A stretch of DNA of 64,000 nucleotides, taken from Alphaproteobacteria bacterium. Its GTDB lineage: Bacteria; Pseudomonadota; Alphaproteobacteria; Rs-D84. The stretch covers positions 9,197 through 73,196 of the forward strand of contig JAGCOR010000019.1 in assembly GCA_017642585.1 (NCBI GenBank). Reading direction: 5' to 3'. This document shows, one piece after another, positions 1 to 64,000 of the stretch. A program made the translations under genes and the position numbers. The notes below the pieces were generated by a model. That model was not told the DNA's origin. It saw only the letters and a list, made by a program, of their open reading frames with translations, and searched no databases. Numbering within the stretch: the stretch's first letter is position 1; each line of letters begins with the position of its first letter.

Positions 1-100
1 AATAATTCAGCCAACCAACACACCAATACCACTGCCCCTTTGAATAACACGGTCGGCCTTATGAAAAAGAACAACAACAGTAACGGCATGACTTTTCCTT

Positions 101-508
101 TTAATCGATAATATATATTCTGCGGTTATTTGCAAAACGTCTTTGGTTTCTTTGTTCTTGACGAACAATAGCGTGTTTCAATATTTTTTTAGCTGTTCTT
201 TTAACAAAAGATGCGCTGGCATCTGGATATGTATTTTGCAATTCAATCATTGTTTGGGCCAAGAAACGTTTTTGATTACATTTTTTATACAAATTAATTT
301 CATTGGAAATTTGTTCTTGAACCTGGGTTAATTCAACCAAACTGATTTCATCATCAGAAAACAAAAAACAATTCCAATTCAATTTTCTGCGTGCCCAAGG
401 AAACAAATTGTAAAACACATCCATGTTATCATACGCCGTTTGAGTATGGCGGATTTTTGCAATTTGTTGGTTCTTTTTATAATTTTCGTCATAACTTAAA
501 CACATCAT
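101..508 (-). CDS. hypothetical protein, 135 aa, no recognisable domain
   Basis: Intact ORF. An AAAGGGG Shine-Dalgarno-like run lies about 6 nt upstream of the ATG pair at 503-508. The shared palindrome (589-603) plus a TAATAT -10 box lie upstream in the gene's orientation. Confidence 0.5.
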   Translation of the reverse strand: MMCLSYDENYKKNQQIAKIRHTQTAYDNMDVFYNLFPWARRKLNWNCFLFSDDEISLVELTQVQEQISNEINLYKKCNQKRFLAQTMIELQNTYPDASASFVKRTAKKILKHAIVRQEQRNQRRFANNRRIYIID

Positions 509-588
509 TTTTTACCCCTTTTGTTGTTATTGTTAAAATCTCGAATCGGCTGTATCGCTTCTTCAAAACAAATATTAATATGTCCAAA

Positions 589-603
589 GGACAAAATTGG
601 TCC
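589..603 (-). promoter_or_regulatory. Palindromic promoter-associated motif, site 1 (minus strand reads GGACCAATTTTGTCC, then 11 nt, then TAATAT)
   Basis: Read directly. The + strand is GGACAAAATTGGTCC. The same 15-mer recurs at 5878, 6839 and 7319, each time with the same spacing to a -10-like hexamer. Confidence 0.6.
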
Positions 604-688
604 ACTACCCCCAAACCACGTGCTTTATGGGTTGTATAAGCAATTTTTTTGTGTTATAACATAATGAAAAGACCCAAAGGACACCCAT

Positions 689-3600
689 ATGACAGATATA
701 AACAAACAATTATTTACCGCCGTCATTGAAAATAACTCTATTCAAGATATAAAAAAATTATTAGATAATGGGGCGGACGTTAATACAAAAAATGAAGAAC
801 AAGAAACACCTTTGTTCTATGTACAAAATGCAGAAACCACAAAATTTTTGGTTGATAATGGCGCAGATATTAACGCAAAAAATATATACGGACATACACC
901 CGCACTTGTAGCATTAAGCAACGAACGTCCAGGTGTTGCAAAAACTTTAATTGAAATGGGTGCAGACGTCAAAGCAACTGACAATTCTGGTAATACTTTG
1001 TTGCATTTTGCACCATCATTGGATATCGCCGAATTATTAATAAAATTGGGCGCAGATGTTAACGCAAAAACAGAAAGCAATGTAACACCTTTGCATTATG
1101 CAGCAAATGCAGATATTGCTAAACTTTTGATAGACCATGGTGCAGATGTAAATGCAAAAGACGATTTTGGGTTGACACCTTTGTTCACAAATTATGATCC
1201 TGATGCAACCAAGACAAAAATATTGATTGCTAACGGTGCAGAGATAGATGCCACAGATGTGGCGGGCGACACACCTTTGCGTCATACAGACAATATAAAT
1301 GTCGCAAAAGTGTTAATTGAACATGGCGCAAAGGTAAATATGAAAAACAATAATGGATCAACCGTATTACATAACAACTATGACCCTGAACTTGTTCAAT
1401 TTTTAATTGATAACGGCGCAGAGATAGATGCAACGGATAACCTGGGGCAAACACCGTTGCATGTTGCACCAAACGCGGCGGTCGCCCAGGTGTTAATTGA
1501 TAACGGCGCAGATATAAACGCACGCGATGCCAATGGTGCCACCCCACTTCATTGTATTGCATCCCAGACTGGTGACGGGATTGCAGATATAGTACGCGTT
1601 TTGATTAAAAATGGTGCAGAGATAGATGCAAGACGAAAATCATGGCAAGAGGCGTTACAAGATTCTGGTGAATTATGCAATATATCTGGCCCAACCCCTT
1701 TGTTTGATGTACAAAACCCAGATGTTGCACAACTGTTAATTGACAATGGTGCGGATATAAACGCAAAAGACGAAGAAGGCTTCACACCTTTACTTGTCAC
1801 ACAAGATGAAAAAATTGCCAAATTGTTAATTGATAACGGCGCGGATATTTATGTTGAAAGCGATAAAGGTTGCACCGCACTGCACAAGGCACAAAGTATA
1901 GATATCGCTAAATTCTTAATTGATAAAGGACTGGATGTTAATACAGAATGGGAATATCAGGGACCCCCCCTGTGTTGCACAACCGATCTGGAAATTGCTA
2001 AATTGTTAATTGACAATGGTGCAAACATAAATCAAACAGACAAAGATTCATTCGTCCCATTATTTCTTGTAAAAACCCCAGAAATACAGCAATTATTGAT
2101 TGACCGCGGGGCAGATATACATGTTAAATTGGGGGATTTTACCGCTTTACATCATGCAAAAAGTGTACAAATTGCACAATATTTAATAGATGCAGGTTTG
2201 GATGTTAATGCATTGGCTTTCAATAATTATACGCCTTTGGTTTGTACAAACGATATTGAAATTGCAAAACTATTAATTAAAAATGGCGCGAACCCAAATT
2301 TAGAAAATGACAGTGGCGAAACACCTTTGTTTAATGTAACCACCCCAGAAATATGTCAGTTATTAATTGATAATGGTGCGGATATTAATAAAACAAACAT
2401 ACACGATGAAACACCTTTGGCATATCATTCAAGAGGTGGGGACCTTGATGACAATATCGAAATTATCAGGGTGTTAGTTGAAAACGGTGCAAATATACCC
2501 ACACAACCTGTTTTCAATTATCTGTTTGACCCTAAGATTATGCAACTGTTAATCGATGCTGGGACAGATGTTAATGCAAAAAACGACTATGGCGAAACCC
2601 CTTTGTTTTATGCACAAAATTCCCAGATTGCCCAGGTGTTAATTGACAACGGGGCAGATATTAATGCGACAAACAACTGCGGGGCAACGCCATTACTTTA
2701 TCAAAACAAGGCCGATATAAGAAAATTGTTAATTAATAATGGTGCCAATGTAAACGTGAAAGACAAGGATGGTGATACACCATTGCTTTGTGCCAAAGAT
2801 GCAGAAGAAGAACAGATGTTAATTGACCGCGGTGCAGATATTCATGCAATGAATCATGATGGAAAAAACGCCCTGCATAACGTTCACTGTGTTGAAATCG
2901 CCAAATTATTAATTGATAACGGGGTAGATGTTAATGCAACTGATAACGCTGGCAGAACCCCATTACATTATGCTAAAAGCGAAGAAATTGCAAAATTGTT
3001 AATTGATAATGGGGCAAAGATAGACATAAAAGATAATTATGGTGAAACACCGTTGCACAGAGCATCTATAACAGATGTTACTGCATGTTTAATCAAAAAT
3101 GGCGCAGATGTTAATGCAACAAATAACTTTGGGGAAACACCATTGCATGATGTACCAAATACCCAGATTGCACAATTGTTGATAGATCATGGTGCAGATG
3201 TAAATGCAAAAGCCCATAATGGCGACACACCTTTACACCTATCTAATTTTATGAGCGTAAGATGGGATAGAGCTTATTTCAAAGATAATATTACGCAAGT
3301 TTTAATAAACAACGGTGCGGATGTTAACGCAAAAAATAACGAAGGTGAAACACCTTTGTTTACAATAGACAACATAGAAACGGCAAAATTATTAGTCGAA
3401 CATGGTGCAAATATAAACGCAAAAGATAACTATGGAAACACCCCATTACATACAAGCCACGACTATGATACATTGAAATATTTAATAGAATGTGGTGCCG
3501 ATGTAAACGCAAAAAACAATAATGGCGACACCCCTTTGCATTTGTATATAGACAAAGATAGACTTCCCAATAAAATAGAATTATTGATTGAACATGGGGC

Positions 3601-4555
3601 AGATGTAAACGAACAAAACAATGATGGTGATACGCCGTTGCATCGCGCCTACTCTGCTGGCACTATAAACCTGTTGATAAAACACGGTGCAAATGTAAAC
3701 ATCAAAAACAAAAACGGTTGTACACCTTTGCATTATGCATACGATATTGCATGTGCCAGATTGTTGATTGAACACGGTGCAGAGGCAGATACAAAAGACA
3801 ACAACGGACTGTCACCACTGTTTTACACGCAAGAATTTGAAATATTAACCCCACCAAACGTAGAAAATAACAATCGTTTGGCTAAATTAGAAGAATTTTT
3901 GGTCGATAATGGTGCCGATATCCATGGCACACATACGGATGGTGGAACCTTGTTACACTCTATTCACAGTGTTAAAATTGCAAAAATGCTAATTGACCAA
4001 GGTTTTGATGTAAACGCACGAAACGAATATGGTAATACACCTATATTTTGCACAAACAACGTCAAGATTGTGAAATTATTCATTGAACACGGGGCAGATG
4101 TTAATGTTAAAAATAGTTATGGTAATACACCACTGATGGGTCAGGACATTTTTGACATTGCAAAACTTTTGATTGAACACGGGGCAGATGTTAACGCCAC
4201 AAACAACAAAGGTAGAACACCTTTGCATTGCGTCTATAATAAAAACGTCGCCCAATTATTGATTGATAATGGTGCCAAGATAGATGTAAAAGATAACAAT
4301 GGAAATACGCCTTTACATGCGTTAAATACCCCAGAAATGGTACAGTTTTTGATTGAACACGGCGCGAATGTAAACGCCAGAAACAATCAAGGTAAAACCC
4401 CACTGCATTGTTGTGAATGGGGCGAAGATATTGCAAAAATATTGGTTGATAACGGTGCGGATATAAATGCCAAAGATAATGACGGCAAAACGCCTTTGGA
4501 TACAGTGGAAGATCCGGATATAAAAAAATATCTGCAATCTATCGGCGCAAAATAA
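689..4555 (+). CDS. giant ankyrin-repeat protein, 1288 aa, about 40 tandem ANK units
   Basis: By my count about 40 consecutive 32-33 aa units with the consensus (A/V)xLLIxxGA(D/N)(V/I)Nxx(D/N)xxGxTPL(H/F). AAAGGA lies 7 nt before the ATG. The antisense ORFs inside it are repeat artefacts. Confidence 0.95.
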   Translation: MTDINKQLFTAVIENNSIQDIKKLLDNGADVNTKNEEQETPLFYVQNAETTKFLVDNGADINAKNIYGHTPALVALSNERPGVAKTLIEMGADVKATDNSGNTLLHFAPSLDIAELLIKLGADVNAKTESNVTPLHYAANADIAKLLIDHGADVNAKDDFGLTPLFTNYDPDATKTKILIANGAEIDATDVAGDTPLRHTDNINVAKVLIEHGAKVNMKNNNGSTVLHNNYDPELVQFLIDNGAEIDATDNLGQTPLHVAPNAAVAQVLIDNGADINARDANGATPLHCIASQTGDGIADIVRVLIKNGAEIDARRKSWQEALQDSGELCNISGPTPLFDVQNPDVAQLLIDNGADINAKDEEGFTPLLVTQDEKIAKLLIDNGADIYVESDKGCTALHKAQSIDIAKFLIDKGLDVNTEWEYQGPPLCCTTDLEIAKLLIDNGANINQTDKDSFVPLFLVKTPEIQQLLIDRGADIHVKLGDFTALHHAKSVQIAQYLIDAGLDVNALAFNNYTPLVCTNDIEIAKLLIKNGANPNLENDSGETPLFNVTTPEICQLLIDNGADINKTNIHDETPLAYHSRGGDLDDNIEIIRVLVENGANIPTQPVFNYLFDPKIMQLLIDAGTDVNAKNDYGETPLFYAQNSQIAQVLIDNGADINATNNCGATPLLYQNKADIRKLLINNGANVNVKDKDGDTPLLCAKDAEEEQMLIDRGADIHAMNHDGKNALHNVHCVEIAKLLIDNGVDVNATDNAGRTPLHYAKSEEIAKLLIDNGAKIDIKDNYGETPLHRASITDVTACLIKNGADVNATNNFGETPLHDVPNTQIAQLLIDHGADVNAKAHNGDTPLHLSNFMSVRWDRAYFKDNITQVLINNGADVNAKNNEGETPLFTIDNIETAKLLVEHGANINAKDNYGNTPLHTSHDYDTLKYLIECGADVNAKNNNGDTPLHLYIDKDRLPNKIELLIEHGADVNEQNNDGDTPLHRAYSAGTINLLIKHGANVNIKNKNGCTPLHYAYDIACARLLIEHGAEADTKDNNGLSPLFYTQEFEILTPPNVENNNRLAKLEEFLVDNGADIHGTHTDGGTLLHSIHSVKIAKMLIDQGFDVNARNEYGNTPIFCTNNVKIVKLFIEHGADVNVKNSYGNTPLMGQDIFDIAKLLIEHGADVNATNNKGRTPLHCVYNKNVAQLLIDNGAKIDVKDNNGNTPLHALNTPEMVQFLIEHGANVNARNNQGKTPLHCCEWGEDIAKILVDNGADINAKDNDGKTPLDTVEDPDIKKYLQSIGAK

Positions 4556-4567
4556 TATTGTAAAAAA

Positions 4568-4585
4568 ATAACCCGATCGGGTTAT
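4568..4585. terminator. bidirectional rho-independent terminator between convergent genes
   Basis: Perfect palindrome ATAACCCGATCGGGTTAT, flanked by an A-run on the left and a T-run on the right. Confidence 0.7.
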
Positions 4586-4607
4586 TTTTTTATGTCTGTT
4601 TTATCTG

Positions 4608-5831
4608 TTATTTTTCAGATTTATTGTCAGCAAACATTTTTGCCACGGTTGGACTTTTTCTGGTCAGTCTTTTGATTGTCAATTCTTCCACTTTGTTGTT
4701 TGCTTTGTCCAAATTACTGCCAGAACCAATCAAGGCTTCTTTGACTTTTTGTAACCGTTTTATACTGTTATCTATTTCTTGGATTGCATCTGTAAATTTA
4801 GTTTGGGCCAATTTGTATTGTCTGCCAAACCCTGCCTTGAATTCTTCTACTTCTTGTTCAAACTTTGTTACATCTATATTGGTTTGTCTGTATTCAGCAA
4901 TCTGTTTTTTGTATTCTGCATTCTTGGCCGCAGCATTTCGCAACAATGTTATCATAGGAATAAAGAATTGCGGACGAATAACATACATTTTGTCATATCT
5001 GTGTGATACATCTACAATGCCGTTATTGTACAAATCATTGTCAGATTCCAACATAGAAACCAAAACTGCATATTCGCAATTTTTCAAACGTCTGTCTTTG
5101 TCTAATTCAGCAAAGAAATCTTCGTTTTTATGTTTTGATGCGGTTAAATCTGCTTCATTTTTCATTTCAAACATCACAGAAACGGTTTCCACGCCATCTA
5201 CATAATCGCGGAAGATAAAATCGCCCTTGGATCCGCGTTTGTCGCCCTCTTCTTTGACAACTTCATTGTCTTTTTCAAAGTAAGCATTAGGAAACGCAGC
5301 AGAACGTATTTTATTAAATTCGTTCAAACAATGTTGTTCCAAAGATTCCCCAATCATTTTAGTGGACATCTTGGCCTTCATGTCTTTATAGAATGCGATT
5401 TCTTCATCTTTCATTTTAATTTTAATATCGTATTCACTTTGCAAATTGCGTTTTTGTAATTCAGAATCTGCAGCAATCATTTTCAAATTGTTTTCCAATT
5501 CTGCAATTTTTTTGTCTTTTTCAAACAAATCTTCTTTGGTTTTATTTTGGGCTTCAATAACCGCAATTTGTTTGTCTTTTTCACTGGCATCCAGACGGGC
5601 TTTGAATGCATCAATTTGTTTTTGCAAATCTAACAAAGATTGTTCTTTGTCTTGCTTGGCCTGCATTTGCATCAATTTGATTTCGTTTTCCATCTGGGTT
5701 TGATGCTGATGAATTTGATCAGCCACGGCCTTTTCAAATTCGGCATTTCTGATTTGACTTACAATTTCTGCATATCCAGATTCATCTACTGTGAATACTG
5801 TTCCGCATTTTGGGCATTTGATTTCGCGCAT
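4608..5831 (-). CDS. DUF2130-like protein: N-terminal Zn-ribbon, coiled-coil, C-terminal PD-(D/E)XK-like nuclease core
   Basis: CPKCG at the N-terminus and a long E/K/Q-rich heptad-like middle. GDFIFRD...VMFEMKNE fits the D...ExK pattern. Start set to the MREIKCPKCG ATG at 5831 (AAAGGA RBS), because the longer ORF to 5945 would overlap the upstream gene. Confidence 0.75.
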   Translation of the reverse strand: MREIKCPKCGTVFTVDESGYAEIVSQIRNAEFEKAVADQIHQHQTQMENEIKLMQMQAKQDKEQSLLDLQKQIDAFKARLDASEKDKQIAVIEAQNKTKEDLFEKDKKIAELENNLKMIAADSELQKRNLQSEYDIKIKMKDEEIAFYKDMKAKMSTKMIGESLEQHCLNEFNKIRSAAFPNAYFEKDNEVVKEEGDKRGSKGDFIFRDYVDGVETVSVMFEMKNEADLTASKHKNEDFFAELDKDRRLKNCEYAVLVSMLESDNDLYNNGIVDVSHRYDKMYVIRPQFFIPMITLLRNAAAKNAEYKKQIAEYRQTNIDVTKFEQEVEEFKAGFGRQYKLAQTKFTDAIQEIDNSIKRLQKVKEALIGSGSNLDKANNKVEELTIKRLTRKSPTVAKMFADNKSEK

Positions 5832-5877
5832 ATTTAATCCTTTTGTTGTTATGCGATTGTAATTATAATGGGGTAGC

Positions 5878-5892
5878 GGACAAAATTGGTCC
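5878..5892 (-). promoter_or_regulatory. Palindromic promoter-associated motif, site 2 (minus strand GGACCAATTTTGTCC, then 10 nt, then TATAAT)
   Basis: Read directly. It lies 47 nt upstream of the DUF2130-like start codon. The arms extend to GCGGAC...GTCCGC. Confidence 0.6.
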
Positions 5893-5901
5893 GCAGCCTT
5901 T

Positions 5902-6792
5902 TTAAATTGCAACATGAATACGAATTGGTGTCCGCCCCGCATCACTTAACAGCATATCGCCACACGGCAACAACAATTCAGCACCACATTCCCCTAACAA
6001 ACACTTTGATTCAGCATTTGTTTTTGTTTTCAATGCTATCCATGTTGTTAAATTTGCTTTGATTATCCCTGTTATAACAGATTTATCGATATGTTGGGTA
6101 GCCATAATTAAATGCACACCAACACCACGACCATAGGACGCAATAAATTGGACGATTTTTTCCATACTCTTTTTATTTGTAGCGATTAAATCTGCAAATT
6201 CATCAACCATAACTATGATACGGCCAATTTTATTTTTATCAGATTTTTTACAGTTTTTACGTCTGTGGTCGATAATTTCACAAATTTCCTGTAATTTAAT
6301 AATTGCTTTATTTATATCAACAATAACTTCCCTGAATCCATTGTTGTTACATTTTGCAAAATCAACACCTTTGGTATCCATGATCACAATGGAATCTTGT
6401 GGTTTATGATTATGAAGCACAGATTCATATATTGTTTTTAACAGTTCTGTTTTTCCAGATCCTGTTTTTCCACCAATTAATATATGCCCTATTTTATCTA
6501 AATCTCTTACCACTGGATTTCCAAAAACATCTACACCCAACACAACAGGCAATTCATATTTAGATTGCAAAAATTCTTTGGTTTTCAGCAATTTTTTCAA
6601 ATCTGGCAATTCTTGATTTTTATTTGGCATTTCCAATATAATCGAATTAGATTTTGGACAATATTCGGCATAACAGCCCATTTTATTTGCCAATTTCATA
6701 TAATCGCTGTATCGTTCGCCCGGTTTAATATTATAAACAAAGTTTGTAACACGAGGACCGCTGATACATACATTTTCGTTTATTTTAACCAT
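5902..6792 (-). CDS. stand-alone FtsK/SpoIIIE-type ATPase (motor alpha/beta domains only)
   Basis: Walker A GGKTGSGKT, Walker B IIVMVDEFADL, then HLIMATQH and ITGIIKANL, all colinear with the FtsK motor. There is no TM segment and no gamma domain. AGGAG RBS. Confidence 0.8.
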   Translation of the reverse strand: MVKINENVCISGPRVTNFVYNIKPGERYSDYMKLANKMGCYAEYCPKSNSIILEMPNKNQELPDLKKLLKTKEFLQSKYELPVVLGVDVFGNPVVRDLDKIGHILIGGKTGSGKTELLKTIYESVLHNHKPQDSIVIMDTKGVDFAKCNNNGFREVIVDINKAIIKLQEICEIIDHRRKNCKKSDKNKIGRIIVMVDEFADLIATNKKSMEKIVQFIASYGRGVGVHLIMATQHIDKSVITGIIKANLTTWIALKTKTNAESKCLLGECGAELLLPCGDMLLSDAGRTPIRIHVAI

Positions 6793-6838
6793 TTTTATCT
6801 CCTGTGGTTTTGTTTACACACATATTACAATTATCACG

Positions 6839-6853
6839 GGACAAAATCGGTCC
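6839..6853 (-). promoter_or_regulatory. Palindromic promoter-associated motif, site 3 (minus strand GGACCGATTTTGTCC, then 11 nt, then TAATAT)
   Basis: Read directly. One substitution relative to sites 1 and 2. It lies 47 nt upstream of the FtsK-like start codon. Confidence 0.55.
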
Positions 6854-6884
6854 ACCAAAATTTAATTCATATATTTAATTTATA

Positions 6885-7244
6885 TTATCTTATTATTATG
6901 TGTTTGAACCATTGTTCCTGGAACGCGATTTTTTCTTCGATTTGTTCATCTGAAAAATTTTTCCCCTGTGGAACAACTATCAATTTGTCATCATCGTCAT
7001 TTGTTCTGTGAACAACAGCAATACAAACACCATCGAATTCTTGTTTTGCTTCATCAACCCCTAAAACATAGGCATCCAATTCTTCGCCATCACCAGACAC
7101 AGTATTTGGTACAAAACCATAATTTACAGTATATATAAAACCGAATTTTGGATGTTTTGTTCCCAAAGGTCTGTCCATTTTTACATGAATTGGTTTACCT
7201 ATTAAATTATATGGAAATAATGATTTATCAACTGTTTCAGACAT
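6885..7244 (-). CDS. small inorganic-pyrophosphatase-like protein, 119 aa
   Basis: DRPLGTKHP and GDGEELDAYVLG resemble the family I PPase acidic signature D-x-(D/E)-x-x-D. It is much shorter than canonical PPases. AAGGGAG RBS. Confidence 0.55.
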   Translation of the reverse strand: MSETVDKSLFPYNLIGKPIHVKMDRPLGTKHPKFGFIYTVNYGFVPNTVSGDGEELDAYVLGVDEAKQEFDGVCIAVVHRTNDDDDKLIVVPQGKNFSDEQIEEKIAFQEQWFKHIIIR

Positions 7245-7318
7245 TGCGCGCTCCCTTTTTTCGAAATATAAACCACGAAATTTGCGATTTCAACTTATTT
7301 AATTACAAAAATTTTATT

Positions 7319-7333
7319 GGACCAATTTTGTCT
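7319..7333 (+). promoter_or_regulatory. Palindromic promoter-associated motif, site 4 (+ strand GGACCAATTTTGTCT, then 11 nt, then TACAAT)
   Basis: Read directly, 14 of 15 match. It lies in the divergent region between the PPase-like gene and the MBL gene, oriented toward the MBL gene. Confidence 0.55.
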
Positions 7334-7391
7334 ATAAACATATATACAATGAAAATGAAAAAAACAAAAATTTGAAAAAAAAGAGTCGAAA

Positions 7392-8636
7392 ATGAAAATA
7401 TGTGTATATCGTGGAACAAATGAAATTGGTGGTAACTGTATAGAAATATCTACAAATAAAACCCGTATTTTATTAGATATTGGAACACCATTATCATCAA
7501 TGAATGAAAAGAACCCGCTGGAAACCTATAAAAATTCATGTTGTGGTGTATATAAAGAGGACACCCCAACCATAGATGCAATTTTTATCAGTCACACCCA
7601 TCGCGATCATTATGGTTTATTGCCAATAATAAATGCAAAAATACCTGTGTATATGTCAAAAATTACACATGATATTTTAACCAAAATAGAACCTTTGTTG
7701 CCTGATGATTTTGATGTTTCTAATTTAGATATTCATGAAATTGATTCAAAACAAACAATTAAAATCAAAGATTTAAAAATCACTGCTTTTGCAGTAGACC
7801 ACATCCCAGGCGCAATGGCATATGAAATAACAGACGGCAAAAAACGCATTGTTTACACTGGCGATTTCAGATTTCATTCAAATCAAAAATGGAAATCATG
7901 GGCTTTGGCAGATTTAGCCAACAATCCGGATTATTTGATAATGGAAGGAACCCGCCTGTCGCGCACCGAAGACATCGAAAAATATAACACGGAAAATTCT
8001 GTTTATCGTGCAATTACAAAATTATTGCTTAATTCACACAATATCGCATTTGCCAGTTTTTCTTCACAAAATCTGGACAGATTGGTTTCTTTTATCAAGG
8101 CCAGTATCGCATCAAATCGCACTTTAGTAATTGATCCATATACCGCCGCTTTGATGGATGTGTTTAATAATGTGTTTCCAACTGTCCCGACTGTTGATAT
8201 GTTACCAAACATCAAAATATATTTTGGCACCAGTGAATCTATCGCAACAAAAATGAAAAAAAACGGTTTGTTTTATAAACACAAAAACAAGAAAATTACC
8301 AAGGAAGAAATATTGGCGAATCCCCACAATTTCATTTTAAAGCATAACAAGAAATTAACAGATTGGTTGTTAAAGAAAGGTGTTGATAATTATGATTTTG
8401 TTTATTCTATGTGGCATGGATATCTGGATTCGCAAAACACATGGGATGAATACAAAGAACATATAACAGAAATTCACACATCGGGGCATGCGGATGTTGC
8501 TAATTTACAAAAATTTGTAAAACGCATCAAACCCAAAACAATCATCCCCGTTCATACTGAATGTAAAAATGATTTCAAAGAAAAATTTAATATCAACACA
8601 TTGGTATTAAATGATAACGAACCCATGAAATTATAG
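7392..8636 (+). CDS. MBL-fold metallo-hydrolase of the beta-CASP nuclease type
   Basis: HTHRDHYG (HxHxDH motif). DFRFHS and a late HTSGHA resemble beta-CASP motifs. Confidence 0.75.
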   Translation: MKICVYRGTNEIGGNCIEISTNKTRILLDIGTPLSSMNEKNPLETYKNSCCGVYKEDTPTIDAIFISHTHRDHYGLLPIINAKIPVYMSKITHDILTKIEPLLPDDFDVSNLDIHEIDSKQTIKIKDLKITAFAVDHIPGAMAYEITDGKKRIVYTGDFRFHSNQKWKSWALADLANNPDYLIMEGTRLSRTEDIEKYNTENSVYRAITKLLLNSHNIAFASFSSQNLDRLVSFIKASIASNRTLVIDPYTAALMDVFNNVFPTVPTVDMLPNIKIYFGTSESIATKMKKNGLFYKHKNKKITKEEILANPHNFILKHNKKLTDWLLKKGVDNYDFVYSMWHGYLDSQNTWDEYKEHITEIHTSGHADVANLQKFVKRIKPKTIIPVHTECKNDFKEKFNINTLVLNDNEPMKL

Positions 8637-8645
8637 GAACAAACC

Positions 8646-9371
8646 ATGTCAGAAAACAAAGAAAATCCAAAACCGAGAACCGGCGAATTAACCAACATCA
8701 TCAACAGCAAAAATCTGGATGCTTTGCGTGAATACCTGAACAACACACCACGTGATATAGTTATGAAAAAAGACGAAAACGGACGTGATGCGTTATACGA
8801 TGCGGTATTTACTGGTGATGTAAAAATTATTGATGCTTTAATAACATATGGTTTTGATCCCATGAACATAGACAAATTAACCGGGGCCACGGCTTTGCAT
8901 CTGTCTGCTTCAGAAGCACATTTTGATGCAGTGGTATTGTTGTCGGATGTGTTAAGGTTGAATACAAACGCCACAGACAACGATGGCTTTACACCACTGT
9001 ATTATGCATTTATGTTTTTAATAAATGAAGATGGTTCAATCAGTGAACCACATTTAGATGCCGCATGGGCTTTGGTCAGGAACGGTGCAAAATTTCAACC
9101 AAAAATGTTAGGCTTGTTACCGGAAATTGAACAATTACATATTGCCCTTATCAAAGATATTCATGTCATCATGCGCAAAAACCGCCAAACCTGTTTAAAA
9201 TATGTACCAAATATGATCAAATTTTTACAAGATTCGTTAAATACATATTCTGACTTTTGCAAACGAACCGAGGGTAAATCTGACGAAGAAATAGAAAAGA
9301 TTATTCAAACCAATTTCATGTCAGATACCCTAAATAAACCCACAAAAAATTTAGATTTTCTGTGGAAATAA
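8646..9371 (+). CDS. ankyrin-repeat protein, 241 aa
   Basis: Three to four ANK-like units (GRDALYDAV..., GATALHLSA..., DGFTPLYYA...). It starts 9 nt after the MBL stop codon, so probably shares an operon with it. Confidence 0.7.
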   Translation: MSENKENPKPRTGELTNIINSKNLDALREYLNNTPRDIVMKKDENGRDALYDAVFTGDVKIIDALITYGFDPMNIDKLTGATALHLSASEAHFDAVVLLSDVLRLNTNATDNDGFTPLYYAFMFLINEDGSISEPHLDAAWALVRNGAKFQPKMLGLLPEIEQLHIALIKDIHVIMRKNRQTCLKYVPNMIKFLQDSLNTYSDFCKRTEGKSDEEIEKIIQTNFMSDTLNKPTKNLDFLWK

Positions 9372-9377
9372 AATTGG

Positions 9378-10766
9378 TTATGCAATTTTGATTTCTGTAT
9401 CGACTTTGATGTTTTTTGCAAACATTTCATCATGCGAAACCAACAATATCGCCCCCCGATATTGATTCAGTGCATCTTCCAATATCGATATGCTTTTGAT
9501 TTCCAGATTGTTTGTAGGTTCGTCTAAAATCAATAAATCAGGTTGTTCATTTCCACCCAAAACCGCGGCTAATGTTGCCTTTAACAATTCACCTCCGGAC
9601 AACACGCCAGCGGTTTTCATAGCATCTTTACCACGAAATCCAAAATTAGCAGCAATTGCATGGGCATCATGTTTTAACACATTGGCAATATCCATTATAT
9701 TTTCAATTATGGTTTTATTTTTATCCAACACAGACAAATCCTGATTCAAATATGCTATTTTGCCGAATGTTTTGACCGTTCCACCATTTGCCTTTAAATC
9801 TCCACGAATTATTTTCAACAAAGTTGTTTTGCCTGCCCCATTTTTACCCATTAAACGAACCCGCATTCCGCCATACATAGTAAAATCAAAATTATCAAAA
9901 ATTTTGTTATCACCATATGCAAAAGATAAAGATTTAATTTGAATCAATTCTTTGCTGTAAAAACTTTTATTTGGCACGGGTATTTTAATTTTGTCGTCAT
10001 GCATTTTATCCGTCAAAGATTGCTGAATCTGTAATTGTTCTTCCAATTTCTTTTGAATAATCGCACGTTTTTTTGCCTCGGTTTCTTGGCTTTTGCCCTT
10101 CAAAGCATTTGCAGCCAATCTACTGCGTTTGCCGTTTTTCATATCTTTCTTTTGCTTCGCTTCGTGATGTTGACGTGTGTTTTGTGCGATATTCAATGTA
10201 TTATTTAATCGCCCTATTTCCTTTTGGGCATCAATATATTTGGAATACATATTTTCTTGTTCTGCATTTTTCTGGGTGACATAGAAATCATAATTACCGC
10301 CATATATTTTTATATAACCATTTGATATTTCCAAAATCTTGTCCATTTGCTGTAATAATTCCCTGTCGTGCGAAACAATCACAGCCCCAAACGGATACAT
10401 ACTTAAATCGGTGAAAAATTTTTGACGCGCATCAAAATCTAAATTATTAGTCGGTTCGTCCAACAATAGAATTTGTGCATTGCTATCAAAAGCACGCGCC
10501 AATTCATAACTTTGTTGTTCACCACCACTTTTAGAATCAGCCACATTTATTTGTTTTACCATATAAATTGACGCATTACGCACAACATCACCAGAATCAG
10601 GCAATATATCCCCCGCCAACAATTTTAACAGGGTTGTTTTGCCACAACCATTATCGCCTATGATTGCGACTTTGTCTGAATCATTAAAGACAATTGAAAC
10701 ACCGTCAAACAAATTGTTTGTTGAATCATATCCAAAAAATATATCTGATAAAGAAATATAAAACAT
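9378..10766 (-). CDS. ABC-F family ATPase (two tandem ABC domains, no TM)
   Basis: First domain: GDNGCGKTT, SGGEQQ, LLLDEPTNNLD. Second domain: GKNGAGKTT, LSGGELLK, LILDEPTNNLE. Start set at MFYISL (10766). The ORF track extends to 10805. Confidence 0.85.
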   Translation of the reverse strand: MFYISLSDIFFGYDSTNNLFDGVSIVFNDSDKVAIIGDNGCGKTTLLKLLAGDILPDSGDVVRNASIYMVKQINVADSKSGGEQQSYELARAFDSNAQILLLDEPTNNLDFDARQKFFTDLSMYPFGAVIVSHDRELLQQMDKILEISNGYIKIYGGNYDFYVTQKNAEQENMYSKYIDAQKEIGRLNNTLNIAQNTRQHHEAKQKKDMKNGKRSRLAANALKGKSQETEAKKRAIIQKKLEEQLQIQQSLTDKMHDDKIKIPVPNKSFYSKELIQIKSLSFAYGDNKIFDNFDFTMYGGMRVRLMGKNGAGKTTLLKIIRGDLKANGGTVKTFGKIAYLNQDLSVLDKNKTIIENIMDIANVLKHDAHAIAANFGFRGKDAMKTAGVLSGGELLKATLAAVLGGNEQPDLLILDEPTNNLEIKSISILEDALNQYRGAILLVSHDEMFAKNIKVDTEIKIA

Positions 10767-10939
10767 AACAAAACCTTTAATGTTGTAAATTAAACTGACA
10801 AGCATATTTTCATATGCACAATTTTTAAATCAAGATTACAACATTATTTGCTCACTGGTTTTGTCCTTTGTTTTTATTACGCAACTTTATGCTAATATAA
10901 AAAACCCAAAAATCAAGAAAATATGATTATTGCCATTTT

Positions 10940-12721
10940 TTATTTATTATCTTTTGGTAATAATACAGCCTTGATTCTTCTGACACCTGCAGAACTGGAT
11001 TCTTCTTTCAATATTTTGAAAGTTCCCAATTCTCCAGTATTATTAGCATGAGGTCCGCCACAAATTTCATGTGACCATTTACCCATTTTGTAAACTTTAA
11101 CCACTTCGCCATATTTATCACCAAACACACCGATTGCACCGGAAGCGCGCGCTTCTTCAATAGGCATTTCAGTGCATTCAATTGGAACATTTTCAGCGAT
11201 GGCCTGGTTCACTTGTTTTTCCACTTCTGCCAATTCTGCTGGTTCTATACGTCTGTCAAAAGACACATCAAAACGCAAACGTTCAGGTGTAATATTTGAA
11301 CCCTTTTGCATAACTGAATCGCCCAAAATACGACGCAACGCAGCCAACATTAAATGCGCCGCAGTGTGTAAACGTCTGGTTTCAATAGAATCATCAGACA
11401 AACCACCTTTGAATTTTTGTTCTGCACCCGCGCGAGATTTTTCCTGGTGTTCTGCGAACAATTTATGAAATCCTTCTGCGTCTACTTTGACCCCGTATTC
11501 ATTTGCCAATTCTTGTGTGAATTCCAATGGGAAACCAAATGTATCGTACAATCTAAACGTATCAGCCGCAGCCAATTGATTGTCTGTTACATTTTCCAAA
11601 TATTTTTTCGCAATCTTCATCCCAGATTCCAAAGTGCGTGAGAAAATTTCTTCTTCACGATCCAAAGATTTGATAACAAATTCACGATTGCGTTCCAATT
11701 CAGGATATATATCTTTGTAATGTTCAATAACCACCTTGGCAATTTCAACCATAGAATGTGCCGGTGCATTCATTTGTGTCAAATAGCGATATGCACGACG
11801 GATTAAACGACGCAAGATATAACCTTGGTCTACATTAGATGGAACAATACCGCGATTATCACCCATAACAAAAGTTGATGCACGCAAATGATCCGCGATA
11901 ATGCGATATGCCTTGTAATGTTCAGGTTCATATTTTGTTCCGGTCAATTCGCTGATTTTATCAATAATAGGTTTGAATAATTCTGTGTCATAAACACTGG
12001 AAACACCGTTCACAAAACAAAAAGCACGTTCAAATCCCAAACCGGTATCAACATTGTGGCGACCCAAACTGGTATAATTACCATCTTTGTCTTTGTGATA
12101 TTCCATAAACACATTGTTCCAAATTTCAACATATTTACCACAATTACATGCAGGCCCACAATTTGGTCCACAATCTGGTTGATCGTGGATATAGAAAATT
12201 TCAGTATCAGGTCCACAAGGTCCAGTTGTTCCCGCAGGTCCCCACCAATTTTCTTTTTTACCATAAAAGAATATGCGTTCTTTTGGATAACCCAAACTTT
12301 CCCAAATTTGTGCAGATTCTGTATCGCGTGGTGCAGATTCATCGCCAGCAAAACAAGTAACAGCAATTTTTTCCTGGGGGATTTTTAAAACCTGGGTTAA
12401 AAATTCATGTGAAAAACCAATAGATTCTTTTTTGAAATAATCATTCAAAGACCAATTTCCCAACATTTCAAAAAATGTTAAATGGGTGGCATCGCCTACT
12501 TCATCAATATCACCAGTGCGCAGGCATTTTTGACAACTGACCAAACGTTTTCCCAATGGGTGTGATTCCCCCATCAAATAAGGCACCAAAGGATGCATTC
12601 CCGCAGTTGTAAATAAAACCGAAGGGTCGTTTTCTGGTATCAAAGATGCGGAAGCAATTTCATGGTGTCCACGTTTTACAAAGAAATCTATATAAAGCCT
12701 ACGTAATTCATTTGCTGTCAT
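10940..12721 (-). CDS. alaS: alanine--tRNA ligase, short form lacking the C-Ala domain
   Basis: The N-terminus LRRLYIDFFVKRGHHEIASASLIP...LFTTAGM is typical of AlaRS. Editing-domain motifs HTAAHL and CGGPH are present, and the protein ends about 35 aa after the latter. Alternative start at 12739. Confidence 0.9.
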   Translation of the reverse strand: MTANELRRLYIDFFVKRGHHEIASASLIPENDPSVLFTTAGMHPLVPYLMGESHPLGKRLVSCQKCLRTGDIDEVGDATHLTFFEMLGNWSLNDYFKKESIGFSHEFLTQVLKIPQEKIAVTCFAGDESAPRDTESAQIWESLGYPKERIFFYGKKENWWGPAGTTGPCGPDTEIFYIHDQPDCGPNCGPACNCGKYVEIWNNVFMEYHKDKDGNYTSLGRHNVDTGLGFERAFCFVNGVSSVYDTELFKPIIDKISELTGTKYEPEHYKAYRIIADHLRASTFVMGDNRGIVPSNVDQGYILRRLIRRAYRYLTQMNAPAHSMVEIAKVVIEHYKDIYPELERNREFVIKSLDREEEIFSRTLESGMKIAKKYLENVTDNQLAAADTFRLYDTFGFPLEFTQELANEYGVKVDAEGFHKLFAEHQEKSRAGAEQKFKGGLSDDSIETRRLHTAAHLMLAALRRILGDSVMQKGSNITPERLRFDVSFDRRIEPAELAEVEKQVNQAIAENVPIECTEMPIEEARASGAIGVFGDKYGEVVKVYKMGKWSHEICGGPHANNTGELGTFKILKEESSSAGVRRIKAVLLPKDNK

Positions 12722-12840
12722 TTTTTTTGCCTTTAACATTAAAAATTTTGTCGTTTTTTATGTGTGGTATTCTAAACACTCTTTTGATTAAAGTCAATAA
12801 AATACACATATTTATTGCTATATTTGAAACAATAAAAAAA

Positions 12841-12855
12841 TGCCCAAACGGGCAT
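12841..12855 (-). terminator. rho-independent terminator downstream of the 12859-13683 gene
   Basis: TGCCC-aaac-GGGCA hairpin, followed on the minus strand by a run of T. Confidence 0.6.
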
Positions 12856-12858
12856 TTC

Positions 12859-13683
12859 TTATGGCAATTTTTTCAAGGTGTCTAACAGCACCTCACCACC
12901 CTTAGTGCCACCACCACGTTCGGTATGCTCTTTGGGGTTAAAAGACATACCCCAGCATGCACGCCCATGATAAAAAACAACTCGGTCCGGAAATTCTGTT
13001 TCCAAATCATCAAAGGTTATTATTTTGCCGTTATAATTAAATCTCTCTGATTTGAAATATTCACGACCTCGCCCGACCAAAAATGTTTTTTCGCCACGCA
13101 TTACCCCAGGAACAACAACATTAACAACAAAGTCTTTCATTGCCTTTATCACAGATAGCTTTGAGCCAATTTTCGTACTGACATTCCACTTACTTGAACG
13201 ATATGCACATAATTCCAAATCACAAACATTATTAGCGATTTTTCTAATTGCTATATCTTCACTGTTATAATATTCAGACAATGCCTTTATCAGTTTACCA
13301 AATTTTTTGTATCTCCAATAATCATACCCACCTGTACCAATCAGTACAGGATTCAAATAATAGAAAGGATAATCTGTTTCGCCCTGAACAACACAATTTT
13401 TTGCTAAATCTTGCAGGGTTGTATTTTGCCAGTTTGTATATTCATCATCCCCGGCCTTAGGATTCAATGTCATAATATAAATCGGTGCATCCAGATCCCC
13501 AACAAATGGTTCAGACGGTAAATCAATAGTGAATAAAGTTGAACCACTGTTCCAATTGCGTTGTGTAACCAGCAATTGTTGTGATCTTAACATTTCGTAA
13601 TCTTGTTTTGCGATACTTGTTTTTCCAACAATATCGTCACTATAAACATCAAAATTTTTCCAAAAATCAGTTAATCTTGACAT
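12859..13683 (-). CDS. hypothetical protein, 274 aa
   Basis: Intact ORF. Start set at MSRLTDFW, where GGAG lies 7 nt upstream. No confident family assignment. Confidence 0.6.
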   Translation of the reverse strand: MSRLTDFWKNFDVYSDDIVGKTSIAKQDYEMLRSQQLLVTQRNWNSGSTLFTIDLPSEPFVGDLDAPIYIMTLNPKAGDDEYTNWQNTTLQDLAKNCVVQGETDYPFYYLNPVLIGTGGYDYWRYKKFGKLIKALSEYYNSEDIAIRKIANNVCDLELCAYRSSKWNVSTKIGSKLSVIKAMKDFVVNVVVPGVMRGEKTFLVGRGREYFKSERFNYNGKIITFDDLETEFPDRVVFYHGRACWGMSFNPKEHTERGGGTKGGEVLLDTLKKLP

Positions 13684-13826
13684 GTTTAATCTCCTTGGCA
13701 GCGAACGCATTATAACACATTAAAAAAAATAAGTAAAAAAAACGGGGATTTTTTTTGTTTACATATTTTTTTTAGTATAATAGCATAATTGTATCGGTTA
13801 TATTGCATACAAAGAAAGGATATATC

Positions 13827-14162
13827 ATGAAAAAAATATTTGTAATTTTGGGTTTGTTTTTATGCGCTTGCGATAACAGCGACAAAAACAAAAGCGATTT
13901 TGAGAAAATGATTGATAATATGGCAAAAAATGACTATCAAGAATGTGTAAAATATGCATCACAGGAATTCAAAAACATTGATGTAACCGAACATAAAAAA
14001 ACATGTAAATGTGTTATCGATTATATATATTCAGATGAATCTCCTGATGCTGGAAACGGCGATATTCCGGACAGATTTGCAATCGATTTTCGTGCATTCT
14101 TGAAAGACAAATGTGGCAATAATATTCCAGAATATACTCTGCGTGACATCCCAGAAAAATAA
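13827..14162 (+). CDS. small lipoprotein
   Basis: MKKIFVILGLFLCAC|DN reads as a signal peptide plus a lipobox cysteine. AAAGGA RBS. Confidence 0.7.
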   Translation: MKKIFVILGLFLCACDNSDKNKSDFEKMIDNMAKNDYQECVKYASQEFKNIDVTEHKKTCKCVIDYIYSDESPDAGNGDIPDRFAIDFRAFLKDKCGNNIPEYTLRDIPEK

Positions 14163-14262
14163 AAACTGCCCCGGTGGGACATTTTTTATTGTGGCGGAGT
14201 TCTAATAAATGACGGTATTAGATATGATAATTACAGGGAATATCAGGGATTTTGTTGACGTT
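14163..14262. repeat. junction module D: terminator hairpin + TGGCGGAGTT (14192-14201) + ACAGGGAA/TCAGGGAT repeats
   Basis: 68 of 75 positions (14167-14241) are identical, ungapped, to 24627-24701. This includes a 35-nt perfect block. Confidence 0.85.
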
Positions 14263-14273
14263 ATTTTTCATAA

Positions 14274-14900
14274 TTATTTCTCTAATTTATCGACTTTAAA
14301 CCAGTTACTTTGTAAAAAATTCACAAAATTAGGAAAAGTTAAAACCTCGTCATGATATGAAGTTGAAATTAAAGCTACATCAATACCTAATTTTTTTGCT
14401 GGTTCAATATCAAGAATATAATTATCTCCTACAACGCATATATCCGGATTATATAAATTATATTTTTCTATAATATCTTTATAACAATCTCCCTTGTTTG
14501 TACAATTTGTTTCAGAAACAGCAAAAATATCAGTGACATTTGAAATTAAATTCAATGAAGATAAGACACGTATTATATGTTCTTTTGGAGAGAAAGAAAC
14601 AACAAAAAGATTTATGTTTTTACTTGTTAACAAATTATTAAGTGCAAGATCAGGGTGCAATGCACTATAATCAAGTTTGTTATGAACATTATTATAATAT
14701 GTTTGTTTATCTATACCAAAATAGTTTAACGCATCTAAAATATTAGGGTGTGCTAATTCAAATTGAGATAATTGACGAGAATCCATTCCTGTGGCATTAG
14801 ACAAAAACGCACTTGCCAAATTATCAATTTGGTTTGTTAACCCGATGTTTTTAGAATATAACGTTCCGTCTAAATCAGAAATAATGGTTGTTTTTTTCAT
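14274..14900 (-). CDS. HAD-superfamily hydrolase/phosphatase
   Basis: Motif I is ISDLDGTLY. VVSFSP and VVGDNYILD fit the later HAD motifs. Confidence 0.75.
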   Translation of the reverse strand: MKKTTIISDLDGTLYSKNIGLTNQIDNLASAFLSNATGMDSRQLSQFELAHPNILDALNYFGIDKQTYYNNVHNKLDYSALHPDLALNNLLTSKNINLFVVSFSPKEHIIRVLSSLNLISNVTDIFAVSETNCTNKGDCYKDIIEKYNLYNPDICVVGDNYILDIEPAKKLGIDVALISTSYHDEVLTFPNFVNFLQSNWFKVDKLEK

Positions 14901-14947
14901 GTTATTTATGATAATCTTATGACGAACAAAAATAAAGTTAAAAATTT

Positions 14948-16228
14948 ATGCGATTACCAAAAATAAATGAAATTATAGCTCCTGACATCAAAACAGCTAT
15001 TGATGTTGCTTTCGATAATTATGATAAATTTGCATTTTTTCATAATATAGAGCTTAAAGATGTAAAAAAAAGATTCAGAATTTTTAATTACAAAGGAAAA
15101 GTTTATGTTGTAAAACAAGCAAATAAAGCAAAAGCAAGAAAAGAAATATCAAATGGTCGTTGTATAGCTAAAAAAATAAATGGTTTAGTTGTATCTGATA
15201 TAATGTTGCATGTTGTAGAATCTGAACTAATTGAAACAAAAAATGGCTGTTTTTTGATTTCTGAATATAAAGGCAATACTCTGCATGAATATATTTACAA
15301 CAATAAAAAAATACCGTTATCTAAAGAGAGTTTTATAAAAATTTTTGAACAAATTTTACAGAAAGGCATAATTCTCCCAGGATTTTTACCAAGAAATCTT
15401 ATTTTGAATAAAGATGGATTGTTTCTATTAGATTTAGAAAACGTTTTTTATACCAAAGCAGTAAAATTTTTATCAGAATATATCTCTTTTGCAGAATTTA
15501 TAAATAATTGGTCGTGTTTATATGCCAGAGAAGATTTGTTGAATTTTGTTTCTAAATATCAGAAAAACATTAAGAAAAATAATCAAATCGGATCTTTTGA
15601 AAAAGAATACGCATTGCTAACTGGATGCGACGAAAATAAAAGCGGATTAAAAAATGAGATAGAAAATATAATTATGGTAGCAGAATCCGGTAACAGAATT
15701 TCTACTAATGAACATATGATAGCTAGTGATTTAGGGCATCTTGTTTCTGATACATTCCCGCGGTGCATAGATGTTATTCATGATTTATTACTGTATAAAA
15801 TACAGAAAGAAAAAAGCGAATTGCACAAATATTTAATTTTGATGACAACTTATTATAAATTCTATATGGAAGCTTTAGGTAAAGAATTTGTTTCTCAAAA
15901 AGGGTATTTATTGTTGCCTATGTTTTTAGTCATAGACAAAAAAATGGGGGTAATAAATGAAAAAGACCTTAATACAGTGAAAAATGCGTTAGAGCTCACT
16001 ATGAAAATAGCAAAAAAATTGCCTAAAAACAGTTTGTCTTATAGCTATTTGTTTAAAAATAAAAGTTTGCGCGAACAACTCTCCGATGCAATATATAAAA
16101 ATATCATAAATTTGTTGCCTATTTCTAAAATCAGAAAAAGTCGGGCAAACCTAACACAAGTGGTTGATTGTGTTCAAGAGATTTCTGAAAAGTTAACTTT
16201 TTTTGACCAAGTCTTTTATTTTCAATAG
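14948..16228 (+). CDS. protein-kinase-like fold protein with an atypical catalytic loop, plus a helical C-terminal domain
   Basis: VYVVKQ resembles the VAIK lysine. LPRNLILNKDGLFLLDLENVF aligns to a kinase catalytic loop plus a DFG-like DLE, but the usual Asp is replaced by Arg. Confidence 0.45.
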   Translation: MRLPKINEIIAPDIKTAIDVAFDNYDKFAFFHNIELKDVKKRFRIFNYKGKVYVVKQANKAKARKEISNGRCIAKKINGLVVSDIMLHVVESELIETKNGCFLISEYKGNTLHEYIYNNKKIPLSKESFIKIFEQILQKGIILPGFLPRNLILNKDGLFLLDLENVFYTKAVKFLSEYISFAEFINNWSCLYAREDLLNFVSKYQKNIKKNNQIGSFEKEYALLTGCDENKSGLKNEIENIIMVAESGNRISTNEHMIASDLGHLVSDTFPRCIDVIHDLLLYKIQKEKSELHKYLILMTTYYKFYMEALGKEFVSQKGYLLLPMFLVIDKKMGVINEKDLNTVKNALELTMKIAKKLPKNSLSYSYLFKNKSLREQLSDAIYKNIINLLPISKIRKSRANLTQVVDCVQEISEKLTFFDQVFYFQ

Positions 16229-18139
16229 CAATGATTGTTCATCAAATTGAAAATATTTTTTCAATTCATCAAAAGTTCCACTACAACCGTGTAAAAAACC
16301 GTGAGAAACTATCATGCAAGGTTTGTTATCATTTGGATATTTAAAAAAAGTGGATGATATGCATGCTGGTAAAAAATCGGGGTGACCGTTGTAAATACAT
16401 AAACATGGTTTATCTTTTGTAAATTGTTTTACAAAATCTTGATCAAGCATATTCGGTGCTGTAATATTTATAATTTTTGCTTCGATTTTATGTTCTCTTA
16501 GTATTGGTAATACATTGTACGCGAAAGTTGAGGTTATACCACTTGTCACTAATATAATATCTGGCTCTATAACTTTTTTGTGCCCGATTTCATACCACGG
16601 ATTTATTTTATTAGGAACAAAACCAATTTTTGGTAAATGGTCAGAATTTACACTGTGACACCTTATATAAAACAAAGAATCATTATTCACAAAAGCATAA
16701 TTCATACATGAAAAAAAATCTTCCGCATCAGATGGTTCTAAAAACGTTGAGTTATTTAACCAATTAAAAGAAAATGATTGAGAAACAGATTGGTGGGTAG
16801 AACCATTCCTGGAATTTGCTATTCCACTTTTATCTGCGGTTATAATCATATGACTTTTCCCTTGAGAAGCAGCATGTACTTGATCTAATGCTCTAAAAGA
16901 AAAGGCCTCTGTTGCGTTTATGTGTATACGTGCTTCAGGATCTGTTACAGAAATGCCGTGTGCCATAGCATACATATGCTGTTCACGCAAACCCACATCA
17001 TAATAATTCTTAATATCCTGCAAATTACATTCTATGATTGAATCTTTTTGCATCAAATCGGCTGTCAAGAAATAGAAATTATTAACATGGTTGTCTTTAA
17101 TATATTTTGATAAAAGTCTATAATAATATGTGGTAGCTTCGTGTTGCCCGACATTTTTATAGGAATCTAACGAAAGGTTTACATATTTTGGAGATCTGAC
17201 CACAGTTTTTGCAACATAGCATTTGTGAGTGTTTTTTTTGATAATTTTTAATAAAGAATCTCTGGTCACATTGCTGGATTGTAAAATAGTTTCTTTGTCA
17301 TAAATCATTTTGCGGACAATATCATGAGGGCAATTACTTATGGTGTGGTAACCACAAAAATTTTCTTTTTCCCCATGTAATCCATTGCCTTTTATAGTAT
17401 GTGCGATGATAAGTGTCGGTTTTTTCTTATAGGTGCACGCAACTTGATATGCTTTTTTTATTTCATTGATATCATGCCCATTTATTTCAATAACATTCCA
17501 ACCATATCCGCGCCAAATCATAGCAATATCAGAATGCGAGTTAAAATCGGAAACAGGTCTAGATAATTGTTTGCCATTCTTATCAAGTATACAAATTAGA
17601 TTGCTTAAATTTTGATTAGCTGCATATCTGGCAGCTTCACTAACATTGCCTTCTTGTTCTTCACCATCACCCAAGAAAACCCACGTTTTGAAGGTGTGTT
17701 TCCGTTGTTTTGATACAATCGCACTGCCTATGCCATAAGATAAAACCATTCCTAAAGACCCAGAAGGTGTAATGTCAATTCCTGGAATTTCAAACATGCA
17801 TTCGTGTCCTTGAAGTCTAGAATTTATAAAACGATATGTTAATAATTCTTCAGGTTTTACCCAATTAAGTAACGAAAATAAAGAATAGCGCAAAGGCCCA
17901 AGGTGACCTCGTAATAACACACGATCTCTATCAGGATGTCTTGGATTTTTTAAGGAAAATTTTAAAAAACCACCAAAATATAGGGTGGTCATAAGTTGTA
18001 ATGAAGATAAAGAGGCACCAAGATGACCTGATTTTGAATTTAGACAAACTTTTGCAATGTTAAGAGCTAAATATTCGCAAATATGATTTATATCAGAATT
18101 ATTTTTATTCACGACATTTATAAAATTTAAAGTATTCAT
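16193..18139 (-). CDS. transketolase-family thiamine-diphosphate enzyme (fused N and C parts)
   Basis: SGHLGASLSS and RDRVLLRGHLGP match the TK N-terminal motifs. GDGEEQEGNVSEAARYA...ILDKNG is the ThDP-binding motif. Start set at MNTLNF (GGGAG RBS). Confidence 0.8.
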   Translation of the reverse strand: MNTLNFINVVNKNNSDINHICEYLALNIAKVCLNSKSGHLGASLSSLQLMTTLYFGGFLKFSLKNPRHPDRDRVLLRGHLGPLRYSLFSLLNWVKPEELLTYRFINSRLQGHECMFEIPGIDITPSGSLGMVLSYGIGSAIVSKQRKHTFKTWVFLGDGEEQEGNVSEAARYAANQNLSNLICILDKNGKQLSRPVSDFNSHSDIAMIWRGYGWNVIEINGHDINEIKKAYQVACTYKKKPTLIIAHTIKGNGLHGEKENFCGYHTISNCPHDIVRKMIYDKETILQSSNVTRDSLLKIIKKNTHKCYVAKTVVRSPKYVNLSLDSYKNVGQHEATTYYYRLLSKYIKDNHVNNFYFLTADLMQKDSIIECNLQDIKNYYDVGLREQHMYAMAHGISVTDPEARIHINATEAFSFRALDQVHAASQGKSHMIITADKSGIANSRNGSTHQSVSQSFSFNWLNNSTFLEPSDAEDFFSCMNYAFVNNDSLFYIRCHSVNSDHLPKIGFVPNKINPWYEIGHKKVIEPDIILVTSGITSTFAYNVLPILREHKIEAKIINITAPNMLDQDFVKQFTKDKPCLCIYNGHPDFLPACISSTFFKYPNDNKPCMIVSHGFLHGCSGTFDELKKYFQFDEQSLLLKIKDLVKKS

Positions 18140-18280
18140 AAAATGCTCCCTTATTACAACCAAAGCGATGATACACGATATGAATATTATTTGCAAGTAG
18201 CAGTTGATTTTTAGGTTTTTTGCCGCTACCATAACTTCGTGTTGAACCAACTATTTCGCATAAATATGAGGTAGTAAATC

Positions 18281-19942
18281 ATGAAAAAATATTTTTTTGA
18301 TCCAATTTCACCAAATTTTGATGTTTTTGTAGATTATATAACTAAATTAAATGATAAAGTGGAACAATACATAAAAACAAATATGGCTCGTGTCCCCAGT
18401 TCTATAACTGAGAAGTATTCGGATTTATTAGAAGATGAAAATTTATCAGAAAAAGGTGAAGATTTAGATGCGGTGTTTTCCAGATTGGCATATTATTCAC
18501 AGGGTTTAATAAGATGGAATCATCCAGGAGCATTAATCAATGTGAATCCTCCTGCTTCAATTCCTTCAACCGTGGCATCCAGTTATTTTTCTTTGTATAC
18601 TCCTAATGGTGCCCAGGATATGTCAACTGGTTATTTATTAACTACAGAGCTGGCAGTTGTTAAAATGTTGAGTCAGTTGGCAGGTATTGATTATAAACAA
18701 TCTGGTGGATATTTTACTTTTGGTGGCAAGTCAACTAATATACATGCAATAAAACATGGATTACAAAGAATTTCAAAAGATTATGCAACTAATGGTTTGT
18801 CTGGTAATATAATCACATTTTCTTCTACTCAGGGGCACCCATGCCACGCAGAGGCTTGTAATTGGTTAGGTATAGGAGATAAAAATTGTGTTCGTATATC
18901 TACTAATAAAATGGGTGAAATAAATCTTGAAGAACTTGAACAAGCCATGTCATTCGCCATAGAACATGGTAAAAAGATTGCTTGTATAACTGTAAATGGT
19001 GGTACAACCATCCAAATGACCATAGATCCAATAAAAAAAGTTGTAGATATCAGAGACAGATTAGTAAAAAAGTACAATTTGGAATATATTCCACGTATTC
19101 ATGTTGATTCTGTTATTGGTTGGGTATGGTTGTTTTTCAAAGATTATGATTTTAATACAAACCCACTTAATTTTTCAAACAATGCTTTACAAAAACTTAA
19201 ACGACAAATGTTACGTATCAGTGAAATAAAATATGCTGATTCTTTTGGTGTTGATTTTCATAAAACTGGTTTTGCACCTTATTTATCATCGGTGTATATT
19301 ACAAAAGATAAAACAGAAATTTTTGAACAAAATCATTACAAAGGCATCTCATACGATGAATTGGAATATGGAAATTATTCGCCGTTTCAATATACATTGG
19401 AATTATCAAGACCGCTTAATGGTCCGCTTGCAGCATATGTAAATTTAAAAACTTTCGGTATAACAGGATTTCAAAAAATTATAGGTAATTTGATGGATAC
19501 ATCTGAATATCTGAAAGAATTACTAAATAATACAGGTAGATTTGAAGTCATAAATGATAATGATAGTGACGGATTTGTCACATTGTTTGTTGCTAAAGAA
19601 ACCAAAGATTCACCGTCTTTCTTTGAACTGAATAATTTGTCAGCTGCGGAAATCGAACAATTTGGTCAGTACAGTTACAAATTTTACCTGTTTTTGTTGG
19701 AGAAACAGAAAAAAGGTGAATGCTGGTTCGCTATAGATTATTCTACTGGGTACCATAGATTGTCCGATGGTAAAAAACTTGGTGTATTAAAGGCATATCC
19801 AATGACACCATATTTTGATAAAAAGGCAGCTGAAAAATTAGTCAAGGATGTTATGATTTTCCAACAAGAGTTTGATAAAGTTAAAGATACTTTTGTAGTA
19901 AAAGAGGTTCCACATAAACCAAGACCATTTGTTTACAGATAA
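18281..19942 (+). CDS. group II pyridoxal-phosphate-dependent decarboxylase
   Basis: SFGVDFHKTGFAPY contains the PLP lysine context (D.HK). Overall length and layout fit group II decarboxylases. Confidence 0.7.
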   Translation: MKKYFFDPISPNFDVFVDYITKLNDKVEQYIKTNMARVPSSITEKYSDLLEDENLSEKGEDLDAVFSRLAYYSQGLIRWNHPGALINVNPPASIPSTVASSYFSLYTPNGAQDMSTGYLLTTELAVVKMLSQLAGIDYKQSGGYFTFGGKSTNIHAIKHGLQRISKDYATNGLSGNIITFSSTQGHPCHAEACNWLGIGDKNCVRISTNKMGEINLEELEQAMSFAIEHGKKIACITVNGGTTIQMTIDPIKKVVDIRDRLVKKYNLEYIPRIHVDSVIGWVWLFFKDYDFNTNPLNFSNNALQKLKRQMLRISEIKYADSFGVDFHKTGFAPYLSSVYITKDKTEIFEQNHYKGISYDELEYGNYSPFQYTLELSRPLNGPLAAYVNLKTFGITGFQKIIGNLMDTSEYLKELLNNTGRFEVINDNDSDGFVTLFVAKETKDSPSFFELNNLSAAEIEQFGQYSYKFYLFLLEKQKKGECWFAIDYSTGYHRLSDGKKLGVLKAYPMTPYFDKKAAEKLVKDVMIFQQEFDKVKDTFVVKEVPHKPRPFVYR

Positions 19943-19955
19943 AAAGGACGTTAAA

Positions 19956-21869
19956 ATGAAGTCAGGATATTATGTTTCCGCATTTGTGTGTTGTAATGAA
20001 TTACAAAATGTATTAGATATAAAATTACGGCACGATCAAACCATCGCACTATGGTATTTTGATGGTGATAAAAATGTTAAATTGGTCAGATATTGGGAAT
20101 TAGAACGTATCTCTGGGTATAAACAACATCCAAAAGCTTTTTTTGATACAAAGGCCTTTTTTGAATTGTTGCAAACTTTATTGCACCAAGAAAATTTATC
20201 TTTGGATGATATAAATGATATTTGGGGTACCAAGGAAATAGAAAAAAGTACAGAATATAGAGATTTTTTTGCTAACACAAATATCGCATTCCACAGTATC
20301 GCTCATATGATGTCTTGTATGTATTACGGTAATTCACAGCCATTTAGCACTGATATGGTTTTGCTGAGTTTGGATGCTGGGCCAGATAGCCAGTTTGAAG
20401 AAAATGCATATGATAAAAATTTCTATGCCGGTGGTGTTATTAAAAACGGCAAATTAGATATATTCCCCATAGAGTCCCCTGCGAGATTTTGGAGTTATTC
20501 TTTCAAAAAATTCAAGTTACGTGAAGGTACTTTGATGGCTCTTGCTACAGCGGTAGATACTGAAATAGATTTTGATATTTCAAAATTTGATGATATATCT
20601 TTCTTTGATGATAGTACAAGAATCAAAGCACGAAAAATTGTGGACGAAATAGCTGATTTTGTATTCAGTTCTAAATTGCCTGAAAATGCAGATAAACGTT
20701 TTTCAGAAGAAGAACATAAAATCAGTGCTGTTATGAAAAATATAGTTAATTTATCGCAACGCATAGTAGAAAGGAATATTGACAATATTATTAAAAAATA
20801 TAATTTGGCACCCGATAAAACGATTATTGCTATGGCTGGTGGTTTCGCATTAAATTGTCCAACAAACTCATATTTGTTACAAAAATATAAATTCAAAGAT
20901 TATCAGATTCCTCCATGTACAAGCGATACTGGAATTGCGGTTGGTACTGGTATAGCTGGTTTCTATAATGGCATGAAAGACAAACCTGTAATAGAATTCG
21001 ATTCCGCATATTATGGTCAGCCCACAGGATTTGATGAACAAGTGCTTGAAAAATATAAAAATTATATAGATTCTGTCGATGATGTAACATTACAAAATGT
21101 TGTCCAAGATATTATTGACGAAGCTGTTATAGTATGGGTCAATGGTAATTCTGAAATAGGTCCGCGTGCATTGGGGAATAGATCATTGATTGGTGATCCT
21201 CGTTATATACAAACCAAAGACATTTTAAATACCATTAAAAAGCGTCAATGGTGGCGTCCAGTCGCTCCCGTTGTATTGGATGAATATGGAACAGAATGGT
21301 TTGACGATTATTTTTATTCACCTAATATGTTGCTTAATTTTGTCGTTAAATCGCAGTACAGAGATAAAGTACCTGCAATATTGCATTTTGATAATACTGC
21401 ACGTGTTCAAAGTGTTTCCAGTGATAGTAATTCTATGCTACATGAATTATTGATGGCTTTTTATAAAGAAACAGGTGTACCAATATTGTGTAATACATCA
21501 CTGAATGATGCTGGAGAACCAATAATAAATACTTTAGACCAAGCAATTGCGTTTGCTTTACACAAAGGTATCAAATATGTATATTGTAATGGAAAAAAAC
21601 GTATACAATTAAAAACAGATACCGATGTATATGGCAAGGCTTTTGATTACCGTGATGAATACTTTTTTGCGCCAAAGAATAATGTTGATATAGAAAGTAT
21701 TGTAAAAAAACAAAATCCGTTTAATTTATCTATCAAAGAATTAACATACTTTTTTGACAATCCAAATTTATTCTCGAAATGCGATATAACAAAGAAAGAA
21801 GATGCACAATTTGTAAAAGAACAAACTGCACAATATCTAAAGAATAATCCAGATGCATTGCAAAGATAA
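19956..21869 (+). CDS. carbamoyltransferase (NodU/CmcH family)
   Basis: GPRALGNRSLIGDPR, WWRPVAPVVL, DNTARVQSV and LCNTSLN match C-terminal carbamoyltransferase motifs. Start set at MKSGYY (AAGGA RBS). Confidence 0.8.
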   Translation: MKSGYYVSAFVCCNELQNVLDIKLRHDQTIALWYFDGDKNVKLVRYWELERISGYKQHPKAFFDTKAFFELLQTLLHQENLSLDDINDIWGTKEIEKSTEYRDFFANTNIAFHSIAHMMSCMYYGNSQPFSTDMVLLSLDAGPDSQFEENAYDKNFYAGGVIKNGKLDIFPIESPARFWSYSFKKFKLREGTLMALATAVDTEIDFDISKFDDISFFDDSTRIKARKIVDEIADFVFSSKLPENADKRFSEEEHKISAVMKNIVNLSQRIVERNIDNIIKKYNLAPDKTIIAMAGGFALNCPTNSYLLQKYKFKDYQIPPCTSDTGIAVGTGIAGFYNGMKDKPVIEFDSAYYGQPTGFDEQVLEKYKNYIDSVDDVTLQNVVQDIIDEAVIVWVNGNSEIGPRALGNRSLIGDPRYIQTKDILNTIKKRQWWRPVAPVVLDEYGTEWFDDYFYSPNMLLNFVVKSQYRDKVPAILHFDNTARVQSVSSDSNSMLHELLMAFYKETGVPILCNTSLNDAGEPIINTLDQAIAFALHKGIKYVYCNGKKRIQLKTDTDVYGKAFDYRDEYFFAPKNNVDIESIVKKQNPFNLSIKELTYFFDNPNLFSKCDITKKEDAQFVKEQTAQYLKNNPDALQR

Positions 21870-22905
21870 TATCGATTTTCCAAGGATAAATACGGACAAG
21901 TTGTCCCATTTTGCAGGGCAATTCGGGAAGCTGCCAAACTACTATCAATGCGTTATTTTTTATTTGACCATCAAAAACCATTTAATTGGTGCCAAAAATT
22001 ATGCTGATTATGATAAATATTATGCTTTATGTAGACAATTGTACCCACTATTAAATGACAAACAGAGTTTTTTTAATGTGATAGAATCTTTTGTTGGCAA
22101 ATGCGCAACAATGTATGTTGGTAATGACTATATGTCAATTTTTACACAGATTATTAACCCCCAAGATAAATCAGATTTATTCATAAAAACACTTAAATTA
22201 AATACGATTTTATTCAACAATCATTTGTGTCCATTGGTATGTTATGCTTTCGGGAAATGGCAAATTGATTCAAATATAGCACCAACATTATTTTATAATA
22301 TATTGGAATTAACAGTAATGTCATTGTACAGGGTTGTGCCACATACTGCACCACAAGTAGAGGGGAATTTACTGAATGATACGGGTGGAATATTTGATAT
22401 CTATAAAACATATGATAATAAATTAGTCAGGAAAACCCCAAAAAGTTATGCTGCGTTTTCGTTTTTAGCCCAACAAGAGTTTGAATCTTATAAATTTTTT
22501 TCTCAAAATTCAGAATTACTTGAATATTTGCCAGATGTGTATACGCTTGACACACAAAATATGGTTTTATCGCATTCCTTTATAAAAGGGGATTCTGGGG
22601 ACTATATGTTAATGAATAACAAGCTTATAACAGATGTTCAAAAACGTGATTTAGCCAAATTTTATGATATTTACTTAAAAAATCCAGAAATGCGTTTTTT
22701 GGATATTCATCCTGGCAATTTTATATGGAATACTGAACAAAACAGGTGGTTGTTTATAGATATGGGATTGATACCATATATTGGTTCTGAATATTATAAA
22801 AAATCGTGTTTTAATGAATATTATCACGACGTATGGGAAACAAGATTATGGCAAATAGCACACATACCTATAAGATCATTCGATTATGGGGTGTTTCAAG
22901 TGTAA
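21853..22905 (+). CDS. APH/choline-kinase-like phosphotransferase with an unknown N-terminal domain
   Basis: LVRKTPK lysine. FLDIHPGNFIW (catalytic loop, as in DLHPGN) and LFIDMG (DFG equivalent). It overlaps the upstream gene by 17 nt. Confidence 0.6.
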   Translation: MHCKDNIDFPRINTDKLSHFAGQFGKLPNYYQCVIFYLTIKNHLIGAKNYADYDKYYALCRQLYPLLNDKQSFFNVIESFVGKCATMYVGNDYMSIFTQIINPQDKSDLFIKTLKLNTILFNNHLCPLVCYAFGKWQIDSNIAPTLFYNILELTVMSLYRVVPHTAPQVEGNLLNDTGGIFDIYKTYDNKLVRKTPKSYAAFSFLAQQEFESYKFFSQNSELLEYLPDVYTLDTQNMVLSHSFIKGDSGDYMLMNNKLITDVQKRDLAKFYDIYLKNPEMRFLDIHPGNFIWNTEQNRWLFIDMGLIPYIGSEYYKKSCFNEYYHDVWETRLWQIAHIPIRSFDYGVFQV

Positions 22906-22946
22906 TTGTCAAAAAACATAAAATGTCAATTTTTTTTGATAAAGAC

Positions 22947-22974
22947 TTGAAAAATAAAAATATAGGTATACAAT
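22947..22974 (+). promoter_or_regulatory. sigma70-like promoter of tyrS (TTGAAA, 16 nt, TACAAT)
   Basis: Hexamers read directly. The same TTGxAA-N16-TACAAT layout is seen upstream of glyQS. Confidence 0.45.
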
Positions 22975-23008
22975 ATATCGTATAATAAACAATTAAGAGG
23001 TCTTATAA

Positions 23009-24292
23009 ATGACAGATATTATTGATAATACTATCAAGGTTATGCTTAAGGGCGCTGCAGAGCACACAGATGTTTCTGAAATCAGGGCTAAGTTAGAAAG
23101 CGTAGCGAAAGAAAAACGACCATTGCGCGTAAAATTAGGGTTGGATCCATCTGCTCCAGATATTCATATCGGACACGCGGTTGTTTTACGCAAAATCAAA
23201 CAATTACAAGATTTAGGTCACGAAGCTATAATTATCATAGGTGATTTTACTGGGATGATAGGTGATCCTACAGGTAAATCTAAGACCAGAAAACAGTTAA
23301 CACCTGAACAAGTTAAACAAAATGCTGAGACGTATAAGACCCAAATATTCAAGATATTAGATCCGAAAAAAACAACAGTTCGTTTTAATAGTGAGTGGTT
23401 GGGAAAGATGACATTTAAGGATGTGATAGATTTGTCTGCAAAAACAACAGTGGCTCGCATTTTAGAACGTGACGACTTTAATAAACGTTACACTACGGGT
23501 CAGCCGATTTCTGTTCATGAATTCTTTTATCCGTTGATGCAAGCGTATGATTCTGTTGCAATCAAAGCTGACTTGGAATTAGGTGGAACAGATCAAACCT
23601 TTAATATTTTGATGGGGCGTAATATTCAAAAAGATTATGGTCAGGAACCTCAAATTACTTTATTCATGCCAATCTTAGAAGGAATAGATGGTGTTGAAAA
23701 GATGAGTAAAAGTTTAGGTAATTACATAGGTGTTAATGAAGCTCCATATACAATGTATGAAAAGGTAATGAAAATACCTGATAATATGATTATAAAATAC
23801 TATGAATTAGCAACGGATTTGCATCCTGATGCGGTGAATGTCATTAAACAGCGGTTGCAAAATGGGGAAAATCCTAGAGATATAAAAATGGAATTGGCTA
23901 AAGAGATAACAACTCTTTATCACAGCGCGGCGGATGCGCTCAAGGCAGAAGAACGTTTTAAAACGGCATATCAACAACAACGCGCTCCGGATGATGCACA
24001 AATTATTAGTTACTATGAGGGTGATGATGCTTTTATTGCTTTGGTGCGAGCAATATCTTCATCTGGTAAATATAAATCAAATGGAGAAGTAAGACGTTTA
24101 ATGTTACAGGGTGCTGTTAAGGTAAATGGTCTCAAAACACAAAAACAAGAAGATGTACCAGAGATAAAAGACGGCGATATTGTTCAGGTTGGTAAAGGGC
24201 AATTTTTCAGAATAGCTAAAAAAAAAGTTTCTGAAGTAATGCAGGTAGAAAATGCATTAACAAAAATTGTTCAGAATGTGCATACAAAATAA
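23009..24292 (+). CDS. tyrS: tyrosine--tRNA ligase
   Basis: [14 protein letters not shown] (HIGH motif), KMSKSLGN (KMSKS motif) and a C-terminal S4-like domain ([15 protein letters not shown]). Confidence 0.92.
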
Positions 24293-24324
24293 ATCGTGTG
24301 ATGGCATCACATTTGAGGAAAATC

Positions 24325-24346
24325 ACCCCGGGGCTTGCCCCGGGGT
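24325..24346 (+). terminator. GC-rich hairpin downstream of tyrS
   Basis: ACCCCGGGGC-tt-GCCCCGGGGT forms a perfect 10-bp stem. The weak T-tract makes function as an intrinsic terminator uncertain. Confidence 0.4.
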
Positions 24347-24400
24347 ATTACGTTTGCAGAATAAAAAACAAACCGGCTATTCAGGGCTGGTTTGATAAAT

Positions 24401-24525
24401 TTGGCGATATACATTGGAAATATCGTTGTCAAAAATCGCCAGAGACTGGGCAAAAAAGAACACCCCGTGGAATCACCACGGGATGTCTGATTTTACTGGC
24501 GGATGGGGAGGATTTGTAATTCCCA
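24401..24525. repeat. junction module B: island-end-like 96 nt plus a decayed copy of the tRNA-Ser(UGA) 3' end
   Basis: ACTGGCGGATGGGGAGG (24495-24511) is identical to 44747-44763, and the similarity then decays. 24401-24503 matches 38416-38518 at 80 of 103 positions, ungapped. Confidence 0.85.
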
Positions 24526-24621
24526 ACTTCGTTGGGCCCCTTTCACTACGCTTCGCTTCGTCCCGAACCCAGAAACTTCGTTTCAGCGCCTAATCCCAAA
24601 TCACCATTTCAACACAATAAA

Positions 24622-24735
24622 AAAAATGCCCCGGTGGGACATTTTTTATTGTGGCGGAGTTGTAAGAAAGAACGGTATTAGATATGACAAATACAGGGTA
24701 TTTGCAGGGAAATTTTGCCATTTTTGACACATTTT
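24622..24735. repeat. junction module E: hairpin + TGGCGGAGTT (24652-24661) + ACAGGGTA/GCAGGGAA repeats
   Basis: Partner of module D (see 14163-14262). Its right part (AATACAGGG.ATTT.CAGGGAA.TTT..CCATTTTT) also matches module C. Confidence 0.85.
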
Positions 24736-24747
24736 TATGCAAATTGC

Positions 24748-25878
24748 TTATTCACCCAACAACCCTAAACACTCTAACACAAAATCAGCCATGGTTCGTG
24801 CCACGGGTATTGTTACCGCATTACCAAACAGTTTATACTTTGCACTGTCTGTAAGATTTTCTGGGAAAGAAAACATATCTTTTCGGCCTTTTTTAAACCC
24901 GTAATTTACAAATCCTTGCAACTTTCCCCATTCATTCGGTGTCATCATTCTAATATTTTTGTTGTTTATAGGAGACTTCTTCAACATAGCTTCCTGCCCA
25001 GCATACTTCTTACCGTTTTGCACATCCAACACCAAGTTCCTTTCTTTACCAGACCCACCTGTTGCCAAAATAGTATTTGCGATTGGATTAGGAATGTCTG
25101 GTGTATTCACGATTCTATAACCAAAACCATGCCCCTTCTTTTTTTCCCTTTCTGCATGTTTTTCTAAGGTTTTCAAATATCCAGAAGACAAAAAATATTT
25201 TGGCTCAACTTCTTTATCTAGCAAATCGTTTAAAGATTTATACAAATGAATGTGCTTGTTCTCTGATGGTGTAGATGTTGGCAAATTCTTTATCTTTGAT
25301 TTATAACGACGTTTGTCAAAAGCTATCATATAGACGCGTGGGCGATTTTGTGGCACCCCGAAATTTTTAGAATTTCTAATAAAATCCTTGGAGTTGAAAA
25401 TAGGTTCACCAGTTTTTGGGTCCAAAGCAGCCCCAACAACGTGGTAACCCAATTCTTGTATCAACGTCTTTAAAATTGTTTTAAAAGTATTGCCTTTATC
25501 GTGTGTTAACAGATTATCAACATTTTCCAAAACCAGACATTTTGGACGCCGTTTCATACCCTTTATAATGTCGCGAATTGCAAAAAATATGATTCCTTTT
25601 TCCTCGTCTTTAAACCCAGCTTTCTTCCCAGCACGGCTAAAGGTCTGACAAGGGAATCCAGCCGCTAAAACATCACAATCAAGGTTCTTCGTTTTTTTCT
25701 TGAAAGCTTCCGAAGTTAAGTCATTGGTAGGATCTTCACCATATAGATGTTTATACGCAGCACAAGCATTGGGTTCTATTTCCGCAGACAACACATTGTG
25801 AAAGTGTCCTGTCATCTCAAATCCGTGCCGAATTCCCCCAATTCCAGCACATAAGTCCATAATCGTAAAAACAGACAT
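24748..25878 (-). CDS. dcm: DNA (cytosine-5)-methyltransferase
   Basis: Motifs in canonical order: DLCAGIGG (I), GFPCQTFS (IV), ENVDNL (VI), QNRPRVYM (VIII), GNAVTIPV (X). Confidence 0.92.
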   Translation of the reverse strand: MSVFTIMDLCAGIGGIRHGFEMTGHFHNVLSAEIEPNACAAYKHLYGEDPTNDLTSEAFKKKTKNLDCDVLAAGFPCQTFSRAGKKAGFKDEEKGIIFFAIRDIIKGMKRRPKCLVLENVDNLLTHDKGNTFKTILKTLIQELGYHVVGAALDPKTGEPIFNSKDFIRNSKNFGVPQNRPRVYMIAFDKRRYKSKIKNLPTSTPSENKHIHLYKSLNDLLDKEVEPKYFLSSGYLKTLEKHAEREKKKGHGFGYRIVNTPDIPNPIANTILATGGSGKERNLVLDVQNGKKYAGQEAMLKKSPINNKNIRMMTPNEWGKLQGFVNYGFKKGRKDMFSFPENLTDSAKYKLFGNAVTIPVARTMADFVLECLGLLGE

Positions 25879-25896
25879 AAATTTCTTCCTCTTGCT

Positions 25897-28014
25897 TTAA
25901 GAGAACTTTACATCATGTTCCTGGGCAAGGCAATACAATTTTTGCAATATTCTTGCTTGTTTATCGCTTGGCACCGCTATTCGACCATTTGCCATAGAGG
26001 TTAATACACCATATTCTGTAATACCTTTCTCATCACTTAATAGTTCCCTGTGTTTTGTATAAAAAGTTAACAACACTCGCCAATGTTCAGGAGGAATATT
26101 AACAACAAAAACCGTTGCTTCCATTCCGTTAACCATTTTTGCTTCTTTACGGGCTGCTTTCTTATCAGTTTTCTGTGTTTCTTCACTAACAGATATCTCA
26201 TCTAACACGTCTGCAGGCAAATCCAAATCTATTTTGGAAATATCATTCTCCCATAGTCCCTTCATTTTGAATTTTTCTCGCCAATCCGCTGGATTTGGGT
26301 AATGGTCCAACATAAAACGTCTGACGGCTTTTATTGAGATATCTATTGCCTTTTCAAACGGCTTATGAATACCCTGTCTCGTCCAAACAAATTCAAAATC
26401 AAGAAAACGACCTTTTGATAAAACATATTTGTTTAACAAACCTAAAGCATATGCTTTATATTCTGATTTTACAGAACGGTTTTCTTTATACCAATCTGTA
26501 TCAGCAATCATTTCATCAGTCTTTTTCGCTAATATAACTTTTGCTATCAATTCATGAAAATAATTATCGTTTATCGAGGATTCGTCTTGTTCTATTTTCT
26601 TCTCTACATTATCAGCAAAGTATGCGAATGCCAATTGTTGTTTATTAGCTATATACGGTGCCCCCTGGAAAATCGCCTCTGTTTTTGCCAATATGATTTT
26701 ATCTATCTTTTGTTCTTTAGGGTTAAAACGTTGAAATTCATTCTTTTCGCTTTGCGTCTTACCACAATCCACTTCGTACTGACCACGAGTTCGTTCATAA
26801 TACCATCTCGTTTTATTTTGTTTTCCATCAACTGATGGTGTCCATATTCTTTGTGATATTTCCTTGAACTTCTTATGGAACTCGCTGTTTGAGAAGAAAT
26901 CGGATTCTTTAACAGGATTTTGTGTGTTTGCAAATCTGGCAACTTTTTCTACAAAATCTGAATATTTATCTCCGTCTTCTACTACAGATAATTTCATCTG
27001 TACGGAAACATTCGTTAGATCTTTTTTACTTTCCCATGCTGTATGAATAACATTTGTCGTCTGTCCCCCATTAACGATTTGAAAACCTCTTGCTGATTGC
27101 AAATACAAGTCGTCTCCTTCCCTCTTAAATTTAGGTTCAGAAGCTGTACAGGTTAAACCATTATTATATGCAAAAAAACGTTCTGGTGCTTCCTCGATAG
27201 TGATTAACATCCCTTTATTAATTTTCTTTTTTAACTGCAAAAATGTGCGCACATTTTGCTCTAGCAACTTTTGACCAAATTCTTCGTATATTTTAGCTAA
27301 TGTTTCTGCTGGCATTATAGCAAGATACGACATATAGTCTGCACAGCCTTCACAAATAGCTGGCAAACACTTTAGGCCTTTATGGTCTTTTGTCGTTTCA
27401 CAAAAATCCACTTCCAAGTCTTCAAATGATGTTTCTGATGTTTTGATCTGAAAAATTCTGTTAATGTCGAAAATTTTAAAAGAGTATCTTTCTTCGTCCA
27501 TTCCTTTGAGAGTAATTTTTGCATCTTTTTTGTTCAGTGTTCTGGTAATTAATCCATTGGTTAGCAACATAAATTCTACAGTTCTGGCACGCGGAAAATT
27601 ATCGAAAATCTCTTTGGCGACCAATGCTGCTGGATCTGTGGCCTCCATCTCAACAAACAATGGTTTTTCTGGATCCGTGGCAAGTTCTAAGAAATTTCTA
27701 AGTGCTTTGAATTTACGCTCATAAATTTCTTTTGTAACAGTTTGAATTTCATCGGTATTAAAGAAATCACACCCAATCAAAGTAAGTAATTTTCGATCCT
27801 CATCCCATGCACACCCAGAAATTTCGAAATTTTTATTTGGGGTTTTGGCTTCCCAAAAACCTAATATCGGATCCGTTATATCCGCATCTTGCATTAAATA
27901 TATTGATATATATTCCAAAAATTTATCTGACAACGTGCCATCACTTGCAACAAAATTGCCCCGGACCGTTTCCAATACATCTTGGTACATATCTTGTAAT
28001 GTTATGCTCGCCAT
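25897..28014 (-). CDS. AIPR (abortive-infection phage-resistance) family protein
   Basis: Size is about 700 aa. The central QIVNGGQTT motif is recalled as characteristic of AIPR proteins. The operon context with Z1, HATPase and Dcm also fits. Confidence 0.65.
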   Translation of the reverse strand: MASITLQDMYQDVLETVRGNFVASDGTLSDKFLEYISIYLMQDADITDPILGFWEAKTPNKNFEISGCAWDEDRKLLTLIGCDFFNTDEIQTVTKEIYERKFKALRNFLELATDPEKPLFVEMEATDPAALVAKEIFDNFPRARTVEFMLLTNGLITRTLNKKDAKITLKGMDEERYSFKIFDINRIFQIKTSETSFEDLEVDFCETTKDHKGLKCLPAICEGCADYMSYLAIMPAETLAKIYEEFGQKLLEQNVRTFLQLKKKINKGMLITIEEAPERFFAYNNGLTCTASEPKFKREGDDLYLQSARGFQIVNGGQTTNVIHTAWESKKDLTNVSVQMKLSVVEDGDKYSDFVEKVARFANTQNPVKESDFFSNSEFHKKFKEISQRIWTPSVDGKQNKTRWYYERTRGQYEVDCGKTQSEKNEFQRFNPKEQKIDKIILAKTEAIFQGAPYIANKQQLAFAYFADNVEKKIEQDESSINDNYFHELIAKVILAKKTDEMIADTDWYKENRSVKSEYKAYALGLLNKYVLSKGRFLDFEFVWTRQGIHKPFEKAIDISIKAVRRFMLDHYPNPADWREKFKMKGLWENDISKIDLDLPADVLDEISVSEETQKTDKKAARKEAKMVNGMEATVFVVNIPPEHWRVLLTFYTKHRELLSDEKGITEYGVLTSMANGRIAVPSDKQARILQKLYCLAQEHDVKFS

Positions 28015-28016
28015 TT

Positions 28017-28940
28017 TTATTTCCCTTTGTTAAATGTGCACAGAAAATCCGTTATAGAATCTAGCTTCAGTTTATATTTTACGTTCAGTATTCCAGAAGG
28101 AATATTGCTAGAAATTATCCGTGGAAAACCTGATACCACTTGGTAATACTTCACACCCACATCCTCAAACTGTATAAGATTACTGCAAGGTGCCATGATA
28201 TTAAAATTCAACGATAACAATTTTCTTTCAAATCGTGCTCTTAATTCAGCATCATCACCAAAACATCCTGTAATCACTTGATTGGCCATATCTAAAATTG
28301 TTTGTCCCGAATTTTTACCTTCAACAAATTCATATACTACGAGTAATAAATCCTTTGAATCAACCGCTTCTAATTGATTCTCGTTTGATATGGATATCGT
28401 TTCGTCGTCACTAGTTCTTGCTTTGATTTCATATAAATTTTTCGAAAAAACGAAGTCGTGCGGATTTCCGTCTGGTCCTAACCACGCATCTAACACCTCT
28501 TCTGGAGAGATTTTTATAGACACCAAAAATTTAAAGAACTGTAATTCTCCCATCAGTCCCATCTGTTTTCTAAAATCCATTGTATTCTTTTTTATTGCCG
28601 ACCAAAAATATACCCATTGTTCTAACCGGTTAGAAATATTATTGATATACTTCTGCTCAGGTTCTACTTTTGGTACCTCCGCTAAATCTTGACATAAACG
28701 CGTAAAGATTTCTTTATTAGAACTATCTTTTAATAAAAGCACAAATTGAACCAACCCCAAGCGTTTACGTTCAAAGATAGTTATACCATTAAGCTTCAAC
28801 TGTTTTTCTCGAAACTGTGTATGTGGTGTAGTTTCGATTACGAAAGAAAGTTCGCCATCAGAAGACTTTTCTATAAGCAATGGCAAGTTTTCATCAATTC
28901 TTCTATATGCACCCTTTTGTATCGTATCAAAATCAACCAT
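28017..28940 (-). CDS. PD-(D/E)XK motif nuclease-fold protein
   Basis: GNPHDFVF...LYEIKAR fits PD...ExK. The gene is tightly packed in the operon (2-nt gap downstream, 8-nt overlap upstream). Confidence 0.6.
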   Translation of the reverse strand: MVDFDTIQKGAYRRIDENLPLLIEKSSDGELSFVIETTPHTQFREKQLKLNGITIFERKRLGLVQFVLLLKDSSNKEIFTRLCQDLAEVPKVEPEQKYINNISNRLEQWVYFWSAIKKNTMDFRKQMGLMGELQFFKFLVSIKISPEEVLDAWLGPDGNPHDFVFSKNLYEIKARTSDDETISISNENQLEAVDSKDLLLVVYEFVEGKNSGQTILDMANQVITGCFGDDAELRARFERKLLSLNFNIMAPCSNLIQFEDVGVKYYQVVSGFPRIISSNIPSGILNVKYKLKLDSITDFLCTFNKGK

Positions 28941-31704
28941 TTTGTGCCTCCATTTGTTCTTCTTTTAATTCTTCCTCTATTTCCTCGTATTCGGTGCCAA
29001 GATGTCGTCTGACCTGTTCGTTCCAAGCATAACCACGCAACGGTTTTGTCAAAGGATTATTGTAACTACCAGGGAATGTCACTGTTAATAGCGGAACACT
29101 TTCCTTATCCAACTGTTCATCACTATTGTAAACATCTGCTATATTGATCAGCAACAGCGGCGATTTTCTGTATTCGTCTCGTATTTTGAGACGTAAATTG
29201 TCTATATTTTTATCAATATTAAACTGTTCTAATCCTATTAATTCATCTTCCTTTGTAGACATACTAATTCTTGTATCCCCAGAATCCTTCCTGTAATGTC
29301 TAGTCCCTTTACAAACCTTGAATTTCCCTAATGGAATACTATTCTTTTTGCTATCACGACTTATCAAACCAATACTCCAATTTAATTGTTCGTTTAATTC
29401 CAAATACTTTATGAAATACTCATTTGAATAACGCTTTTGTATTGCAATAGGATACTTTTTTAATAAATCAATAACACAAGTAGACGCAACAGAGTCCCAA
29501 TAATACCCATTGTCTGTTTTTATATGTGTATCAGGTAGTTTTTTTATAAAGTTTTCAAGTGCGTCCATTGCTTGCTGTTTGTTATTATCGTTTATTCCAG
29601 AAGTTATGTTAACATCTCCATTTTCAAATAATTTTCCATCTAATCTTAACCCTTCATCATAACTTGCATTACGAGCTTTTTTGGCGGCAGTTAAAACTAA
29701 CTGAGATGCGGGGTGCATAGCTATTTTTATTAAGAAATTTATAGGTTCTGCTTCTACTTTCTCCATTTCTTTAATGCTTTTTAATAAATCAAGCGAAGAC
29801 GAGGTAGCATATTTGAAGCTGTTTATACAGTTTTCTGGCATAAATATGCGACACAAGTCTTCAAATCTTGGCCTATATCCAAACCAACGCCCCATCTGTA
29901 ACAAAGTGTCACATGCTCCGACGTTCCTAGTAAAATAACTTACACTTAAGTCTTCCAGCGTAAAACCTCTAGCCAAAGAATTTCCACCAACCGCTATAAC
30001 ATTGACTCTTCCTTTGTCTGGATAAACAATTTCCTTAACACCAGAATACGCCCCCCCAACTTGTATCGTATCAACTACCTGTATCAACTGGTTCAGAACA
30101 TCTTTCCACGCAAAAGTTTTGTTATTTTTGTTTTGTCCCCAGTGACCTCCATAAGTACCATCATACCCGTCACCACGCATTGTCTCAAACAATTCCTGGA
30201 AAGGTGCAATATATTCTATGTATTCTTTGGTATTGGTAGGTAATTTTGCATAATTTTTAACCTTATTAGCAGTATCTGCTACAAAATCTCTCAAAAGTTC
30301 CACCACTTTCTGGTGAACAACTCTTAACCGGCTAACATGAACAAGCATACTGTTATTTCTATCTTCGTCTAAACGCAAATCTCGTATAGCAACATTCATC
30401 ATAAATAATCTTATCGCATTAGCTAAAGAAGTAGGTATCTCGTTCGCATATTCACTGACATCGGCTGATACTTGTTTAATTGGAAACGCTTTTTCCCAAT
30501 CAGAAATCTCCACCAAAAAATCCGAATAATTATCCTCGTCTCCTCCAAATATTTTTTCTGCACCAATATATGCCTGTGGTGCCTTTAAAGCTATAATAAA
30601 ATCCTTCGGATATAGGCTTACTCCATACTGTGTTTGTTTACCTTCCTCTATTTGTTCATATAATGGATCAATAAAAACATTCGCAAAAGGCGTGGCGGTA
30701 TAGCCAACATATGCTTTTTTACCAAATTTTTCCAATATTTTGCGAATAAGACCGTTTATTTTTGTTGGATCGTTTTCGTCTCTACTTGTCGATACAGATG
30801 CCATATCGGCCTCATCGTCTATAATCAATACCGCGTGCTCTTTAGTTTGTTTTCCCTCTAACCAATTAAGAATTTCTTTTAATACCGTAGAATTTTTCTT
30901 AACAACCAAAATTTTGGGTACTGATGTATTACCTAAATTTAACGGCTGCAAAGCTTTACGTTGATTAGATTTGAAATCGGCATCATACAATGTCATACAA
31001 AAAGGTGTTTTATCTTCAAATCCAGATAACTCCCTATATTTGCCGACTCCAATTCTGTTATTCGCACCATTAATAGGATCTTCTCTCACACCAATAAAAG
31101 CTTCTCGTAATCTCTTTTGAGTTTGTTGCCGCAATATTTCTATTGTTCCAGTCAACACAATTATCAGTTTAAACCCAGCATCTGCAGCTTTATTGATAAG
31201 CATAGCATAGTTGGCTGTTTTACCTGATTGAACATTACCCATAACTAGACCACGACGGTCTTCTTCCATAGTTGATGTAGGATCGAATAGTTTATCCAAT
31301 ATTAGATCGGTCCGTTCATCTGTTGCATCTATATCGTCTTTGTTCCGGCTTTTGATTGTAGAAGGGTCTTGGTATAAGTAATCAAAGTAGGAATCAGTAT
31401 AATATGTCTTTAACTGGTCTTTTTTATCCGTCCACCATTTCGGTCTATTTCGTGATTCATCTGTTTCAACAACCACTACATTTTCACCATCTGGATAAGC
31501 CACTTGGAAAAATGCTTCAATACGTCTAACTATAGCAATAGACGCTTCTTCTGATAATTTTTCTTTACCTTTGCCTACTATTTTTTCGTAGAGATGTATT
31601 GTTTGAATTATTTTTTTGTATGGTATCGGTTGCTCAACGTCGTCCAAATCTATTTGAACTTGTTTGGCTATTTTTTCGAATTCTTTTGAGCCTTTCTCTA
31701 TCAT
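28933..31704 (-). CDS. Z1 domain protein with an N-terminal helicase-like ATPase
   Basis: GNVQSGKTANY (Walker A) and LIIDDEADMAS (DEAD-like). GGNSLARGFTLEDLSVSYFTR...DTLLQMGRWFGYRP matches the recalled Z1 signature. Confidence 0.7.
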   Translation of the reverse strand: MIEKGSKEFEKIAKQVQIDLDDVEQPIPYKKIIQTIHLYEKIVGKGKEKLSEEASIAIVRRIEAFFQVAYPDGENVVVVETDESRNRPKWWTDKKDQLKTYYTDSYFDYLYQDPSTIKSRNKDDIDATDERTDLILDKLFDPTSTMEEDRRGLVMGNVQSGKTANYAMLINKAADAGFKLIIVLTGTIEILRQQTQKRLREAFIGVREDPINGANNRIGVGKYRELSGFEDKTPFCMTLYDADFKSNQRKALQPLNLGNTSVPKILVVKKNSTVLKEILNWLEGKQTKEHAVLIIDDEADMASVSTSRDENDPTKINGLIRKILEKFGKKAYVGYTATPFANVFIDPLYEQIEEGKQTQYGVSLYPKDFIIALKAPQAYIGAEKIFGGDEDNYSDFLVEISDWEKAFPIKQVSADVSEYANEIPTSLANAIRLFMMNVAIRDLRLDEDRNNSMLVHVSRLRVVHQKVVELLRDFVADTANKVKNYAKLPTNTKEYIEYIAPFQELFETMRGDGYDGTYGGHWGQNKNNKTFAWKDVLNQLIQVVDTIQVGGAYSGVKEIVYPDKGRVNVIAVGGNSLARGFTLEDLSVSYFTRNVGACDTLLQMGRWFGYRPRFEDLCRIFMPENCINSFKYATSSSLDLLKSIKEMEKVEAEPINFLIKIAMHPASQLVLTAAKKARNASYDEGLRLDGKLFENGDVNITSGINDNNKQQAMDALENFIKKLPDTHIKTDNGYYWDSVASTCVIDLLKKYPIAIQKRYSNEYFIKYLELNEQLNWSIGLISRDSKKNSIPLGKFKVCKGTRHYRKDSGDTRISMSTKEDELIGLEQFNIDKNIDNLRLKIRDEYRKSPLLLINIADVYNSDEQLDKESVPLLTVTFPGSYNNPLTKPLRGYAWNEQVRRHLGTEYEEIEEELKEEQMEAQNG

Positions 31705-33143
31705 GCAAACACCTCATCTAAAATTTCATTTATTTGTTTATCGAATTTATCGTCATAATCTATTTTGATTATTTCAAAAACCTTATTTTTATCTCTACCT
31801 TGTTCTTTTAAGAAAAGAGCCAATTCTTTTACACTCTCTTCGGAAAAATCTTTTTCCAAATAAATCGAATATGGATCTTGGTTAATGACAGCGTCTATGG
31901 CTCTAACAGGAACTGTCTGTTCTATTTTATTTAACATGCTGTCCAAAATATTTTTATTTACACCCAAACTTTCCGAAATTTCAATATATAACGGATGTTT
32001 CCTGTTGATTTTAAATGCAACCTTTCCATCTTTTTCTTCTTCTACCCACCAATCTGTAACATCACGTTTAAGCCCCCTATGAGATTTCGTGGTTTTAGAT
32101 CTACTTCGCACTTTAAGCGCATACGGCATCAATATAGCTCTTACCTCTGGTATTGGTTCCGCCATAGATTTTTTAACATCAATGTTCCACAACTCATCTT
32201 GAGTGTTGTCAATATCGATCATTATTCTTGCCAATGCAGTAGCATCACTTACTTTCGCTAAACGAAACCAGGTGCCCCCAACTAACAATCTTCCTGCCCT
32301 ATAAAGATAAAACCCTTGATTTTTGGTAAAACCGTCACCTCCATCTAAATCATCATATTGCTTTTTGGTCAGTTTAGTATAGTTAGGCAAATCGTAGGCT
32401 GTTATCTGTATGTCATGGCCCTTTACTGTCACTGTTTCTGTAGGATTTTTTTGTGTAGCCAGCAATGCTTCAGCAAACGGATTTTTTGCTATTAATTCTG
32501 TTCCATTGAAAAACAACGATATTTTATGACCATGAAAACCTTCCTTGGATAAGAACTTGTGAAAAACTAATGATAGATGATCCCGAAGGTCCCCCATCAG
32601 GGTTTCCAGATGTTCTGCCTCATACCGGTCCATGTTTTCCCATATAACAATTGTCCAAGAATCTGATTTTTGTATGCGATTGACAATATCTGGATCAATA
32701 CGAACAATTATACCTTTTATATCATCATATGATACCTCGTCTGCCAACCATCTGTTTTCTCTTTCTAAAATAGGTATATCCCATCTCAGTCCGTAAATCT
32801 CACCGCCTTTTTGTTTTGATAGCACAGAAAAAGTTTTGGTTTGAGAAAAAGAAGCCGTTTTTAGCCCCAGGCCAAATTTACCCAGATCACCAATTTGGCG
32901 TAAATCTCTTTTAGTTCCCAATCTCATGGCTTCAATTAGAGTGTTTTTATCCATTCCGTCGCCATCATCAAAAATTATCGCCTTCATTTCTGATGGTACA
33001 ACCGATATACGGACATTGGATGCATTGGCTGAAATACTATTATCGACAATATCAGCAACCGCTGTGTCTAATTGATAACCGATTTCTCTGAAAGAAGACA
33101 GGAAAACCGAAAGATTTGGTGCTATTTCTACTGAATTTGACAT
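31701..33143 (-). CDS. GHKL/HATPase_c-type ATP-binding protein
   Basis: VADIVDNSISANAS (N box) and DDGDGMD (G1 box) at the N-terminus. It is the first gene of the five-gene minus-strand operon. Confidence 0.7.
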   Translation of the reverse strand: MSNSVEIAPNLSVFLSSFREIGYQLDTAVADIVDNSISANASNVRISVVPSEMKAIIFDDGDGMDKNTLIEAMRLGTKRDLRQIGDLGKFGLGLKTASFSQTKTFSVLSKQKGGEIYGLRWDIPILERENRWLADEVSYDDIKGIIVRIDPDIVNRIQKSDSWTIVIWENMDRYEAEHLETLMGDLRDHLSLVFHKFLSKEGFHGHKISLFFNGTELIAKNPFAEALLATQKNPTETVTVKGHDIQITAYDLPNYTKLTKKQYDDLDGGDGFTKNQGFYLYRAGRLLVGGTWFRLAKVSDATALARIMIDIDNTQDELWNIDVKKSMAEPIPEVRAILMPYALKVRSRSKTTKSHRGLKRDVTDWWVEEEKDGKVAFKINRKHPLYIEISESLGVNKNILDSMLNKIEQTVPVRAIDAVINQDPYSIYLEKDFSEESVKELALFLKEQGRDKNKVFEIIKIDYDDKFDKQINEILDEVFA

Positions 33144-33265
33144 TTTTATTCCTAATGTTATAGGGTTATTATACTAACAACAGTAAATGCTTGCAAGGTT
33201 CTTTTAATAACTTGACTGATGGCTTCTTTAGAGCGGTAATTGGACGACCTTATAAAGGAGTCGAT

Positions 33266-33688
33266 ATGTCATATAAAGATAACCTGCCCAAGACGATGGA
33301 CGAGCTAAAAGCCATGTCATTTGATGAACGGGCACAATTATGGACTAAATATTCGCAATATCCGTTCAAACGGCAAATGCGATCACTTTGGTATTATATT
33401 CAATGTGACCGCCTAAATCTGCGAATAGAAAACAAACATCTTATACAAATTCGTAAATATAAAGACGATCCAGAAAAATGCCTGACCAGTGTCACAAAAA
33501 ATAAGTATAACTTCGTTCCTGGTACAATTCTAACTCGATATTTTAAGGGCATAAAACATGAGGTTCTGGTGAACGATGACGATACATTTACCTATAATGG
33601 AGATAGGTACAAAAGCTTATCTGCTATTGCCACCCAGATAACAGACACAAAAGTGTCAGGCGTATTCTTCTTTGGGCTCAAAAATTAA
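33266..33688 (+). CDS. DUF2924-like protein (accessory protein of serine-recombinase elements)
   Basis: The C-terminal YNGDRYKSLSAIATQITDTKVSGVFFFGL matches the recalled DUF2924 signature (Y.SLSAIA..ITG....G..FFGL). AAAGGAG RBS before the ATG at 33266. Confidence 0.6.
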   Translation: MSYKDNLPKTMDELKAMSFDERAQLWTKYSQYPFKRQMRSLWYYIQCDRLNLRIENKHLIQIRKYKDDPEKCLTSVTKNKYNFVPGTILTRYFKGIKHEVLVNDDDTFTYNGDRYKSLSAIATQITDTKVSGVFFFGLKN

Positions 33689-34155
33689 ATATAATGAATA
33701 CCAGCGAGAAGCTTTTCTAGTTTATCTTTTGCCCAACATATTAATTGTATGTCTATATCTTGACCTTCATTCCATAATTTTTCTCCATGCAAAAAATTGC
33801 ATCGTATTTGATATATTACTTTCAGAAAATCTTCTAACGAATTATGTTCGGCATTATATGGCACTTCATGTTGAAAATGGCTATCGCTGGACAATTTGAT
33901 TCGAGGATTGTTGTCGTCATGTTGTGATGGAATCTCAGCAAAATCCCTTACACATTCGCCTTTGATTTGATTATAATATTCTTTCGCCGCACTATTATCT
34001 TTAAGAGCGAGCGCGGCCTGTCCATCTGTTCCATGATATTCTCTATGATATCTAAAATTATATTCTTGCCACAAAAATACAAATTCCACGACAGTTTGTA
34101 CTTCTGGCGATAGTTGATGTCTTAAATTGCGTTTCAGCCAGTTTAATGGTGTCAT
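33685..34155 (-). CDS. small protein with an Rx4H (HEPN-like) motif
   Basis: IRCNFLHGEK contains R-x4-H followed by G, as in several HEPN RNase families. AAGGA RBS before the ATG at 34155. Assignment is tentative. Confidence 0.4.
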   Translation of the reverse strand: MTPLNWLKRNLRHQLSPEVQTVVEFVFLWQEYNFRYHREYHGTDGQAALALKDNSAAKEYYNQIKGECVRDFAEIPSQHDDNNPRIKLSSDSHFQHEVPYNAEHNSLEDFLKVIYQIRCNFLHGEKLWNEGQDIDIQLICWAKDKLEKLLAGIHYI

Positions 34156-34232
34156 TTTAGTCCTTTTTTGCAAAATATAACTTGATTTATGTAGAAAGAC
34201 AAGCCCAAATACAAAACAAAAAAGGATTAAAC

Positions 34233-35822
34233 ATGACCATTAAATGCGCTATTTATACGCGTAAATCAACCGAACATGGACTTGAACAAGAGTTTAATTC
34301 TCTACAAAACCAGGAAGAGTCGTGCAAGGCATATATTGCATCCCAGGGATTCAATGGCTGGCGGTATTACAAGACCTATAGTGATGCAGCAATATCTGGT
34401 GGAACTATGGACCGCCCTGCTCTAAAGCAAATGTTAGATGATATGGCACATGGGTTAGTAAATACCGTAGTAGTTTACAAAGTTGATCGCTTATCGCGTT
34501 CAATCTTAGATTTCCACAATATGATGAAATACTTTGAAAAATACGGTGCAAACTTCGTGTCCATTACCCAATCATTTGATACCAGTACATCTATGGGTAA
34601 ACTAACATTGAATATGTTGCTGTCGTTCGCACAGTTCGAACGTGAAGTATCAAGTGAACGTGTGCGTGATAAAATCCGTGCATCAAAAGCCAAAGGCCTA
34701 TGGATGGGTGGTGCACCGCGTTTGGGTTATGACCTGATAAACAAAAAATTGGTAGTAAACCCAACCGAAGCAGAACAAGTGCGACATCTGTTTGAGAAAT
34801 ACCTAGAACTGCAATCTGTAAACGATTTAACTGAATACGCACGGCAAAATGGTATATATGGTAAATGCTGGGAAACCAATAAACGAAAAATACGTGGTGG
34901 AAACCCCATATCTAAAATGAGTATGCATCGCATTCTGCGGGATAAAGTTTACATCGGTCAAATTGAAAATAAAAAAGAAGGCACTTTTGCCAAAGGCGAA
35001 CACAAGCCGATTATTTCTGCTGAACTGTTTAATCGTGTCCAAATTGCGTTGGCTAATAACACAAACAACAAATCCCAAAGCACACATGCGCCGAATATAT
35101 TGACTGGAAAATTATTTAATCACAATGGTGTGAAATTTATAAACCAACGCACCAGTGGTAAAGGCAAAAAGACCGCGTATTATTACGCGACTAAGGGGTT
35201 CTATCTAACCGCTGGCCGTGTGGATGAAATTGTTATAAAAACGATAACAGATTTTCTGAACAGTGATATGTCGAATCTGCCCATAAACCTGGCCACCATA
35301 TTAAAACGAATTGATATAACAAATATGAATTTCACAGAAAAACGCAACTTAATTCAATTATTGTTTGAAAAAGTTGTGTATTCACAAGAGCAGCTGATTT
35401 ATACAATTACGACCGACACACAAAAATTACAGCCGTTTATCAAGGAGCATTATGTAAATCAAAATGTTGAGCCCATGGAATATATAATTGGCGACAACAG
35501 CATAACAATTACTGAAAAAGTATTCTTACGCAAATACGTCAACACGGTATACGACCGTGGTAAAAACGGTGTATTAAATGTCACCGACAATAATCATTTA
35601 ATTTTGAAAGCCTTTGCCACAGCATGGAAATATAGGGAATTATATGAACGAGATGGCAATGTGGATAATATTATACATAGCAACCACACTTCTTCTCGCC
35701 AGTTTTATCGTTATCTGGATATCGCATATATGGACCCAGACAAGATAAATCAAATCTTGTCTGGGAAATTAAAAATCAACGTTAATGATTTATTCCAGAT
35801 TGCGCAGGAGAATCAAATATAA
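34233..35822 (+). CDS. large serine recombinase
   Basis: CAIYTRKSTE (catalytic Ser context), VVVYKVDRLSRS and SFAQFERE match the resolvase catalytic domain. A long recombinase/Zn-ribbon-type C-terminal part follows. Confidence 0.88.
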   Translation: MTIKCAIYTRKSTEHGLEQEFNSLQNQEESCKAYIASQGFNGWRYYKTYSDAAISGGTMDRPALKQMLDDMAHGLVNTVVVYKVDRLSRSILDFHNMMKYFEKYGANFVSITQSFDTSTSMGKLTLNMLLSFAQFEREVSSERVRDKIRASKAKGLWMGGAPRLGYDLINKKLVVNPTEAEQVRHLFEKYLELQSVNDLTEYARQNGIYGKCWETNKRKIRGGNPISKMSMHRILRDKVYIGQIENKKEGTFAKGEHKPIISAELFNRVQIALANNTNNKSQSTHAPNILTGKLFNHNGVKFINQRTSGKGKKTAYYYATKGFYLTAGRVDEIVIKTITDFLNSDMSNLPINLATILKRIDITNMNFTEKRNLIQLLFEKVVYSQEQLIYTITTDTQKLQPFIKEHYVNQNVEPMEYIIGDNSITITEKVFLRKYVNTVYDRGKNGVLNVTDNNHLILKAFATAWKYRELYERDGNVDNIIHSNHTSSRQFYRYLDIAYMDPDKINQILSGKLKINVNDLFQIAQENQI

Positions 35823-35830
35823 CCCCAAAA

Positions 35831-37276
35831 TTATTCCACTAATCGGTTTACGATTGGAATTATATTTATATCATCAAAATTATATTTATAAATCGAGGCT
35901 ATTATTATCTGATTATCTTTAAAATCTCTCTTTAATATATTAATCATGCACTCTAAATTTTTTCGATCTATTTCTTTACCACTAGGGGAATCTAAAATTA
36001 TAGGCAGTTTGATCCCTAACTTTTTTTCTATTTCAAGGATGTATGCTAGTCTAAAAGCAAATACTGTTTTATGTAACACGGCACCAGACAACTCTTTTAA
36101 ATTGGAAGTGAATAAATAAGAAGCCGCTATAGAATCACCGTCTGCAACTCCAAGTTCTGTTGCGTATTTCGCTACATTATTATACATAGACGCGATTATA
36201 ATATCGTCTGATTTTGTTTTTCTATCTATTTGACCCCTTACAAATTTAAGTTCTTTTTCTGTTTTTTGTATTTCTTCGTTTATGGCAATTTCGTTTATGG
36301 GTATAGATAATATTTCACGATTAAATATATCCACAATATCTTCTGAAGAAAAAAACTCTTCTTGTTCTTGTTCTCTTTTTAATTCATTTTGCATTAAAAC
36401 TAATTGTCTAGCAATATTTGATAATTTCGCAGAAACAATTTTTCTTTTAGCAATAAGAAATTCTATCGTGTCAGTTAATCCGACAATATTTGTGTCGTTT
36501 ACAGGAATAGTTTGACCATCCGGGGTTTTTACCAATAATTTGATTTCTGAAACGAAATTTTTAAATAGTTTATTGTCTTTTAATATCTTGTCTATTCTAG
36601 ATAATTCCGCTTGCAACGTTTGTTGTTCTAATAACAGGTTGTTCCTTTTAGCAGAAACCGTTTCATCATATTTGAGTGACGCTAATGAACCATTGGATTT
36701 TGCAACACTATCCCTGTATTTAGCTATGCTATGCATTTGTTTATATTTGCTTAAATTATCTTGCAGTTTTTCTTTTATACATAATAGCTCCGTACAATCT
36801 TGATCAGATATTCCCCGAATTAGTTCTTCTATACTAAATCTTATCCCGCCTATTACAATCCCTCTATTCAATAAAGTCCAGCCCTTTTCTTGATCTACAT
36901 AAAAGGCACCTAATATGTTAGATAATATATTTTTATTGTCGGAACCAAATACAATTTTATGCAATTCGTATTGTTGATCTGGTAATACAAAGGTTGTAAC
37001 CGTTCCTTGCGCTTCGACACTAATAGCATCTTTTGAAATTCTTTTTAAACTTATATTTCCAAAACGTTCTGTGTATATAATCGTCTTTATTTCGCATTTA
37101 TCAAAGTGAATTTTTTTTGTATTTGGCACTGCATAACCAATAGAATACAATAAACACCTTAATAAGGTGGTTTTTCCCTTGCTATTTTCTAGAGAAAAAA
37201 TTAAATTTGCACCACCAGAGAAATCTATAGTTCTTTCAAAAAAACCTTCTTTTATTTTTATAGATAAAAATCTCAT
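35831..37276 (-). CDS. lmuB: SMC/Rad50-like ABC ATPase, LmuB-like (Lamassu)
   Basis: N-terminal Walker A (ENSKGKTTLL), a central coiled-coil, and a C-terminal Walker B-like PIILDSPSGKEID. It overlaps the upstream nuclease gene by 4 nt. Confidence 0.55.
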   Translation of the reverse strand: MRFLSIKIKEGFFERTIDFSGGANLIFSLENSKGKTTLLRCLLYSIGYAVPNTKKIHFDKCEIKTIIYTERFGNISLKRISKDAISVEAQGTVTTFVLPDQQYELHKIVFGSDNKNILSNILGAFYVDQEKGWTLLNRGIVIGGIRFSIEELIRGISDQDCTELLCIKEKLQDNLSKYKQMHSIAKYRDSVAKSNGSLASLKYDETVSAKRNNLLLEQQTLQAELSRIDKILKDNKLFKNFVSEIKLLVKTPDGQTIPVNDTNIVGLTDTIEFLIAKRKIVSAKLSNIARQLVLMQNELKREQEQEEFFSSEDIVDIFNREILSIPINEIAINEEIQKTEKELKFVRGQIDRKTKSDDIIIASMYNNVAKYATELGVADGDSIAASYLFTSNLKELSGAVLHKTVFAFRLAYILEIEKKLGIKLPIILDSPSGKEIDRKNLECMINILKRDFKDNQIIIASIYKYNFDDINIIPIVNRLVE

Positions 37277-38277
37277 AATCCGACCCCGTTCTTTATGTTA
37301 TCTATATAAAATCTTCTACGTATCACATTATATAAGACTAATTTAATCAAAGTTTCTTTTACTTCTGAATTCAAATCTGTACTATCTAGGTATGGCAAAT
37401 AATTTGTCCAAGATTGTTCTATGAACTTTTTACATTTATCGGCATTATTTGTGTTACATTTAAAATCATTATAGTCGTACAAAATACGTGTAAAAAACTC
37501 CATACGCTCACACATTGAATCTATTAATTGTGAGTATTGTCGTATTGTTTCTTCTTGTAAACCAAGATCCAAACCGTCCAAAAAATCCATGCCATTGGAT
37601 ACTTCTGTAACAAACACAATCATAGGCCATACAATATCTGTCTTTTTTAATTTTATTGTGGCGTTGGCTTTTGTTCCGTCACCAAATAAGCTGTTTTGCC
37701 AAACAGACATTAATTTCTTGCCCAAACCAGGACAATCCATTATCCCCAAATCACCAATAAAATCATCTATACACCGCTTTATTTCTTTGTAGCGTTCTTG
37801 CTCATCATCTGTTTCAAACGGCAGTACGTGAACCACAAATTTATCTGTATCTAATGGCACATCTATGTTATGCAGATAATCGGTAATTATTTTTTGCGCA
37901 CTTGGTGGAATATTGGCAAAAGATCTGCGGGCGTGACCGTAAAAAGCAGACCGAGAATCGTCATCTTTAAATGGGTTAGGAGAATTCGTGATAAATATAG
38001 CTTTTTTTACATTTGTTTTACTACAAGCTTCAGATAATGTTTTTAATGCTTTATTTAAATTGGCGCGTACATTGTTAAAATCGTAACTACTATGTTGTAC
38101 GGCTTTTGCTTGTGCTAATATGCATTCGTTGTTATTAAGAAATAATTCTATATCTTCATTGTCGCTTTCGATTTTGACGGCCTGCAACTCTTTCATGTTG
38201 TCCAGCATTAAAACAATAGCAGCATTGACCTGAAAATCAAACCCAAACATTACAGCATTTGCACGTCTATTTGTCAT
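37273..38277 (-). CDS. lmuA: Cap4-type (DUF4297) dsDNA nuclease-domain protein, LmuA-like effector
   Basis: N-terminal FGFDFQVNAAIVLML, then EDIELF...ILAQAKA (D...QxK), as recalled for the Cap4 nuclease domain. Confidence 0.5.
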   Translation of the reverse strand: MTNRRANAVMFGFDFQVNAAIVLMLDNMKELQAVKIESDNEDIELFLNNNECILAQAKAVQHSSYDFNNVRANLNKALKTLSEACSKTNVKKAIFITNSPNPFKDDDSRSAFYGHARRSFANIPPSAQKIITDYLHNIDVPLDTDKFVVHVLPFETDDEQERYKEIKRCIDDFIGDLGIMDCPGLGKKLMSVWQNSLFGDGTKANATIKLKKTDIVWPMIVFVTEVSNGMDFLDGLDLGLQEETIRQYSQLIDSMCERMEFFTRILYDYNDFKCNTNNADKCKKFIEQSWTNYLPYLDSTDLNSEVKETLIKLVLYNVIRRRFYIDNIKNGVGL

Positions 38278-38415
38278 GTTATTCCCATGTTATTTGCTTA
38301 TATTTACAGTTGAATCTAGCAAATTTTAATATTTTTGCAACCTTTTACATAAAACTGGCATCGGGAAATTGGTCAAAGTATATAATTACGGTGAGCTTGG
38401 GCGGATTGGTGGTAA

Positions 38416-38711
38416 CTGGTGATATACACTAGTAACATCGTGGGTGAAAACCGCCGGAAACGGGGTGAAAAAGAACATCCCATGGAATTACCACGGGATG
38501 TTCAATATTACTGGCGGACTAGAATTCTGTTGCTAACTTTCCCATACCTAAATACGCAAATACAGGGAATTTACAGGGAATTTTACCATTTTTATCCTTG
38601 GTTTTTTGATGCTTTGACGACCGCAAACATAGGTATTCTGCGGTTTTTGCCGCTACCAGTCCGCAAAAAGCACAAAACTTAACAGGGAATTTTATTAGTC
38701 ATAACAGGGAA
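38416..38711. repeat. junction module C: island-end-like 96 nt + TGGCGGA (38512-38518) + four ACAGGGAA copies
   Basis: It is homologous to module B on the left (80 of 103) and to modules D and E on the right. ACAGGGAA occurs at 38562, 38573, 38682 and 38704. Confidence 0.8.
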
Positions 38712-38718
38712 ATATATA

Positions 38719-39720
38719 TCACAAATCAGGATTCAATTTGTATTTACGTCCCTTAGTACGACCTGTCGCAATAAGCACCTTGTTTGCAACCAATGCCGCC
38801 AACAATTTCTTAGTCATTTCTGGCGATTTGTTGGTCAACAACTGAGCGCGATAGTTATCTATTTCACCATTGGTTTGTATAAATCCGATAATATTTATTA
38901 AGAAATCCCGTTGTGTTTTGGTCAATAATTCGGTAATTTTTTCGGGAATTATTTCGGTAATGTTTGACAATTCATTTATGGCTCGCAATATCGCAGACAA
39001 TATAAATTCTATGAATTCTGTTGAATCTGCAGTCTTTTCGGCACGGCCCAAAACAGCATAATATTCGGCCTGATTTTCATAAACTATGGTTTCAACCGGG
39101 ATCCATGCAAAAACCGGTTGCCATGTGGATAATATCAACGTTTGCCACAAACGTCCCATACGACCATTGCCATCTGCAAATGGGTGGATAAATTCAATCT
39201 CAAAATGCATAACTGCGGATTTAATCAACGGGTGTTCTTTAGTCGTTTTTGCCCATTTGAATAAATCGGTCATCAAAGATAACAAATATTCTGGCTTTGC
39301 ACCGATGTGAACCACTTTTTTACCAGAAAACACACCAACATTACCACTGCGGAATTTACCAGCTTCTTCAACCAATTCGGCAGTCATCATTTTGTGTGCA
39401 TGCAGGAAGTCAGAAACTTTATAAGGGTTTAGTGCCAAAGCTTGTTCATATGCATCATAGGCATTACGAACTTCCTTGATTTCACGCGGATTACCAACAA
39501 TACGACGGCCGTTAATTACATCGGTAATTTGTTCCAACGATAAAGAATTTCCTTCAATAGCAGTGGATGATTGAATGGAACGCAGGCGATTTACTTTGCG
39601 TAAATGCAGATTGCGTTCATATTCTTTTTTACCCTGAATTTGCCCGATTTTTTCAGATATTTCCGCAACTAGATTAGTAATATTCGTCGTGATAGTAAAC
39701 TTTGGTGCATTTGTTGCCAT
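38719..39720 (-). CDS. Fic family protein (class II, intramolecular inhibitory motif) with a C-terminal winged-helix-like region
   Basis: HPFADGNGRMGR is the canonical Fic motif. An upstream STAIEGN fits the (S/T)xxxE(G/N) inhibitory helix. Start set at MATNAPK (39720). Confidence 0.88.
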   Translation of the reverse strand: MATNAPKFTITTNITNLVAEISEKIGQIQGKKEYERNLHLRKVNRLRSIQSSTAIEGNSLSLEQITDVINGRRIVGNPREIKEVRNAYDAYEQALALNPYKVSDFLHAHKMMTAELVEEAGKFRSGNVGVFSGKKVVHIGAKPEYLLSLMTDLFKWAKTTKEHPLIKSAVMHFEIEFIHPFADGNGRMGRLWQTLILSTWQPVFAWIPVETIVYENQAEYYAVLGRAEKTADSTEFIEFILSAILRAINELSNITEIIPEKITELLTKTQRDFLINIIGFIQTNGEIDNYRAQLLTNKSPEMTKKLLAALVANKVLIATGRTKGRKYKLNPDL

Positions 39721-39731
39721 ATCAAACCTTT

Positions 39732-39766
39732 TATTCGGTAATATTATACAAAATAAATACCGAATA
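39732..39766. promoter_or_regulatory. 9-bp inverted repeat immediately upstream of fic
   Basis: TATTCGGTA (39732-39740) and TACCGAATA (39758-39766) are separated by 17 nt. The repeat begins 12 nt from the fic start codon. Confidence 0.35.
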
Positions 39767-39878
39767 TGCAAGTTGAAAAGATTGATGTGCAGATGTTGTT
39801 TTTTTGTGCCAATCTCTTGAATTTTGATGTTTTTACACTAGATAATTAGTATGACAAAATTCATACAAGGATGATCGC

Positions 39879-40574
39879 GTGGCAATCGATATTGTAAAAT
39901 CATATTCAGAAAATATTAAGGGCTGCAAAGTTTGTTTTGTACATGCCAAGTTGTCAAACATCAATGAAATAGCAATAAAAGTTCACGATGATATTATGGA
40001 TACATCATGGTTGTCGAAATTGAAACCCTTGCCAAAAATAGCATATGAACAACGTGCTAAGGATACAATAAAAAGTATTGTTGAAAATATCTTAAATAAA
40101 GTTACAAATAGTGTTACTGAAGACCTTGGAGAACTTATAGTATCTACACAAGGACAGTCTTTATTAGAACAAAAACATGACCACAGAAAATTGCCACTTG
40201 CTGAATTATGGAAAGAAAAAGATCGTGGTAATCCTGGGTTCGATTTTCATACAGAAAGCCCAACCAATTATATCACTTTTGGAGAAGCAAAATATAATAG
40301 TAATCAAACGGCATATGGTAAGGCATTAACACAAATAAACAACTTTATTGATAAAGGGAAGGATAAAAAAGAAATGTCTGATCTGGAACATTTCACTACA
40401 GAAAAAGCACAAGCAAATTTTCTTTTGCCAACAGGAAAAGCTTTTGCTGCGGCTTTCTCTGTTCATTCAGACGCCCCAGATACCATATTCAAGAATATAA
40501 AAAAATGTGATAAATTTAAAGAATTATTAAAGTACCCCGAATTATATTTAATAGGAATCCAAATTGTTAATTAA
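39879..40574 (+). CDS. hamA: HamA-like (DUF1837-type) protein with a D...ExK motif
   Basis: GTG start with AAGGA 8 nt upstream. GFDFHTE...FGEAKYNS fits D...ExK. It is translationally coupled to the downstream helicase (11-nt overlap). Confidence 0.5.
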   Translation: MAIDIVKSYSENIKGCKVCFVHAKLSNINEIAIKVHDDIMDTSWLSKLKPLPKIAYEQRAKDTIKSIVENILNKVTNSVTEDLGELIVSTQGQSLLEQKHDHRKLPLAELWKEKDRGNPGFDFHTESPTNYITFGEAKYNSNQTAYGKALTQINNFIDKGKDKKEMSDLEHFTTEKAQANFLLPTGKAFAAAFSVHSDAPDTIFKNIKKCDKFKELLKYPELYLIGIQIVN

Positions 40575-42912
40575 AGATATATTAAAAAATATTGCTACCG
40601 AAGAAGATGTACGGCAACTGGTTTCGGATGCCATATTTGACATACATAAAAATGGAGCTATTGATCCACACCTATTGGAAGAATTAACATACGTAAAAAA
40701 ATTCTATCCAGTATTATTTGCAGAATACGAAAATGAATTGTTGTATACGTTAGGCTTGTTTTATAAAACAAAAGAGCCAAAATCTTTTTTTGAAACATGT
40801 TACAAGATTTACTCCGATTCAATATATGAAGAAAAAAAAGAAATGTTCACCCCCATACAAGCAGATATAGACAGTCACATTAAAGAGCATAAATATTTTT
40901 CTTTTTCTGCCCCAACTAGTATCGGCAAATCATATTTATTCAGATATTTAATACAAACATCCATTAATGATATTGTTGTTATTGTTCCGTCTCGAGCACT
41001 GATAGCAGAATATCTGATTGAAATTACAAAATTGGTGGATAAAAGTGTATTAGTATTGCAGTTTGTGGATAATATAAATAAAACAAATACGAAAAGACGT
41101 GTATTCGTGGTTACCCCCGAACGAGCCAGAGAAATATTTAAATACAAAGGCACGTTCAAAATAGATTTGTTTTTGTTTGATGAGGCACAGATAACCGAAG
41201 AATATACACGCGGGATGTTGTTTGATACATTGGTACGCCGCATAAACAACAATTTCCCTGAAGCAAAAAAAGTTTTTGCCCACCCTTTTATAGAAAACCC
41301 AGATGCGCAATTTATAAAAAATAATATTGTGGATGATACGGATCAGTCTGTATATAAGCAGCAAGCCGTTGGAAAAATATATTTAGCCACAAAAGATGAG
41401 AAGTTTATATATTTTTCCCCGTTTGAAAAGAGATGTAAGGTAGAAAGCGACGAAGATATTGTATTAGAAAATTTAAAGAAATTTAATAAAACATTATTAA
41501 TATACACTTCAAAAACCAGCATATATAATGACAGTTTCAGAACAAAATTTAAAAAATATATTGAAGTTTGTCCGCGTATTACAAATCCCGATGCTTTGAA
41601 TATTATACACCAGATTGAAGATTATGTTGGAGCAACAAAAGATACACCGTCTCTTATGGTGAACATGATGAAACGCGGAATTGTCATACATCATGGTTCC
41701 ATCCCGTTGTATGGTAGGATGTTAATAGAAAACTTTATAAAGGGCGGCTACGCAAGAATTTGTTTTGCAACGTCTACACTTATTCAAGGAATAAATATGC
41801 CTTTTGATATGGTTTGGATAGATAATTTTTCTTTTTCTGGTACAGATTCGGATAAAAATGTGGCATTAAAAAATTTGATTGGTAGGGCTGGTAGAACATC
41901 TGACACAAAAGAATTTGATTACGGATACGTCATAATTCCGAAATGTAATATTCGTACCTTTGTGTCCAGAATCACTCAAACGGCCTCCTTAGGAACTACA
42001 TCTTTGTTAGATGAAAACATTCAAAATATACCTGAAGATGATAGAGATATGGTTGAAGCAATTAAAAATGACACATTTAACGATGAGTATTTGTTGCCAG
42101 AAACACAATTGGAACGTATAGAACGAGCAGACATTACTGAATATATACATTGTATTTTAGACACGCTTTTTGTTGGCGAACAACCATTAACATACAGACA
42201 ATATAATGAATTAACAACCGGACAGAAAAGAAAATTAAAATTAGCATTTGAAAAAGTTTATACGGCACATCTCCGACGAGACATTTTATCTGTTGGCGAA
42301 AAAAGTGTTTTAAGCACCAGTATCTCCTTGTTGTTATGGATGATACAGGGACGCACTTTTAATGCAATTTTAGCCAACAGATACGCTTACATCACAAACA
42401 AAGACAAACAACGTGATATAGAAAAGAAATATCACGAAGGGTTAATAACAAAAGAACAAATGAATGAGGAATTAGCTAACATAGAGTTACAGTTTTCTCA
42501 AGTGGCTAGCCTAATTCCAAACACCAAATTAAAAAGTGCGATTCCCTTGTTTACTGGTGATAACCGAACAAAAGCGCGTCTTAAAGATTTTAAATATGAC
42601 ATGCTTATTTTTGATACATATGATTACATAGATAAGGTAATATATTTTTGTATTTCAACTCCATTATCGGCTGTATTTTTGGCATATTACAAAAAAACGC
42701 AGGATAAAAGAGCTTGGTCTATGGTAAATTATATAAAATATGGTACAAATGACCTGTGCGAAATTTGGTTGGCACGATATGGATTTAGTTTTGAAAACAT
42801 AGATTGGATTAAACAACATGTTGCGCATATAGACGAGAATAAAATTGTATTTAAAAAATCAATCAATGAATTAGATGAAGACAAACGTAAAATCATTGAA
42901 CGATTTATCTGA
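40564..42912 (+). CDS. hamB: superfamily 2 DExx-box helicase, HamB-like
   Basis: APTSIGKSY (motif I), LFLFDEAQ (motif II), ATSTLIQGINMP and GRAGR (motif VI). TTG start with AGGA 7 nt upstream. Confidence 0.6.
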   Translation: MLIKDILKNIATEEDVRQLVSDAIFDIHKNGAIDPHLLEELTYVKKFYPVLFAEYENELLYTLGLFYKTKEPKSFFETCYKIYSDSIYEEKKEMFTPIQADIDSHIKEHKYFSFSAPTSIGKSYLFRYLIQTSINDIVVIVPSRALIAEYLIEITKLVDKSVLVLQFVDNINKTNTKRRVFVVTPERAREIFKYKGTFKIDLFLFDEAQITEEYTRGMLFDTLVRRINNNFPEAKKVFAHPFIENPDAQFIKNNIVDDTDQSVYKQQAVGKIYLATKDEKFIYFSPFEKRCKVESDEDIVLENLKKFNKTLLIYTSKTSIYNDSFRTKFKKYIEVCPRITNPDALNIIHQIEDYVGATKDTPSLMVNMMKRGIVIHHGSIPLYGRMLIENFIKGGYARICFATSTLIQGINMPFDMVWIDNFSFSGTDSDKNVALKNLIGRAGRTSDTKEFDYGYVIIPKCNIRTFVSRITQTASLGTTSLLDENIQNIPEDDRDMVEAIKNDTFNDEYLLPETQLERIERADITEYIHCILDTLFVGEQPLTYRQYNELTTGQKRKLKLAFEKVYTAHLRRDILSVGEKSVLSTSISLLLWMIQGRTFNAILANRYAYITNKDKQRDIEKKYHEGLITKEQMNEELANIELQFSQVASLIPNTKLKSAIPLFTGDNRTKARLKDFKYDMLIFDTYDYIDKVIYFCISTPLSAVFLAYYKKTQDKRAWSMVNYIKYGTNDLCEIWLARYGFSFENIDWIKQHVAHIDENKIVFKKSINELDEDKRKIIERFI

Positions 42913-42993
42913 TAACATTTCAGCAAATGCCATAAAAATCAAAAATACAGGGACTTTTGTATATACAGCTCTAAAAATTCCAAAAGCTTTTTT

Positions 42994-43015
42994 CAGGGGT
43001 ATTTCCCCTGTTTTT
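42994..43015 (+). terminator. rho-independent terminator after the helicase gene
   Basis: CAGGGG-tattt-CCCCTG followed by TTTTT. Confidence 0.6.
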
Positions 43016-43094
43016 CAATTTTTTTCATTTTTAGACAACGATTTTCCATTTTTCTGGTTTATATAACCCTGTCAAAAGGCAAAAACTTTGTTTT

Positions 43095-43433
43095 TTGATC
43101 GTTATTGTCCGAAAGGATGGTGGCGAAGTATCAATACATACAAAAGCAGAAAACGCACAGATACTTACCAAGGCGTTAGCATTCGGATGGAAATACAAAA
43201 AACAATACGAAGCCGGTGTTCCGGTTGATCAAATAAAGCGCGAAGAACATCGTGCCGATAGAACGGTGTACAAATACATGAACTTAGCATACTTGTCACC
43301 CAAAATAATATCCGACATACTGGAAGGCGAAGTGCCTACGCACGTGAACCTGCAAACCCTGTTCGGCATCGCACAAAAATATGCAGATTTTGATAAACAA
43401 GAAAAACTATTTTATAGAAATAATGTCGCATAA
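43095..43433 (+). pseudogene. C-terminal remnant of a large serine recombinase
   Basis: ALAFGWKYKKQYE...VYKYMNLAYLSPKIISDILEGEV...LFGIAQ aligns with the last ~75 aa of the recombinase at 34233-35822 (AFATAWKYRELYE...FYRYLDIAYMDPDKINQILSGKL...LFQIAQ). No catalytic domain lies upstream. Confidence 0.65.
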
Positions 43434-43481
43434 AACACTGTAACGTATTGAATTCTAGCAATTTATACTTATATATTGGGT

Positions 43482-44573
43482 ATGATAGAAAAAATTAACA
43501 CATATTGGCCAATTTATAAAAACCTTGAAAAAGAGGTTGTCGCTTTATCTTATAATATTATGTTTTCTGATGATCTGTTGAATACATATTCAGTGAAAAT
43601 AGCCGATTTGATATTCAGATGTTCCGCTGAATTAGAATCGCTATATAAAGATTTGTACAGGAACGAAACCAATAATGAACCGCAAGATGTCGGAACAGCT
43701 GTCAGATATCTTGATGAACATTGGCGTATTAGCCAAAAAGCTATATTTATAAGTTGTCCAAATTTCTATTTTTCAAAATTTAAACCGTTTAAACCTTTTG
43801 ATTATGTAAATGGAGATACGAACGATTTTTATAGTGCATATAATGCAATAAAGCATGATAGAGTTAAAAATATTGCCAAAGCCAATCTAAATATTTTGAT
43901 ACGAATAATGGGGGCTTTATTCGTACTGAACGTATATTATAAAAATCAGAAATTTAATATAAACCGTCCTCATGACATAACGAGTTTTGACCGTTCGTTT
44001 GGTTCCGAAATCTTTACAATAAAAATGTTTGATGGGGTAAACGCGGCATTTGCACTTAGGGGAACTAAAGATGATTTTATATCATCGGACGAATTACTCG
44101 AATATATATATTTAGGGGCCTATCAACAAAATACTTATAAAGGTATTATAACAAAATGCATTGAACTCTCAGAAGAAGAAAACCAGTTTATTATAAATTC
44201 CAAAGAATACAAAGAGTTTGTAGAAAACGGTATAGGTTTTCCTGCTGATTGTAATGACCCATTAAGCAGGTGCCAGTATATCGGTGGTAGTTTTTTTTAT
44301 AACAAGTTACAAAAAACAGGTGACATCAAAACAAACCTGCTCAATTCACCGGAATATAAATCATATTGTGTAAATAATAAAAATTACCCAGCAAACAGCA
44401 TAACTACCGAAAATTTGAAAAAAATTGTGTATGCAGTGGGTGGTTTTTATTACTTACGAGAAGTTTTTCAATTTAAAAATAAGGAAGTTCAAATTAAGTC
44501 GGGTTCTGGCATGGAACTTGTTTTGAACAAAGGCCAAGATTTATATCCTGATAGTTGGCGCAAAGTAGAATAA
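43482..44573 (+). CDS. hypothetical protein, 363 aa
   Basis: Intact ORF with the ATG at 43482 (a TTG at 43476 is also possible). No confident domain, and the only notable string is YNAIKHDR. Confidence 0.6.
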   Translation: MIEKINTYWPIYKNLEKEVVALSYNIMFSDDLLNTYSVKIADLIFRCSAELESLYKDLYRNETNNEPQDVGTAVRYLDEHWRISQKAIFISCPNFYFSKFKPFKPFDYVNGDTNDFYSAYNAIKHDRVKNIAKANLNILIRIMGALFVLNVYYKNQKFNINRPHDITSFDRSFGSEIFTIKMFDGVNAAFALRGTKDDFISSDELLEYIYLGAYQQNTYKGIITKCIELSEEENQFIINSKEYKEFVENGIGFPADCNDPLSRCQYIGGSFFYNKLQKTGDIKTNLLNSPEYKSYCVNNKNYPANSITTENLKKIVYAVGGFYYLREVFQFKNKEVQIKSGSGMELVLNKGQDLYPDSWRKVE

Positions 44574-44698
44574 TTTGTCTCGTTGGCGTTATTCCCACAT
44601 TATTGACTACGGAAAAACTGGCATTGTATAGAAAGCCGTATTTTGTCGTCTAAAAATGGGGATTTTTGGGGCTATACCAGAGTCAATGCATGAAAAAT

Positions 44699-44720
44699 CC
44701 CGCAGAACCGCGGGCTTTTT
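44699..44720 (+). terminator. hairpin plus T-run just before the tRNA-Ser 3' end
   Basis: CCCGC-agaacc-GCGGG followed by CTTTTT. Its position is analogous to the hairpins in junction modules B through E. Confidence 0.5.
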
Positions 44721-44748
44721 ATCTGTACCGGCATATATGCCAGAATAC

Positions 44749-44838
44749 TGGCGGATGGGGAGGGATTCGAACCCCCGGAAGCCTTGCGACTTCAGCGGTT
44801 TTCAAGACCGTCGCATTCGACCGCTCTGCCACCCATCC
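44749..44838 (-). tRNA. tRNA-Ser (anticodon UGA), 90 nt, CCA encoded
   Basis: The reverse complement folds by eye. Acceptor GGATGGG/CCCATCC, anticodon loop CTTGAAA (TGA), long variable arm, T-loop GGTTCGAATCC, and a 3' GCCA end. Confidence 0.9.
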
Positions 44839-44911
44839 TGAACTGTTCTTTTGTTTTATTGGGATGTCCGCTAAAACAATGTTGGAATTTTATATGTTCA
44901 TCTGTAAAATG

Positions 44912-45733
44912 TCAATTTTTATTTTTATGATTCATCGCATACATAAAAACCCCAACACCCACCGCAAACATTAACCCCGACAATAATTGTCCCATCGTTA
45001 ACCCCCACGATGTCAGGAAACCCAACTGGGCATCTGGTTGGCGGAATTGTTCACAGAATATTCTGAATCCTGCATATAACATACACAAAATTCCGCCCAA
45101 TGCCCCTGGGAATTTTTTCAGGTTTGTTTTGTTATATAACATCAACATTATTATAAATAAAACCGCCCCTTCCAATGTTGCTTCGTACAAAGGGCTTGGG
45201 TGACGGGCATAATTTGGCCCACCAACAAAAATTACACCCAACGGGGAATCTGTGGCACGCCCCATTACTTCCATATTTATAAAATTGGCTATACGCCCCA
45301 ACCCCAAACCTATTGGTGTTACAACCGCCATTAAATCTAACATTTTCAATGAATTTTTTGCCACAGGTTTTATTTTTTGCATCATTATAAATATGACAGT
45401 TGCAACAATTACACCCAACAAACCGCCATGAAAACTCATTCCGCCATGCCACAGGGCCAATATTTCCAATGGGTGTTTTATAAAATATGGAAAATCATAA
45501 AACAGCACATACCCCAACCGTCCACCAACGATTACACCAATTACTATGGTGGTTAAAAAATCGTCCAATTGCTTTTTATTTAACTTTATTTGGGCATCAG
45601 ATCTGTTTACCAAATGCTTTAATAAATAAAACCCAAATACAAATCCGGCGATATATGCCAGAGCATACCAACGCACAGGAATACCAAACACAGAAAAAGC
45701 AACTGGGGAAATTGGATTTATAACGATAGCCAT
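44912..45733 (-). CDS. lgt: prolipoprotein diacylglyceryl transferase
   Basis: Polytopic membrane protein. WHGGMSFHGGLLG and GRIANFINME are typical Lgt motifs. Confidence 0.88.
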   Translation of the reverse strand: MAIVINPISPVAFSVFGIPVRWYALAYIAGFVFGFYLLKHLVNRSDAQIKLNKKQLDDFLTTIVIGVIVGGRLGYVLFYDFPYFIKHPLEILALWHGGMSFHGGLLGVIVATVIFIMMQKIKPVAKNSLKMLDLMAVVTPIGLGLGRIANFINMEVMGRATDSPLGVIFVGGPNYARHPSPLYEATLEGAVLFIIMLMLYNKTNLKKFPGALGGILCMLYAGFRIFCEQFRQPDAQLGFLTSWGLTMGQLLSGLMFAVGVGVFMYAMNHKNKN

Positions 45734-45785
45734 TTATGAATTCCTTTGATTAATCCAATCATACTATCAAAGGAAAAAATTTTTC

Positions 45786-45819
45786 AACAAAAAATAAAAG
45801 TCGCATTTTTCAATGCGAC
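45786..45819 (-). terminator. rho-independent terminator after the 83-aa gene
   Basis: GTCGCAT-ttttca-ATGCGAC, followed on the minus strand by a T-rich tract. Confidence 0.55.
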
Positions 45820-45899
45820 CTTCATTTTTATCTGCCACAAGATATTCTGATAGATTCTTTAGTACTTTGAATACTGCCACGTATATCTTTGATTTTGCC

Positions 45900-46151
45900 C
45901 TACAAAAACTTAATTCTGTTCACGGTATAATCATCGGTATGCCCATTATTAACATCGGCTTTCAATTCACTCAATTCTTTTTGTATTTTTTTAATTCTGC
46001 CCTGCATGTCGGCGATAAATTCTTTTTTATCTTCCCTGCATCCAGGTCTGCTGAGTATATATGCTGGTGCCTTTGTTTTATTATTGCCTTTTGTATTATA
46101 AGCAAATAAATTATAAACAGGCATTTTTTCATTAAATACATTTTCTGACAT
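45900..46151 (-). CDS. hypothetical protein, 83 aa
   Basis: Strong AAGGAG RBS 7 nt upstream of the ATG. The overlapping ORFs in other frames lack an RBS. Confidence 0.55.
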   Translation of the reverse strand: MSENVFNEKMPVYNLFAYNTKGNNKTKAPAYILSRPGCREDKKEFIADMQGRIKKIQKELSELKADVNNGHTDDYTVNRIKFL

Positions 46152-46300
46152 TCAAATCTCCTTTTAGATTTTGTTATTGACCGTAATAATATAATTGACA
46201 AACAGATTTTTGTCAAGACATATTTTATAAAAATATAACCTCCGTTTACTCTTGAATTATTTTTACCATTGCATTATATTCTTATCAAAAGGAGAAAACA

Positions 46301-47002
46301 ATGGTTGCAAAAAAATCTATTTCTAAAACCGTTACAGGCGGAATTGAATTATATTTAAAGAAAATTTTTGGTTTGATGACTGGCGCAGTGGCATTGACCG
46401 CATTTACAACATTTCTTATGTTGCAATTTGGTGGTTGGCATGCGTTAATCACTGCTAACGGTTTGTCCGCGACATATTATATTATTACATTTGGCGCATT
46501 GGGATTGTCCCTGTGGGCCCAGGCACGTGCGTTTTCTATGGCACCTTCGACGGCAAAAATCTTGCTGTTCCTGTATTCCATAATGATGGGAATTGCAATG
46601 ACCCCATTGATTTTGGTATCAACCCCTATTTCCATATTATTGGCAATCGTGTTGGCGGCGGTAATGTTCGGTTGCATGGCACTGTTTGGTTATAAAACAT
46701 TGAAAGATTTATCGTTCTTGGGTGCGTTTTTATTCCTGGGAATGATAGGTTTAATCTTGGTTGGTGTGGTATCTATGTTTATCCCATTGGGGGCAACATT
46801 TAACACCATAGTATGCCTGATTGGTGTGTTAATCTTTGCTTTGTTTGCAGCATATGACATGCAAACATTAAAGAAAGCATATTACGCATTGGGCGATTCA
46901 AACCAGAAGAATCAGTTGGCTGTGTTGGGTGCTTTGCATATGTATATCTCGTTCATAGCTTTGTTTGAATACATATTAAGTTTGCTGAACAGCCGTAATT
47001 AA
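46301..47002 (+). CDS. BAX inhibitor-1/YccA family membrane protein
   Basis: About seven hydrophobic segments. The size and the C-terminal pattern (FAAYDMQ...LGALHMYISFIALF) are as recalled for the BI-1 family. Confidence 0.75.
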   Translation: MVAKKSISKTVTGGIELYLKKIFGLMTGAVALTAFTTFLMLQFGGWHALITANGLSATYYIITFGALGLSLWAQARAFSMAPSTAKILLFLYSIMMGIAMTPLILVSTPISILLAIVLAAVMFGCMALFGYKTLKDLSFLGAFLFLGMIGLILVGVVSMFIPLGATFNTIVCLIGVLIFALFAAYDMQTLKKAYYALGDSNQKNQLAVLGALHMYISFIALFEYILSLLNSRN

Positions 47003-47028
47003 TTTAAAACAAAAAAAGGAAATATAAA

Positions 47029-47211
47029 ATGGCTTATAAAATTGATGAAAATAAATGCATAGGTTGTCATTCTTGCATGGGGGCATGTCCTGCAATGGCT
47101 ATCGTGGACGCACCAAATGGCAAATGTATGATTGACAAGAAAAAATGTATGGGATGTGGCACATGCGCCAGTATTTGCCCAATGTCTGCAATCGCACCTG
47201 ATGCAGAATAG
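47029..47211 (+). CDS. 2x[4Fe-4S] ferredoxin, 60 aa
   Basis: CIGCHSCMGACP and CMGCGTCASICP are two CxxCxxCxxxCP clusters. Confidence 0.85.
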   Translation: MAYKIDENKCIGCHSCMGACPAMAIVDAPNGKCMIDKKKCMGCGTCASICPMSAIAPDAE

Positions 47212-47239
47212 TTGCAAATTAAAAAAAACGATATACAAT
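47212..47239 (+). promoter_or_regulatory. sigma70-like promoter of glyQS (TTGCAA, 16 nt, TACAAT)
   Basis: Hexamers read directly in the 63-nt gap before glyQS. Confidence 0.45.
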
Positions 47240-47274
47240 ATTGCTGATTTAATTAAGATTACAAGGGGTTTGTT

Positions 47275-48639
47275 ATGCCGGCAAAATCTGTTAATGACAT
47301 AGTTGCACTTTGCAAAAGACGTGGTTTTATTTTCACAGGTTCTGAAATTTATGGCGGAATGGGTGGAACATATGATTATGGTCCATACGGGGTTGAATTG
47401 ATGCGAAACATCCGCAATGCGTGGTGGAATGCTATGATTTATTCCAGAAACGATATCGAAGGTATGGACGCATCTGTTATTACCAACCGTTTAATGTGGA
47501 AATATTCTGGCCACGAAGGCAGTTTTTCAGACCCATTAGTCGAATGTAAAAAATGTGGTGCCCGCATGCGCCAGGATAAAATGAAAGATCCTACAAAATG
47601 CGATAACTGTGGCAGTACAGATATTACCGAACCACGTGCATATCAATTGATGATGGGATTATCGATTGGTGCAATGGCTAATGGTGAAATCAATGCATAT
47701 TTGCGTCCTGAAACAGCGACAACAACATATGTTAATTTCAAAAACGTGTTGGATTCTAAACCACATAAATTGCCTTTTGGAATTGCCCAGATTGGTAAAT
47801 CTTTCCGTAATGAAATATCACCACGCGGATTTGTTTTCCGTATGCGTGAATTTGAACAGGCTGAAATGCAATATTTCGTTAACCCAGCGGAAGATGAAAA
47901 ATATTTCGAATATTGGAAAAAAATGCGTCTGGCTTGGTGGGTTGATACAATGGGTATCCGCAGTGAAAAATTGCGTTTCAAACCACATGAAAAATTGGCT
48001 CATTATGCCAAGGCAGCGGTTGATATCGAATATGATTTCCCAGATGGATTTGATGAATTAGAAGGTGTTCACAACCGTCAAGATTTCGATTTGGGTTCAC
48101 ATACCAAGGGTCAAGATGAATTCAAATTGGCCGCACATGTTATGGAAAACAAAGATTCCACAACTAAATTGGCATACAGTGATGCCCAAACCGGCGAAAC
48201 ATTTATACCATATGTAATTGAAACCGCGATGGGTGTAAATCGTGCTATGTTGGCCGTTATGTTGGAAGCATACGAAGATGAAGACCTGGGCGACGGCAAA
48301 ACACGTACAGTGTTGAAATTGAAACCTTGGTTGGCACCTGTTAAAGCAGCGGTCATCCCATTGGTTCGCAATATTCCTGAAATCGTAGATTTATCCAACA
48401 AAATCGTTGAAGATTTGCGCAGATTGGGTATTGGAAAAATCGAATTGGAAAATTCTGGTAATATCGGTAAAAATTACCGCCGTCATGATGAAATTGGAAC
48501 ACCCGTATGTATAACGGTTGACCATCAAACATTGGAAGATGGCACTGTAACATTGCGTTATCGTGATTCAATGGAACAAATCAGAATTAACAAAGATGAT
48601 GTTGTTAAATCTGTTTTGGACATAGTAAATCAAAAATAA
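47275..48639 (+). CDS. glyQS: glycine--tRNA ligase, single-chain dimeric (GlyQS) type
   Basis: The N-terminal KRRGFIFTGSEIYGGMGGTYDYGPYGVELMRNIRNAWW is typical of this enzyme. A class II core and a C-terminal anticodon-binding domain follow. Confidence 0.9.
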   Translation: MPAKSVNDIVALCKRRGFIFTGSEIYGGMGGTYDYGPYGVELMRNIRNAWWNAMIYSRNDIEGMDASVITNRLMWKYSGHEGSFSDPLVECKKCGARMRQDKMKDPTKCDNCGSTDITEPRAYQLMMGLSIGAMANGEINAYLRPETATTTYVNFKNVLDSKPHKLPFGIAQIGKSFRNEISPRGFVFRMREFEQAEMQYFVNPAEDEKYFEYWKKMRLAWWVDTMGIRSEKLRFKPHEKLAHYAKAAVDIEYDFPDGFDELEGVHNRQDFDLGSHTKGQDEFKLAAHVMENKDSTTKLAYSDAQTGETFIPYVIETAMGVNRAMLAVMLEAYEDEDLGDGKTRTVLKLKPWLAPVKAAVIPLVRNIPEIVDLSNKIVEDLRRLGIGKIELENSGNIGKNYRRHDEIGTPVCITVDHQTLEDGTVTLRYRDSMEQIRINKDDVVKSVLDIVNQK

Positions 48640-48647
48640 ATTAAAAA

Positions 48648-48670
48648 CCGCCGATTTGGCGGTTTTTTTT
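48648..48670. terminator. bidirectional terminator between glyQS and the convergent gene
   Basis: AAAAA-CCGCC-gattt-GGCGG-TTTTTTTT. Confidence 0.7.
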
Positions 48671-48672
48671 AT

Positions 48673-49266
48673 TTAAGCGGCACGTTGATTTTCGTTTTCT
48701 AATTGCATTTGCAAAATCATCAACATTTTTTTATGTGCCTTTTCTTTGGCTTCTTCAAATGATTTTGCACCGAATTGCTTTTCTGGTGTTTTTTGTGGCA
48801 TAAATTCTTTGTACATTTGATTCATTTTCTGCATGGAAATATTGAAATCGTCCGTTGCCAATTTTTCCCATTCTTTCACCCAATCGGCCTTCACAGGTAA
48901 CGTGTCGTCCGCAAATTCATCCTCCATATTCACTTCGGAAATATCCCTGCGGTATTGATTATCCAACGCATGCAGATATTTATTCATTGGGTGTTCGGGA
49001 TTCGATTTAGATTTTACATACGCAGACATTTGTTCCAATGCTTTTTGTCTTGCCACACCCAATTTTAAACCGCGACACCAATTAACGACAACCAACCCAG
49101 AAAACATCTTACTAAAATTAACAGAAATTTGTTTTTGTTGTTCTTTGGTTAATTCTAATTTTGAATCTTTTTTATCACCATTTATCATCAAAATGCGTTG
49201 TTTGACATCTGGATTTGATAAAATTTTATTTCTTTCAAAATCTGACAAATATCTGTTCATCATCAT
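48673..49266 (-). CDS. hypothetical protein, 197 aa
   Basis: Intact ORF with an AAGGGGGA RBS. No recognised domain. Confidence 0.55.
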   Translation of the reverse strand: MMMNRYLSDFERNKILSNPDVKQRILMINGDKKDSKLELTKEQQKQISVNFSKMFSGLVVVNWCRGLKLGVARQKALEQMSAYVKSKSNPEHPMNKYLHALDNQYRRDISEVNMEDEFADDTLPVKADWVKEWEKLATDDFNISMQKMNQMYKEFMPQKTPEKQFGAKSFEEAKEKAHKKMLMILQMQLENENQRAA

Positions 49267-49421
49267 GGCATCCCCCTTTGGTTTTTATTGGGTTCCCACA
49301 CTCTCAATGTTTATATAGTGTTCGTGCTTGCATATTTCAAGCCAGGTGTCAAGACAATTTATATTTTGACATGTGTCCCATAATGTATAACAATAACACA
49401 GTTATATCGCAAAGCGTACTG

Positions 49422-49471
49422 TTGCCAATAATGGGTGGTATGGATATAACGCCAATCTTGCCAATAATGGG
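49422..49471 (+). repeat. direct repeat TTGCCAATAATGGG x2 (period 36 nt) upstream of an OMP gene
   Basis: Identical 14-mers at 49422-49435 and 49458-49471. The second copy ends 33 nt before the ATG at 49505. Confidence 0.6.
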
Positions 49472-49504
49472 GGTTGGTTATTTCATCAAACAAAGGAGTA
49501 TCGG

Positions 49505-50563
49505 ATGAAAAAATCTTTGAAAGGTTTGATTGCAATTACCGCATCAGTAATTACTACGGGTGCATTTGCATCATCAAACATTGAAAATCCACTTTACATG
49601 CCTAAAAACCGTGAAGTGTATTTAAAAACTGGGGCCGCAATGATGTATAAAACGGTCGAAAAAACACAAGCCACTGAAAAGAAAGGCACAGACGGAAATC
49701 TGGAATTTCCTGTATGGCGCTTTACTGGCGATATTGGTTACGGTATCACAGACAGATTGGACGTTCACGGACATTTTGGATATACCAAAGACGGCGAAAT
49801 TGACCGCAAAGGAATGCACCGTGGCCGTATCGGTTTGATGTATCGTGTATTAGAAGACAGCGATCCATTTGTTTTAGATTTATATGGTGACGCATATTTA
49901 TCTGGTGTTACCCCTATGAAGGGCACATACACAGCCAAAGGATTTGATTTTGCAAATTATTCCAATGGCCGTTGGGGTGCAATTGTTGGAACACGTTTCG
50001 GTAAAACATGGGACAATTTCACATTGGGCGCACATGTCGAATATTTGCAAACATTTGGAAACCATAACAACAAAATCGGCATTGATCCTGCTTTAAGACC
50101 TTTGTATGGTAATCCATTGGTTCCATCTATGTTGTGGGGAACAACAATGACTCAACTGGGCTTTCCAGATGAAATTTCTGTTGATCTGAAATCAACACAC
50201 GAAACAGTTGCTGGGTTTGATGCAATGTATCAAATGGATGAAAAATGGTCATTTGGTGCCGGATTTGAATACATTGAACACTATGACAATGGTGTGAAAA
50301 GTATTCACACAAAGTTAAGAGAAGTATCTGCCCCGTACAACACATTACAACAAAGTGTTGTCGATGGCTTGTTAGCAACAACCAAAGACATGAACGATGG
50401 TTGGGATGAATACGTAATCAAAACCAGTGCATCATATCAATATACTGACGATATGCAATTCACAGTATTTTTTGAATACACATTTGATGACGCGCATGTT
50501 CAATCTCAAAATGCGACAGATGTCAAAGCAGAATTGGGTGTTCGTATGAATGCAAGATTCTAA
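49505..50563 (+). CDS. outer-membrane beta-barrel protein
   Basis: Signal peptide (…TGAFA|SS), alternating aromatic/hydrophilic strands and a C-terminal Phe (…MNARF). Confidence 0.7.
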   Translation: MKKSLKGLIAITASVITTGAFASSNIENPLYMPKNREVYLKTGAAMMYKTVEKTQATEKKGTDGNLEFPVWRFTGDIGYGITDRLDVHGHFGYTKDGEIDRKGMHRGRIGLMYRVLEDSDPFVLDLYGDAYLSGVTPMKGTYTAKGFDFANYSNGRWGAIVGTRFGKTWDNFTLGAHVEYLQTFGNHNNKIGIDPALRPLYGNPLVPSMLWGTTMTQLGFPDEISVDLKSTHETVAGFDAMYQMDEKWSFGAGFEYIEHYDNGVKSIHTKLREVSAPYNTLQQSVVDGLLATTKDMNDGWDEYVIKTSASYQYTDDMQFTVFFEYTFDDAHVQSQNATDVKAELGVRMNARF

Positions 50564-50599
50564 AAGAAAATAAAATAAAAAAAACTTATATTGGACAAT

Positions 50600-50626
50600 T
50601 TGCACCCCACGGGGTGCAATTTTTTA
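50600..50626 (+). terminator. rho-independent terminator
   Basis: TTGCACCCC-ac-GGGGTGCAA followed by TTTTTT. Confidence 0.7.
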
Positions 50627-50662
50627 TTACATAAAATGTTTTTAACGCTTTTTTTAAGGGTC

Positions 50663-50678
50663 AATTTATGATATAATA
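50663..50678 (+). promoter_or_regulatory. extended -10 promoter element AATTTATGATATAATA
   Basis: TGaTATAAT is an extended -10. An identical 16-mer occurs upstream of the OMP gene at 61786. Confidence 0.55.
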
Positions 50679-50702
50679 TCCACAAAGGGATTTAGAGAGA
50701 AG

Positions 50703-51848
50703 ATGAAAAAAGTCAGTTTTCTTGCGACTTTCATGGGCTTGGTGTCGTTATCGCCATTCGTGGCTGATGCCGCATATCCTGTCTATAATCCAACCGCATT
50801 AGCACGCCAGGGCTATGTTATCAATACACAACAATACCCTGTGCAACAAAATCAAATGATGCGTATGCAGGGTCCAACAAACATAACCCCGCAACAATTG
50901 GCATCAGCGTCGGCTGCTAATGGTCGCCCTATGATTGCTGCAACAAACCCAAATCGCGTAACGGGTGCATTGCCAAAGGTTGGATCTTCTGCGACAAATG
51001 CGGGGCGTCAATATTATCAATCTTCTGATTATAACCGTTTGGCTGAAAGTGGCCTGTATGTCGGTTTGTCTGCTGGATACAGCACTATGATTAAGGGTCA
51101 AATGAGTGCAGATTATGCTGGCGAAGATAAATCATTTTTAGCACCGGGTTCATTCCGTCCATCTGATTTCCAGAAAGATACGGTTATCCCATTTCAAGTT
51201 TCTGTCGGTGCCGCAATCAGTTCTGATGTCCGTGTTGATTTCTCTTTCTTAAGATATTCTGGCCTGTCATATGCTGACAATGTCCAAACATCTACTGGTG
51301 ATGGATTTACTGATGCAACTGTCAGTGGTGGTGCCATAACGGCCAGTGCGACCATGTTAAATGTATATTATAATATTGATTCATTTACTGGATATATGGT
51401 TGGCGGAAATTTACGTCCATATGTTGGTGCGGGAGTTGGTATGTCTTTGAATACAATTGCTGACTATGTTGTTTTTGATAGTGGTTTTTATGATGAAACT
51501 GGTGGTTTGGGTCCCAGCAGTGTTCCTGCGGGTGATTTGACTGCTGTGTCTGATATTTATGGTTATCATAACGGCGGAACAATGGAACAATTGGCTTTCA
51601 TGCTGGAAGGTGGTGTTACAACAGATATGAACGATGGCTTGAAATTAGATTTCTTTGTCAGATATGCTAATTTGGGTAAAGTTAAAACATCTGGTTCTAT
51701 CGTTGTTTCCCAAACAGAATGGTTAAGTGATGGTGGTGACGGTGAATACGAAGCGCCATATGACAGTGTATTCCATTATACAAACTGGTTTGAAAGTGCC
51801 AGATTAAGTGCCGTAGACGTTGGTGTCAGATTAAGATTAGAATTTTAA
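50703..51848 (+). CDS. outer-membrane beta-barrel protein
   Basis: Signal peptide (…FVADA|AY), beta-strand periodicity and a C-terminal …LRLEF. Confidence 0.7.
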   Translation: MKKVSFLATFMGLVSLSPFVADAAYPVYNPTALARQGYVINTQQYPVQQNQMMRMQGPTNITPQQLASASAANGRPMIAATNPNRVTGALPKVGSSATNAGRQYYQSSDYNRLAESGLYVGLSAGYSTMIKGQMSADYAGEDKSFLAPGSFRPSDFQKDTVIPFQVSVGAAISSDVRVDFSFLRYSGLSYADNVQTSTGDGFTDATVSGGAITASATMLNVYYNIDSFTGYMVGGNLRPYVGAGVGMSLNTIADYVVFDSGFYDETGGLGPSSVPAGDLTAVSDIYGYHNGGTMEQLAFMLEGGVTTDMNDGLKLDFFVRYANLGKVKTSGSIVVSQTEWLSDGGDGEYEAPYDSVFHYTNWFESARLSAVDVGVRLRLEF

Positions 51849-51885
51849 TTTGTAACACCAGATAATAATTGTTAGGTTGCGATAA

Positions 51886-53721
51886 ATGAAAAATAAAATA
51901 TGTAAAATATCTTTATTTTCTGCTATTTTGGCCTGTTTAGTCGGTCAAGATGCCCTCGCACGTGTAAATGTTAAAAAGGCAGGTGCGGGAAATTATGCAT
52001 CTGCATACAACCAGGTTAATGCTGTAAGACAACAAGCAGCCTATATGGAAGAACAACAATATCTTGCCACAACGGCCAGTGCCACAGACAACCTGCCCGT
52101 CGCAGTGGATGATCCAGAATTGGCACGCAGTATTATGGATAACACATCTACGATGGTATCTGCTGTTGATTTGGATAATTGTTCAATGATATATCCAAAC
52201 GGTGTATTTAAATGGGGTGTTCCAGAATCTGGAATTCGCAAAACACCTGCTCAACAATGTATTGCTGTGGTTGAATTAAGGGATGCTAATTCAAATACCG
52301 TGTTGGCTACGACAACTTTGGCTGCGGGTGATTCATTGAAATGTAATATTGATTCTTTCCCAGAAGCTGGTTGGGAAAATGCTTTGGGCAAAGTTGAGTT
52401 GCCTGCTGACGAAGCTCCAACAATGGCGGATGCCGAAGCGGCTTTGAACCAAGAACAAAAACAAAATGCTGGCATTAAAATTGCTGCTGCTGCATTGGTT
52501 GGCGGATTGGCCGGTAATTTCTTGGGACCAAAAGAAGCAGGCCAAACCAAAATGTTAGGAACTGGCAAAGGACAATTAACCAGCACTGCAATTGGTGCCG
52601 TGGGCGCAGCGGGCATTATGGCGGCCAGTACTTATTCCGGTAAAGTTGCTGGTGATACAATTAAATCGACGGCTGTAAATGCTGCCGCTGGGGCTGTTGT
52701 GGGGAATATGGCCGCTGGTGCAAGTGGTGGCGAAGCGGTACTGGAAATCAAAAAATGTAAGATTAAACCTGCAGGTTCTGCCAATACAGGAACAAACGCA
52801 CAATCAAAAGGCGCATCATCCAGTCAAAGCGAAATCGAATTAGATTGTATACCTGGTAAATTGCGTAAATCTGGCGAAAGCGAATTATACAGATACACCC
52901 AGAATGCAACAGAGGTTCACGTCATCAACTACAAAGGCGAAGTACGTACAATTACACTTAATGCAGATCGCACCATCAACGATGAATACACAAATAAACC
53001 AAGTGATTTCTTAACCAATATGTACATAGGTGGCAAAGCAAAATCAGAAATGAAAAACACTGATTGGGAAAATTTGTCAGTATGTTATAGATACAATCCA
53101 GAGGCTGATAGAAACGAACGAAAATGGTCATATGTGAGTAATTGTACAGGCAAACAAAACGATCCAAATGTGTTCTATATCATAGATTCTGGTAACATGG
53201 GGCAAGATATCCGTGCATATGCTGTATTTGATACCCATATATCAGACAAGATGTTTGGTTGGAAACTCAGTGATTGGGAAGAATTCCAACAACAATATCA
53301 ACCATCGGCATATTACCAACGTAATTCTGATGGCAGTGTTGGTTCGTTCATAGAATACAGAATCGCCATAGATAAAACGACCAACCAAGAAGTCCAAAAT
53401 AAAAGCGACCAATTAAATTTCCGTCCTGTGGGGCGTGATGCCGAAGACGGTGGTTTGGTTGATATGACAAACAAAGCACGTATGAAAGGCACATTAACAG
53501 GCGCTGGCGTTGGTGGTGCTTTGGGTGGATTCACGGGATATCAAGGCGCAAAACAAGAAGTTATAGAACGTTGGGAAGCTGCAACTCGTGAATATAATGA
53601 TTCATTGACCAATTTCTATTGCGCAACTGGAAAACGTTTCTTGTCTTCATATAATTCGTACGCAGAAATTCCATCTATGTCGGTGGTAACCCAAACGCAA
53701 CAGCAACAAACTCAACAATAA
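51886..53721 (+). CDS. secreted protein with Gly/Ala-rich (glycine-zipper-like) segments, 611 aa
   Basis: Signal peptide (…GQDALA|R). Segments include GAVGAAGIMAAS, AAGAVVGNMAAGASGG and GAGVGGALGGFTG. The tail is Q-rich. Confidence 0.6.
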   Translation: MKNKICKISLFSAILACLVGQDALARVNVKKAGAGNYASAYNQVNAVRQQAAYMEEQQYLATTASATDNLPVAVDDPELARSIMDNTSTMVSAVDLDNCSMIYPNGVFKWGVPESGIRKTPAQQCIAVVELRDANSNTVLATTTLAAGDSLKCNIDSFPEAGWENALGKVELPADEAPTMADAEAALNQEQKQNAGIKIAAAALVGGLAGNFLGPKEAGQTKMLGTGKGQLTSTAIGAVGAAGIMAASTYSGKVAGDTIKSTAVNAAAGAVVGNMAAGASGGEAVLEIKKCKIKPAGSANTGTNAQSKGASSSQSEIELDCIPGKLRKSGESELYRYTQNATEVHVINYKGEVRTITLNADRTINDEYTNKPSDFLTNMYIGGKAKSEMKNTDWENLSVCYRYNPEADRNERKWSYVSNCTGKQNDPNVFYIIDSGNMGQDIRAYAVFDTHISDKMFGWKLSDWEEFQQQYQPSAYYQRNSDGSVGSFIEYRIAIDKTTNQEVQNKSDQLNFRPVGRDAEDGGLVDMTNKARMKGTLTGAGVGGALGGFTGYQGAKQEVIERWEAATREYNDSLTNFYCATGKRFLSSYNSYAEIPSMSVVTQTQQQQTQQ

Positions 53722-53727
53722 AAAAAA

Positions 53728-53746
53728 CGCCAATTTGGCGTTTTTT
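53728..53746. terminator. bidirectional terminator
   Basis: AAAAAAA-CGCCA-att-TGGCG-TTTTTT between convergent genes. Confidence 0.7.
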
Positions 53747-54989
53747 ATTTATGTTTATAAGCCAAAACCAATGGCACAAATTTATCCTTGTATTGTTGCG
53801 GTATTTTTTCAACTGGAATCAAAATCGAATTATGTTGTCCCGCAGACATCTTTTGTAATTGTTCGCCATTTTTTGCGTTTATAATTTTATCCATAACAAT
53901 GGAAACCTTTTCATTTACATTTGGTAAAATGAATTTGATTGCATCGCCTTGGTTTATTTCATTACGCAATTCAAATATTATATTTTTATCATCAACATTT
54001 GTAATTACACCCGCCGCGTGCCAATCAGACGATGAACGTGTTGTATTATAATCGTGCGCGTCTGGTGGTAATGGGCCATCAAAAAATGCGGTTGTATATC
54101 CACGTGATTCCAACACATTTAAATCATCCATAAATGGCTGGGGATCAAAATGTTCGGGATCTTTGGCATATGCATCCAACGCATTACGATATGCACGTGT
54201 CACAGAACCTACATAATATTCACTGCGATTGCGCCCTTCTATTTTCAAAGAATCAGGATGTGATTCTATGACCTCTTTCAATCGAGGCATCAAACACAAA
54301 TCTTTGGAATTCATAATGTATGCACCACGGTCATCTTCTTCGATAGGCATTTCAATACCTGTTTCGACTTCACGTAAAATTACATCATATTTCCAACGAC
54401 ATAATTGGGCACACGCGCCACGATTTGACGGACGACCTGTGATAAAATTAGACAGCAAACACCGCCCAGAATAAGACATACACATTGCCCCATGCACAAA
54501 TATTTCCAACCCGATATCTGGGCATTTTTCACGAATAGATTTAAATTCATTATGTGAAACTTCACGTGCCAAAACACATTGCACTGCCCCGGCCTGTTGC
54601 CAGAATTTCACAGTTGCCGCAGAACATATATTTGCCTGGGTCGATATATGAATTGGAATGTCGGGATGATTTTGCTTAACCCACATTAAAACACCTGCAT
54701 CAGATATAATTAACGCATCAGGTTTTAAATAATTCAAAACTTCGGAAACACGTGGCATATTTTCATAATCGCGATCATGGGCGAATAAATTAAAAGCCAA
54801 ATAAACCTTTTTGCCATGTGCATGTGCAAAATCTATACCCTGCTTTACTTCATCCACAGTAATTTTTGCACGTGCCCGCATAGAAAACCCTGGCAATCCC
54901 GCATATATCGCATCTGCGCCGTATAAAATAGCGGTTTTAAACGCATCCAACGTGCCACCAGGCGCCAAAAGTTCAGGTAATTTTATCAT
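53745..54989 (-). CDS. peptidase U32 family protein
   Basis: EIFVHGAMCMSYSGRCLLS matches the U32 signature E-x-F-x-H-G-A-M-C-x4-G-x-C-x-L-S. Confidence 0.85.
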   Translation of the reverse strand: MIKLPELLAPGGTLDAFKTAILYGADAIYAGLPGFSMRARAKITVDEVKQGIDFAHAHGKKVYLAFNLFAHDRDYENMPRVSEVLNYLKPDALIISDAGVLMWVKQNHPDIPIHISTQANICSAATVKFWQQAGAVQCVLAREVSHNEFKSIREKCPDIGLEIFVHGAMCMSYSGRCLLSNFITGRPSNRGACAQLCRWKYDVILREVETGIEMPIEEDDRGAYIMNSKDLCLMPRLKEVIESHPDSLKIEGRNRSEYYVGSVTRAYRNALDAYAKDPEHFDPQPFMDDLNVLESRGYTTAFFDGPLPPDAHDYNTTRSSSDWHAAGVITNVDDKNIIFELRNEINQGDAIKFILPNVNEKVSIVMDKIINAKNGEQLQKMSAGQHNSILIPVEKIPQQYKDKFVPLVLAYKHK

Positions 54990-55114
54990 AATATATCCTG
55001 TATTTTTTCCAAAAAGACTCTATCAAATAAAAACATATTTTCAAGATTTTATTCGCGATTTTATACGAAAATGATATCTGAAAACATATAAATGAAAAAA
55101 ATTCTATTTTTTAC

Positions 55115-55143
55115 TTGAAAAAGATTTCAATTACATATATTAT
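55115..55143 (+). promoter_or_regulatory. sigma70-like promoter of tRNA-Thr (TTGAAA, 17 nt, TATTAT)
   Basis: Hexamers read directly. The -10 box ends 12 nt before the first tRNA nucleotide. Confidence 0.5.
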
Positions 55144-55155
55144 ATGCGTTGCATC

Positions 55156-55231
55156 GCCGGTTTAGCTCAGCTGGTAGAGCATCTGATTTGTAATCAGAGG
55201 GTCGTTGGTTCAAGTCCGACAACCGGCACCA
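55156..55231 (+). tRNA. tRNA-Thr (anticodon UGU), 76 nt, CCA encoded
   Basis: GCCGGTT acceptor, D-arm AGCTCAGCTGGTAGAGC, anticodon stem-loop TCTGA-TTTGTAA-TCAGA, T-arm GGTTCAAGTCC and an ACCA end. Confidence 0.9.
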
Positions 55232-55239
55232 CAAATTAA

Positions 55240-55263
55240 AGCCACAATATGTGGCTTTTTTTA
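55240..55263 (+). terminator. rho-independent terminator after tRNA-Thr
   Basis: AGCCAC-aatat-GTGGCT followed by TTTTTT. Confidence 0.65.
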
Positions 55264-55307
55264 TTACAAACATAAACAAAAGTGCCGTTTTGAACAGCAC
55301 TTTTATA

Positions 55308-56036
55308 TTATTCATTGTTTTTGTTTTTTTCACTTTCTTCTTGAACCGCATTTGCAACAGATTCTATCTGTAACAACTGGTTTTCCAATGCAGCGCGTTC
55401 AGATGATTTATATCCTGTTTCTGCTTCTTCTTTTGTATCTTTATCTGCTGATTGTTTTTTCACTGCAGGATTTATTAAATTGTCATATATCTTTTTGGCC
55501 TCTTTCGCACCGGTCATATCGCGTTGTAACAATTTGTTGTTACCAAAGAAGAACCATTCATCCAATTTAACCGCGGTTAATTGCATCACAGGACGTGTTT
55601 TTGCATTTGCAACCCAACCAGGCAATCCAGTTGGAACATCGGAATAATACCACAACAATCCCCAGTAAATAAATCCCATAACAATAACACCGCGAATAAT
55701 ACCAAATATTACCCCCAATGTTTTATCAGTTACGGATAAAATACTGTCTTTGATTTTATCGCGTACTTTTTGATTTATAAAACCAACAGCGACCAAAATC
55801 ACAAAAAACACTATGAAATAAGACGCAACCAATGTCCCAACAGTTGATTCAGGTAATTTGAACCAACCCTGCAACATTTTATCCAAATAAGGTGATGCGA
55901 AACGCGCAGCAAACGCAGAAATCACCCAAGACATTGTTGCGATTGTTTCGTATATTCCACCACGCACTGTTGCCCAAATGGTTGAACCAATAGCTATTAA
56001 AACATAACCATAATCTAACCAAGTTAAATCCAACAT
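55308..56036 (-). CDS. cvpA: CvpA family membrane protein with a charged C-terminal extension
   Basis: The N-terminal pattern (LDYGYVLIAIGSTIWATVRGGIYE) and four hydrophobic segments are as in CvpA. The length (242 aa) exceeds the typical size. Confidence 0.7.
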   Translation of the reverse strand: MLDLTWLDYGYVLIAIGSTIWATVRGGIYETIATMSWVISAFAARFASPYLDKMLQGWFKLPESTVGTLVASYFIVFFVILVAVGFINQKVRDKIKDSILSVTDKTLGVIFGIIRGVIVMGFIYWGLLWYYSDVPTGLPGWVANAKTRPVMQLTAVKLDEWFFFGNNKLLQRDMTGAKEAKKIYDNLINPAVKKQSADKDTKEEAETGYKSSERAALENQLLQIESVANAVQEESEKNKNNE

Positions 56037-56054
56037 AACGTTTTCCTATGTTTT

Positions 56055-56627
56055 TTATTTTTGTTTTTTGAACAATACAACCAACAAACCAACTAACAAT
56101 ACCCCGAACAATCCAAACAAAATAACATCTGTTGGATCAGAAGCAGGTTTCTTAACGCCTACTTTTTTTTTTGGACTGTTATTGTTTACTTTTTCAATCA
56201 CAGCGCTTTTTCTGTCGGCATGTTTTGCAACGAAATCATCTTTGTTTTTATCAAATTCTTTTTTATTTGCAGTTGCTTGTTTCTTTTGATCTGCTGTTAA
56301 ATCAACTTCTATGGCAGAACGAATATCTTTCTGCATAGAATCACCATATCCCTGGAAACATTTTTCACCAACAACAATCACAGGAACTCCACCGCTTTCG
56401 TATTCACATTTTTTCAAAGTATCGAAAAATTCTTGACGATTTTTTTCGTCCATTACATTAACTTCCACAACTTTCATTGTATCATATTCATAAATCGCTT
56501 CGTTTTCAAAGAAATCGCGTGCATGATGACAATGTGGACATGTTGGCGAATAATAAATAGTTACATCCGCAGCATTCGCAACAGAAATTAAACCCATAAA
56601 TAAGAAAGCAAATTTTAATATTTTCAT
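56055..56627 (-). CDS. exported glutaredoxin/thioredoxin-fold protein (CPHC) with a C-terminal TM anchor
   Basis: Signal peptide MKILKFAFLFMGLISVANA, active site CPHC, GVPVIVVGEKCFQGY, and a terminal hydrophobic helix. The upstream ORF extension was rejected. Confidence 0.7.
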   Translation of the reverse strand: MKILKFAFLFMGLISVANAADVTIYYSPTCPHCHHARDFFENEAIYEYDTMKVVEVNVMDEKNRQEFFDTLKKCEYESGGVPVIVVGEKCFQGYGDSMQKDIRSAIEVDLTADQKKQATANKKEFDKNKDDFVAKHADRKSAVIEKVNNNSPKKKVGVKKPASDPTDVILFGLFGVLLVGLLVVLFKKQK

Positions 56628-56745
56628 ATATATCCCCTTTTCTTGTTCCTTGACCAGAAAGATTATAGAAATAACCTTTGTATAAAAGCAAGTGTTTTTT
56701 ATTTTCTCTTGCTTAAAAAAATCAAAGTATATAAAATATTTTTGG

Positions 56746-57459
56746 ATGGAAAAGATGTGTAATCCCAATAAAAAATTTTATAGTTTTTTATGTATGTCGT
56801 TGATGTTTTTTTGCTTCAACACCAATACCACATATGCCGAAGAAGTATGTGGTCGAAATTATTATGTTGCGGCATGTAAAGACCCAGTAACAAATGCAAA
56901 TGTGCGGATAGGGACAAATTTACTGAAGGGTTTTTATTATACAGGAGACAACGACCAGCAAGAAATCAACCCAAATTATTATGATTATTTTGGGGGAAGA
57001 AATATGCAAAACTTGCATATATTTTTTTCAACAGGCACGGGAAGTAATGATATAATCATATATTATACTCATGATAACGAACGGCGTACTGTACCTACAA
57101 GTGTCCATAAAAACTCTCGCAAGAATTTTTTTAAGACGTACTGTCCAAATAAAAGTTCGATTGTATGTGCCAAATGTCCAAATGGCGGTAAAACGTCCGC
57201 TTCTTCTATTTCTGCGTCTGCCGATGGAACTGATACGATCTGGGATTTAAAGAGTATTGCTGATTGTTATGTTTCTAAATTTGCAGATTCCACAGGATCT
57301 TATGAATATATTACGGATATAAACTATATGGACCGTAAAGAAGAATGTCGTTATGCCCCGGACGTACCTGGGGACCAAATTATACCAAACAACCTATTAT
57401 ACGGACCTGAACAGGAACAGGGACACGAACAGGGAGACGACCAACCCGCCGCAGATTAG
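56746..57459 (+). CDS. secreted Cys-containing hypothetical protein
   Basis: Hydrophobic N-terminus ending …TYA|EE. The exact start is uncertain (56692, 56746 or later). Confidence 0.5.
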   Translation: MEKMCNPNKKFYSFLCMSLMFFCFNTNTTYAEEVCGRNYYVAACKDPVTNANVRIGTNLLKGFYYTGDNDQQEINPNYYDYFGGRNMQNLHIFFSTGTGSNDIIIYYTHDNERRTVPTSVHKNSRKNFFKTYCPNKSSIVCAKCPNGGKTSASSISASADGTDTIWDLKSIADCYVSKFADSTGSYEYITDINYMDRKEECRYAPDVPGDQIIPNNLLYGPEQEQGHEQGDDQPAAD

Positions 57460-57466
57460 GATTAAT

Positions 57467-57793
57467 TTAATGTCCGTGTGCAAACAAATGCAAAACAACA
57501 CTGATAATAAATAACCCCGTTATTATTCCCAATGCGATTTTTTGTTTTTTATGTGAATTTTCTTCGTTGCATTCAGAACAAGGACAATCGCGCATAGTCA
57601 AAATCCAAGACAATCCCAACATCAAAGCAGAAAATACAAACATCCAAGGTTCCAACCATTCTGGTACCATTTCTGTGTGTGCAATTTCTGGGGCAAACAA
57701 TCCTATCAAAGACAATACCACCGGTAACACACAACAAAATAAATGTGGCAACAAAGTTGCTATAATTCCGTATTTAATCGCTTTGTTTTTCAT
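57467..57793 (-). CDS. small membrane protein with paired-Cys motifs (MerC-like?)
   Basis: Three to four TM helices, with HLFCCVLP and CPCSEC motifs. The family call is tentative. Confidence 0.5.
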   Translation of the reverse strand: MKNKAIKYGIIATLLPHLFCCVLPVVLSLIGLFAPEIAHTEMVPEWLEPWMFVFSALMLGLSWILTMRDCPCSECNEENSHKKQKIALGIITGLFIISVVLHLFAHGH

Positions 57794-57827
57794 AACAATC
57801 TCTTTTGATTATATATGTTCTTTTTTG

Positions 57828-57903
57828 TGGCGTCCCCAGCAGAACTCGAATCTGCATCTAATCCTTAGGAGGGATTTGTTCTATCCCGTTGAACTATGGG
57901 GAC
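57828..57903 (-). tRNA. tRNA-Arg (anticodon CCU), 76 nt, CCA encoded
   Basis: The reverse complement gives GTCCCCA acceptor, anticodon stem-loop AATCC-CTCCTAA-GGATT, T-arm GCAGA-TTCGAGT-TCTGC and a TGGGGAC-G-CCA end. Confidence 0.88.
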
Positions 57904-57987
57904 CTTGGGAAAAGATTTTACAGCAATAAATTAACAATTGCAATATTCTTTATACTTTGTATAATAAGAAAAAACAAAGGGTTACAA

Positions 57988-58275
57988 ATGGCTACGATTA
58001 CACGTATAGATTTGGCAAACACTTTAAGAGAACATTTTGGTTTAACCAATGCTGACTCTTATAAAATGGTCGATATTATTTTTGATGAAATTGAACAATC
58101 TTTGATTAATGGCGAAGATGTAAAAATATCTGGATTTGGAACTTTCAAGATTTTATCTAAATCACCACGATTGGGCCGAAACCCAAAGACAGGGACACCT
58201 GCTATTATATCTGCGCGTCGTGTCGCAAGCTTCCGCCCCAGCAACGAATTCAGAAAAATTGTTTCGGGAAAATAA
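57988..58275 (+). CDS. ihfA: integration host factor alpha-like (HU/IHF family) DNA-binding protein
   Basis: GFGTFKILSKSPRLGRNPKTGTPAIISARRVASFRPS is the IHF/HU beta-arm signature. Start set at MATITR. The longer ORF overlaps the tRNA. Confidence 0.8.
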   Translation: MATITRIDLANTLREHFGLTNADSYKMVDIIFDEIEQSLINGEDVKISGFGTFKILSKSPRLGRNPKTGTPAIISARRVASFRPSNEFRKIVSGK

Positions 58276-58299
58276 ATAAAATAATCAAAGGCAACCAGA

Positions 58300-58620
58300 A
58301 TGACTGACAAAAAACCATCAAAAAAACAACGCCAAAATGAAATGCAACTTGATGTGTTCGAAGTCGCATTCGAAGACCACAAAAAGAAATTAACCACTGA
58401 ATACAAACAACATATCTACTATCTGGATTTAGAAGAACAGGCCTTGTCAGAAAGCAGTGGTAATTGGATGGAAGATATAGAAGATAGGAATGACAGAAAC
58501 AATCAACGATTTAATGATGATGATATAGAATCTCGCAGACAAAAATACAAGAAAGAATACGAACAAAAAGTACAAAAGTTAAAAGCGGATATAATCCCAG
58601 AACAAATACAAAAACGCTGA
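58300..58620 (+). CDS. hypothetical highly charged protein, 106 aa
   Basis: Intact ORF 24 nt after the IHF-like gene, followed by a terminator. Confidence 0.45.
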   Translation: MTDKKPSKKQRQNEMQLDVFEVAFEDHKKKLTTEYKQHIYYLDLEEQALSESSGNWMEDIEDRNDRNNQRFNDDDIESRRQKYKKEYEQKVQKLKADIIPEQIQKR

Positions 58621-58640
58621 TATAAAAATCAGCGTTTTTC
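58615..58640 (+). terminator. rho-independent terminator
   Basis: CGCTGA-tataaaaa-TCAGCG followed by TTTTT. Confidence 0.65.
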
Positions 58641-58654
58641 ATATTCATAATTTA

Positions 58655-60637
58655 TTACCACAAATTCACACGTTTCTCAGGTGCAACATACATCGCATCT
58701 GATTCAGTAATATTAAACACATCATACCATGCATTAACATGTGGTAAAATACCATTCACGCGCCAACGACCTAATGAATGTTCGTTGGTTTTAGTTTGAC
58801 GCAATAATGCTTCATCACTGATGTTATTTGTTTCCGTCATGGCTTCCGCGATAAAGAATCTTTGATCTGGTGTTAAACCATACGCATCTTCTGATTTTTC
58901 ACCAAAGTTTTTATACGCAGTATATGATATAGTCATACCACCATAATCAGCCAAATTTTCACCCAATGTAAATTTACCATTTGCATGTGTATTTGGTGCA
59001 ACAACGATATTATCAAAGAAATCAACCATGATTTTTGCATGTTCTTCAAAACGTGCAACATCTTCTGGGGTCCACCAATCACGCATATTGCCATCTTTAT
59101 CATAATGGCGACCTTGGTCATCAAAACCATGTGTCATTTCATGTCCAATCACAGAACCAATCGCACCATAATTAAATGCATCATCCGCATCCATATCAAA
59201 GAAAGGATATTGTAATATTCCAGCGGGAAAACAAATTTCATTTGTTTGTGGATCATAATACGCATTGACCTGGTGTGCATTCATATACCAAATGGACATA
59301 TCTTTTTCCTGACCGACCTTGGCCAACCAAAAATCATCTTCGAATGCGTCAGCACGTCTGATATTTTCAAACAAAGAATCATTTTTGATTTCCAATTTTG
59401 AATAATCGCGCCATTTATCTGGATATCCAATTTTGGCTGTGAATGTGTGCAATTTTTCAATTGCTTGCTTTTTTGTTTCATCGCTCATCCAATCCAAATC
59501 TTTTATACGCATTTCCAACGCGCGTTGTAAATTATTCACCAATTTTTCCACACGTCTTTTTGCAGCTTCTGGGAAATATTTTTTAACATATATGCGACCT
59601 GTTTCTTCGCCCAGCACACCATCAATCAGTGCAACAGCACGTTTCCAACGATCTCTTTTTTCTTTTTGCCCAGACATAACACGATTATAAAAATCAAAGG
59701 TTATATCATATGTTTTATCGTCCAACAAGACCGCAGCAGAATTCATCATGCGCAATTTCAAATAATCTTTGATTGTGTCTAAATCAAATTCTGACATTAT
59801 CACAACAGATTCCTTGATTGCTTCGGGTTGCATTACATTTACAACGGACGGTTTTACACCGCGGGATTCAAAATATTTATCCCAATCAAAATCTGTGATT
59901 TCTGTCTTTAATTCATCAAAAGATTTTTTGTGATAATTCGCTAATGGGTCACGCAATTTTTCTTTTGTGTAAAAAGATTTTGCCATGCGTTCTTCCAAAG
60001 CATAAACTTTGTCGACATTTAATTTCACACCAAAATTATCTGCCAATTTTTTTATATAATCTTTGTATTTAGTGCGAATTTCCACAGATTTTTCATCCTT
60101 GTCAAAATAATAATCACGATTCAAACCTGTTCCTGATTGGGTAATTATGAAAATATAATGAGTGCTGTCTTTGTCATCCAACAATACCCCATCATCCCAA
60201 AACGCATTCATATATTTTTGATTTTTACCAAGATAGATGGCCAAATCTTCGCGTGTTTTAATATTATCAATCTCTGCCAAATATGGTTTCACAGGTTCTG
60301 TTTTTTCAGCATTTAATTTGTCTGTATCCATAAATACTTTATACAGAGTTCCCACACGCCCCGTATCATTTTTTATCATTTCATGAACGCGTTCGTCATT
60401 TATTTTATTAACCATTTCGAATGAACCAAATCTGGTGTAATCATTTGGTAATGGGTTATTTGTGCGCCAACCGCGTGTTGCGTAATCATAAAAATCATCA
60501 CCTGGCTTTACAGACAAATCCATATTTTCCTGTTTAATACCAACTTGCATCACTTTCTCCTTTGTTAAAAAAATTGCAAATACAATCGCAACACATACGG
60601 CGATTATTCCAATAATATTCCAAATTTTGTGTTTCAT
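58655..60637 (-). CDS. pepO: M13 family (PepO/neprilysin-like) zinc metallopeptidase
   Basis: VIGHEMTHGFD (HExxH) and GENLADYGG (ENxADxGG), with an N-terminal membrane anchor. Confidence 0.88.
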   Translation of the reverse strand: MKHKIWNIIGIIAVCVAIVFAIFLTKEKVMQVGIKQENMDLSVKPGDDFYDYATRGWRTNNPLPNDYTRFGSFEMVNKINDERVHEMIKNDTGRVGTLYKVFMDTDKLNAEKTEPVKPYLAEIDNIKTREDLAIYLGKNQKYMNAFWDDGVLLDDKDSTHYIFIITQSGTGLNRDYYFDKDEKSVEIRTKYKDYIKKLADNFGVKLNVDKVYALEERMAKSFYTKEKLRDPLANYHKKSFDELKTEITDFDWDKYFESRGVKPSVVNVMQPEAIKESVVIMSEFDLDTIKDYLKLRMMNSAAVLLDDKTYDITFDFYNRVMSGQKEKRDRWKRAVALIDGVLGEETGRIYVKKYFPEAAKRRVEKLVNNLQRALEMRIKDLDWMSDETKKQAIEKLHTFTAKIGYPDKWRDYSKLEIKNDSLFENIRRADAFEDDFWLAKVGQEKDMSIWYMNAHQVNAYYDPQTNEICFPAGILQYPFFDMDADDAFNYGAIGSVIGHEMTHGFDDQGRHYDKDGNMRDWWTPEDVARFEEHAKIMVDFFDNIVVAPNTHANGKFTLGENLADYGGMTISYTAYKNFGEKSEDAYGLTPDQRFFIAEAMTETNNISDEALLRQTKTNEHSLGRWRVNGILPHVNAWYDVFNITESDAMYVAPEKRVNLW

Positions 60638-61701
60638 TTTATTAAATCCAATATTAAGTTATCTAATATTAAAAAACCTTTGGGCAAAGCATACAGATAT
60701 TTATCAGATAAAGCAACCAAATCATTATGTTTTTTTATCCAATCTGTATTTATTTGATTCAGCACATATGAATCCAGTTCTACCCCGCGTGTTGTACGAA
60801 TACCTGTGATAATTTTTTCGACAGTTCGTGTTTCATTACTGATTTTTTCAAATCTTTCATTATTGCCCATTTCATCATACCACACACCGTCTATGTATGG
60901 TCGACCTGCGGCCCCACGACCAATTCCAATATATGCCCCGCCCCACCAAATATTTTGATTATGTCTGCATTCTTGACCAGGCGTGGCATAATTAGATACT
61001 TCATATCGTGGCAAATTTAAAGTCCCTTGTATTGCTTCATACATTCGCGCCATGGTTTCATTGTCTGGCATATTCAAATTCATTTGGCCAAATGGGGTAT
61101 GTTTTTCGATTGTTAATTCATACATTGAAACATGTTCCAATTTTAATTGGTTTATTTGTTTGCATAAATTTTCCACCGATTTTTCATTATGATTTGGCAA
61201 CCCATAAATAAAATCACCCGACACTCGCAAATTCATATTTTGGGCGGTTTTTAGTAAATTCAACGCCTGGCGCACATCATGTTTTCGCCCTAAAAATTCC
61301 AATTCACCATCCGTCAAAGATTGAACACCCACGGATAAACGATTTACACCACAGCGAACAAAATCACGTAATTTATTTGCATCCAAAGTTCCTGGATTTG
61401 ATTCCAGTGTTATTTCGCAATTTTCGTCCAAATCAAAACATTTTTGAATACATGACATAATCTGGTCAAAAGTACTTGTAGGCATCAAAGAAGGTGTTCC
61501 CCCACCAAAAAACACGGTTGGAATCTTAATTCGGCCTAATTTTTCAGCCCAAAATTGTAATTCACTGCAAATGCCATCTGCATATTTTTTCCAATCGGGC
61601 TGTAAATTTGCAACTGAATAAAAAGCACAGTATTTGCATTTAGACATACAAAACGGAACATGAATATAAATATTATGCGGACAATTCATACCAGACATCA
61701 T
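60634..61701 (-). CDS. hemW: radical SAM heme chaperone HemW / oxygen-independent coproporphyrinogen oxidase-like
   Basis: YIHVPFCMSKCKYCAF (CxxxCxxC). GGGTPS and later HemN-family blocks follow. The start may be 61689 instead. Confidence 0.85.
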   Translation of the reverse strand: MMSGMNCPHNIYIHVPFCMSKCKYCAFYSVANLQPDWKKYADGICSELQFWAEKLGRIKIPTVFFGGGTPSLMPTSTFDQIMSCIQKCFDLDENCEITLESNPGTLDANKLRDFVRCGVNRLSVGVQSLTDGELEFLGRKHDVRQALNLLKTAQNMNLRVSGDFIYGLPNHNEKSVENLCKQINQLKLEHVSMYELTIEKHTPFGQMNLNMPDNETMARMYEAIQGTLNLPRYEVSNYATPGQECRHNQNIWWGGAYIGIGRGAAGRPYIDGVWYDEMGNNERFEKISNETRTVEKIITGIRTTRGVELDSYVLNQINTDWIKKHNDLVALSDKYLYALPKGFLILDNLILDLIK

Positions 61702-61751
61702 AATTCATGAAAATTTAAAATCAACATAAACAAACACTTTTTTTAACCTTA

Positions 61752-61767
61752 AATTTATGATATAATA
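61752..61767 (+). promoter_or_regulatory. extended -10 promoter element AATTTATGATATAATA
   Basis: Identical 16-mer to 50663-50678. The flanks are also similar (CTTTTTTTAA upstream, CAC downstream). Confidence 0.55.
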
Positions 61768-61785
61768 ATCACCAGAAAGGAAGAG

Positions 61786-63276
61786 ATGAAAAAATCATTT
61801 TTGTCTGTTTTGTGCGGGTTTGTTATACCTTTGTCTTGCTTTGCATCGAACGAAGGTGTTCCGTCATATTACGCAAACCCAACACAAATGAATGCTAATC
61901 GTGCTGCGTACGGTAAATACCAACAGTATGGATATACAAAATATGTTGGAAATACCGGCAAACGCCAGGTTTTATCTTCCGAAAATTATTCTTACCAGGT
62001 ACAAAACCCTTTCTATAACCAGTATAAACAAAACAACGGTATGATGACCGCAAATGGTATTGCAACGGCTGTTGATGACCACAAAACAACTGTTTCTGCT
62101 GGCTATTCGCGCAGATTTGCAGATTTTGAATTCAAAACAGGTGTTAATTCCATTTTGGAATGGGATGATATGCTGTTTAATGAAATAGATTTTGGTGTAA
62201 AACACGTTTTTGATATCCGCGGATTTGATTTGGCTGTTTATGGAAATTACTCTTTCGGTGAACTGTCAACTGGCGGTTTATCAATGGATTACGATTTGGA
62301 ACCATATGATTACGCATATCCAATGGACGGTATTTTCACAATATCTATTGGGGATCAAACTGGCAATACAAATCGTTTACGTGTTGGTATCGGCGCCCAT
62401 CATATTTGGGATATTGCTGGTTGGAAAGTTACCCCACATATTGGGTATGAAATATTCAAACATAATTTGAAGATGGGCAATCATATATACCCGAATCCTG
62501 GGGTATATCTGCCTTTGATGACAAATTCTGGCGATTATGTTTTCGGTGATTTAGAGGGTAATTATTATGCCGTTGCCCAAGATGTAGGCATTGATGATGA
62601 TTCTGGTTTATTCCAAATCTGTATGGGGCCAGAAGATATCAAAGTTGTGGCTGCACCATCATCTGGAACATCAATTAATGGCGTTTTGTTCCCATTGGGT
62701 GATACATTAACAACTATCGATTACACATCCAGCATGGGCGATTTACCTTGGGGCGTTACCGAAGGCGAATGCGTTGTTATCGGCGGTGATGGCATGATTC
62801 AAGTTGATGGCACAACACATATCTATAACACAACATGGTCTGGATTTTATCTGGGATTAGAATTAGAAAAACAGATGACATTGGCTGATAAATTGCGTTT
62901 CTATGTCCAAGTCAGCATGCCAAAATATTCATCCGAAGGGACATGGCCAAATCGTGATGACTGGCAACAAAATCCATCTTTCTTGGATGAAGGCGACAAT
63001 GGTTCGTTTGCTTATTCTGCTGAAATGGAATATTCATATCAAATATCAGACCGCATGGCTTTGTCAATTCGTGCAGATACAAATTATTTCCATGTGGGTA
63101 AAATACCTGGGGAATTGTATGTTGCAGCAACACAAATCTATGTTGAAGACGAAGAAAACCCTGGTAATTTCGTTATCGAAGAACAACCTGCATATACAGA
63201 ACACGTATCAGAATCATTAAAAGAAGCAACTTGGCGTTCATTTGGTGTGTATGTTGGGTTGAAATATTCTTTTTAA
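61786..63276 (+). CDS. outer-membrane beta-barrel protein, 496 aa
   Basis: Signal peptide (…SCFA|SN), beta-strand periodicity and a C-terminal …LKYSF. Confidence 0.7.
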   Translation: MKKSFLSVLCGFVIPLSCFASNEGVPSYYANPTQMNANRAAYGKYQQYGYTKYVGNTGKRQVLSSENYSYQVQNPFYNQYKQNNGMMTANGIATAVDDHKTTVSAGYSRRFADFEFKTGVNSILEWDDMLFNEIDFGVKHVFDIRGFDLAVYGNYSFGELSTGGLSMDYDLEPYDYAYPMDGIFTISIGDQTGNTNRLRVGIGAHHIWDIAGWKVTPHIGYEIFKHNLKMGNHIYPNPGVYLPLMTNSGDYVFGDLEGNYYAVAQDVGIDDDSGLFQICMGPEDIKVVAAPSSGTSINGVLFPLGDTLTTIDYTSSMGDLPWGVTEGECVVIGGDGMIQVDGTTHIYNTTWSGFYLGLELEKQMTLADKLRFYVQVSMPKYSSEGTWPNRDDWQQNPSFLDEGDNGSFAYSAEMEYSYQISDRMALSIRADTNYFHVGKIPGELYVAATQIYVEDEENPGNFVIEEQPAYTEHVSESLKEATWRSFGVYVGLKYSF

Positions 63277-63288
63277 TAAATTAACGAC

Positions 63289-64000
63289 ATGAAGTGTAAA
63301 TTGGCTCGTTTTTTCGGGATATTTCTGTGCATTGGCATTATATCGCACAGTGCGTTTGCTGAACGCGGTGTTTTTGATTTAGAACGTTGGGACAGCCTGT
63401 TAAACACTATTCGCAACAAAGCCATCAATGAAAGAATTTCTGTTTCTGTGATTGATGATACATTAAAAAATCCTTCCTTTATTCCGGGCATCGTAAAATC
63501 AGATAAAAATCAATCTGAATTTACATTGACATTGGATGAATATTTGCAACGCACCGTCAGTAGTAAACGTGTTTTACAGGGCCAAAAGAAAGCACGCGAA
63601 TACCCAACTATGTTGAACATAGTTGAAAAGAAATATGGTGTGCCTAAAAATGTTATTTTAGCATTCTGGGGGTTGGAATCTAATTACGGAAAAGTAAAAT
63701 CAAAATACCAATTAACAGATTCTTTCTTGACCCTGATTTACGAAGGCAGACGTGAAGAATTCTTTTCTAAACAATTATTGGCTTTGATGAAAATTGCTGA
63801 TAAAAACAAATTAAAAATCAAAAACATACGTGGCAGTTGGGCTGGCGCAATGGGACATTTTCAGTTTATCCCAACAACATTGTCTATGTATGGAATTGAT
63901 GGCAATAACGACGGCAGAATTGATATTATAAACAGTATCGGTGATGCGATGCACAGTGCTGCAAATTATTTGAATAAATTGGGATGGAACAAAGACGAAA
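63289..64000 (+). CDS. mltB: lytic murein transglycosylase (MltB-like), 5' part; runs off the window
   Basis: The frame is open from the ATG at 63289 to the window end. Signal peptide, FWGLESNYG (catalytic Glu context) and GAMGHFQFIPTT. It is absent from the ORF track because there is no stop codon in the window. Confidence 0.8.
   Translation, partial: MKCKLARFFGIFLCIGIISHSAFAERGVFDLERWDSLLNTIRNKAINERISVSVIDDTLKNPSFIPGIVKSDKNQSEFTLTLDEYLQRTVSSKRVLQGQKKAREYPTMLNIVEKKYGVPKNVILAFWGLESNYGKVKSKYQLTDSFLTLIYEGRREEFFSKQLLALMKIADKNKLKIKNIRGSWAGAMGHFQFIPTTLSMYGIDGNNDGRIDIINSIGDAMHSAANYLNKLGWNKDE

Follow-up and report, generated by a model that had tools for sequence, protein, structure and literature searches.

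We find that promoters in and beside a 64-kb stretch of DNA from an uncultured gut alphaproteobacterium (64,000 nucleotides; hereafter, the window) carry a 15-bp near-palindrome, GGACC(A/G)ATTTTGTC(C/T), at a nearly constant distance from the -10 box. The 15-mer is likely to serve as operator for a DriD-like, PafBC-related activator, a homodimer with wHTH-3HB-WYL-WCX architecture. Most probably this factor is the product of a wHTH-WYL-WCX gene that lies outside the window, 2.7 kb from its left edge. Promoters that depend on a WYL activator are already known; what is new is the box and its set of genes, in uncultured gut Alphaproteobacteria.

The window contains four copies of the motif. When up to two mismatches are allowed, a scan of all 64 kb returns exactly these four sites, which bears out an earlier note that had seen the full motif in no other intergenic region inspected by eye. 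Shuffled windows give a mean of 0.6 such matches, and none of 100 shuffles reaches four. Allowing three mismatches adds just two matches, both intragenic, as expected by chance. As previously described, all arm pairs but one of the seven are self-complementary, and the lone asymmetric pair (C5 versus T11) has a constant orientation to the -10 box across sites. The coordinates and strands of the four sites were also confirmed, as were the -10-like hexamers at 10 to 11 nt.

Site 1 (GGACCAATTTTGTCC, an exact match; 589-603, minus strand) is the predicted operator in the promoter of orf135 (101-508, minus strand), with a -10 box read from the sequence as TAATAT (572-577, minus strand) 11 nt downstream. 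The product of orf135, a predicted regulon target, has a weak, sub-threshold match to Pfam DUF2293. L085 and L036 keep the site ahead of their orf135 orthologues; orthologues with this upstream site share 96% and 42% identity with orf135. Site 2, also GGACCAATTTTGTCC (5878-5892, minus strand), lies in a 70-nt gap past the stop codon of an FtsK-like gene and is predicted to serve a DUF2130 gene, with TATAAT (5862-5867, minus strand) 10 nt downstream. The DUF2130 protein (4608-5831, minus strand; 407 aa from the ATG at 5831; Pfam PF09903, E = 3.8e-83) has an N-terminal Zn-ribbon-like and coiled-coil region and a C-terminal PD-(D/E)XK-superfamily domain; DUF2130 is included in a published listing of that superfamily (PMC3424549). 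The DUF2130 orthologues of L085 and L036 likewise have this site upstream, while in L037 and L051 its counterpart precedes a 185-aa gene followed by DUF2130.

Site 3 (GGACCGATTTTGTCC; 6839-6853, minus strand), with TAATAT (6822-6827, minus strand) 11 nt downstream, is the predicted operator of a gene for a 296-aa FtsK/SpoIIIE-HerA-like P-loop ATPase (5902-6792, minus strand; Pfam PF01580, E = 3.5e-22). PADLOC finds partial matches of this protein to the SspH C-terminal region and to mad8. The site is kept upstream of orthologues in L016, and its version in L036 is CGACCATATTTGTCT. Site 4 (GGACCAATTTTGTCT; 7319-7333, plus strand), with TACAAT (7345-7350, plus strand) 11 nt downstream, is predicted to control a 414-aa metallo-beta-lactamase (MBL)/beta-CASP-type nuclease (7392-8636, plus strand; Pfam Lactamase_B_2 and RMMBL), which has partial NCBIfam matches to the RNase J and aCPSF1 families. 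A 241-aa ankyrin-repeat protein (8646-9371, plus strand; Pfam) is encoded from 9 nt past the MBL gene and is probably co-transcribed with it; the same gene layout recurs in L091. Site 4 is kept upstream of MBL orthologues in L016, and in L042 and L068 a small gene intervenes before MBL.

The earlier note had also proposed that site 4 is shared with the divergent gene for a 119-aa PPase-like protein (6885-7244, minus strand). This is not supported: a separate canonical promoter (TTGAAA-17-TATATT, 7265-7293) serves the PPase-like gene, no TAnnnT box lies 10-11 nt from site 4 in its direction, and the DriD precedent is unidirectional. Nor does the divergent gene ANK1288, which its position might link to a site, have a TAnnnT box at 10-11 nt in its own direction. 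The PPase-like gene is probably outside the regulon.

The contig that holds the window (L007, which matches it with one mismatch in 10,508 nt) carries a fifth site (GGACCAATTTTGTCC, 11 nt, TAGTAT; 14343-14357), ~3.8 kb past the left edge. All four promoters first described are real, but their count is incomplete, since this clustered, identical promoter sits just outside the window. It occupies a 179-bp gap between an AAA+ gene, whose product has a partial PADLOC match to IetA, and a divergent wHTH-WYL-WCX regulator gene (347 aa; L007, 13215-14258; 2.7-3.75 kb left of the window). The WYL gene carries its own promoter (TTGCAC-17-TATCAT) and is co-transcribed with a gene for a 440-aa protein that has no assigned function. 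The WYL-site-AAA+ layout is found in every related genome examined, including at 32-44% protein identity. Previously, orf135 had been put forward as the only unassigned candidate for the regulator; instead, orf135 is a conserved target with its own site, and the WYL gene outside the window is the most probable regulator.

The best PDB matches of this regulator are all DriD (E = 1e-15 with a single sequence and 2.4e-25 with a profile), at an identity of ~23%, which is too low to establish orthology. Pfam matches are marginal, at 23.8 bits for WYL (cut-off 21.8) and 23.5 bits for WCX (cut-off 23.9), and a phmmer search of the N-terminal domain alone against the PDB returned no match. An AF2 model of moderate quality (pLDDT 72, pTM 0.37, global TM-scores to DriD ~0.3) shows, at residues 6-86, a wHTH made of three helices and a beta-hairpin, and Foldseek with this model ranks DriD (1e-17) above PafBC (1e-11), which in turn ranks above CapW and BrxR (1e-7). 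In the profile alignment, K/R58, T59, and R62 fall on DriD R37, T38, and R41; R37 and R41 are the residues through which DriD recognises both conserved guanines of its G-x-C half-site. Within the clade, K/R-T-V-x-R never varies, while the residue equivalent to DriD E40 is variable. Among the ssDNA-contact residues of DriD, equivalents of Y168, Y192, R204, and Y240 are kept, R207 is partly kept, and R176 and R178 are not.

Promoter architecture points in the same direction. The motif promoters have CCAATT at the -35 position, where the window's housekeeping promoters (those of three tRNA genes, AlaRS, TyrRS, and Lgt) have TTGNNA boxes, which upholds the proposal that the site stands in place of a -35 box. 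DriD sites are GxC(N7)GxC with an AT-rich spacer; they lie over the -35 position, their distance to the -10 box is constant, and the promoters that carry them have no -35 box (PMC10853764, PMC13004042). In the 'optimised -35' construct of DriD, TTGACA begins at the C of GAC, the register seen here. The PafBC motif, tGTCgg(N10)tA(N3)T, amounts to GTC-N12-TAnnnT, and the sites here read GTC-N11/12-TAnnnT. The idea that the near-palindrome is the operator of a dimeric HTH protein was supported by every computational test available.

The closest known system is Caulobacter crescentus DriD with its promoters didA, bapE, recJ, dnaG, and CCNA_03891/01149. Besides being the top sequence and fold match, DriD shares the homodimeric wHTH-3HB-WYL-WCX architecture, the GxC-N7-GxC pseudo-palindrome with AT-rich spacer over a missing -35 box at a fixed -10 distance, and the arginine/lysine pair at i and i+4 of the recognition helix. 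DriD also activates the divergent operon alone and does not regulate its own gene, and the layout here is the same. The box differs (GGACC-N5-TGTCC here, aCGAC-N7-GTCGt for DriD), with G, A, or C at the outer position where DriD has C. The two regulons have entirely different contents, with no didA, bapE, recJ, or dnaG among the targets found here, and unlike Caulobacter the present host is an uncultured alphaproteobacterium of the gut with AT-rich DNA.

Two other WYL activators are informative. Mycobacterial PafBC (RecA-NDp promoters, sigma adaptation) is also a WYL/WCX regulator. It serves hybrid promoters that lack a -35 box but have a canonical -10 box and, at about -26, a GTC triplet; two arginines at i and i+4 read the guanines. 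However, PafBC is a heterodimer on an asymmetric single half-site, with one HTH on sigma region 4, whereas the dyad site here implies that a homodimer places its two HTHs on DNA. The regulon of PafBC is also large, covering most DNA-damage-induced genes, compared with about five to six promoters here. Mycobacterium smegmatis SiwR is a homodimeric WYL activator with a small local regulon that responds to genotoxic stress; its binding site, an imperfect palindrome, is located in a divergent neighbouring operon between the -35 and -10 positions (PMC10693628). SiwR differs in being actinobacterial, in its 19-bp palindrome of another sequence, and in its DinB-superfamily targets.

By analogy, each wHTH would read one GAC/GTC half-site via the (K/R)-T-V-x-R recognition helix, and the AT-rich 7-bp spacer would be read indirectly. 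The site would span about -38 to -24, replacing the missing -35 box, with the promoter-proximal GTC near -26. Triggered by a nucleic-acid ligand, the dimer could then recruit sigma70-type RNA polymerase to promoters with a good -10 box and no -35 box, in one direction only. The inducing signal is probably ssDNA from DNA damage, phage attack, or invading DNA; we infer both this signal and the function of the regulon. The predicted products are a double AAA+ ATPase operon, orf135, the DUF2130 PD-(D/E)XK-type protein, the FtsK/HerA-like ATPase, and the beta-CASP MBL nuclease with the ankyrin protein, served by five promoters clustered here.

The same WYL protein could instead be a BrxR/CapW-like repressor that blocks RNA polymerase at the -35 region until a phage or DNA-damage signal releases an inducible defence island. 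BrxR and CapW, both among the fold matches, are wHTH-WYL-WCX repressors of defence loci (PMC9122601), of BREX and CBASS respectively, that bind inverted repeats as dimers and control local gene islands. The partial PADLOC matches in the regulon (AAA+ to IetA, FtsK-like to SspH and mad8) and a restriction-like cluster elsewhere in the window would fit. We nonetheless consider repression unlikely. The motif promoters have neither a -35 box nor a consistent extended -10 to repress, and their geometry is within 1 nt of that of the activators DriD and PafBC, which lead BrxR and CapW by 6-10 orders of E-value. The boxes of BrxR and CapW are found at the promoter or downstream of it, those of BrxR consisting of 11-bp repeats with a 5-bp spacer (PMC9122601). 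No complete known defence system, BREX and CBASS included, was detected here, and in other genomes the targets are spread over different contigs, as in a stress regulon.

Conservation supports a small, dedicated regulon. A GTDB-wide scan gave 78 hit stretches, ~24 of them in ~9 related gut Alphaproteobacteria MAGs. Both the box and the -10 box are kept upstream of orthologous genes in about ten such MAGs, although the orthologous proteins share 32-57% amino-acid identity with those of the window and flanking DNA is not conserved. The genes kept are those for the double AAA+ ATPase, DUF2130 nuclease-like protein, FtsK/HerA-like ATPase, beta-CASP MBL nuclease, and orf135. Across 31 non-identical sites, 11 of 15 motif positions and the T, A, and T of the -10 box carry ~2 bits, the latter partly circular since the search pattern that yielded most of the related sites demanded a -10 box; rescanning the same loci without this requirement found no box lacking one. 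Other flanking columns are mostly below 0.5 bits and never exceed 1.0. The -10 box follows at 11 nt in 29 of these sites and at 10 nt in the other two. The whole MAG of the nearest relative contains only six strict sites, so the regulon is small and the motif is not a general promoter feature, as first suggested.

Another DNA-binding protein (orf135, the 440-aa protein, or a factor encoded elsewhere) might read the motif, with the WYL gene as a bystander. The first two proteins have no assigned function, yet we judge this very unlikely given that the WYL gene adjoins a site in every genome examined and that GxC-N7-GxC is the target of DriD-type recognition helices, whose reading residues are conserved. 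In Streptomyces, Pelomonas, and Paucibacter, the exact 15-mer, 11 nt, and TAGTCT/TAGACT also occur ~24 nt from divergent genes for unrelated HTH_11-WYL-WCX regulators. As for orf135, a site drives its own expression, and several genomes that retain the motif lack the gene.

It is extremely unlikely that the 15-mer is an alternative sigma promoter element. The GG...TTG of the motif superficially resembles the sigma-54 -24/-12 consensus (TGGCAC-N5-TTGC), but it falls one base short of the strict GG-to-TTG spacing and has GT instead of GC at -12, while the 7-nt GAC-GTC gap is too short for ECF -35/-10 elements. Furthermore, a sigma70-type TAnnnT box is retained at a fixed 10-11 nt, the dyad symmetry suits a dimer, and no gene for a sigma factor or enhancer-binding protein is linked to the sites. 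A non-regulatory repeat (terminator hairpin, recombination site, or mobile-element remnant) is scarcely credible: the stem of site 2 reaches 6 bp (GCGGAC...GTCCGC) and is flagged as terminator-like on the plus strand, but no plus-strand gene ends there, the gene direction has no T-run after the stem, stems at the other sites are limited to 4 bp, the flanks share no conserved sequence, and all 31 sites are intergenic, point toward a gene, and precede a -10 box.

Four promoters in the window share a 15-bp near-palindrome, which lies upstream of orf135 (589-603, minus strand), the DUF2130 gene (5878-5892, minus strand), the FtsK/HerA-like ATPase gene (6839-6853, minus strand), and the MBL nuclease-ankyrin operon (7319-7333, plus strand). 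A pattern scan with GGACCRATTTTGTCY, allowing up to two mismatches, returns exactly these four matches in 64 kb. This bears out the positions and strands reported in the earlier note, as well as its impression, gained by eye, that no other intergenic region inspected has the full motif. Dinucleotide-preserving shuffles contain 0.6 matches on average, and 0 of 100 reach four. When three mismatches are allowed, only two extra matches appear, both within genes, which is the level expected by chance. The -10 box was said to lie 10-11 nt from each site; measured toward the downstream genes, the distances are 11, 10, 11, and 11 nt, leading to the hexamers TAATAT, TATAAT, TAATAT, and TACAAT, respectively. 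The dyad consists of GGAC-N7-GTCC with two more complementary pairs, and its sole non-complementary pair (C5 versus T11) is oriented the same way toward the -10 box at every site. An Rfam search of the region gave no match.

The window is a segment of bacterial chromosome (~35% GC) that carries genes for alanyl- and tyrosyl-tRNA synthetases (AlaRS and TyrRS), an ABC-F protein, transketolase, and Lgt, together with three tRNA genes. Identical sequence is present on ENA metagenome contigs. Scaffold_99 of ERZ28653429 (locus L007) shows a single base difference from the window over 10,508 nt and reaches 10 kb past the window's left edge. We find a fifth copy of the motif on this extension (L007 14343-14357; GGACCAATTTTGTCC, 11 nt, TAGTAT), upstream of the gene for a 698-aa double AAA+ ATPase. 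Divergent from this site is the gene for a 347-aa protein with WYL and WCX domains (L007 13215-14258), 2.7-3.75 kb left of window position 1. The earlier note had recognised no regulator gene. This holds for the window itself, but a candidate lies just beyond its left edge. Downstream of the WYL gene are genes for a 440-aa protein and then a YegD-like Hsp70-type ATPase, which form an operon with it (L007 10574-14258). The pairing of WYL and Hsp70-like genes is also seen in a homologue at 43% identity (L089 10001-12478).

The motif and its promoter context are conserved in related genomes. A scan for GGACCRATTTTGTCY-N10/11-TAnnnT across one genome per GTDB species (596 Gb) matched 78 stretches, where a uniform-composition model expects roughly 140 chance matches. 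About 54 of the matches are scattered, most of them inside long open reading frames, while about 24 fall in about nine gut-derived "Alphaproteobacteria bacterium" metagenome-assembled genomes (MAGs) from horse, sheep, buffalo, and rumen samples. These relatives came from the DNA-pattern scan; a search of GTDB genomes for loci related to the FtsK-like protein gave nothing usable. By tblastn, the MAG loci encode orthologues of the window's proteins, and the same genes have the box upstream. Identities to the window are 47-57% for the DUF2130 protein, 46% for the FtsK-like ATPase, 55% for the MBL nuclease, and 42% for orf135. Orthologues of the AAA+ ATPase share 43-57% identity, and those of the WYL regulator 32-40%, rising to 84% in the closest MAG, Horse_feces296. 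Farther WYL homologues from the protein database (40-61% identity) have AGACC or CGACC...TTGTCC/A variants before a divergent AAA+ gene.

Among 31 non-identical sites, GAC-N7-GTC is invariant, and the spacer is C(A/G)(A/T)(T/A)TTT, that is, CAATTTT or a one-base variant. The -10 box is 11 nt away in 29 sites and 10 nt away in the other 2. Eleven of the 15 motif positions, together with T, A, and T of the -10 box, each carry about 2 bits of information; other flanking columns mostly stay below 0.5 bits and never exceed 1.0. Scanning the same loci without requiring a -10 box revealed no further boxes, so the association with the -10 box is not merely an effect of selection. In practice, this strictly conserved two-part signature (GGACCAATTTTGTCC, 11 nt, TAnnnT) offers a means of predicting WYL regulons from metagenomes.

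In the entire MAG of the closest relative there are six strict sites, five of them matching the present island and the sixth upstream of a gene for a 63-aa repeat protein. Occurrence at hundreds of promoters, which the earlier note had named as the sign of a general promoter element, is thus not seen, and the six strict sites point to a small regulon instead. In the other MAGs, the targets are on different contigs or far apart, a pattern more in keeping with a dispersed regulon than with one mobile cassette.

The motif promoters lack a recognisable -35 hexamer when compared with TTGACA. The -35 register falls on positions 4-9 of the 15-mer (CCAATT or CCGATT), which has 1/6 matches to that consensus. 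In contrast, TTGNNA -35 boxes with 16-18-nt spacers are found at the promoters of the three tRNA genes, AlaRS, TyrRS, and Lgt in the window, and the PPase-like gene that diverges from the fourth site has a promoter of its own in this class. The lack of a -35 box thus sets the motif promoters apart, which argues for dependence on an activator.

This architecture is that of promoters activated by the WYL proteins DriD and PafBC. DriD sites overlap an absent -35 box, and their distance from the -10 box is the same in every promoter that DriD regulates (PMC13004042); the sites here are likewise placed relative to a sigma70 -10 box. The DriD site is ATACGAC(X)7GTCGTAT, of which only G2, C4, G12, C14, and the AT-rich centre are conserved (PMC10853764); our sites likewise have GxC...GxC half-sites 7 bp apart around an AT-rich centre. 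In an "optimised -35" didA construct, TTGACA begins at the C of GAC (PMC13004042), and a 17-nt spacer then gives precisely the register of the 15-mer. PafBC promoters follow tGTCgg(N10)tA(N3)T (PMC8635444), which places GTC 12 nt from TAnnnT (the -26 element), compared with 11-12 nt for the 15-mer sites. SiwR, a homodimeric WYL activator, uses a palindrome in the promoter of a divergent operon, between positions -35 and -10 (PMC10693628). DriD leaves its own gene unregulated and activates solely the operon divergent from it. Similarly, the fifth site has no -10 box at the right distance in the reverse orientation, toward the WYL gene, and the WYL operon has a separate TTGCAC-17-TATCAT promoter, further downstream and outside the box. 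The system probably belongs with the DriD/PafBC/SiwR WYL-activator promoters; what is new is the distinct box, the uncharacterised regulon, and the uncultured gut alphaproteobacterial lineage. The DriD/PafBC mode of activation (a -35-less promoter with an activator at -26 to -35) would thereby be extended to an AT-rich lineage of this kind, with box and regulon readable straight from sequence.

The candidate regulator itself resembles DriD. All of its sequence matches in the PDB are to Caulobacter DriD (E = 1e-15 with the sequence alone and 2.4e-25 with a profile built from 12 homologues). That profile was needed for the N-terminal 106 residues, for which phmmer against the PDB returned spurious helical-repeat matches only. 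An AlphaFold (AF2) model (mean pLDDT 72) predicts an N-terminal winged HTH (helices 6-21, 26-40, and 57-70; beta-hairpin 75-86), a helical bundle, an Sm-like WYL domain, and a WCX domain. The WYL domain is detected by Pfam PF13280 (23.8 bits; cut-off 21.8) and by PADLOC (E = 5e-17), and its D-Y205-L, with an invariant Y205, aligns to N-Y192-L of DriD. WCX scores just below the cut-off of Pfam PF25583 (23.5 against 23.9 bits), and we count it as present; the same family matches two homologues of the regulator (P0002 and P0003), and the DriD alignment spans WCX to residue 339. In the profile alignment, an invariant K/R58-T59-V60-x-R62 superposes on the DriD recognition helix (R37-T38-A39-E40-R41). 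In DriD crystallised with DNA, R37 and R41 contact the two conserved guanines of each G-x-C half-site in bidentate fashion (PMC10853764). Among the ssDNA-contacting residues of DriD, equivalents of Y168, Y192, R204, and Y240 are conserved, those of R176 and R178 are not, and that of R207 is only partly so. The residue equivalent to E40 varies (Y, Q, H, K, D, E, N), as does box position 1 (G, A, C). Their covariation is suggestive in one genome only (E with CGAC) and inconsistent across genomes, so we made no use of it.

We propose that a WYL homodimer would bind the dyad with one winged HTH per GAC/GTC half-site, occupying about -38 to -24. Once activated, the dimer would recruit sigma70-type holoenzyme to promoters equipped with just a -10 box, and transcription would proceed toward the side bearing that box. 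If DriD and PafBC are a guide, the ligand that activates the dimer may be single-stranded DNA (ssDNA) held between the WYL and WCX domains. The earlier reading of a site in the -35 position serving a small dedicated regulon is essentially right.

A BrxR/CapW-like repressor is a disfavoured alternative. CapW and BrxR do appear in the Foldseek ranking of the model (~1e-7), after DriD (1e-17) and PafBC (1e-11), so the similarity ranking favours the activators. Moreover, there is no -35 box to occlude, and the geometry matches known activators. BrxR/CapW-type operators, which have long repeats at or downstream of the promoter, a defence system, and autoregulation, do not resemble what we find: the box precedes the -10 box and takes the position of the -35 box; the WYL gene's own promoter is outside the box; and PADLOC detected no complete or known defence system, only generic P-loop or AAA partial matches.

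The box and WYL regulators are also linked independently in other genera. The exact 15-mer, followed after 11 nt by TAGTCT or TAGACT, lies about 24 nt from divergent HTH_11-WYL-WCX genes and points away from them in Streptomyces sp. NK08204 (69% GC; L077 3241-3255), Pelomonas sp. V22 (L063 1941-1955), and Paucibacter sp. KBW04 (L083 4317-4331). By tblastn, these three regulators are not detectably similar to the WYL regulator on L007. More doubtfully, the identical GGACC-N5-TGTCC box beside unrelated WYL regulators of Actinobacteria and Betaproteobacteria might reflect a WYL operator/promoter code in wide use. Binding of the 15-mer by another protein is likewise disfavoured, a WYL gene being adjacent to a site in every related genome examined and also in the three unrelated genera. 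A sigma-54 promoter, which would have GG and GC separated by exactly 10 bp (-24/-12) and would lack a -10 box, is rejected on a GG-to-TTG offset of 9, TGTC in place of TTGC, and the conserved TAnnnT. An ECF promoter is ruled out on spacing, and terminator or repeat readings fail on strand, orientation, and absent flank conservation (as a hairpin, the second site is on the wrong strand and has no T-run in the gene direction). In Pelomonas, the target of the box is a LysE-type exporter.

Further copies of the 15-mer with a -10 box, conserved across species, occur in Sutcliffiella/Bacillus (L018, L020, L023, L069, L072, and L081), Ktedonobacteraceae (L059 and L075), Dactylosporangium (L022, L033, L074, and L087), and Blastomonas (L014 and L080), and they are apparently intergenic in at least the first two groups. 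In high-GC genomes, long open frames cover the site, so intergenic status is uninformative there. A chance origin of this AT-rich 15-mer in the 70-74% GC Dactylosporangium genomes is unlikely. An HMM search found no WYL proteins within the 8-kb loci around the Bacillaceae, Dactylosporangium, Blastomonas, and Ktedonobacteraceae copies.

The putative regulon comprises the double AAA+ ATPase operon, orf135, DUF2130, the FtsK/HerA-like ATPase, and the beta-CASP MBL nuclease with its ankyrin protein. DUF2130 is listed in the PD-(D/E)XK superfamily (PMC3424549), and the Cdc48/PAN-like double AAA+ ATPase is always paired with a WYL gene. NCBIfam has no equivalog for any regulon protein. Such a set of genes resembles a stress or defence response aimed at nucleic acids. 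In a related genome (L089 1-9946), the genes that follow the regulated double AAA+ gene on the same strand are a 70-aa gene and, after it, RecC_N and UvrD-helicase genes (RecBCD/AddAB-like), an order that suggests a link to DNA-end processing. Tentatively, and with rather more doubt than confidence, we consider that the five clustered promoters might represent an undescribed response of uncultured gut Alphaproteobacteria, independent of SOS, to ssDNA, DNA damage, or invading DNA. The effectors, almost all uncharacterised, would be the double AAA+ ATPase, the DUF2130 PD-(D/E)XK protein, the FtsK/HerA-like ATPase, the beta-CASP nuclease, and conserved 56-63-aa proteins. If true, this would be the first functional context for these families. 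DUF2130, orf135, the double AAA+ ATPase, the FtsK-like ATPase, and the beta-CASP nuclease are tied to one putative inducible circuit, which makes a role of these domains in DNA repair or defence testable.

Among the small proteins, the box-driven one of the closest relative (63 aa; L030 5545-5736) has two RGNW(V/I)YVYDE repeats. A 56-aa protein, MATC(T/S)A(W/Y)KIIFN..., is box-driven in three more distant genomes (small ORFs of L013, L071, and L092). One strain-level variant (ERZ27256942) has a DUF2130 gene split into calls of 132 and 290 aa (L003 10851-12124; L009 4628-5901), probably reflecting a frameshift or pseudogene in an otherwise identical locus.

Elsewhere in the window, a five-gene cluster (24748-33143, minus strand) encodes a C5 cytosine methylase, AIPR, DUF4420 (PD-(D/E)XK), a Z1 domain protein, and HATPase_c_3. 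Beyond the cluster come a serine recombinase (34182-35822), a Fic protein (38719-39771), a DEAD-box helicase (40564-42912), and tRNA-Ser (44749-44838). The stretch 24748-44838 looks like an integrated restriction/defence island adjoining a tRNA gene, and it contains no copies of the motif. A 1288-aa protein (689-4555, plus strand) consists almost entirely of ankyrin repeats, and a 241-aa ankyrin protein (8646-9371, plus strand) is probably co-transcribed with the MBL nuclease, a gene pairing also found in relatives (L091). This is unusual for a free-living bacterium and may indicate association with a eukaryotic host or protist. The alanyl-tRNA synthetase (10940-12739, minus strand) has just 599 aa, comprising the catalytic core and SAD domain; typical bacterial AlaRS proteins are longer.

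What the first reader, a model, noticed from the sequence alone, without database searches (positions are those of the whole stretch)
4608..9371. Candidate uncharacterised co-regulated nucleic-acid-processing module
The genes tied together by the shared operator are all predicted DNA or RNA/nucleotide enzymes:
- a Zn-ribbon + coiled-coil + D...ExK nuclease-fold protein (DUF2130-like);
- an FtsK/HerA-type translocase motor with no membrane anchor and no gamma domain;
- a 119-aa pyrophosphatase-like protein retaining the acidic GDGEELD signature;
- a beta-CASP MBL nuclease, translationally adjacent to a small ankyrin protein.

Each has its own copy of the promoter/operator instead of sitting in a single operon. 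I cannot match this combination to any named defence, repair or conjugation system I know.

Defence systems such as the HerA-containing ones combine a translocase ATPase with nucleases, so an anti-phage or anti-plasmid role, or a damage-inducible repair role, is plausible.
Basis: inference. Interest (0 to 1): 0.7.

Follow-up and report, generated by a model that had tools for sequence, protein, structure and literature searches.

The report
DriD-type DNA-damage regulon gene island
A cluster of uncharacterised nuclease and ATPase genes in an uncultured alphaproteobacterium shares a 15-bp promoter element that matches the binding site of DriD, a known DNA-damage-sensing activator, and a DriD homologue is encoded about 2.7 kb beyond the window's start.

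Summary
The genes, their domain assignments and the shared 15-bp palindrome (GGACCAATTTTGTCC) are real. The window has four copies, all within its first 7.4 kb; chance predicts 0.12. The pyrophosphatase-like gene has no copy of its own. The module is larger than the finding's coordinates. A fourth window copy serves a conserved 135-aa gene at 101-508. On the same contig, just upstream of the window, lie a wHTH-WYL-WCX regulator and a fifth copy in front of a double AAA+ ATPase. The regulator's only relatives among solved structures are Caulobacter DriD entries. The box keeps DriD's essential bases (G2, C4, G12, C14) and AT-rich centre. It sits 11 nt (10 in one promoter) upstream of a -10 hexamer, in promoters without a -35, as I read the published DriD promoters. 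Box, regulator and genes recur together in lineages with 40-65% protein identity. The best explanation is a DriD-type, probably ssDNA/DNA-damage-activated regulon packed into an island of uncharacterised DNA-processing enzymes. A phage-defence role remains possible. The regulatory logic is known; the gene content is not described in the papers I could search, including a core of beta-CASP MBL nuclease, PD-(D/E)xK partner, WYL regulator and AAA+ ATPase found well beyond this lineage. In the window the PD-(D/E)xK partner gene has been deleted.

The parts
101..508 (-). p135: conserved 135-aa all-helical protein of unknown function. It has its own DriD-type promoter and lies outside the finding's coordinates.
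   Evidence: 43% identical homologue with its own box in L006 and in L040. The family has only 42 clusters among 1.84 billion representatives. AF2 model pLDDT is 78, with no fold match.
572..603 (-). Box 1 (589-603, GGACCAATTTTGTCC on the - strand), an 11-nt gap, then -10 TAATAT (572-577). This is the promoter of p135.
   Evidence: On the + strand, toward the giant ankyrin gene, no TAnnnT lies at the activating distance.
4559..4594 (.). Bidirectional intrinsic-terminator-like hairpin between the giant ankyrin gene and the DUF2130 gene. It marks the end of the PPase-FtsK-DUF2130 gene string.
4608..5831 (-). DUF2130 protein (407 aa): one CxxC knuckle, a ~150-aa coiled coil, and a PD-(D/E)xK-superfamily domain. 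It resembles RmuC in architecture.
   Evidence: Pfam PF09903 E 3.8e-83. DUF2130 is listed in the PD-(D/E)XK superfamily in PMC3424549. There is no sequence relative in the PDB. A 58% identical orthologue has its own box in L119.
5862..5892 (-). Box 2 (5878-5892), a 10-nt gap, then -10 TATAAT (5862-5867). This is the promoter of the DUF2130 gene.
   Evidence: Conserved in L011.
5902..6792 (-). Short FtsK/HerA-type P-loop ATPase (296 aa). It is a motor domain only, with no TM anchor and no gamma domain.
   Evidence: Pfam FtsK_SpoIIIE E 3.5e-22. Matches the FtsK motor 2IUS at 2e-39. NCBIfam FtsK scores 137 bits against a cut-off of 1566. Walker A and B are present and no TM segment is found.
6822..6853 (-). 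Box 3 (6839-6853, GGACCGATTTTGTCC), an 11-nt gap, then -10 TAATAT (6822-6827). This is the promoter of the FtsK-like gene.
   Evidence: Conserved in L011, L038 and, as GGACCATTTTTGTCT+11+TATACT, in L006.
6885..7244 (-). 119-aa truncated family-I pyrophosphatase-like protein. It keeps the metal-binding Asp clusters. It is syntenic with the module but has no box of its own.
   Evidence: PF00719 E 5.8e-9. PDB PPases match at best 4e-5. NCBIfam scores 28.7 bits against a cut-off of 200. An orthologue lies next to the MBL gene in L040. A sigma-70-like promoter match lies at 7293..7265.
7319..7350 (+). Box 4 (7319-7333, GGACCAATTTTGTCT), an 11-nt gap, then -10 TACAAT (7345-7350). This is the promoter of the MBL-ankyrin operon.
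   Evidence: The same arrangement occurs in L011, L038 and L039. Related boxes lie upstream of MBL operons in L037 and L049.
7392..8636 (+). beta-CASP metallo-beta-lactamase-fold nuclease (414 aa). It belongs to the EF2904 (PDB 2AZ4) family and is not an RNase J orthologue.
   Evidence: Pfam Lactamase_B_2 and RMMBL. The family has 2124 hits, with HxHxDH, H137, D158, H362 and H388 invariant. PDB 2AZ4 matches at 5.8e-41 and RNase J at 1e-23. RNase J NCBIfam scores 90 bits against a cut-off of 820.
8625..8676 (.). Deletion scar. The relative L011 carries 1077 nt here, including a 316-aa PD-(D/E)xK-like partner gene; the window has 51 nt.
   Evidence: blastn of window against L011. The partner gene is present next to the MBL gene in L006, L011, L035, L036, L118 and L119, and in 25 adjacent ORFs among the 88 loci that carry an MBL gene.
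8646..9371 (+). Ank241: 241-aa ankyrin-repeat protein and a conserved module member. In other lineages it is fused to a degenerate FtsK-like domain.
   Evidence: Pfam Ank_2. It is 44% identical to the N-terminal half of the L035 462-aa protein, whose C-terminal half aligns to the FtsK-like ATPase (27%, 8e-11) but lacks Walker A and B. The same fusion is seen in L118 and L119.

Best explanation
The region is part of a compact regulon, about 18 kb long, controlled by a DriD-type transcription activator with wHTH, three-helix-bundle, WYL and WCX domains. The 347-aa regulator is encoded about 2.7 kb upstream of window position 1 on the same contig, divergent from a double AAA+ ATPase gene.

Shown:
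- Its predicted site is the 15-bp pseudo-palindrome NGAC-N7-GTCN (GGACCAATTTTGTCC here).
- That site sits 11 nt (once 10 nt) upstream of a -10 hexamer at five promoters: the AAA+ gene, p135, DUF2130, the FtsK-like gene and the MBL-ankyrin operon.
- All five promoters lack a -35 element.

Inferred, by analogy with Caulobacter DriD:
- The regulator is inactive until its WYL domain binds a nucleic-acid signal, most likely ssDNA made during DNA damage or foreign-DNA replication.
- It then binds the boxes and recruits RNA polymerase to these otherwise weak promoters.
- The induced products are DNA-processing enzymes: a beta-CASP MBL nuclease, normally paired with a PD-(D/E)xK nuclease that this strain has lost; an RmuC-like DUF2130 nuclease; an anchorless FtsK-type translocase working with the ankyrin protein; and an AAA+ unfoldase.
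- These enzymes process or degrade damaged or invading DNA.

The pyrophosphatase-like gene is a syntenic accessory with its own sigma-70-like promoter match.
For: Operator:
- Four copies in the window against 0.12 expected, all in 7.4 kb. A fifth lies on the same contig between the WYL and AAA+ genes.
- All five have TAnnnT 10-11 nt downstream. The only other match to the pattern is the reverse reading of box 2, which points at no gene. The three other GAC-N7-GTC occurrences in the 64 kb fit chance (6.6 expected) and lack a -10 at that distance.
- The position where a -35 would lie reads CAATTT.

Regulator:
- L032 13215-14258 carries WYL and WCX domains.
- Its only PDB relatives, and those of the L006 homologue, are DriD entries (1e-15 and 8e-27). 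No PafBC, BrxR or CapW chain matches at E<=1.

Box compared with DriD:
- The DriD consensus is C1G2x3C4-N7-G12x13C14G15, with G2, C4, G12 and C14 essential and an AT-rich centre (PMC10853764). The window box keeps all four bases and the AT-rich centre.
- The recognition-helix residues Arg37/Glu40/Arg41 are K/Y/R here, K/E/R in L006 and R/E/R in a rumen lineage. A CGAC-N7-GTCG box was seen upstream of the AAA+ gene in one rumen-lineage locus, L012.

Geometry:
- In the published didA and CCNA_03891 promoter oligos, I place the 15-bp core 11 nt from the -10 hexamer. This is my reading from the -10 consensus given in the paper.
- The paper states that DriD promoters lack a -35 and carry the box at a fixed distance from the -10 (PMC13004042).
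- As in Caulobacter, the box in the regulator's divergent region is oriented toward the neighbouring gene rather than toward the regulator.

Conservation:
- Boxes with the same 11-nt geometry precede the FtsK-like gene, p131, the 53-aa/AAA+ operon and a 65-aa gene in L006 (FtsK 43% identical).
- They also precede the 280aa-MBL-FtsK operon in L037, p135 in L040, the MBL gene in L049, and the AAA+ and DUF2130 genes in L119.

Gene linkage:
- L119 holds AAA+, WYL, DUF2130, MBL, PD-(D/E)xK and Ank-FtsK* within 10 kb.
- Of 17 metagenome loci with at least 3 kb on both sides of the MBL gene, 8 carry a WYL regulator and 4 the AAA+ gene.
Against: - No expression or binding data exist; the organism is uncultured.
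- Positions 1 and 15 of the box are G/C rather than DriD's C/G. Arg37 is Lys. Glu40 is Tyr in this lineage.
- Of DriD's ssDNA-contact residues, only Tyr192, Arg204 and the equivalents of Trp206 and Arg207 align as conserved or similar. Arg176, Arg178, Lys202, Tyr240 and Arg288 do not. The ligand may therefore differ.
- The window-genome regulator has a ~20-aa insertion in its HTH, and its N-terminus did not align to DriD by phmmer.
- A site over the -35/spacer region is also where a repressor would bind.
- In L006 the box upstream of the MBL-PDEXK-WYL operon is reversed and abuts the -10. In L118 the geometry is unclear.
- Tight clustering of a regulon, with variable accessory genes, is more typical of defence islands than of DNA-repair regulons.
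- Only part of the genome was searched for further boxes: the 64-kb window and the fetched 21-kb and 20-kb stretches of the 90-kb contig.
Confidence: 0.65

Rival explanations
1. The cluster is an anti-phage or anti-plasmid defence island held off by a CapW/BrxR-like WYL repressor. The WYL protein sits on the boxes and blocks RNA polymerase. ssDNA or DNA damage during infection releases it. The nucleases and ATPases then attack invading or host DNA, as in abortive infection.
For: - WYL regulators of defence systems sense ssDNA and act as repressors (PMC11662680, listed).
- The boxes overlap the -35/spacer region.
- The genes are tightly clustered, with lineage-variable accessories.
- The FtsK-like ATPase gives domain-level PADLOC hits to SspH, mad8 and HerA. 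The AAA+ protein gives a sub-threshold hit to the anti-phage ATPase IteA.
- A sibling strain has a frameshifted DUF2130 gene and the window has lost the PD-(D/E)xK gene, a turnover typical of defence genes.
- The module region is 90.8% identical to L011, against 97.9% for the flanking housekeeping genes.
Against: - No PADLOC model matches a whole protein, and four of the six module proteins scanned have no hit at all.
- The regulator matches only DriD among solved WYL proteins, not CapW or BrxR.
- The promoters lack a -35 and mostly lack an extended -10, so they would be weak even when derepressed.
- The box-to-(-10) distance equals that of DriD-activated promoters.
- No MBL-family relative was found in 2.9 million viral contigs, so there is no sign of a phage arms-race origin.
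- The function (defence) and the regulatory mode (activator) are separable questions. A DriD-type activated defence system is also possible.
Confidence: 0.2
2. The genes are unrelated housekeeping enzymes that happen to be neighbours: an RNase J-like RNA-processing nuclease, an inorganic pyrophosphatase and a reduced FtsK. The palindrome is a generic promoter or repeat element of this AT-rich genome.
For: Each protein has a housekeeping superfamily relative: RNase J, Ppa and FtsK. Flanking genes are housekeeping: ABC-F, AlaRS and transketolase.
Against: - All scores lie far below the curated orthologue cut-offs: 90 against 820, 29 against 200, and 137 against 1566 bits.
- The palindrome occurs nowhere else in 64 kb.
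- It is conserved in position across lineages with 43-63% protein identity, always in front of the same gene families.
- The genes travel together with a dedicated regulator.
Confidence: 0.04
3. The cluster is a remnant of a mobile element, conjugative or prophage. The FtsK-like protein would be a coupling or packaging ATPase, the nucleases would process transfer DNA, and the WYL protein would be the element's regulator.
For: - Short FtsK-like ATPases at 30-35% identity occur in 307 phage records.
- The 248-aa homologue in L010 sits beside terminase and ParB-methylase genes.
- There are NCBIfam domain-level hits to TraD, VirB4 and EccC.
Against: - No integrase, relaxase, capsid or terminase gene lies in or beside the cluster in the window, L032, L006, L011 or L119.
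- GC content matches the surrounding chromosome.
- The MBL family is absent from viral contigs.
- Synteny with AlaRS and ABC-F is conserved between lineages.
Confidence: 0.04

Closest known systems
Caulobacter crescentus DriD regulon (SOS-independent DNA-damage response; targets didA, bapE, recJ, dnaG, CCNA_03891/01149)
   Same: - A homodimer-type wHTH-3HB-WYL-WCX regulator.
- A 15-bp core with conserved G2, C4, G12 and C14 and an AT-rich centre.
- The box overlaps the missing -35, 11 nt from the -10 hexamer by my reading of the published oligos.
- One box lies in the regulator's divergent intergenic region and points at the neighbouring gene.
- A nuclease is among the targets (bapE in Caulobacter).
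- Both hosts are Alphaproteobacteria.
   Different: - The flanking bases are GGAC/GTCC rather than CGAC/GTCG.
- The DNA-reading residues are K/Y/R rather than R/E/R.
- ssDNA-contact residues are only partly kept.
- The targets are entirely different gene families, and they are clustered in one island of about 18 kb rather than scattered.
- The regulator shares an operon with an HSP70-like ATPase and a 440-aa protein.
Mycobacterial PafBC, Acinetobacter DdaA and M. smegmatis SiwR (other WYL activators of DNA-damage responses)
   Same: These are WYL-domain activators that switch on damage-response genes. ssDNA sensing is reported for PafBC. PafBC's box replaces the -35 element (sigma adaptation, which I recall from the literature and which the PMC11804915 abstract mentions).
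   Different: No detectable sequence match to PafB/C chains in the PDB search. PafBC is a heterodimer with a different motif. Their regulons include recA and classical repair genes, none of which is seen here.
CapW/BrxR WYL repressors of CBASS and BREX defence systems
   Same: A wHTH-WYL-WCX regulator sits next to nucleic-acid-targeting effector genes, binds palindromic operators, and has an ssDNA or damage signal.
   Different: They are repressors, usually with a single operator in front of one operon. There is no sequence match in the PDB search. The effector genes here are not CBASS or BREX components.
EF2904 (PDB 2AZ4) family of stand-alone beta-CASP MBL proteins; RNase J, CPSF73 and SNM1/Apollo/Artemis
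   Same: The MBL protein has the full HxHxDH and beta-CASP motif set. 2AZ4 is its best solved relative (5.8e-41). The SNM1/Artemis branch shows that beta-CASP enzymes can be DNA-repair nucleases.
   Different: EF2904 has no assigned function. The window protein lacks RNase J's C-terminal domain and scores far below the RNase J cut-off. Its substrate, DNA or RNA, is unknown.
HerA/FtsK-nuclease pairs in defence and repair (HerA-NurA, Sir2-HerA, SspH/DndH C-terminal ATPase)
   Same: An anchorless FtsK/HerA-clade ATPase is encoded beside nucleases. There are PADLOC domain hits to SspH (4e-30), mad8 and HerA.
   Different: The hits cover only the P-loop domain. No partner genes of those systems (Sir2, NurA, SspB-E, DndB-H) are present. 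The apparent partner here is an ankyrin protein.
RmuC (PF02646), compared with the DUF2130 protein
   Same: An N-terminal coiled coil plus a C-terminal PD-(D/E)xK domain. Both are listed in the same superfamily survey (PMC3424549).
   Different: It is a different Pfam family. No function is known for DUF2130. No direct sequence match was tested.

Membership tests
DriD-type WYL activator regulon | Regulator with wHTH, three-helix bundle, WYL and WCX domains | tested here: met
   L032 13215-14258: Pfam WYL 4.6e-5 and WCX 7e-5. Residues 94-333 align to DriD 3HB-WYL-WCX. The L006 homologue aligns over its full length, 9-328. The window-lineage N-terminal HTH aligns only by MAFFT and carries a 20-aa insertion.
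DriD-type WYL activator regulon | Regulator closer to DriD than to other WYL regulators | tested here: met
   The only PDB matches at E<=1 are DriD entries (9PFQ, 8TP8, 9CU3, 7TZV, 7U02). No PafBC, BrxR or CapW chain matches.
DriD-type WYL activator regulon | Binding site C1G2x3C4-N7-G12x13C14G15 with essential G2, C4, G12 and C14 and an AT-rich centre | tested here: met
   GGACCAATTTTGTCC keeps G2, C4, G12, C14 and the AT-rich centre. Positions 1 and 15 are G/C rather than C/G; the paper reports these as less critical.
DriD-type WYL activator regulon | Box at a fixed distance from the -10, overlapping the place of an absent -35 | tested here: met
   The gap is 11 nt (10 in one case) in all five promoters of this genome. 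It is also 11 nt in L006 (4 sites), L037, L040, L049 and L119 (2 sites). I read 11 nt in the didA and CCNA_03891 oligos. This rests on sequence only; transcription start sites are not mapped.
DriD-type WYL activator regulon | Base-reading residues Arg37, Glu40 and Arg41 in the recognition helix | tested here: inconclusive
   The window lineage has K/Y/R and L006 has K/E/R. A rumen lineage has R/E/R, and one of its loci (L012) shows a CGAC-N7-GTCG box. Arg41 is kept. Arg37 to Lys is conservative. Glu40 to Tyr coincides with the changed base at position 1.
DriD-type WYL activator regulon | ssDNA-binding residues of the WYL/WCX pocket (Tyr168, Arg176, Arg178, Tyr192, Arg204, Arg207, Tyr240, Arg288) | tested here: inconclusive
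   Tyr192 and Arg204 are kept, and Arg207 becomes Lys. Arg176, Arg178, Tyr240 and Arg288 are not kept in the MAFFT/phmmer alignments. The alignment is uncertain at 25-30% identity.
DriD-type WYL activator regulon | A box in the regulator's own, bidirectional promoter region | tested here: met
   The box at L032 14343-14357 lies between the WYL gene (-) and the AAA+ gene (+) and is oriented toward the AAA+ gene. L119 has the same arrangement.
DriD-type WYL activator regulon | Activation of target genes by DNA damage or ssDNA | not testable with these tools
   This needs binding, reporter or transcriptome experiments.
Known anti-phage defence systems (PADLOC-DB 2.0) | Full-length match of the component proteins to a system's models, with the system's partner genes present | tested here: not met
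   Only P-loop domain-level hits were found for the FtsK-like protein (SspH, mad8, HerA) and generic ankyrin hits. DUF2130, PPase, MBL and p135 have no hit.
RNase J / FtsK / inorganic pyrophosphatase (housekeeping orthologues) | Score above the curated NCBIfam equivalog cut-off | tested here: not met
   RNase J1 scores 90 against 820 bits, FtsK 137 against 1566, and PPase 28.7 against 200.
DUF2130 (PF09903, PD-(D/E)xK superfamily) | Pfam gathering score and a D...ExK motif | tested here: met
   279 bits against a cut-off of 26.7. The motif GDFIF...FEMK is read from the translation. Superfamily assignment is from PMC3424549.

The most novel reading that the evidence does not exclude
The beta-CASP MBL nuclease, its adjacent PD-(D/E)xK partner, the DriD-like WYL sensor-activator and the double AAA+ ATPase form one previously undescribed functional system found from Alphaproteobacteria to rumen and Caldisericota lineages. 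The ankyrin/FtsK-like translocase, DUF2130 and p135 are lineage-specific accessories. The system would be switched on by ssDNA and would then resect, repair or deliberately destroy DNA. That would make it a new damage-tolerance or suicide/defence pathway rather than a loose regulon of independent genes.
Probability: 0.3. Interest if true: 0.75.

Novelty: new variant of a known kind. Interest (0 to 1): 0.58.

Why it matters
WYL-domain activators (PafBC, DriD, DdaA, SiwR) have only recently been recognised as SOS-independent DNA-damage switches. Their regulons are known in a handful of culturable species.

This locus shows a DriD-type switch in an uncultured, ankyrin-rich alphaproteobacterium. 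It drives a compact island made entirely of uncharacterised enzymes. Its core of MBL nuclease, PD-(D/E)xK partner, WYL regulator and AAA+ ATPase recurs across distant lineages.

That gives several orphan families a testable context, namely response to ssDNA or DNA damage:
- DUF2130
- the EF2904-type beta-CASP proteins
- an anchorless FtsK motor with an ankyrin partner
- a 135-aa helical protein

The predicted operator-regulator pair can be tested directly in vitro. The locus also tests whether DriD-type promoter geometry (box, 11 nt, then -10, with no -35) holds outside Caulobacter.

Tried and rejected
1. LexA/SOS box. I considered it from memory. The motif matches no LexA consensus I know. 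I dropped it once a WYL regulator was found inside the homologous cluster.
2. ECF-sigma promoter or terminator hairpin. The box at 5876-5894 scores as a terminator-like hairpin, but only on the + strand, which is not the strand of the genes it lies between. The other copies lack the extended stem.
3. The 135-aa protein as the regulator. It has no HTH or Pfam hit, and its all-helical model has no fold match. This remains unresolved; a WYL regulator explains the boxes better.
4. The genome-contig scan with the full MBL alignment was swamped by the generic HxHxDH pattern. It gave only one true relative plus one distant one. Repeating it on metagenomes with a C-terminal-only alignment worked.
5. 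The look-up of the 407-aa DUF2130 protein found nothing, because the gene callers used the upstream start.
6. Phage origin. The viral-contig scan for the MBL family was empty. Phage FtsK-like hits are generic.
7. A link between the second family of MBL-adjacent upstream ORFs (L037 280 aa, L040 249 aa) and the 311/316-aa PD-(D/E)xK family. hhalign gave E 0.006 over 40 columns, which is not convincing.
8. A literature search for 'WYL' plus 'beta-CASP' found nothing relevant. 'DUF2130' appears in four papers, none functional.

Full report
**What is in the sequence**

The interval 4608-9371 holds five genes:
- A DUF2130 protein at 4608-5831(-). The start is the ATG at 5831, giving 407 aa; Pfam E is 3.8e-83.
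- A 296-aa FtsK/HerA-type ATPase at 5902-6792(-).
- A 119-aa pyrophosphatase-like protein at 6885-7244(-).
- A 414-aa beta-CASP metallo-beta-lactamase (MBL) protein at 7392-8636(+).
- A 241-aa ankyrin protein at 8646-9371(+).

- The ATPase has Walker A (GKTGSGKT) and Walker B (IIVMVDE), no hydrophobic segment and no gamma domain. It matches the FtsK motor 2IUS at 2e-39.
- The MBL protein has every MBL and beta-CASP motif residue invariant across 19 relatives. Its best solved relative is the uncharacterised EF2904 (2AZ4, 5.8e-41), ahead of RNase J.
- The small protein keeps the NYGF...GDGEELD and DDDDK acidic clusters of family-I pyrophosphatases but is truncated at both ends.
- DUF2130 is listed in the PD-(D/E)XK superfamily (PMC3424549). 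Its 'Zn ribbon' is a single CxxC.

None of the five reaches a curated NCBIfam cut-off. No PADLOC model matches beyond a P-loop or ankyrin domain.

The organism is an uncultured alphaproteobacterium. Its AlaRS clusters at 90% identity with NCBI proteins named 'MAG: Alphaproteobacteria bacterium'. The window lies on a 90-kb metagenome scaffold.

**The shared operator**

GGAC-N7-GTCC occurs three times exactly and once with one mismatch, against 0.12 expected. The copies are at 589-603, 5878-5892, 6839-6853 and 7319-7333, and nowhere else in the 64 kb.

Read in the direction of the downstream gene, each copy is GGACC(A/G)ATTTTGTC(C/T). A TAnnnT hexamer follows after 11 nt:
- TAATAT at 572-577
- TAATAT at 6822-6827
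- TACAAT at 7345-7350
- TATAAT at 5862-5867, after 10 nt in this one case

The place where a -35 would lie falls inside the box and reads CAATTT.

Three other GAC-N7-GTC strings in the window are what chance predicts (6.6 expected), and they lack the -10.

- The first copy belongs to a 135-aa gene at 101-508(-), not to the giant ankyrin gene.
- The pyrophosphatase-like gene has no copy of its own. It has a sigma-70-like TTGAAA-17-TATATT match at 7293..7265.

**The regulator and the true extent of the module**

Relatives were found by exact-protein look-up and by scanning metagenomes.

In L006-L009 the FtsK-like protein is 43% identical and the MBL protein 61%. The order there is MBL, a 311-aa protein, an HTH-WYL-WCX regulator, the FtsK-like ATPase, a 131-aa protein, a 53-aa protein and a double AAA+ ATPase. 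The 131-aa protein is 43% identical to the window's 135-aa protein. Boxes (G/A)GACCAWWTTTGTCT, each followed after 11 nt by a -10, precede the FtsK-like gene, the 131-aa gene, the 53-aa/AAA+ operon and a further 65-aa gene. A reversed copy abuts the -10 of the MBL-311aa-WYL operon.

I then extended the window's own contig (L032). This showed, 2.7-3.7 kb upstream of window position 1:
- a 347-aa WYL+WCX protein, in an operon with a 440-aa protein and an HSP70-like ATPase;
- divergent from it, a 698-aa double AAA+ ATPase that is 52% identical to the L006 protein;
- between the two, a fifth box (GGACCAATTTTGTCC, 11 nt, TAGTAT) pointing at the AAA+ gene.

**Comparison with DriD**

Both WYL proteins match only Caulobacter DriD among all PDB sequences (1e-15 and 8e-27). 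No PafBC, BrxR or CapW chain appears at E<=1.

What the DriD papers report:
- DriD binds XC1G2X3C4-N7-G12X13C14G15X.
- G2, C4, G12 and C14 are essential and the centre is AT-rich.
- The site is read by Arg37, Arg41 and, at position 1, Glu40 (PMC10853764).

How the window compares:
- Its box keeps G2, C4, G12, C14 and the AT-rich centre.
- Only positions 1 and 15 differ.
- In a MAFFT alignment the recognition helix reads K/Y/R in the window lineage and K/E/R in L006. It reads R/E/R in a rumen lineage, and one locus of that lineage, L012, shows a canonical CGAC-N7-GTCG box upstream of its AAA+ gene.

DriD-activated promoters lack a -35 and carry the box at one fixed distance from the -10 (PMC13004042). 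From the didA and CCNA_03891 oligonucleotides printed in that paper, and its stated -10 consensus, I place the 15-bp core 11 nt from the -10 hexamer in both. That is the spacing seen here. As in Caulobacter, the box in the regulator's divergent region points at the neighbouring gene, not at the regulator.

The ssDNA-contact residues are only partly conserved. Tyr192 and Arg204 are kept and Arg207 becomes Lys. Arg176 and Arg178 are not kept. The ligand is therefore inferred, not shown.

L011 is about 90% identical over the module. It has the same genes plus a 316-aa gene between the MBL and ankyrin genes. The window has a clean 1.03-kb deletion at that spot, 8625-8676. This 311/316-aa family has no Pfam hit, but by eye it shows a D...E-x-K motif. 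It is adjacent to the MBL gene in 25 ORFs among the 88 loci that carry an MBL gene.

L119 is an NCBI MAG with MBL 63% and DUF2130 58% identical. It carries, within 10 kb, the AAA+ gene divergent from the WYL gene with a box, DUF2130 with its own box, then 241aa-MBL-PD-(D/E)xK-Ank.

L040 (MBL 63% identical) carries the mini-pyrophosphatase, the MBL gene and a boxed p135.

L037 has a boxed 280aa-MBL-FtsK-like operon.

In L035, L118 and L119 the Ank241 orthologue (37-44% identical) is fused to an FtsK-like domain. In L035 that domain has lost Walker A and B. This fusion links the window's separate ankyrin and FtsK-like genes.

More distant MBL loci, at 26-40% identity from rumen, sediment and Caldisericota samples, carry WYL and AAA+ neighbours. 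Of the 17 loci with at least 3 kb on each side, 8 have a WYL gene and 4 the AAA+ gene.

The MBL family was not found on viral contigs.

**Interpretation**

Shown:
- a conserved cluster;
- a conserved box at a fixed promoter position;
- a DriD-homologous regulator encoded in the cluster.

Inferred:
- The regulator activates these -35-less promoters when its WYL domain binds ssDNA or a related signal.
- The products then act on DNA. These are the beta-CASP nuclease with or without its PD-(D/E)xK partner, the RmuC-like DUF2130 protein, the FtsK-type motor with its ankyrin partner, and the AAA+ ATPase.

Whether the outcome is repair, controlled self-destruction (Caulobacter's DriD target bapE is a precedent) or defence against phage cannot be decided from sequence.

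The main rival is a CapW/BrxR-style repressor guarding a defence island:
- In its favour: the clustering, the lineage-variable accessories, gene loss in close strains and faster divergence of the module than of its flanks.
- Against it: the DriD-specific homology, the activator-type promoter geometry and the lack of any defence-model match.

**Verdict**

- The interpretation as an unknown co-regulated nucleic-acid module is right in substance. The control system, however, is a recognisable DriD-type WYL switch.
- The novelty lies in the regulon's content and in the widely conserved association of MBL, PD-(D/E)xK, WYL and AAA+ genes. I found no description of this association in the searchable literature.

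Noticed in passing
window 689-4555 (+): A 1288-aa protein made almost entirely of ankyrin repeats sits between the boxed p135 gene and the DUF2130 gene, splitting the module. Box 1 is not in activating geometry for it. The genome seems rich in ankyrin genes, which is typical of intracellular symbionts of eukaryotes.
   Followed up: partly
L002 7217-8551 / L034 (sibling strain, 99.7-99.98% identical to the window): The DUF2130 gene carries a net 61-nt deletion between short repeats in its coiled-coil region. The deletion frameshifts it into 132-aa and 290-aa pieces. Either the gene is dispensable or this is an assembly artefact.
   Followed up: partly
window 4563-14000 compared with L011: Identity is mosaic: 90.8% across the module (4563-8625), 97.9% across Ank-ABC-F-AlaRS (8676-12860), then 90.9% again. 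L011 also has an extra 155-aa acetyltransferase gene. This suggests recombination or faster evolution of the module.
   Followed up: no
window 10940-12739 (-): The alanyl-tRNA synthetase is only 599 aa (588-635 aa across its 90% cluster). By my recollection bacterial AlaRS is about 870 aa, so the C-terminal (C-Ala) part appears to be missing.
   Followed up: no
L032 10574-13204 (just upstream of window position 1): The WYL regulator is co-oriented, and apparently co-transcribed, with a 440-aa protein that has no family match and a 431-aa HSP70/MreB-like ATPase. This pair was not seen next to the regulator in other lineages.
   Followed up: partly
L040 8290-8716: The long intergenic region upstream of the 249aa-MBL operon holds two copies of a ~48-nt element (cccaagctg...ttcgcca.tcaacc...gggaaaacg) and two extra DriD-like boxes (8165-8179, 8450-8464). 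It could be a small RNA, a repeat element or a decayed gene.
   Followed up: no
L010 (NCBI GCA_045647355.1) 10001-10747: A 248-aa FtsK-like homologue (46% identical to the L006 protein) sits in a prophage-like stretch with terminase and ParB-methyltransferase genes, without MBL or WYL neighbours. The short FtsK motor therefore also circulates independently of the module.
   Followed up: partly
L012 17698-17845 and the WYL alignment: The box flank and the regulator's residue 40 may co-vary. The rumen-lineage regulators keep Glu40, and locus L012 shows CGAC/GTCG flanks; the window lineage has GGAC/GTCC flanks and Tyr40. L006, with Glu40 and GGAC/AGAC flanks, does not fit cleanly.
   Followed up: partly
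L118 5339-6070: A 243-aa NERD plus topoisomerase-type Zn-ribbon protein lies 3 kb from the MBL-PD-(D/E)xK-Ank operon in the 66% identical lineage. It is another nuclease-superfamily gene near the module.
   Followed up: no

Follow-up and report, generated by a model that had tools for sequence, protein, structure and literature searches.

The roughly 30 kb of DNA beside tRNA-Ser(UGA) in the analysed window (64,000 nt) is very likely an integration hotspot, at which small integrative elements recombine at TCCGCCA, a heptamer made up of the tRNA's three terminal acceptor-stem bases, its discriminator G73 and its encoded CCA. The accessory DNA consists of three islands, each of 6–14 kb (E1, E2 and E3; Table 1). 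An earlier note on this DNA had divided it into three segments at tRNA-derived heptamers, and these boundaries coincide with the breakpoints of homology to conspecific strains; the intact minus-strand tRNA gene it had placed at the right end is also the one called by ARAGORN.

Table 1. Features of the tRNA-Ser(UGA) locus, in window coordinates.
Feature	Position	Strand	Evidence
Lipoprotein gene, chromosomal left flank of the hotspot	13803..14162	+	Homology with L001, L088, L091 spans the gene
Chromosomal bidirectional terminator hairpin F with T/A spacer, right half of the putative secondary docking site (attB2)	14158..14191	.	Common to L088, L091 up to 14198
J1 core TGGCGGA, attL-type junction of E1 (chromosomal flank / core / A-type left end)	14192..14198	+	
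E1, island without recombinase	14199..24496	.	
J2 core, attR-type junction of E1 (B-type right end / core / 3' end of tRNA-derived unit)	24497..24503	+	
Native tRNA-Ser-derived unit with terminator F' (hairpin 24615-24651)	24504..24651	-	
J3 core, attL-type junction of the E2+E3 array (flank F' / core / E2 A-type left end)	24652..24658	+	
E2, island with intact recombination module	24659..38511	.	
J4 core, hybrid, attP-like (E2 B-type right end / core / E3 left end)	38512..38518	+	
E3, decayed island	38519..44748	.	
tRNA-Ser(UGA), intact; last 7 nt (44749-44755) are J5, the putative primary docking site	44749..44838	-	ARAGORN; Rfam tRNA 53.8 bits
lgt, chromosomal right flank	44912..45733	-	PF01790 at 4.4e-68

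In the conspecific strains L001, L088 and L091, homology to the window is lost exactly at the heptamers, with other cassettes or nothing in place of the window's DNA, so E1, E2 and E3 are true insertions. The comparison with relatives that the earlier note had proposed finds empty or differently filled sites, with breakpoints at the repeat, in all three strains. For example, L001 1–10985 corresponds to window 55695–44749, L001 10979–11067 (directly after its tRNA-Ser) to 24658–24570 at 98.9% identity, and L001 13273–18758 to 14163–8676. Homology to L088 ends at 14198, as it does for L091 (J1), restarts over 24494–24658 (93% identical; J2) and then jumps to 44749. In L001 and L088, the heptamer corresponding to J3 is where the intact tRNA-Ser has its 3' end, and homology to both strains ends or restarts at 44749 (J5). 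In L088 the same cores delimit three small, different cassettes, none with a recombinase, and the internal junction reads right end / TGGCGGG / left end. Cassettes containing trpS stand in place of E1 in all three strains, E2 is absent from L001 and L088, and in L088 and L091 an E3-type left end adjoins the chromosomal flank. The flanking lipoprotein gene encodes an identical 111-aa product in strains whose downstream content differs. A windowed composition check, also suggested beforehand, found all three islands deviant, with trinucleotide distances of 0.17–0.22 versus at most 0.10 (6 kb) and 0.076 (10 kb) for flank chunks; the value for E1, with a GC content of 0.316, was 0.21.

TGGCGGA, the reverse complement of the tRNA-Ser(UGA) 3' end, occurs 15 times on the two strands of the window (4.3 expected; 0 shuffles reached 15). 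Five of these are the plus-strand junction copies; the other ten all lie within coding sequence and lack the flanking similarity of the junction sites. As the earlier note had described, hairpins precede the cores, and they do so at all five, J5 included. The 45 nt upstream of the core folded at -16.4 kcal/mol for J2 and -18.8 kcal/mol for J4 (both at or below 0.1% of background), and at -9.1 kcal/mol for J1 and -10.3 kcal/mol for J3, values within whose range the coding copies at 9867, 45039 and 52424 also fall. The stem before J1 was recognised as a terminator by a terminator scan (match 14167–14181), that before J3 is near-identical to it, and J5 has small stems (n = 2) in addition to a CCCGCAGAACCGCGGG stem at 44699–44714. 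As the earlier note had stated, ACAGGGAAT-type repeats follow the core at J1, J3 and J4 (four copies in 38562–38712), and they are missing from many left ends elsewhere, such as those of trpS cassettes. Longer similarities pair 14156–14241 with 24616–24701 (88% match, extending past the heptamer), 24402–24503 with 38417–38518 (78%) and 24688–24724 with 38557–38593 (81%). Identity common to the junctions is confined to (T)CCGCCA, and the core variants TGGCGGG and GCCGCCA indicate that the first heptamer base lies outside the crossover. An AGAAT...ATTCT dyad around the core, judged by eye, is weak.

The same end sequences and layout of the large serine recombinase (LSR) recur at tRNA-Ser across dozens of genomes of 'Ca. 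Enterousia'-like relatives. An element-type end is fused to the tRNA-Ser 3' end in 23 of 54 related species genomes, and in at least 12 genomes the end that directly adjoins tRNA-Ser is of B type, counts that are biased because the related loci were gathered around lgt and tRNA-Ser. The order glyS-BI1-lgt-tRNA-Ser is kept in most of 80 related loci. A B-type hairpin stands 10–12 nt from the core at 41 genome loci, including tRNA-Ser(GGA) and tRNA-Ser(CGA), and hybrid junctions are found among them (for example, in L386 and in L383, where a J4-like junction joins a B-type right end, the core and an E3-type left end). In L251, a left end 95.7% identical to that of E2 lies beside different chromosomal DNA, and the ends of E3 are homologous to trpS-cassette ends of L088 and of many species. 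Hairpin and core occur as a unit tied to tRNA-Ser genes, which answers the concern that it might be a dispersed repeat. Within the locus, the intact tRNA lies on one side and repeats of its 3' end mark the distal boundary and the joints between elements, as in tandem accretion. Neither circular intermediates nor excision products were observed; exact-protein look-ups gave essentially one clone of this strain.

Homologous recombination through flanks, repeated terminators or element ends, with the LSR a passenger or nested and no site-specific reaction at TGGCGGA, is a very improbable source of this pattern. Repeats of 86–102 nt do flank the segments, flanking homology could swap alleles between strains, and three identical 171-nt copies of a tRNA-derived unit in L027 resemble the product of unequal crossing-over. 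However, allele homology stops within 1–2 bases of the 7-nt core and not inside the longer repeats, the same ends occur at different tRNA-Ser isoacceptors that share only the 3' heptamer, unrelated end types are joined at the core in hybrid junctions, and the position and orientation of the LSR relative to the core are conserved.

The DNA between E1 and E2 is a native, conserved unit of ~150–180 nt derived from tRNA-Ser. Such units copy the same ~15–19 terminal nt of the tRNA and then carry a terminator; here 24494–24511 is identical over 18 nt to the tRNA end at 44746–44763, so that the 17 nt counted earlier were correct and conservative. Units homologous to this one stand after tRNA-Ser in many species, and terminator and unit together do so in ~18 of the 54 species genomes, some at loci whose tRNA carries no island (L002, L003, L013, L021, L027, L030, L035, L053 and L072). 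One hairpin of the unit shows compensatory changes. The 3' end of the unit probably serves as a pre-existing secondary docking site, with the unit also providing the chromosomal side of the primary site; the conservation of the unit could have causes that have nothing to do with docking. The unit resembles the E. coli tyrT distal repeats (RtT RNA, RF00391), which are likewise 150–180 nt long, follow a tRNA gene, end in its 3' terminal ~15–19 nt including CCA and are sometimes tandem, as in L027. A full-length alignment shares GGAUGAGAAC...AGGUUCGA...AAUCC...CCA with RF00391, but the L027 units have a covariance score of 18.7 bits against a gathering score of 45 and cannot be placed in the RtT family; the window's own unit gave no RF00391 match, and parent tRNA and host class differ. 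RtT is not known to serve as a recombination target.

The earlier note had seen in J2 the decaying attL scar of an island, and in all internal junctions attP sites reconstituted as each island in turn integrated beside the intact tRNA. The 18-nt identity followed by decay agrees with that model, and J4 truly is a hybrid of right end, core and left end. However, the tRNA-like end at J2 belongs to the unit, which follows tRNA-Ser at many island-free loci and matches its own species' tRNA (CCTCACC versus CCTCCCC); L088 has the same unit though its tRNA site is empty; and J2, of attR type, is separated from J3, of attL type, by 148 nt of chromosomal DNA. In its exact form the model is already contradicted and has very little probability left. 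What stands of it is the hybrid at J4 and the stacking of E2 and E3 at the tRNA; E1 sits at the secondary site.

The cargo differs by segment, as had been noted, and the earlier cargo assignments were essentially correct. E1 is a metabolic cluster (assignments by Pfam and NCBIfam) of HAD phosphatase (14274–14900), a 426-aa protein without assignment, transketolase-like (16193–18250), PLP decarboxylase (18281–19942), carbamoyltransferase (19929–21869), kinase-like (21853–22905) and tyrS (23009–24292) genes, between an A-type left end with ACAGGGAAT/TCAGGGATT at 14233–14252 and a B-type right end at 24402–24496 (hairpin 24457–24488). E2 has an A-type left end (24659–24724) and a B-type right end (38417–38511; hairpin 38473–38503), and encodes a Dcm methylase (24748–25878), MzaE/AIPR (25897–28014), MzaD/DUF4420 (28017–28940), MzaC/Z1 (28933–31704) and MzaB/HATPase (31701–33143), followed by DUF2924 (33191–33688), a 162-aa protein without assignment, the LSR (34182–35822) and the Lamassu-like pair PDC-M46B (35831–37276) and PDC-M46A (37273–38277). 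A cytosine methylase with MzaB, C, D and E constitutes a Mza-type methylase-associated system, matched in PADLOC at 1.9e-62 (MzaB), 2.3e-89 (MzaC), 7.7e-11 (MzaD), 2.2e-46 (MzaE) and 4.1e-77 (MTase_II), with Pfam domains in agreement. E3 begins with a left end at 38519–38593 (ACAGGGAAT at 38562, 38573, 38682 and 38704) and ends in a C-type right end (44602–44748); between them lie genes for Fic (38719–39771), a 231-aa protein without assignment (39879–40574), a HamB-type (Hachiman-type) helicase (40564–42912; Pfam, PADLOC), an LSR C-terminal fragment (43095–43433) and a 365-aa protein without assignment (43476–44573). The helicase matched HamB models down to 3.8e-58, and the 231-aa protein upstream matched no HamA (DUF1837), Pfam or NCBIfam model. 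No phage structural genes were found in E1–E3, and Pfam scans of the larger island ORFs found no replication-module genes (primase/helicase).

Large serine recombinases are ~450–700 aa long, and cross over at the central dinucleotide of ~40–50-bp att sites with imperfect dyad symmetry. The plus-strand LSR gene of E2 encodes 546 aa with an N-terminal resolvase catalytic domain (PF00239, 1.3e-39), then a 'recombinase' domain (PF07508, 7e-14), and its translation contains the motif YTRKST...Q with a candidate catalytic serine. Similarity to CcrB and XisF in NCBIfam is sub-threshold; CcrB, the best of these, scores 122 bits against a cut-off of 900, so the protein is not a Ccr orthologue. The fragment in E3 aligns with the C-terminus of the LSR at 36% identity (E 3e-17). 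The LSR lies inside an att-bounded element, and its position relative to one end is conserved: at nine loci (L009, L016, L047, L050, L051, L069, L071, L073 and L075) homologues accompanied by DUF2924, or C-terminal fragments, lie 1.0–1.9 kb from the tRNA-Ser or unit core with the 3' end facing it, the fragment in E3 is placed likewise, and in L351 the LSR 3' end directly adjoins a B-type end. Against a role for this LSR, its distance to the nearest core in E2 is 2.7 kb with the defence pair between, E1 has no recombinase at all, and the 6–7 bp of identity exceed what the chemistry requires, as serine recombinase crossover needs only 2 bp. From its sequence and setting, the LSR with its DUF2924 partner is nevertheless probably the catalyst of island integration.

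An outside recombinase, such as a tyrosine integrase using the ACAGGGAAT repeats as arm sites, with another role for the LSR, is a very improbable source of site-specific integration: such direct repeats do cluster at left ends like arm-type sites and most cassettes have no recombinase, but the repeats are missing from many left ends, Pfam scans of the larger ORFs across the 30 kb found no tyrosine-recombinase domain, and LSR plus DUF2924 is the only recombinase recurrently linked to the ends in other genomes. An arm-site picture based on the ACAGGGAA repeats is unsupported, as the recombinase present is a large serine recombinase and these scans found no tyrosine recombinase.

Under the favoured reading, of LSR-driven integration at TCCGCCA, the element-encoded LSR with its DUF2924 partner would catalyse recombination within the heptamer, the exact dinucleotide presumably lying there too, and this crossover would restore the tRNA 3' end and so keep the tRNA whole. 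The right end of the arriving element would place its own hairpin, probably a replacement terminator, 10–12 nt 3' of the tRNA, which would be why hairpin, spacer and TGGCGGA recur at all junctions. Two docking sites would be used, the tRNA itself and the 3' end of the tRNA-Ser-derived unit. E1 sits at the second of these and behaves like a cis-mobilizable element (att-flanked, own recombinase missing), a description that also suits E3, with only a fragment, and the L088 cassettes; E2, with the only intact recombinase, and E3, with a remnant, are stacked at the tRNA. E3 would have arrived last, converting the attR of E2 into J4, which is the sole right end/core/left end hybrid of the locus. Such elements may be active at present.

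Several known systems invite comparison. Integrons have an IntI tyrosine recombinase and attI, and their cassettes end in attC hairpins with a GTTRRRY core; the islands are not integrons, as Pfam detected no tyrosine recombinase and the GTTCTAA and GTTGTAA that follow the core misfit GTTRRRY. SCC composites are tandem and include cassettes without recombinase genes. SCC, composite SCC and pseudo-SCC at rlmH (CcrAB/CcrC; PMC3146451) share with the islands the broad serine recombinase family and cargo at a conserved gene's 3' end, but the target here is a tRNA and the accessory gene differs too. Tandem LSR-driven islands, some recombinase-less, have a precedent at the 3' portion of a tRNA-like gene: the Dehalococcoides ssrA islands (DsiB; PMC3146451) are likewise downstream of that gene with short direct repeats of its 3' part, have a ~540-aa CcrB-like large serine recombinase near one end, and often lack an integration module, being read as cis-mobilizable and accreted. 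They differ in target (the tmRNA T-loop with a 20-bp repeat versus the tRNA-Ser CCA end with a 6–7-bp core), integration module (six genes, one of them for a second, small serine recombinase, versus LSR and DUF2924), cargo (dehalogenases versus defence and metabolism) and host phylum, and no second tRNA-derived docking site is described for them (PMC3146451). The tycheposons of Prochlorococcus (10.1101/2020.12.28.424599) are a further case of tandem cargo elements that target tRNAs; they seed variable islands at tRNA genes including tRNA-Ser(UGA), with tandem stacks, degraded remnants and, in a minority, a large serine recombinase. However, most have tyrosine recombinases, primase/helicase and ~40-nt partial tRNA repeats, all lacking here; with no replication genes and end repeats of just 7 nt, the islands are not tycheposons. 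Wolbachia phage WO (PMC11376236) similarly has an LSR gene beside DUF2924 in an alphaproteobacterial mobile element, but it is a complete prophage that carries structural genes.

This locus is a new, well-documented example of a kind of hotspot already known, at which site-specific islands accrete in tandem beside a tRNA gene: in an uncultured gut alphaproteobacterium, ~30 kb beside tRNA-Ser is made up of three mobile islands that carry anti-phage defence and a metabolic cluster.

The tRNA-Ser(UGA) called by ARAGORN reads TGGCGGATGGGGAGG at its 3′ end on the plus strand, and the heptamer TGGCGGA, the reverse complement of this end (hereafter the core), has 15 copies in the window, where 4.3 would be expected. 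Five plus-strand copies are intergenic and each is preceded by a hairpin, an arrangement claimed in the earlier note and borne out by the tRNA call, the heptamer count, the hairpins and the shared flanks, while the remaining copies lie in coding sequence and lack the flank similarity of the five sites. The junctions formed around these cores (J1–J5) share recurrent end types. An identity of 88% between 14156-14241 and 24616-24701 spans a chromosomal hairpin (F), the core and an A-type left end, one of 78% between 24402-24503 and 38417-38518 spans a B-type right end and the core, and the stretches 24688-24724 and 38557-38593, at 81% identity, contain ACAGGGAAT repeats. The hairpins at J1 and J3 are native terminators, and those at J2, J4 and J5 are brought by element right ends and come to lie just downstream of the tRNA or of a tRNA-derived unit after integration. 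The proposal that the internal junctions are reconstituted attP sites applies to J4 only, as this is the sole hybrid. The ACAGGGAAT repeats, direct with some inverted, cluster within about 250 nt of A-type and E3 left ends (window 14233-14252, 24693-24712 and 38562-38712; L014 11086-11240; L251), with four copies in 150 nt at the E3 left end.

Junctions, islands and associated features of the tRNA-Ser(UGA) locus (window coordinates)
Feature	Position	Strand	Content
J1	14192	+	core between the chromosomal terminator and the left end of E1
J2	24497	+	core between the right end of E1 and the 3′ end of the unit
J3	24652	+	core between the chromosomal flank F′ and the left end of E2
J4	38512	+	core between the right end of E2 and the left end of E3; attP-like
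J5	44749	+	core between the right end of E3 and the tRNA
tRNA-Ser(UGA)	44749-44838	-	intact tRNA gene
Unit	24504-24651	-	tRNA-Ser-derived DNA
E1	14199-24496		HAD phosphatase, two kinase-like proteins, transketolase-like enzyme, PLP decarboxylase, NodU-type carbamoyltransferase, bona fide tyrS (23009-24292)
E2, defence part	24659-38511		Dcm and MzaB-E (HATPase, Z1, DUF4420, AIPR)
E2, rest	24659-38511		DUF2924 gene, 546-aa large serine recombinase (LSR; 34182-35822), PDC-M46 A/B pair
E3	38519-44748		Fic, 231-aa protein, HamB-type helicase, 112-aa ORF, 365-aa protein

Comparison with conspecific strains places the limits of the inserted DNA at these cores. Contig L001, whose Lgt is 98% identical to that of the window, aligns with window 55695-44749 and ends at the tRNA 3′ end; its next 89 nt match window 24658-24570 at 98.9% and homology returns only at 14163. 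These breaks show 24659-44748 to be a clean insertion of 20.1 kb at the end of the tRNA, and the place of E1 is taken in L001 by 2.2 kb with trpS and a 176-aa gene. In L088, a JGI contig with a lipoprotein identical to that of the window, homology stops at 14198, restarts at 24494-24658 and then jumps to 44749. Between the same cores lie three other small cassettes, which hold an MjaI-type restriction-modification pair, trpS with a 179-aa gene, and an 87-aa gene. TGGCGGA or TGGCGGG divides them from one another, and one of the junctions has the form right end / core / left end. In L091, homology likewise stops at 14198 and passes straight into the trpS cassette. With breakpoints at cores in all three strains, the roughly 30 kb does consist of insertions bounded at heptamers, as first proposed. 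The predicted compositional shift is also present, with trinucleotide distances to the flanks of 0.17-0.22 for E1, E2 and E3 exceeding the flank-chunk maxima of 0.10 (6 kb) and 0.076 (10 kb); GC of the E1 gene cluster (14199-22905) is 0.308.

Exact-protein look-ups of the LSR, TyrS and Lgt all led to the same clone, sampled in a single study. Logan contigs break at 14172/14196, within a ~35-nt exact repeat common to J1 and J3, and breaks inside the tRNA probably reflect tRNA sequence in common with other species; with these explanations, contig breaks were rejected as a sign of excision. At the lipoprotein stop codon (14163), where the F hairpin begins directly in the window, L001 (reverse complement, 6660-6800) has about 105 nt extra, then the hairpin and a degenerate core, TGTAGCAGA; either the window has undergone a small deletion or the distal junction of L001 has decayed.

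The match of 17 nt to the tRNA at 24497, originally taken for an integration scar, is not one; it is part of a conserved unit. Downstream of the tRNA, many related species have a terminator, a unit of 150-180 nt and a second terminator, the unit ending in a second copy of CCTC(A/C)CCATCCGCCA, and genomes whose tRNA carries no island show this layout too. At its end the unit tracks each species’ own tRNA variant, one internal hairpin shows compensatory, covarying changes, and the window copy is 93% identical to that of L088. The unit was also seen in L013, L021, L030, L035 and L053, and L027 (12476-12989) holds three tandem 171-nt copies, two of them identical. It looks like a tRNA-Ser duplicate with a T-loop insertion. 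A tmRNA-like identity, prompted by GGTTCGAC and the tRNA-like 3′ end, was rejected, since ARAGORN finds no tmRNA in the window and the T-arm, judged by eye, is cut down to a 3-nt loop. Rfam searches of the window and four loci at the gathering threshold returned tRNAs only. In permissive scans the only match of the unit was with RtT, the repeat downstream of E. coli tyrT, a full-length alignment at a sub-threshold 18.7 bits (gathering score 45) for the L027 copies, and the window’s own copy gave no match.

The 3′ end of this unit constitutes a second docking site. Element ends are joined to it in the window (E1) and in L036, L061, L071, L088 and L310, and in L014 the unit site is empty and the tRNA site filled. 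Of the idea that successive islands each integrated beside the intact tRNA, the stacking holds for E2 and E3; there are two docking sites, and E1 sits at the unit.

The islands differ in their content. E1 contains no recombinase among the genes of 14199-24496, the PDC-M46 pair of E2 shows weak similarity to LmuB, and the 112-aa ORF of E3 is a C-terminal serine recombinase remnant (36% identity, E 3e-17); a search did not confirm the 231-aa protein of E3 as HamA. The Lgt encoded beside the tRNA has its relatives, by protein search, in uncultured gut Alphaproteobacteria, many labelled Candidatus Enterousia. In one sample of the same strain as the window (L083/L086, sample ERZ28654002, corresponding to window 14274-18250), the E1 transketolase-like gene is broken into ORFs of 493 and 129 aa and the HAD gene is called at 222 aa, suggesting decay of the E1 cluster in some members of the population.

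The same element ends recur among related species. An element-type end is fused to the tRNA-Ser 3′ end in 23 of the 54 related species loci with enough sequence (B type in 12 of the 23), and about 18 have the terminator and unit instead. In L009, L016, L047, L050, L051, L069, L071, L073 and L075, an LSR with DUF2924, or C-terminal LSR fragments, is found 1.0-1.9 kb away from the core, the 3′ end of the gene or fragment facing it. In L351 (5792-6125), the LSR 3′ end directly abuts the B-type right end, and the PDC-M46 pair, which lies between the two in E2 (window 35831-38351), accordingly fills a cargo slot. Other loci have a variable gene of about 1 kb in this slot, which looks like a preferred point of cargo insertion.

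When 185,579 species genomes were scanned for the B-type hairpin, 93 loci were found, in 41 of which a core lies 10-12 nt away. All 41 belong to this alphaproteobacterial group and occur at tRNA-Ser(UGA), tRNA-Ser(GGA) or tRNA-Ser(CGA) or form hybrid junctions; for example, L383 repeats the J4 structure and L386 reads B / core / A. The other 52 loci, without a core, are dispersed palindromes, mostly in Rickettsia genomes. Hairpin and core together were rejected as a dispersed repeat; the bare hairpin stem is dispersed. The B-type stem, CATCCCGTGG...CCACGGGATG, is also that of the palindromic repeat gtCATCCCGTGGcttgaCCACGGGATGac, present in many copies per Rickettsia genome without the tRNA core (L305, L306, L309, L312, L314, L316, L332 and others; also Enterousia MAGs L308 and L373), and the two may have a common origin. 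B-type ends fused to tRNA-Ser(GGA) or tRNA-Ser(CGA) were seen in L313, L318, L321, L323, L328, L342, L371, L385, L390 and L391. As the same ends occur at these isoacceptors, the target of the family appears to be the 3′ heptamer rather than one gene, this heptamer being the stretch in which the 3′ ends of tRNA-Ser genes agree (acceptor stem, G73 and CCA). In addition, an E2-type left end in L251 is 95.7% identical and has unrelated chromosomal DNA next to it, suggesting recent horizontal spread; L251 was the only relevant hit of a metagenome scan with the 16-mer ACGGTATTAGATATGA, the matches being mostly due to chance.

Pfam scans of the larger island ORFs found no tyrosine-recombinase domain, and we therefore infer that the LSR is the catalyst; integron and tyrosine-integrase readings were rejected, no such recombinase being present in the ORFs scanned. 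The core variants TGGCGGG and GCCGCCA suggest that crossover occurs within CCGCCA. Excised circles would carry the predicted junctions GATGTCTGATTTTAC-TGGCGGA-GTTCTAATAAATGACGG (E1), GGGATGTTCAATATTAC-TGGCGGA-GTTGTAAGAAAGAACGG (E2), ATATGCCAGAATAC-TGGCGGA-CTAGAATTCTGTTGC (E3) and CCAGAATAC-TGGCGGA-GTTGTAAG (E2 and E3 together), and the restored empty sites would read TTTTTTATTG-TGGCGGA-TGGGGAGGGATTCG and TTTTTTATTG-TGGCGGA-TGGGGAGGATTTG.

Aminoacyl-tRNA synthetase genes recur in these cassettes. About 33 related species have a TrpS of the L001 type, with 80-95% identity. In at least 12 of them the gene stops exactly 43 nt (42 in L402) before a CCGCCA core, the interval containing a conserved ...GCAACAGAATTCTAG left end, and in several the gene starts about 317 nt past the core and GTATTCTGGCA.... 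These end types are those of E3. Depending on the species, the tRNA next to the gene is Ser(UGA), Ser(CGA) or Ser(GGA). Other species have trpS without cores, beside tRNA-Arg(ACG) or close to tRNA-Tyr and tyrS. The cassette, of about 1.4 kb, was seen in L088 (9490-11450), L091 (5733-6014) and L398-L428. No trpS is present in the window’s 64 kb, and a protein search and look-ups for that of the window strain gave other strains and species only. The tyrS of E1 most resembles Firmicutes-type TyrRS (55-62% with Clostridium and Paenibacillus) and shares 64-92% with related gut Alphaproteobacteria. In the nearest other species (L104 18-1743; 92%) it lies elsewhere in the genome, still linked to the upstream kinase-like gene, and is followed by metK rather than an element end.

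The closest precedent for these stacked islands is the tandem ssrA islands of Dehalococcoides, which sit at the 3′ part of the tmRNA gene and owe their movement to a CcrB-like serine recombinase; many have no integration module of their own and have been read as cis-mobilizable and kept by accretion (PMC3146451). Tycheposons similarly show tRNA targeting, stacking and decay, but mostly use tyrosine recombinases and carry replication modules (10.1101/2020.12.28.424599), and the LSR–DUF2924 pair also occurs in Wolbachia phage WO (PMC11376236). Particular to the window are the 7-nt CCA-end core common to all serine isoacceptors and the second, tRNA-derived docking site. The locus is otherwise a further example of known tandem accretion at a tRNA gene, solid and not surprising. 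The arrangement described in the earlier note is real and clearly bounded, and its reading as islands holds with amended details: the docking sites are two, only one junction is a hybrid, and the recombinase is of the serine type.

A broader reading, which we hold only tentatively and consider rather unlikely, is a clade-wide LSR-driven platform at tRNA-Ser 3′ ends, on which att-flanked cassettes of 0.5-2 kb are shuffled in trans. Such a platform may share the logic, not the chemistry, of integrons; even the housekeeping gene trpS may travel on it as a cassette, and the RtT-like unit may be a maintained decoy pad that doubles docking capacity without risk to the tRNA.

The locus provides a map, exact to the base and verified by comparison, of the gain and stacking of anti-phage systems and metabolic genes in an uncultured gut alphaproteobacterium with a small genome. 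It also reveals a serine-recombinase family that apparently targets the seven 3′-terminal bases common to tRNA-Ser genes. The RtT-like docking unit and the aminoacyl-tRNA synthetase genes in att-flanked cassettes offer leads for specialists in mobile elements and tRNA biology, and the recombinase family, with its short, universal and well-defined target, would be a candidate tool if its activity is confirmed.
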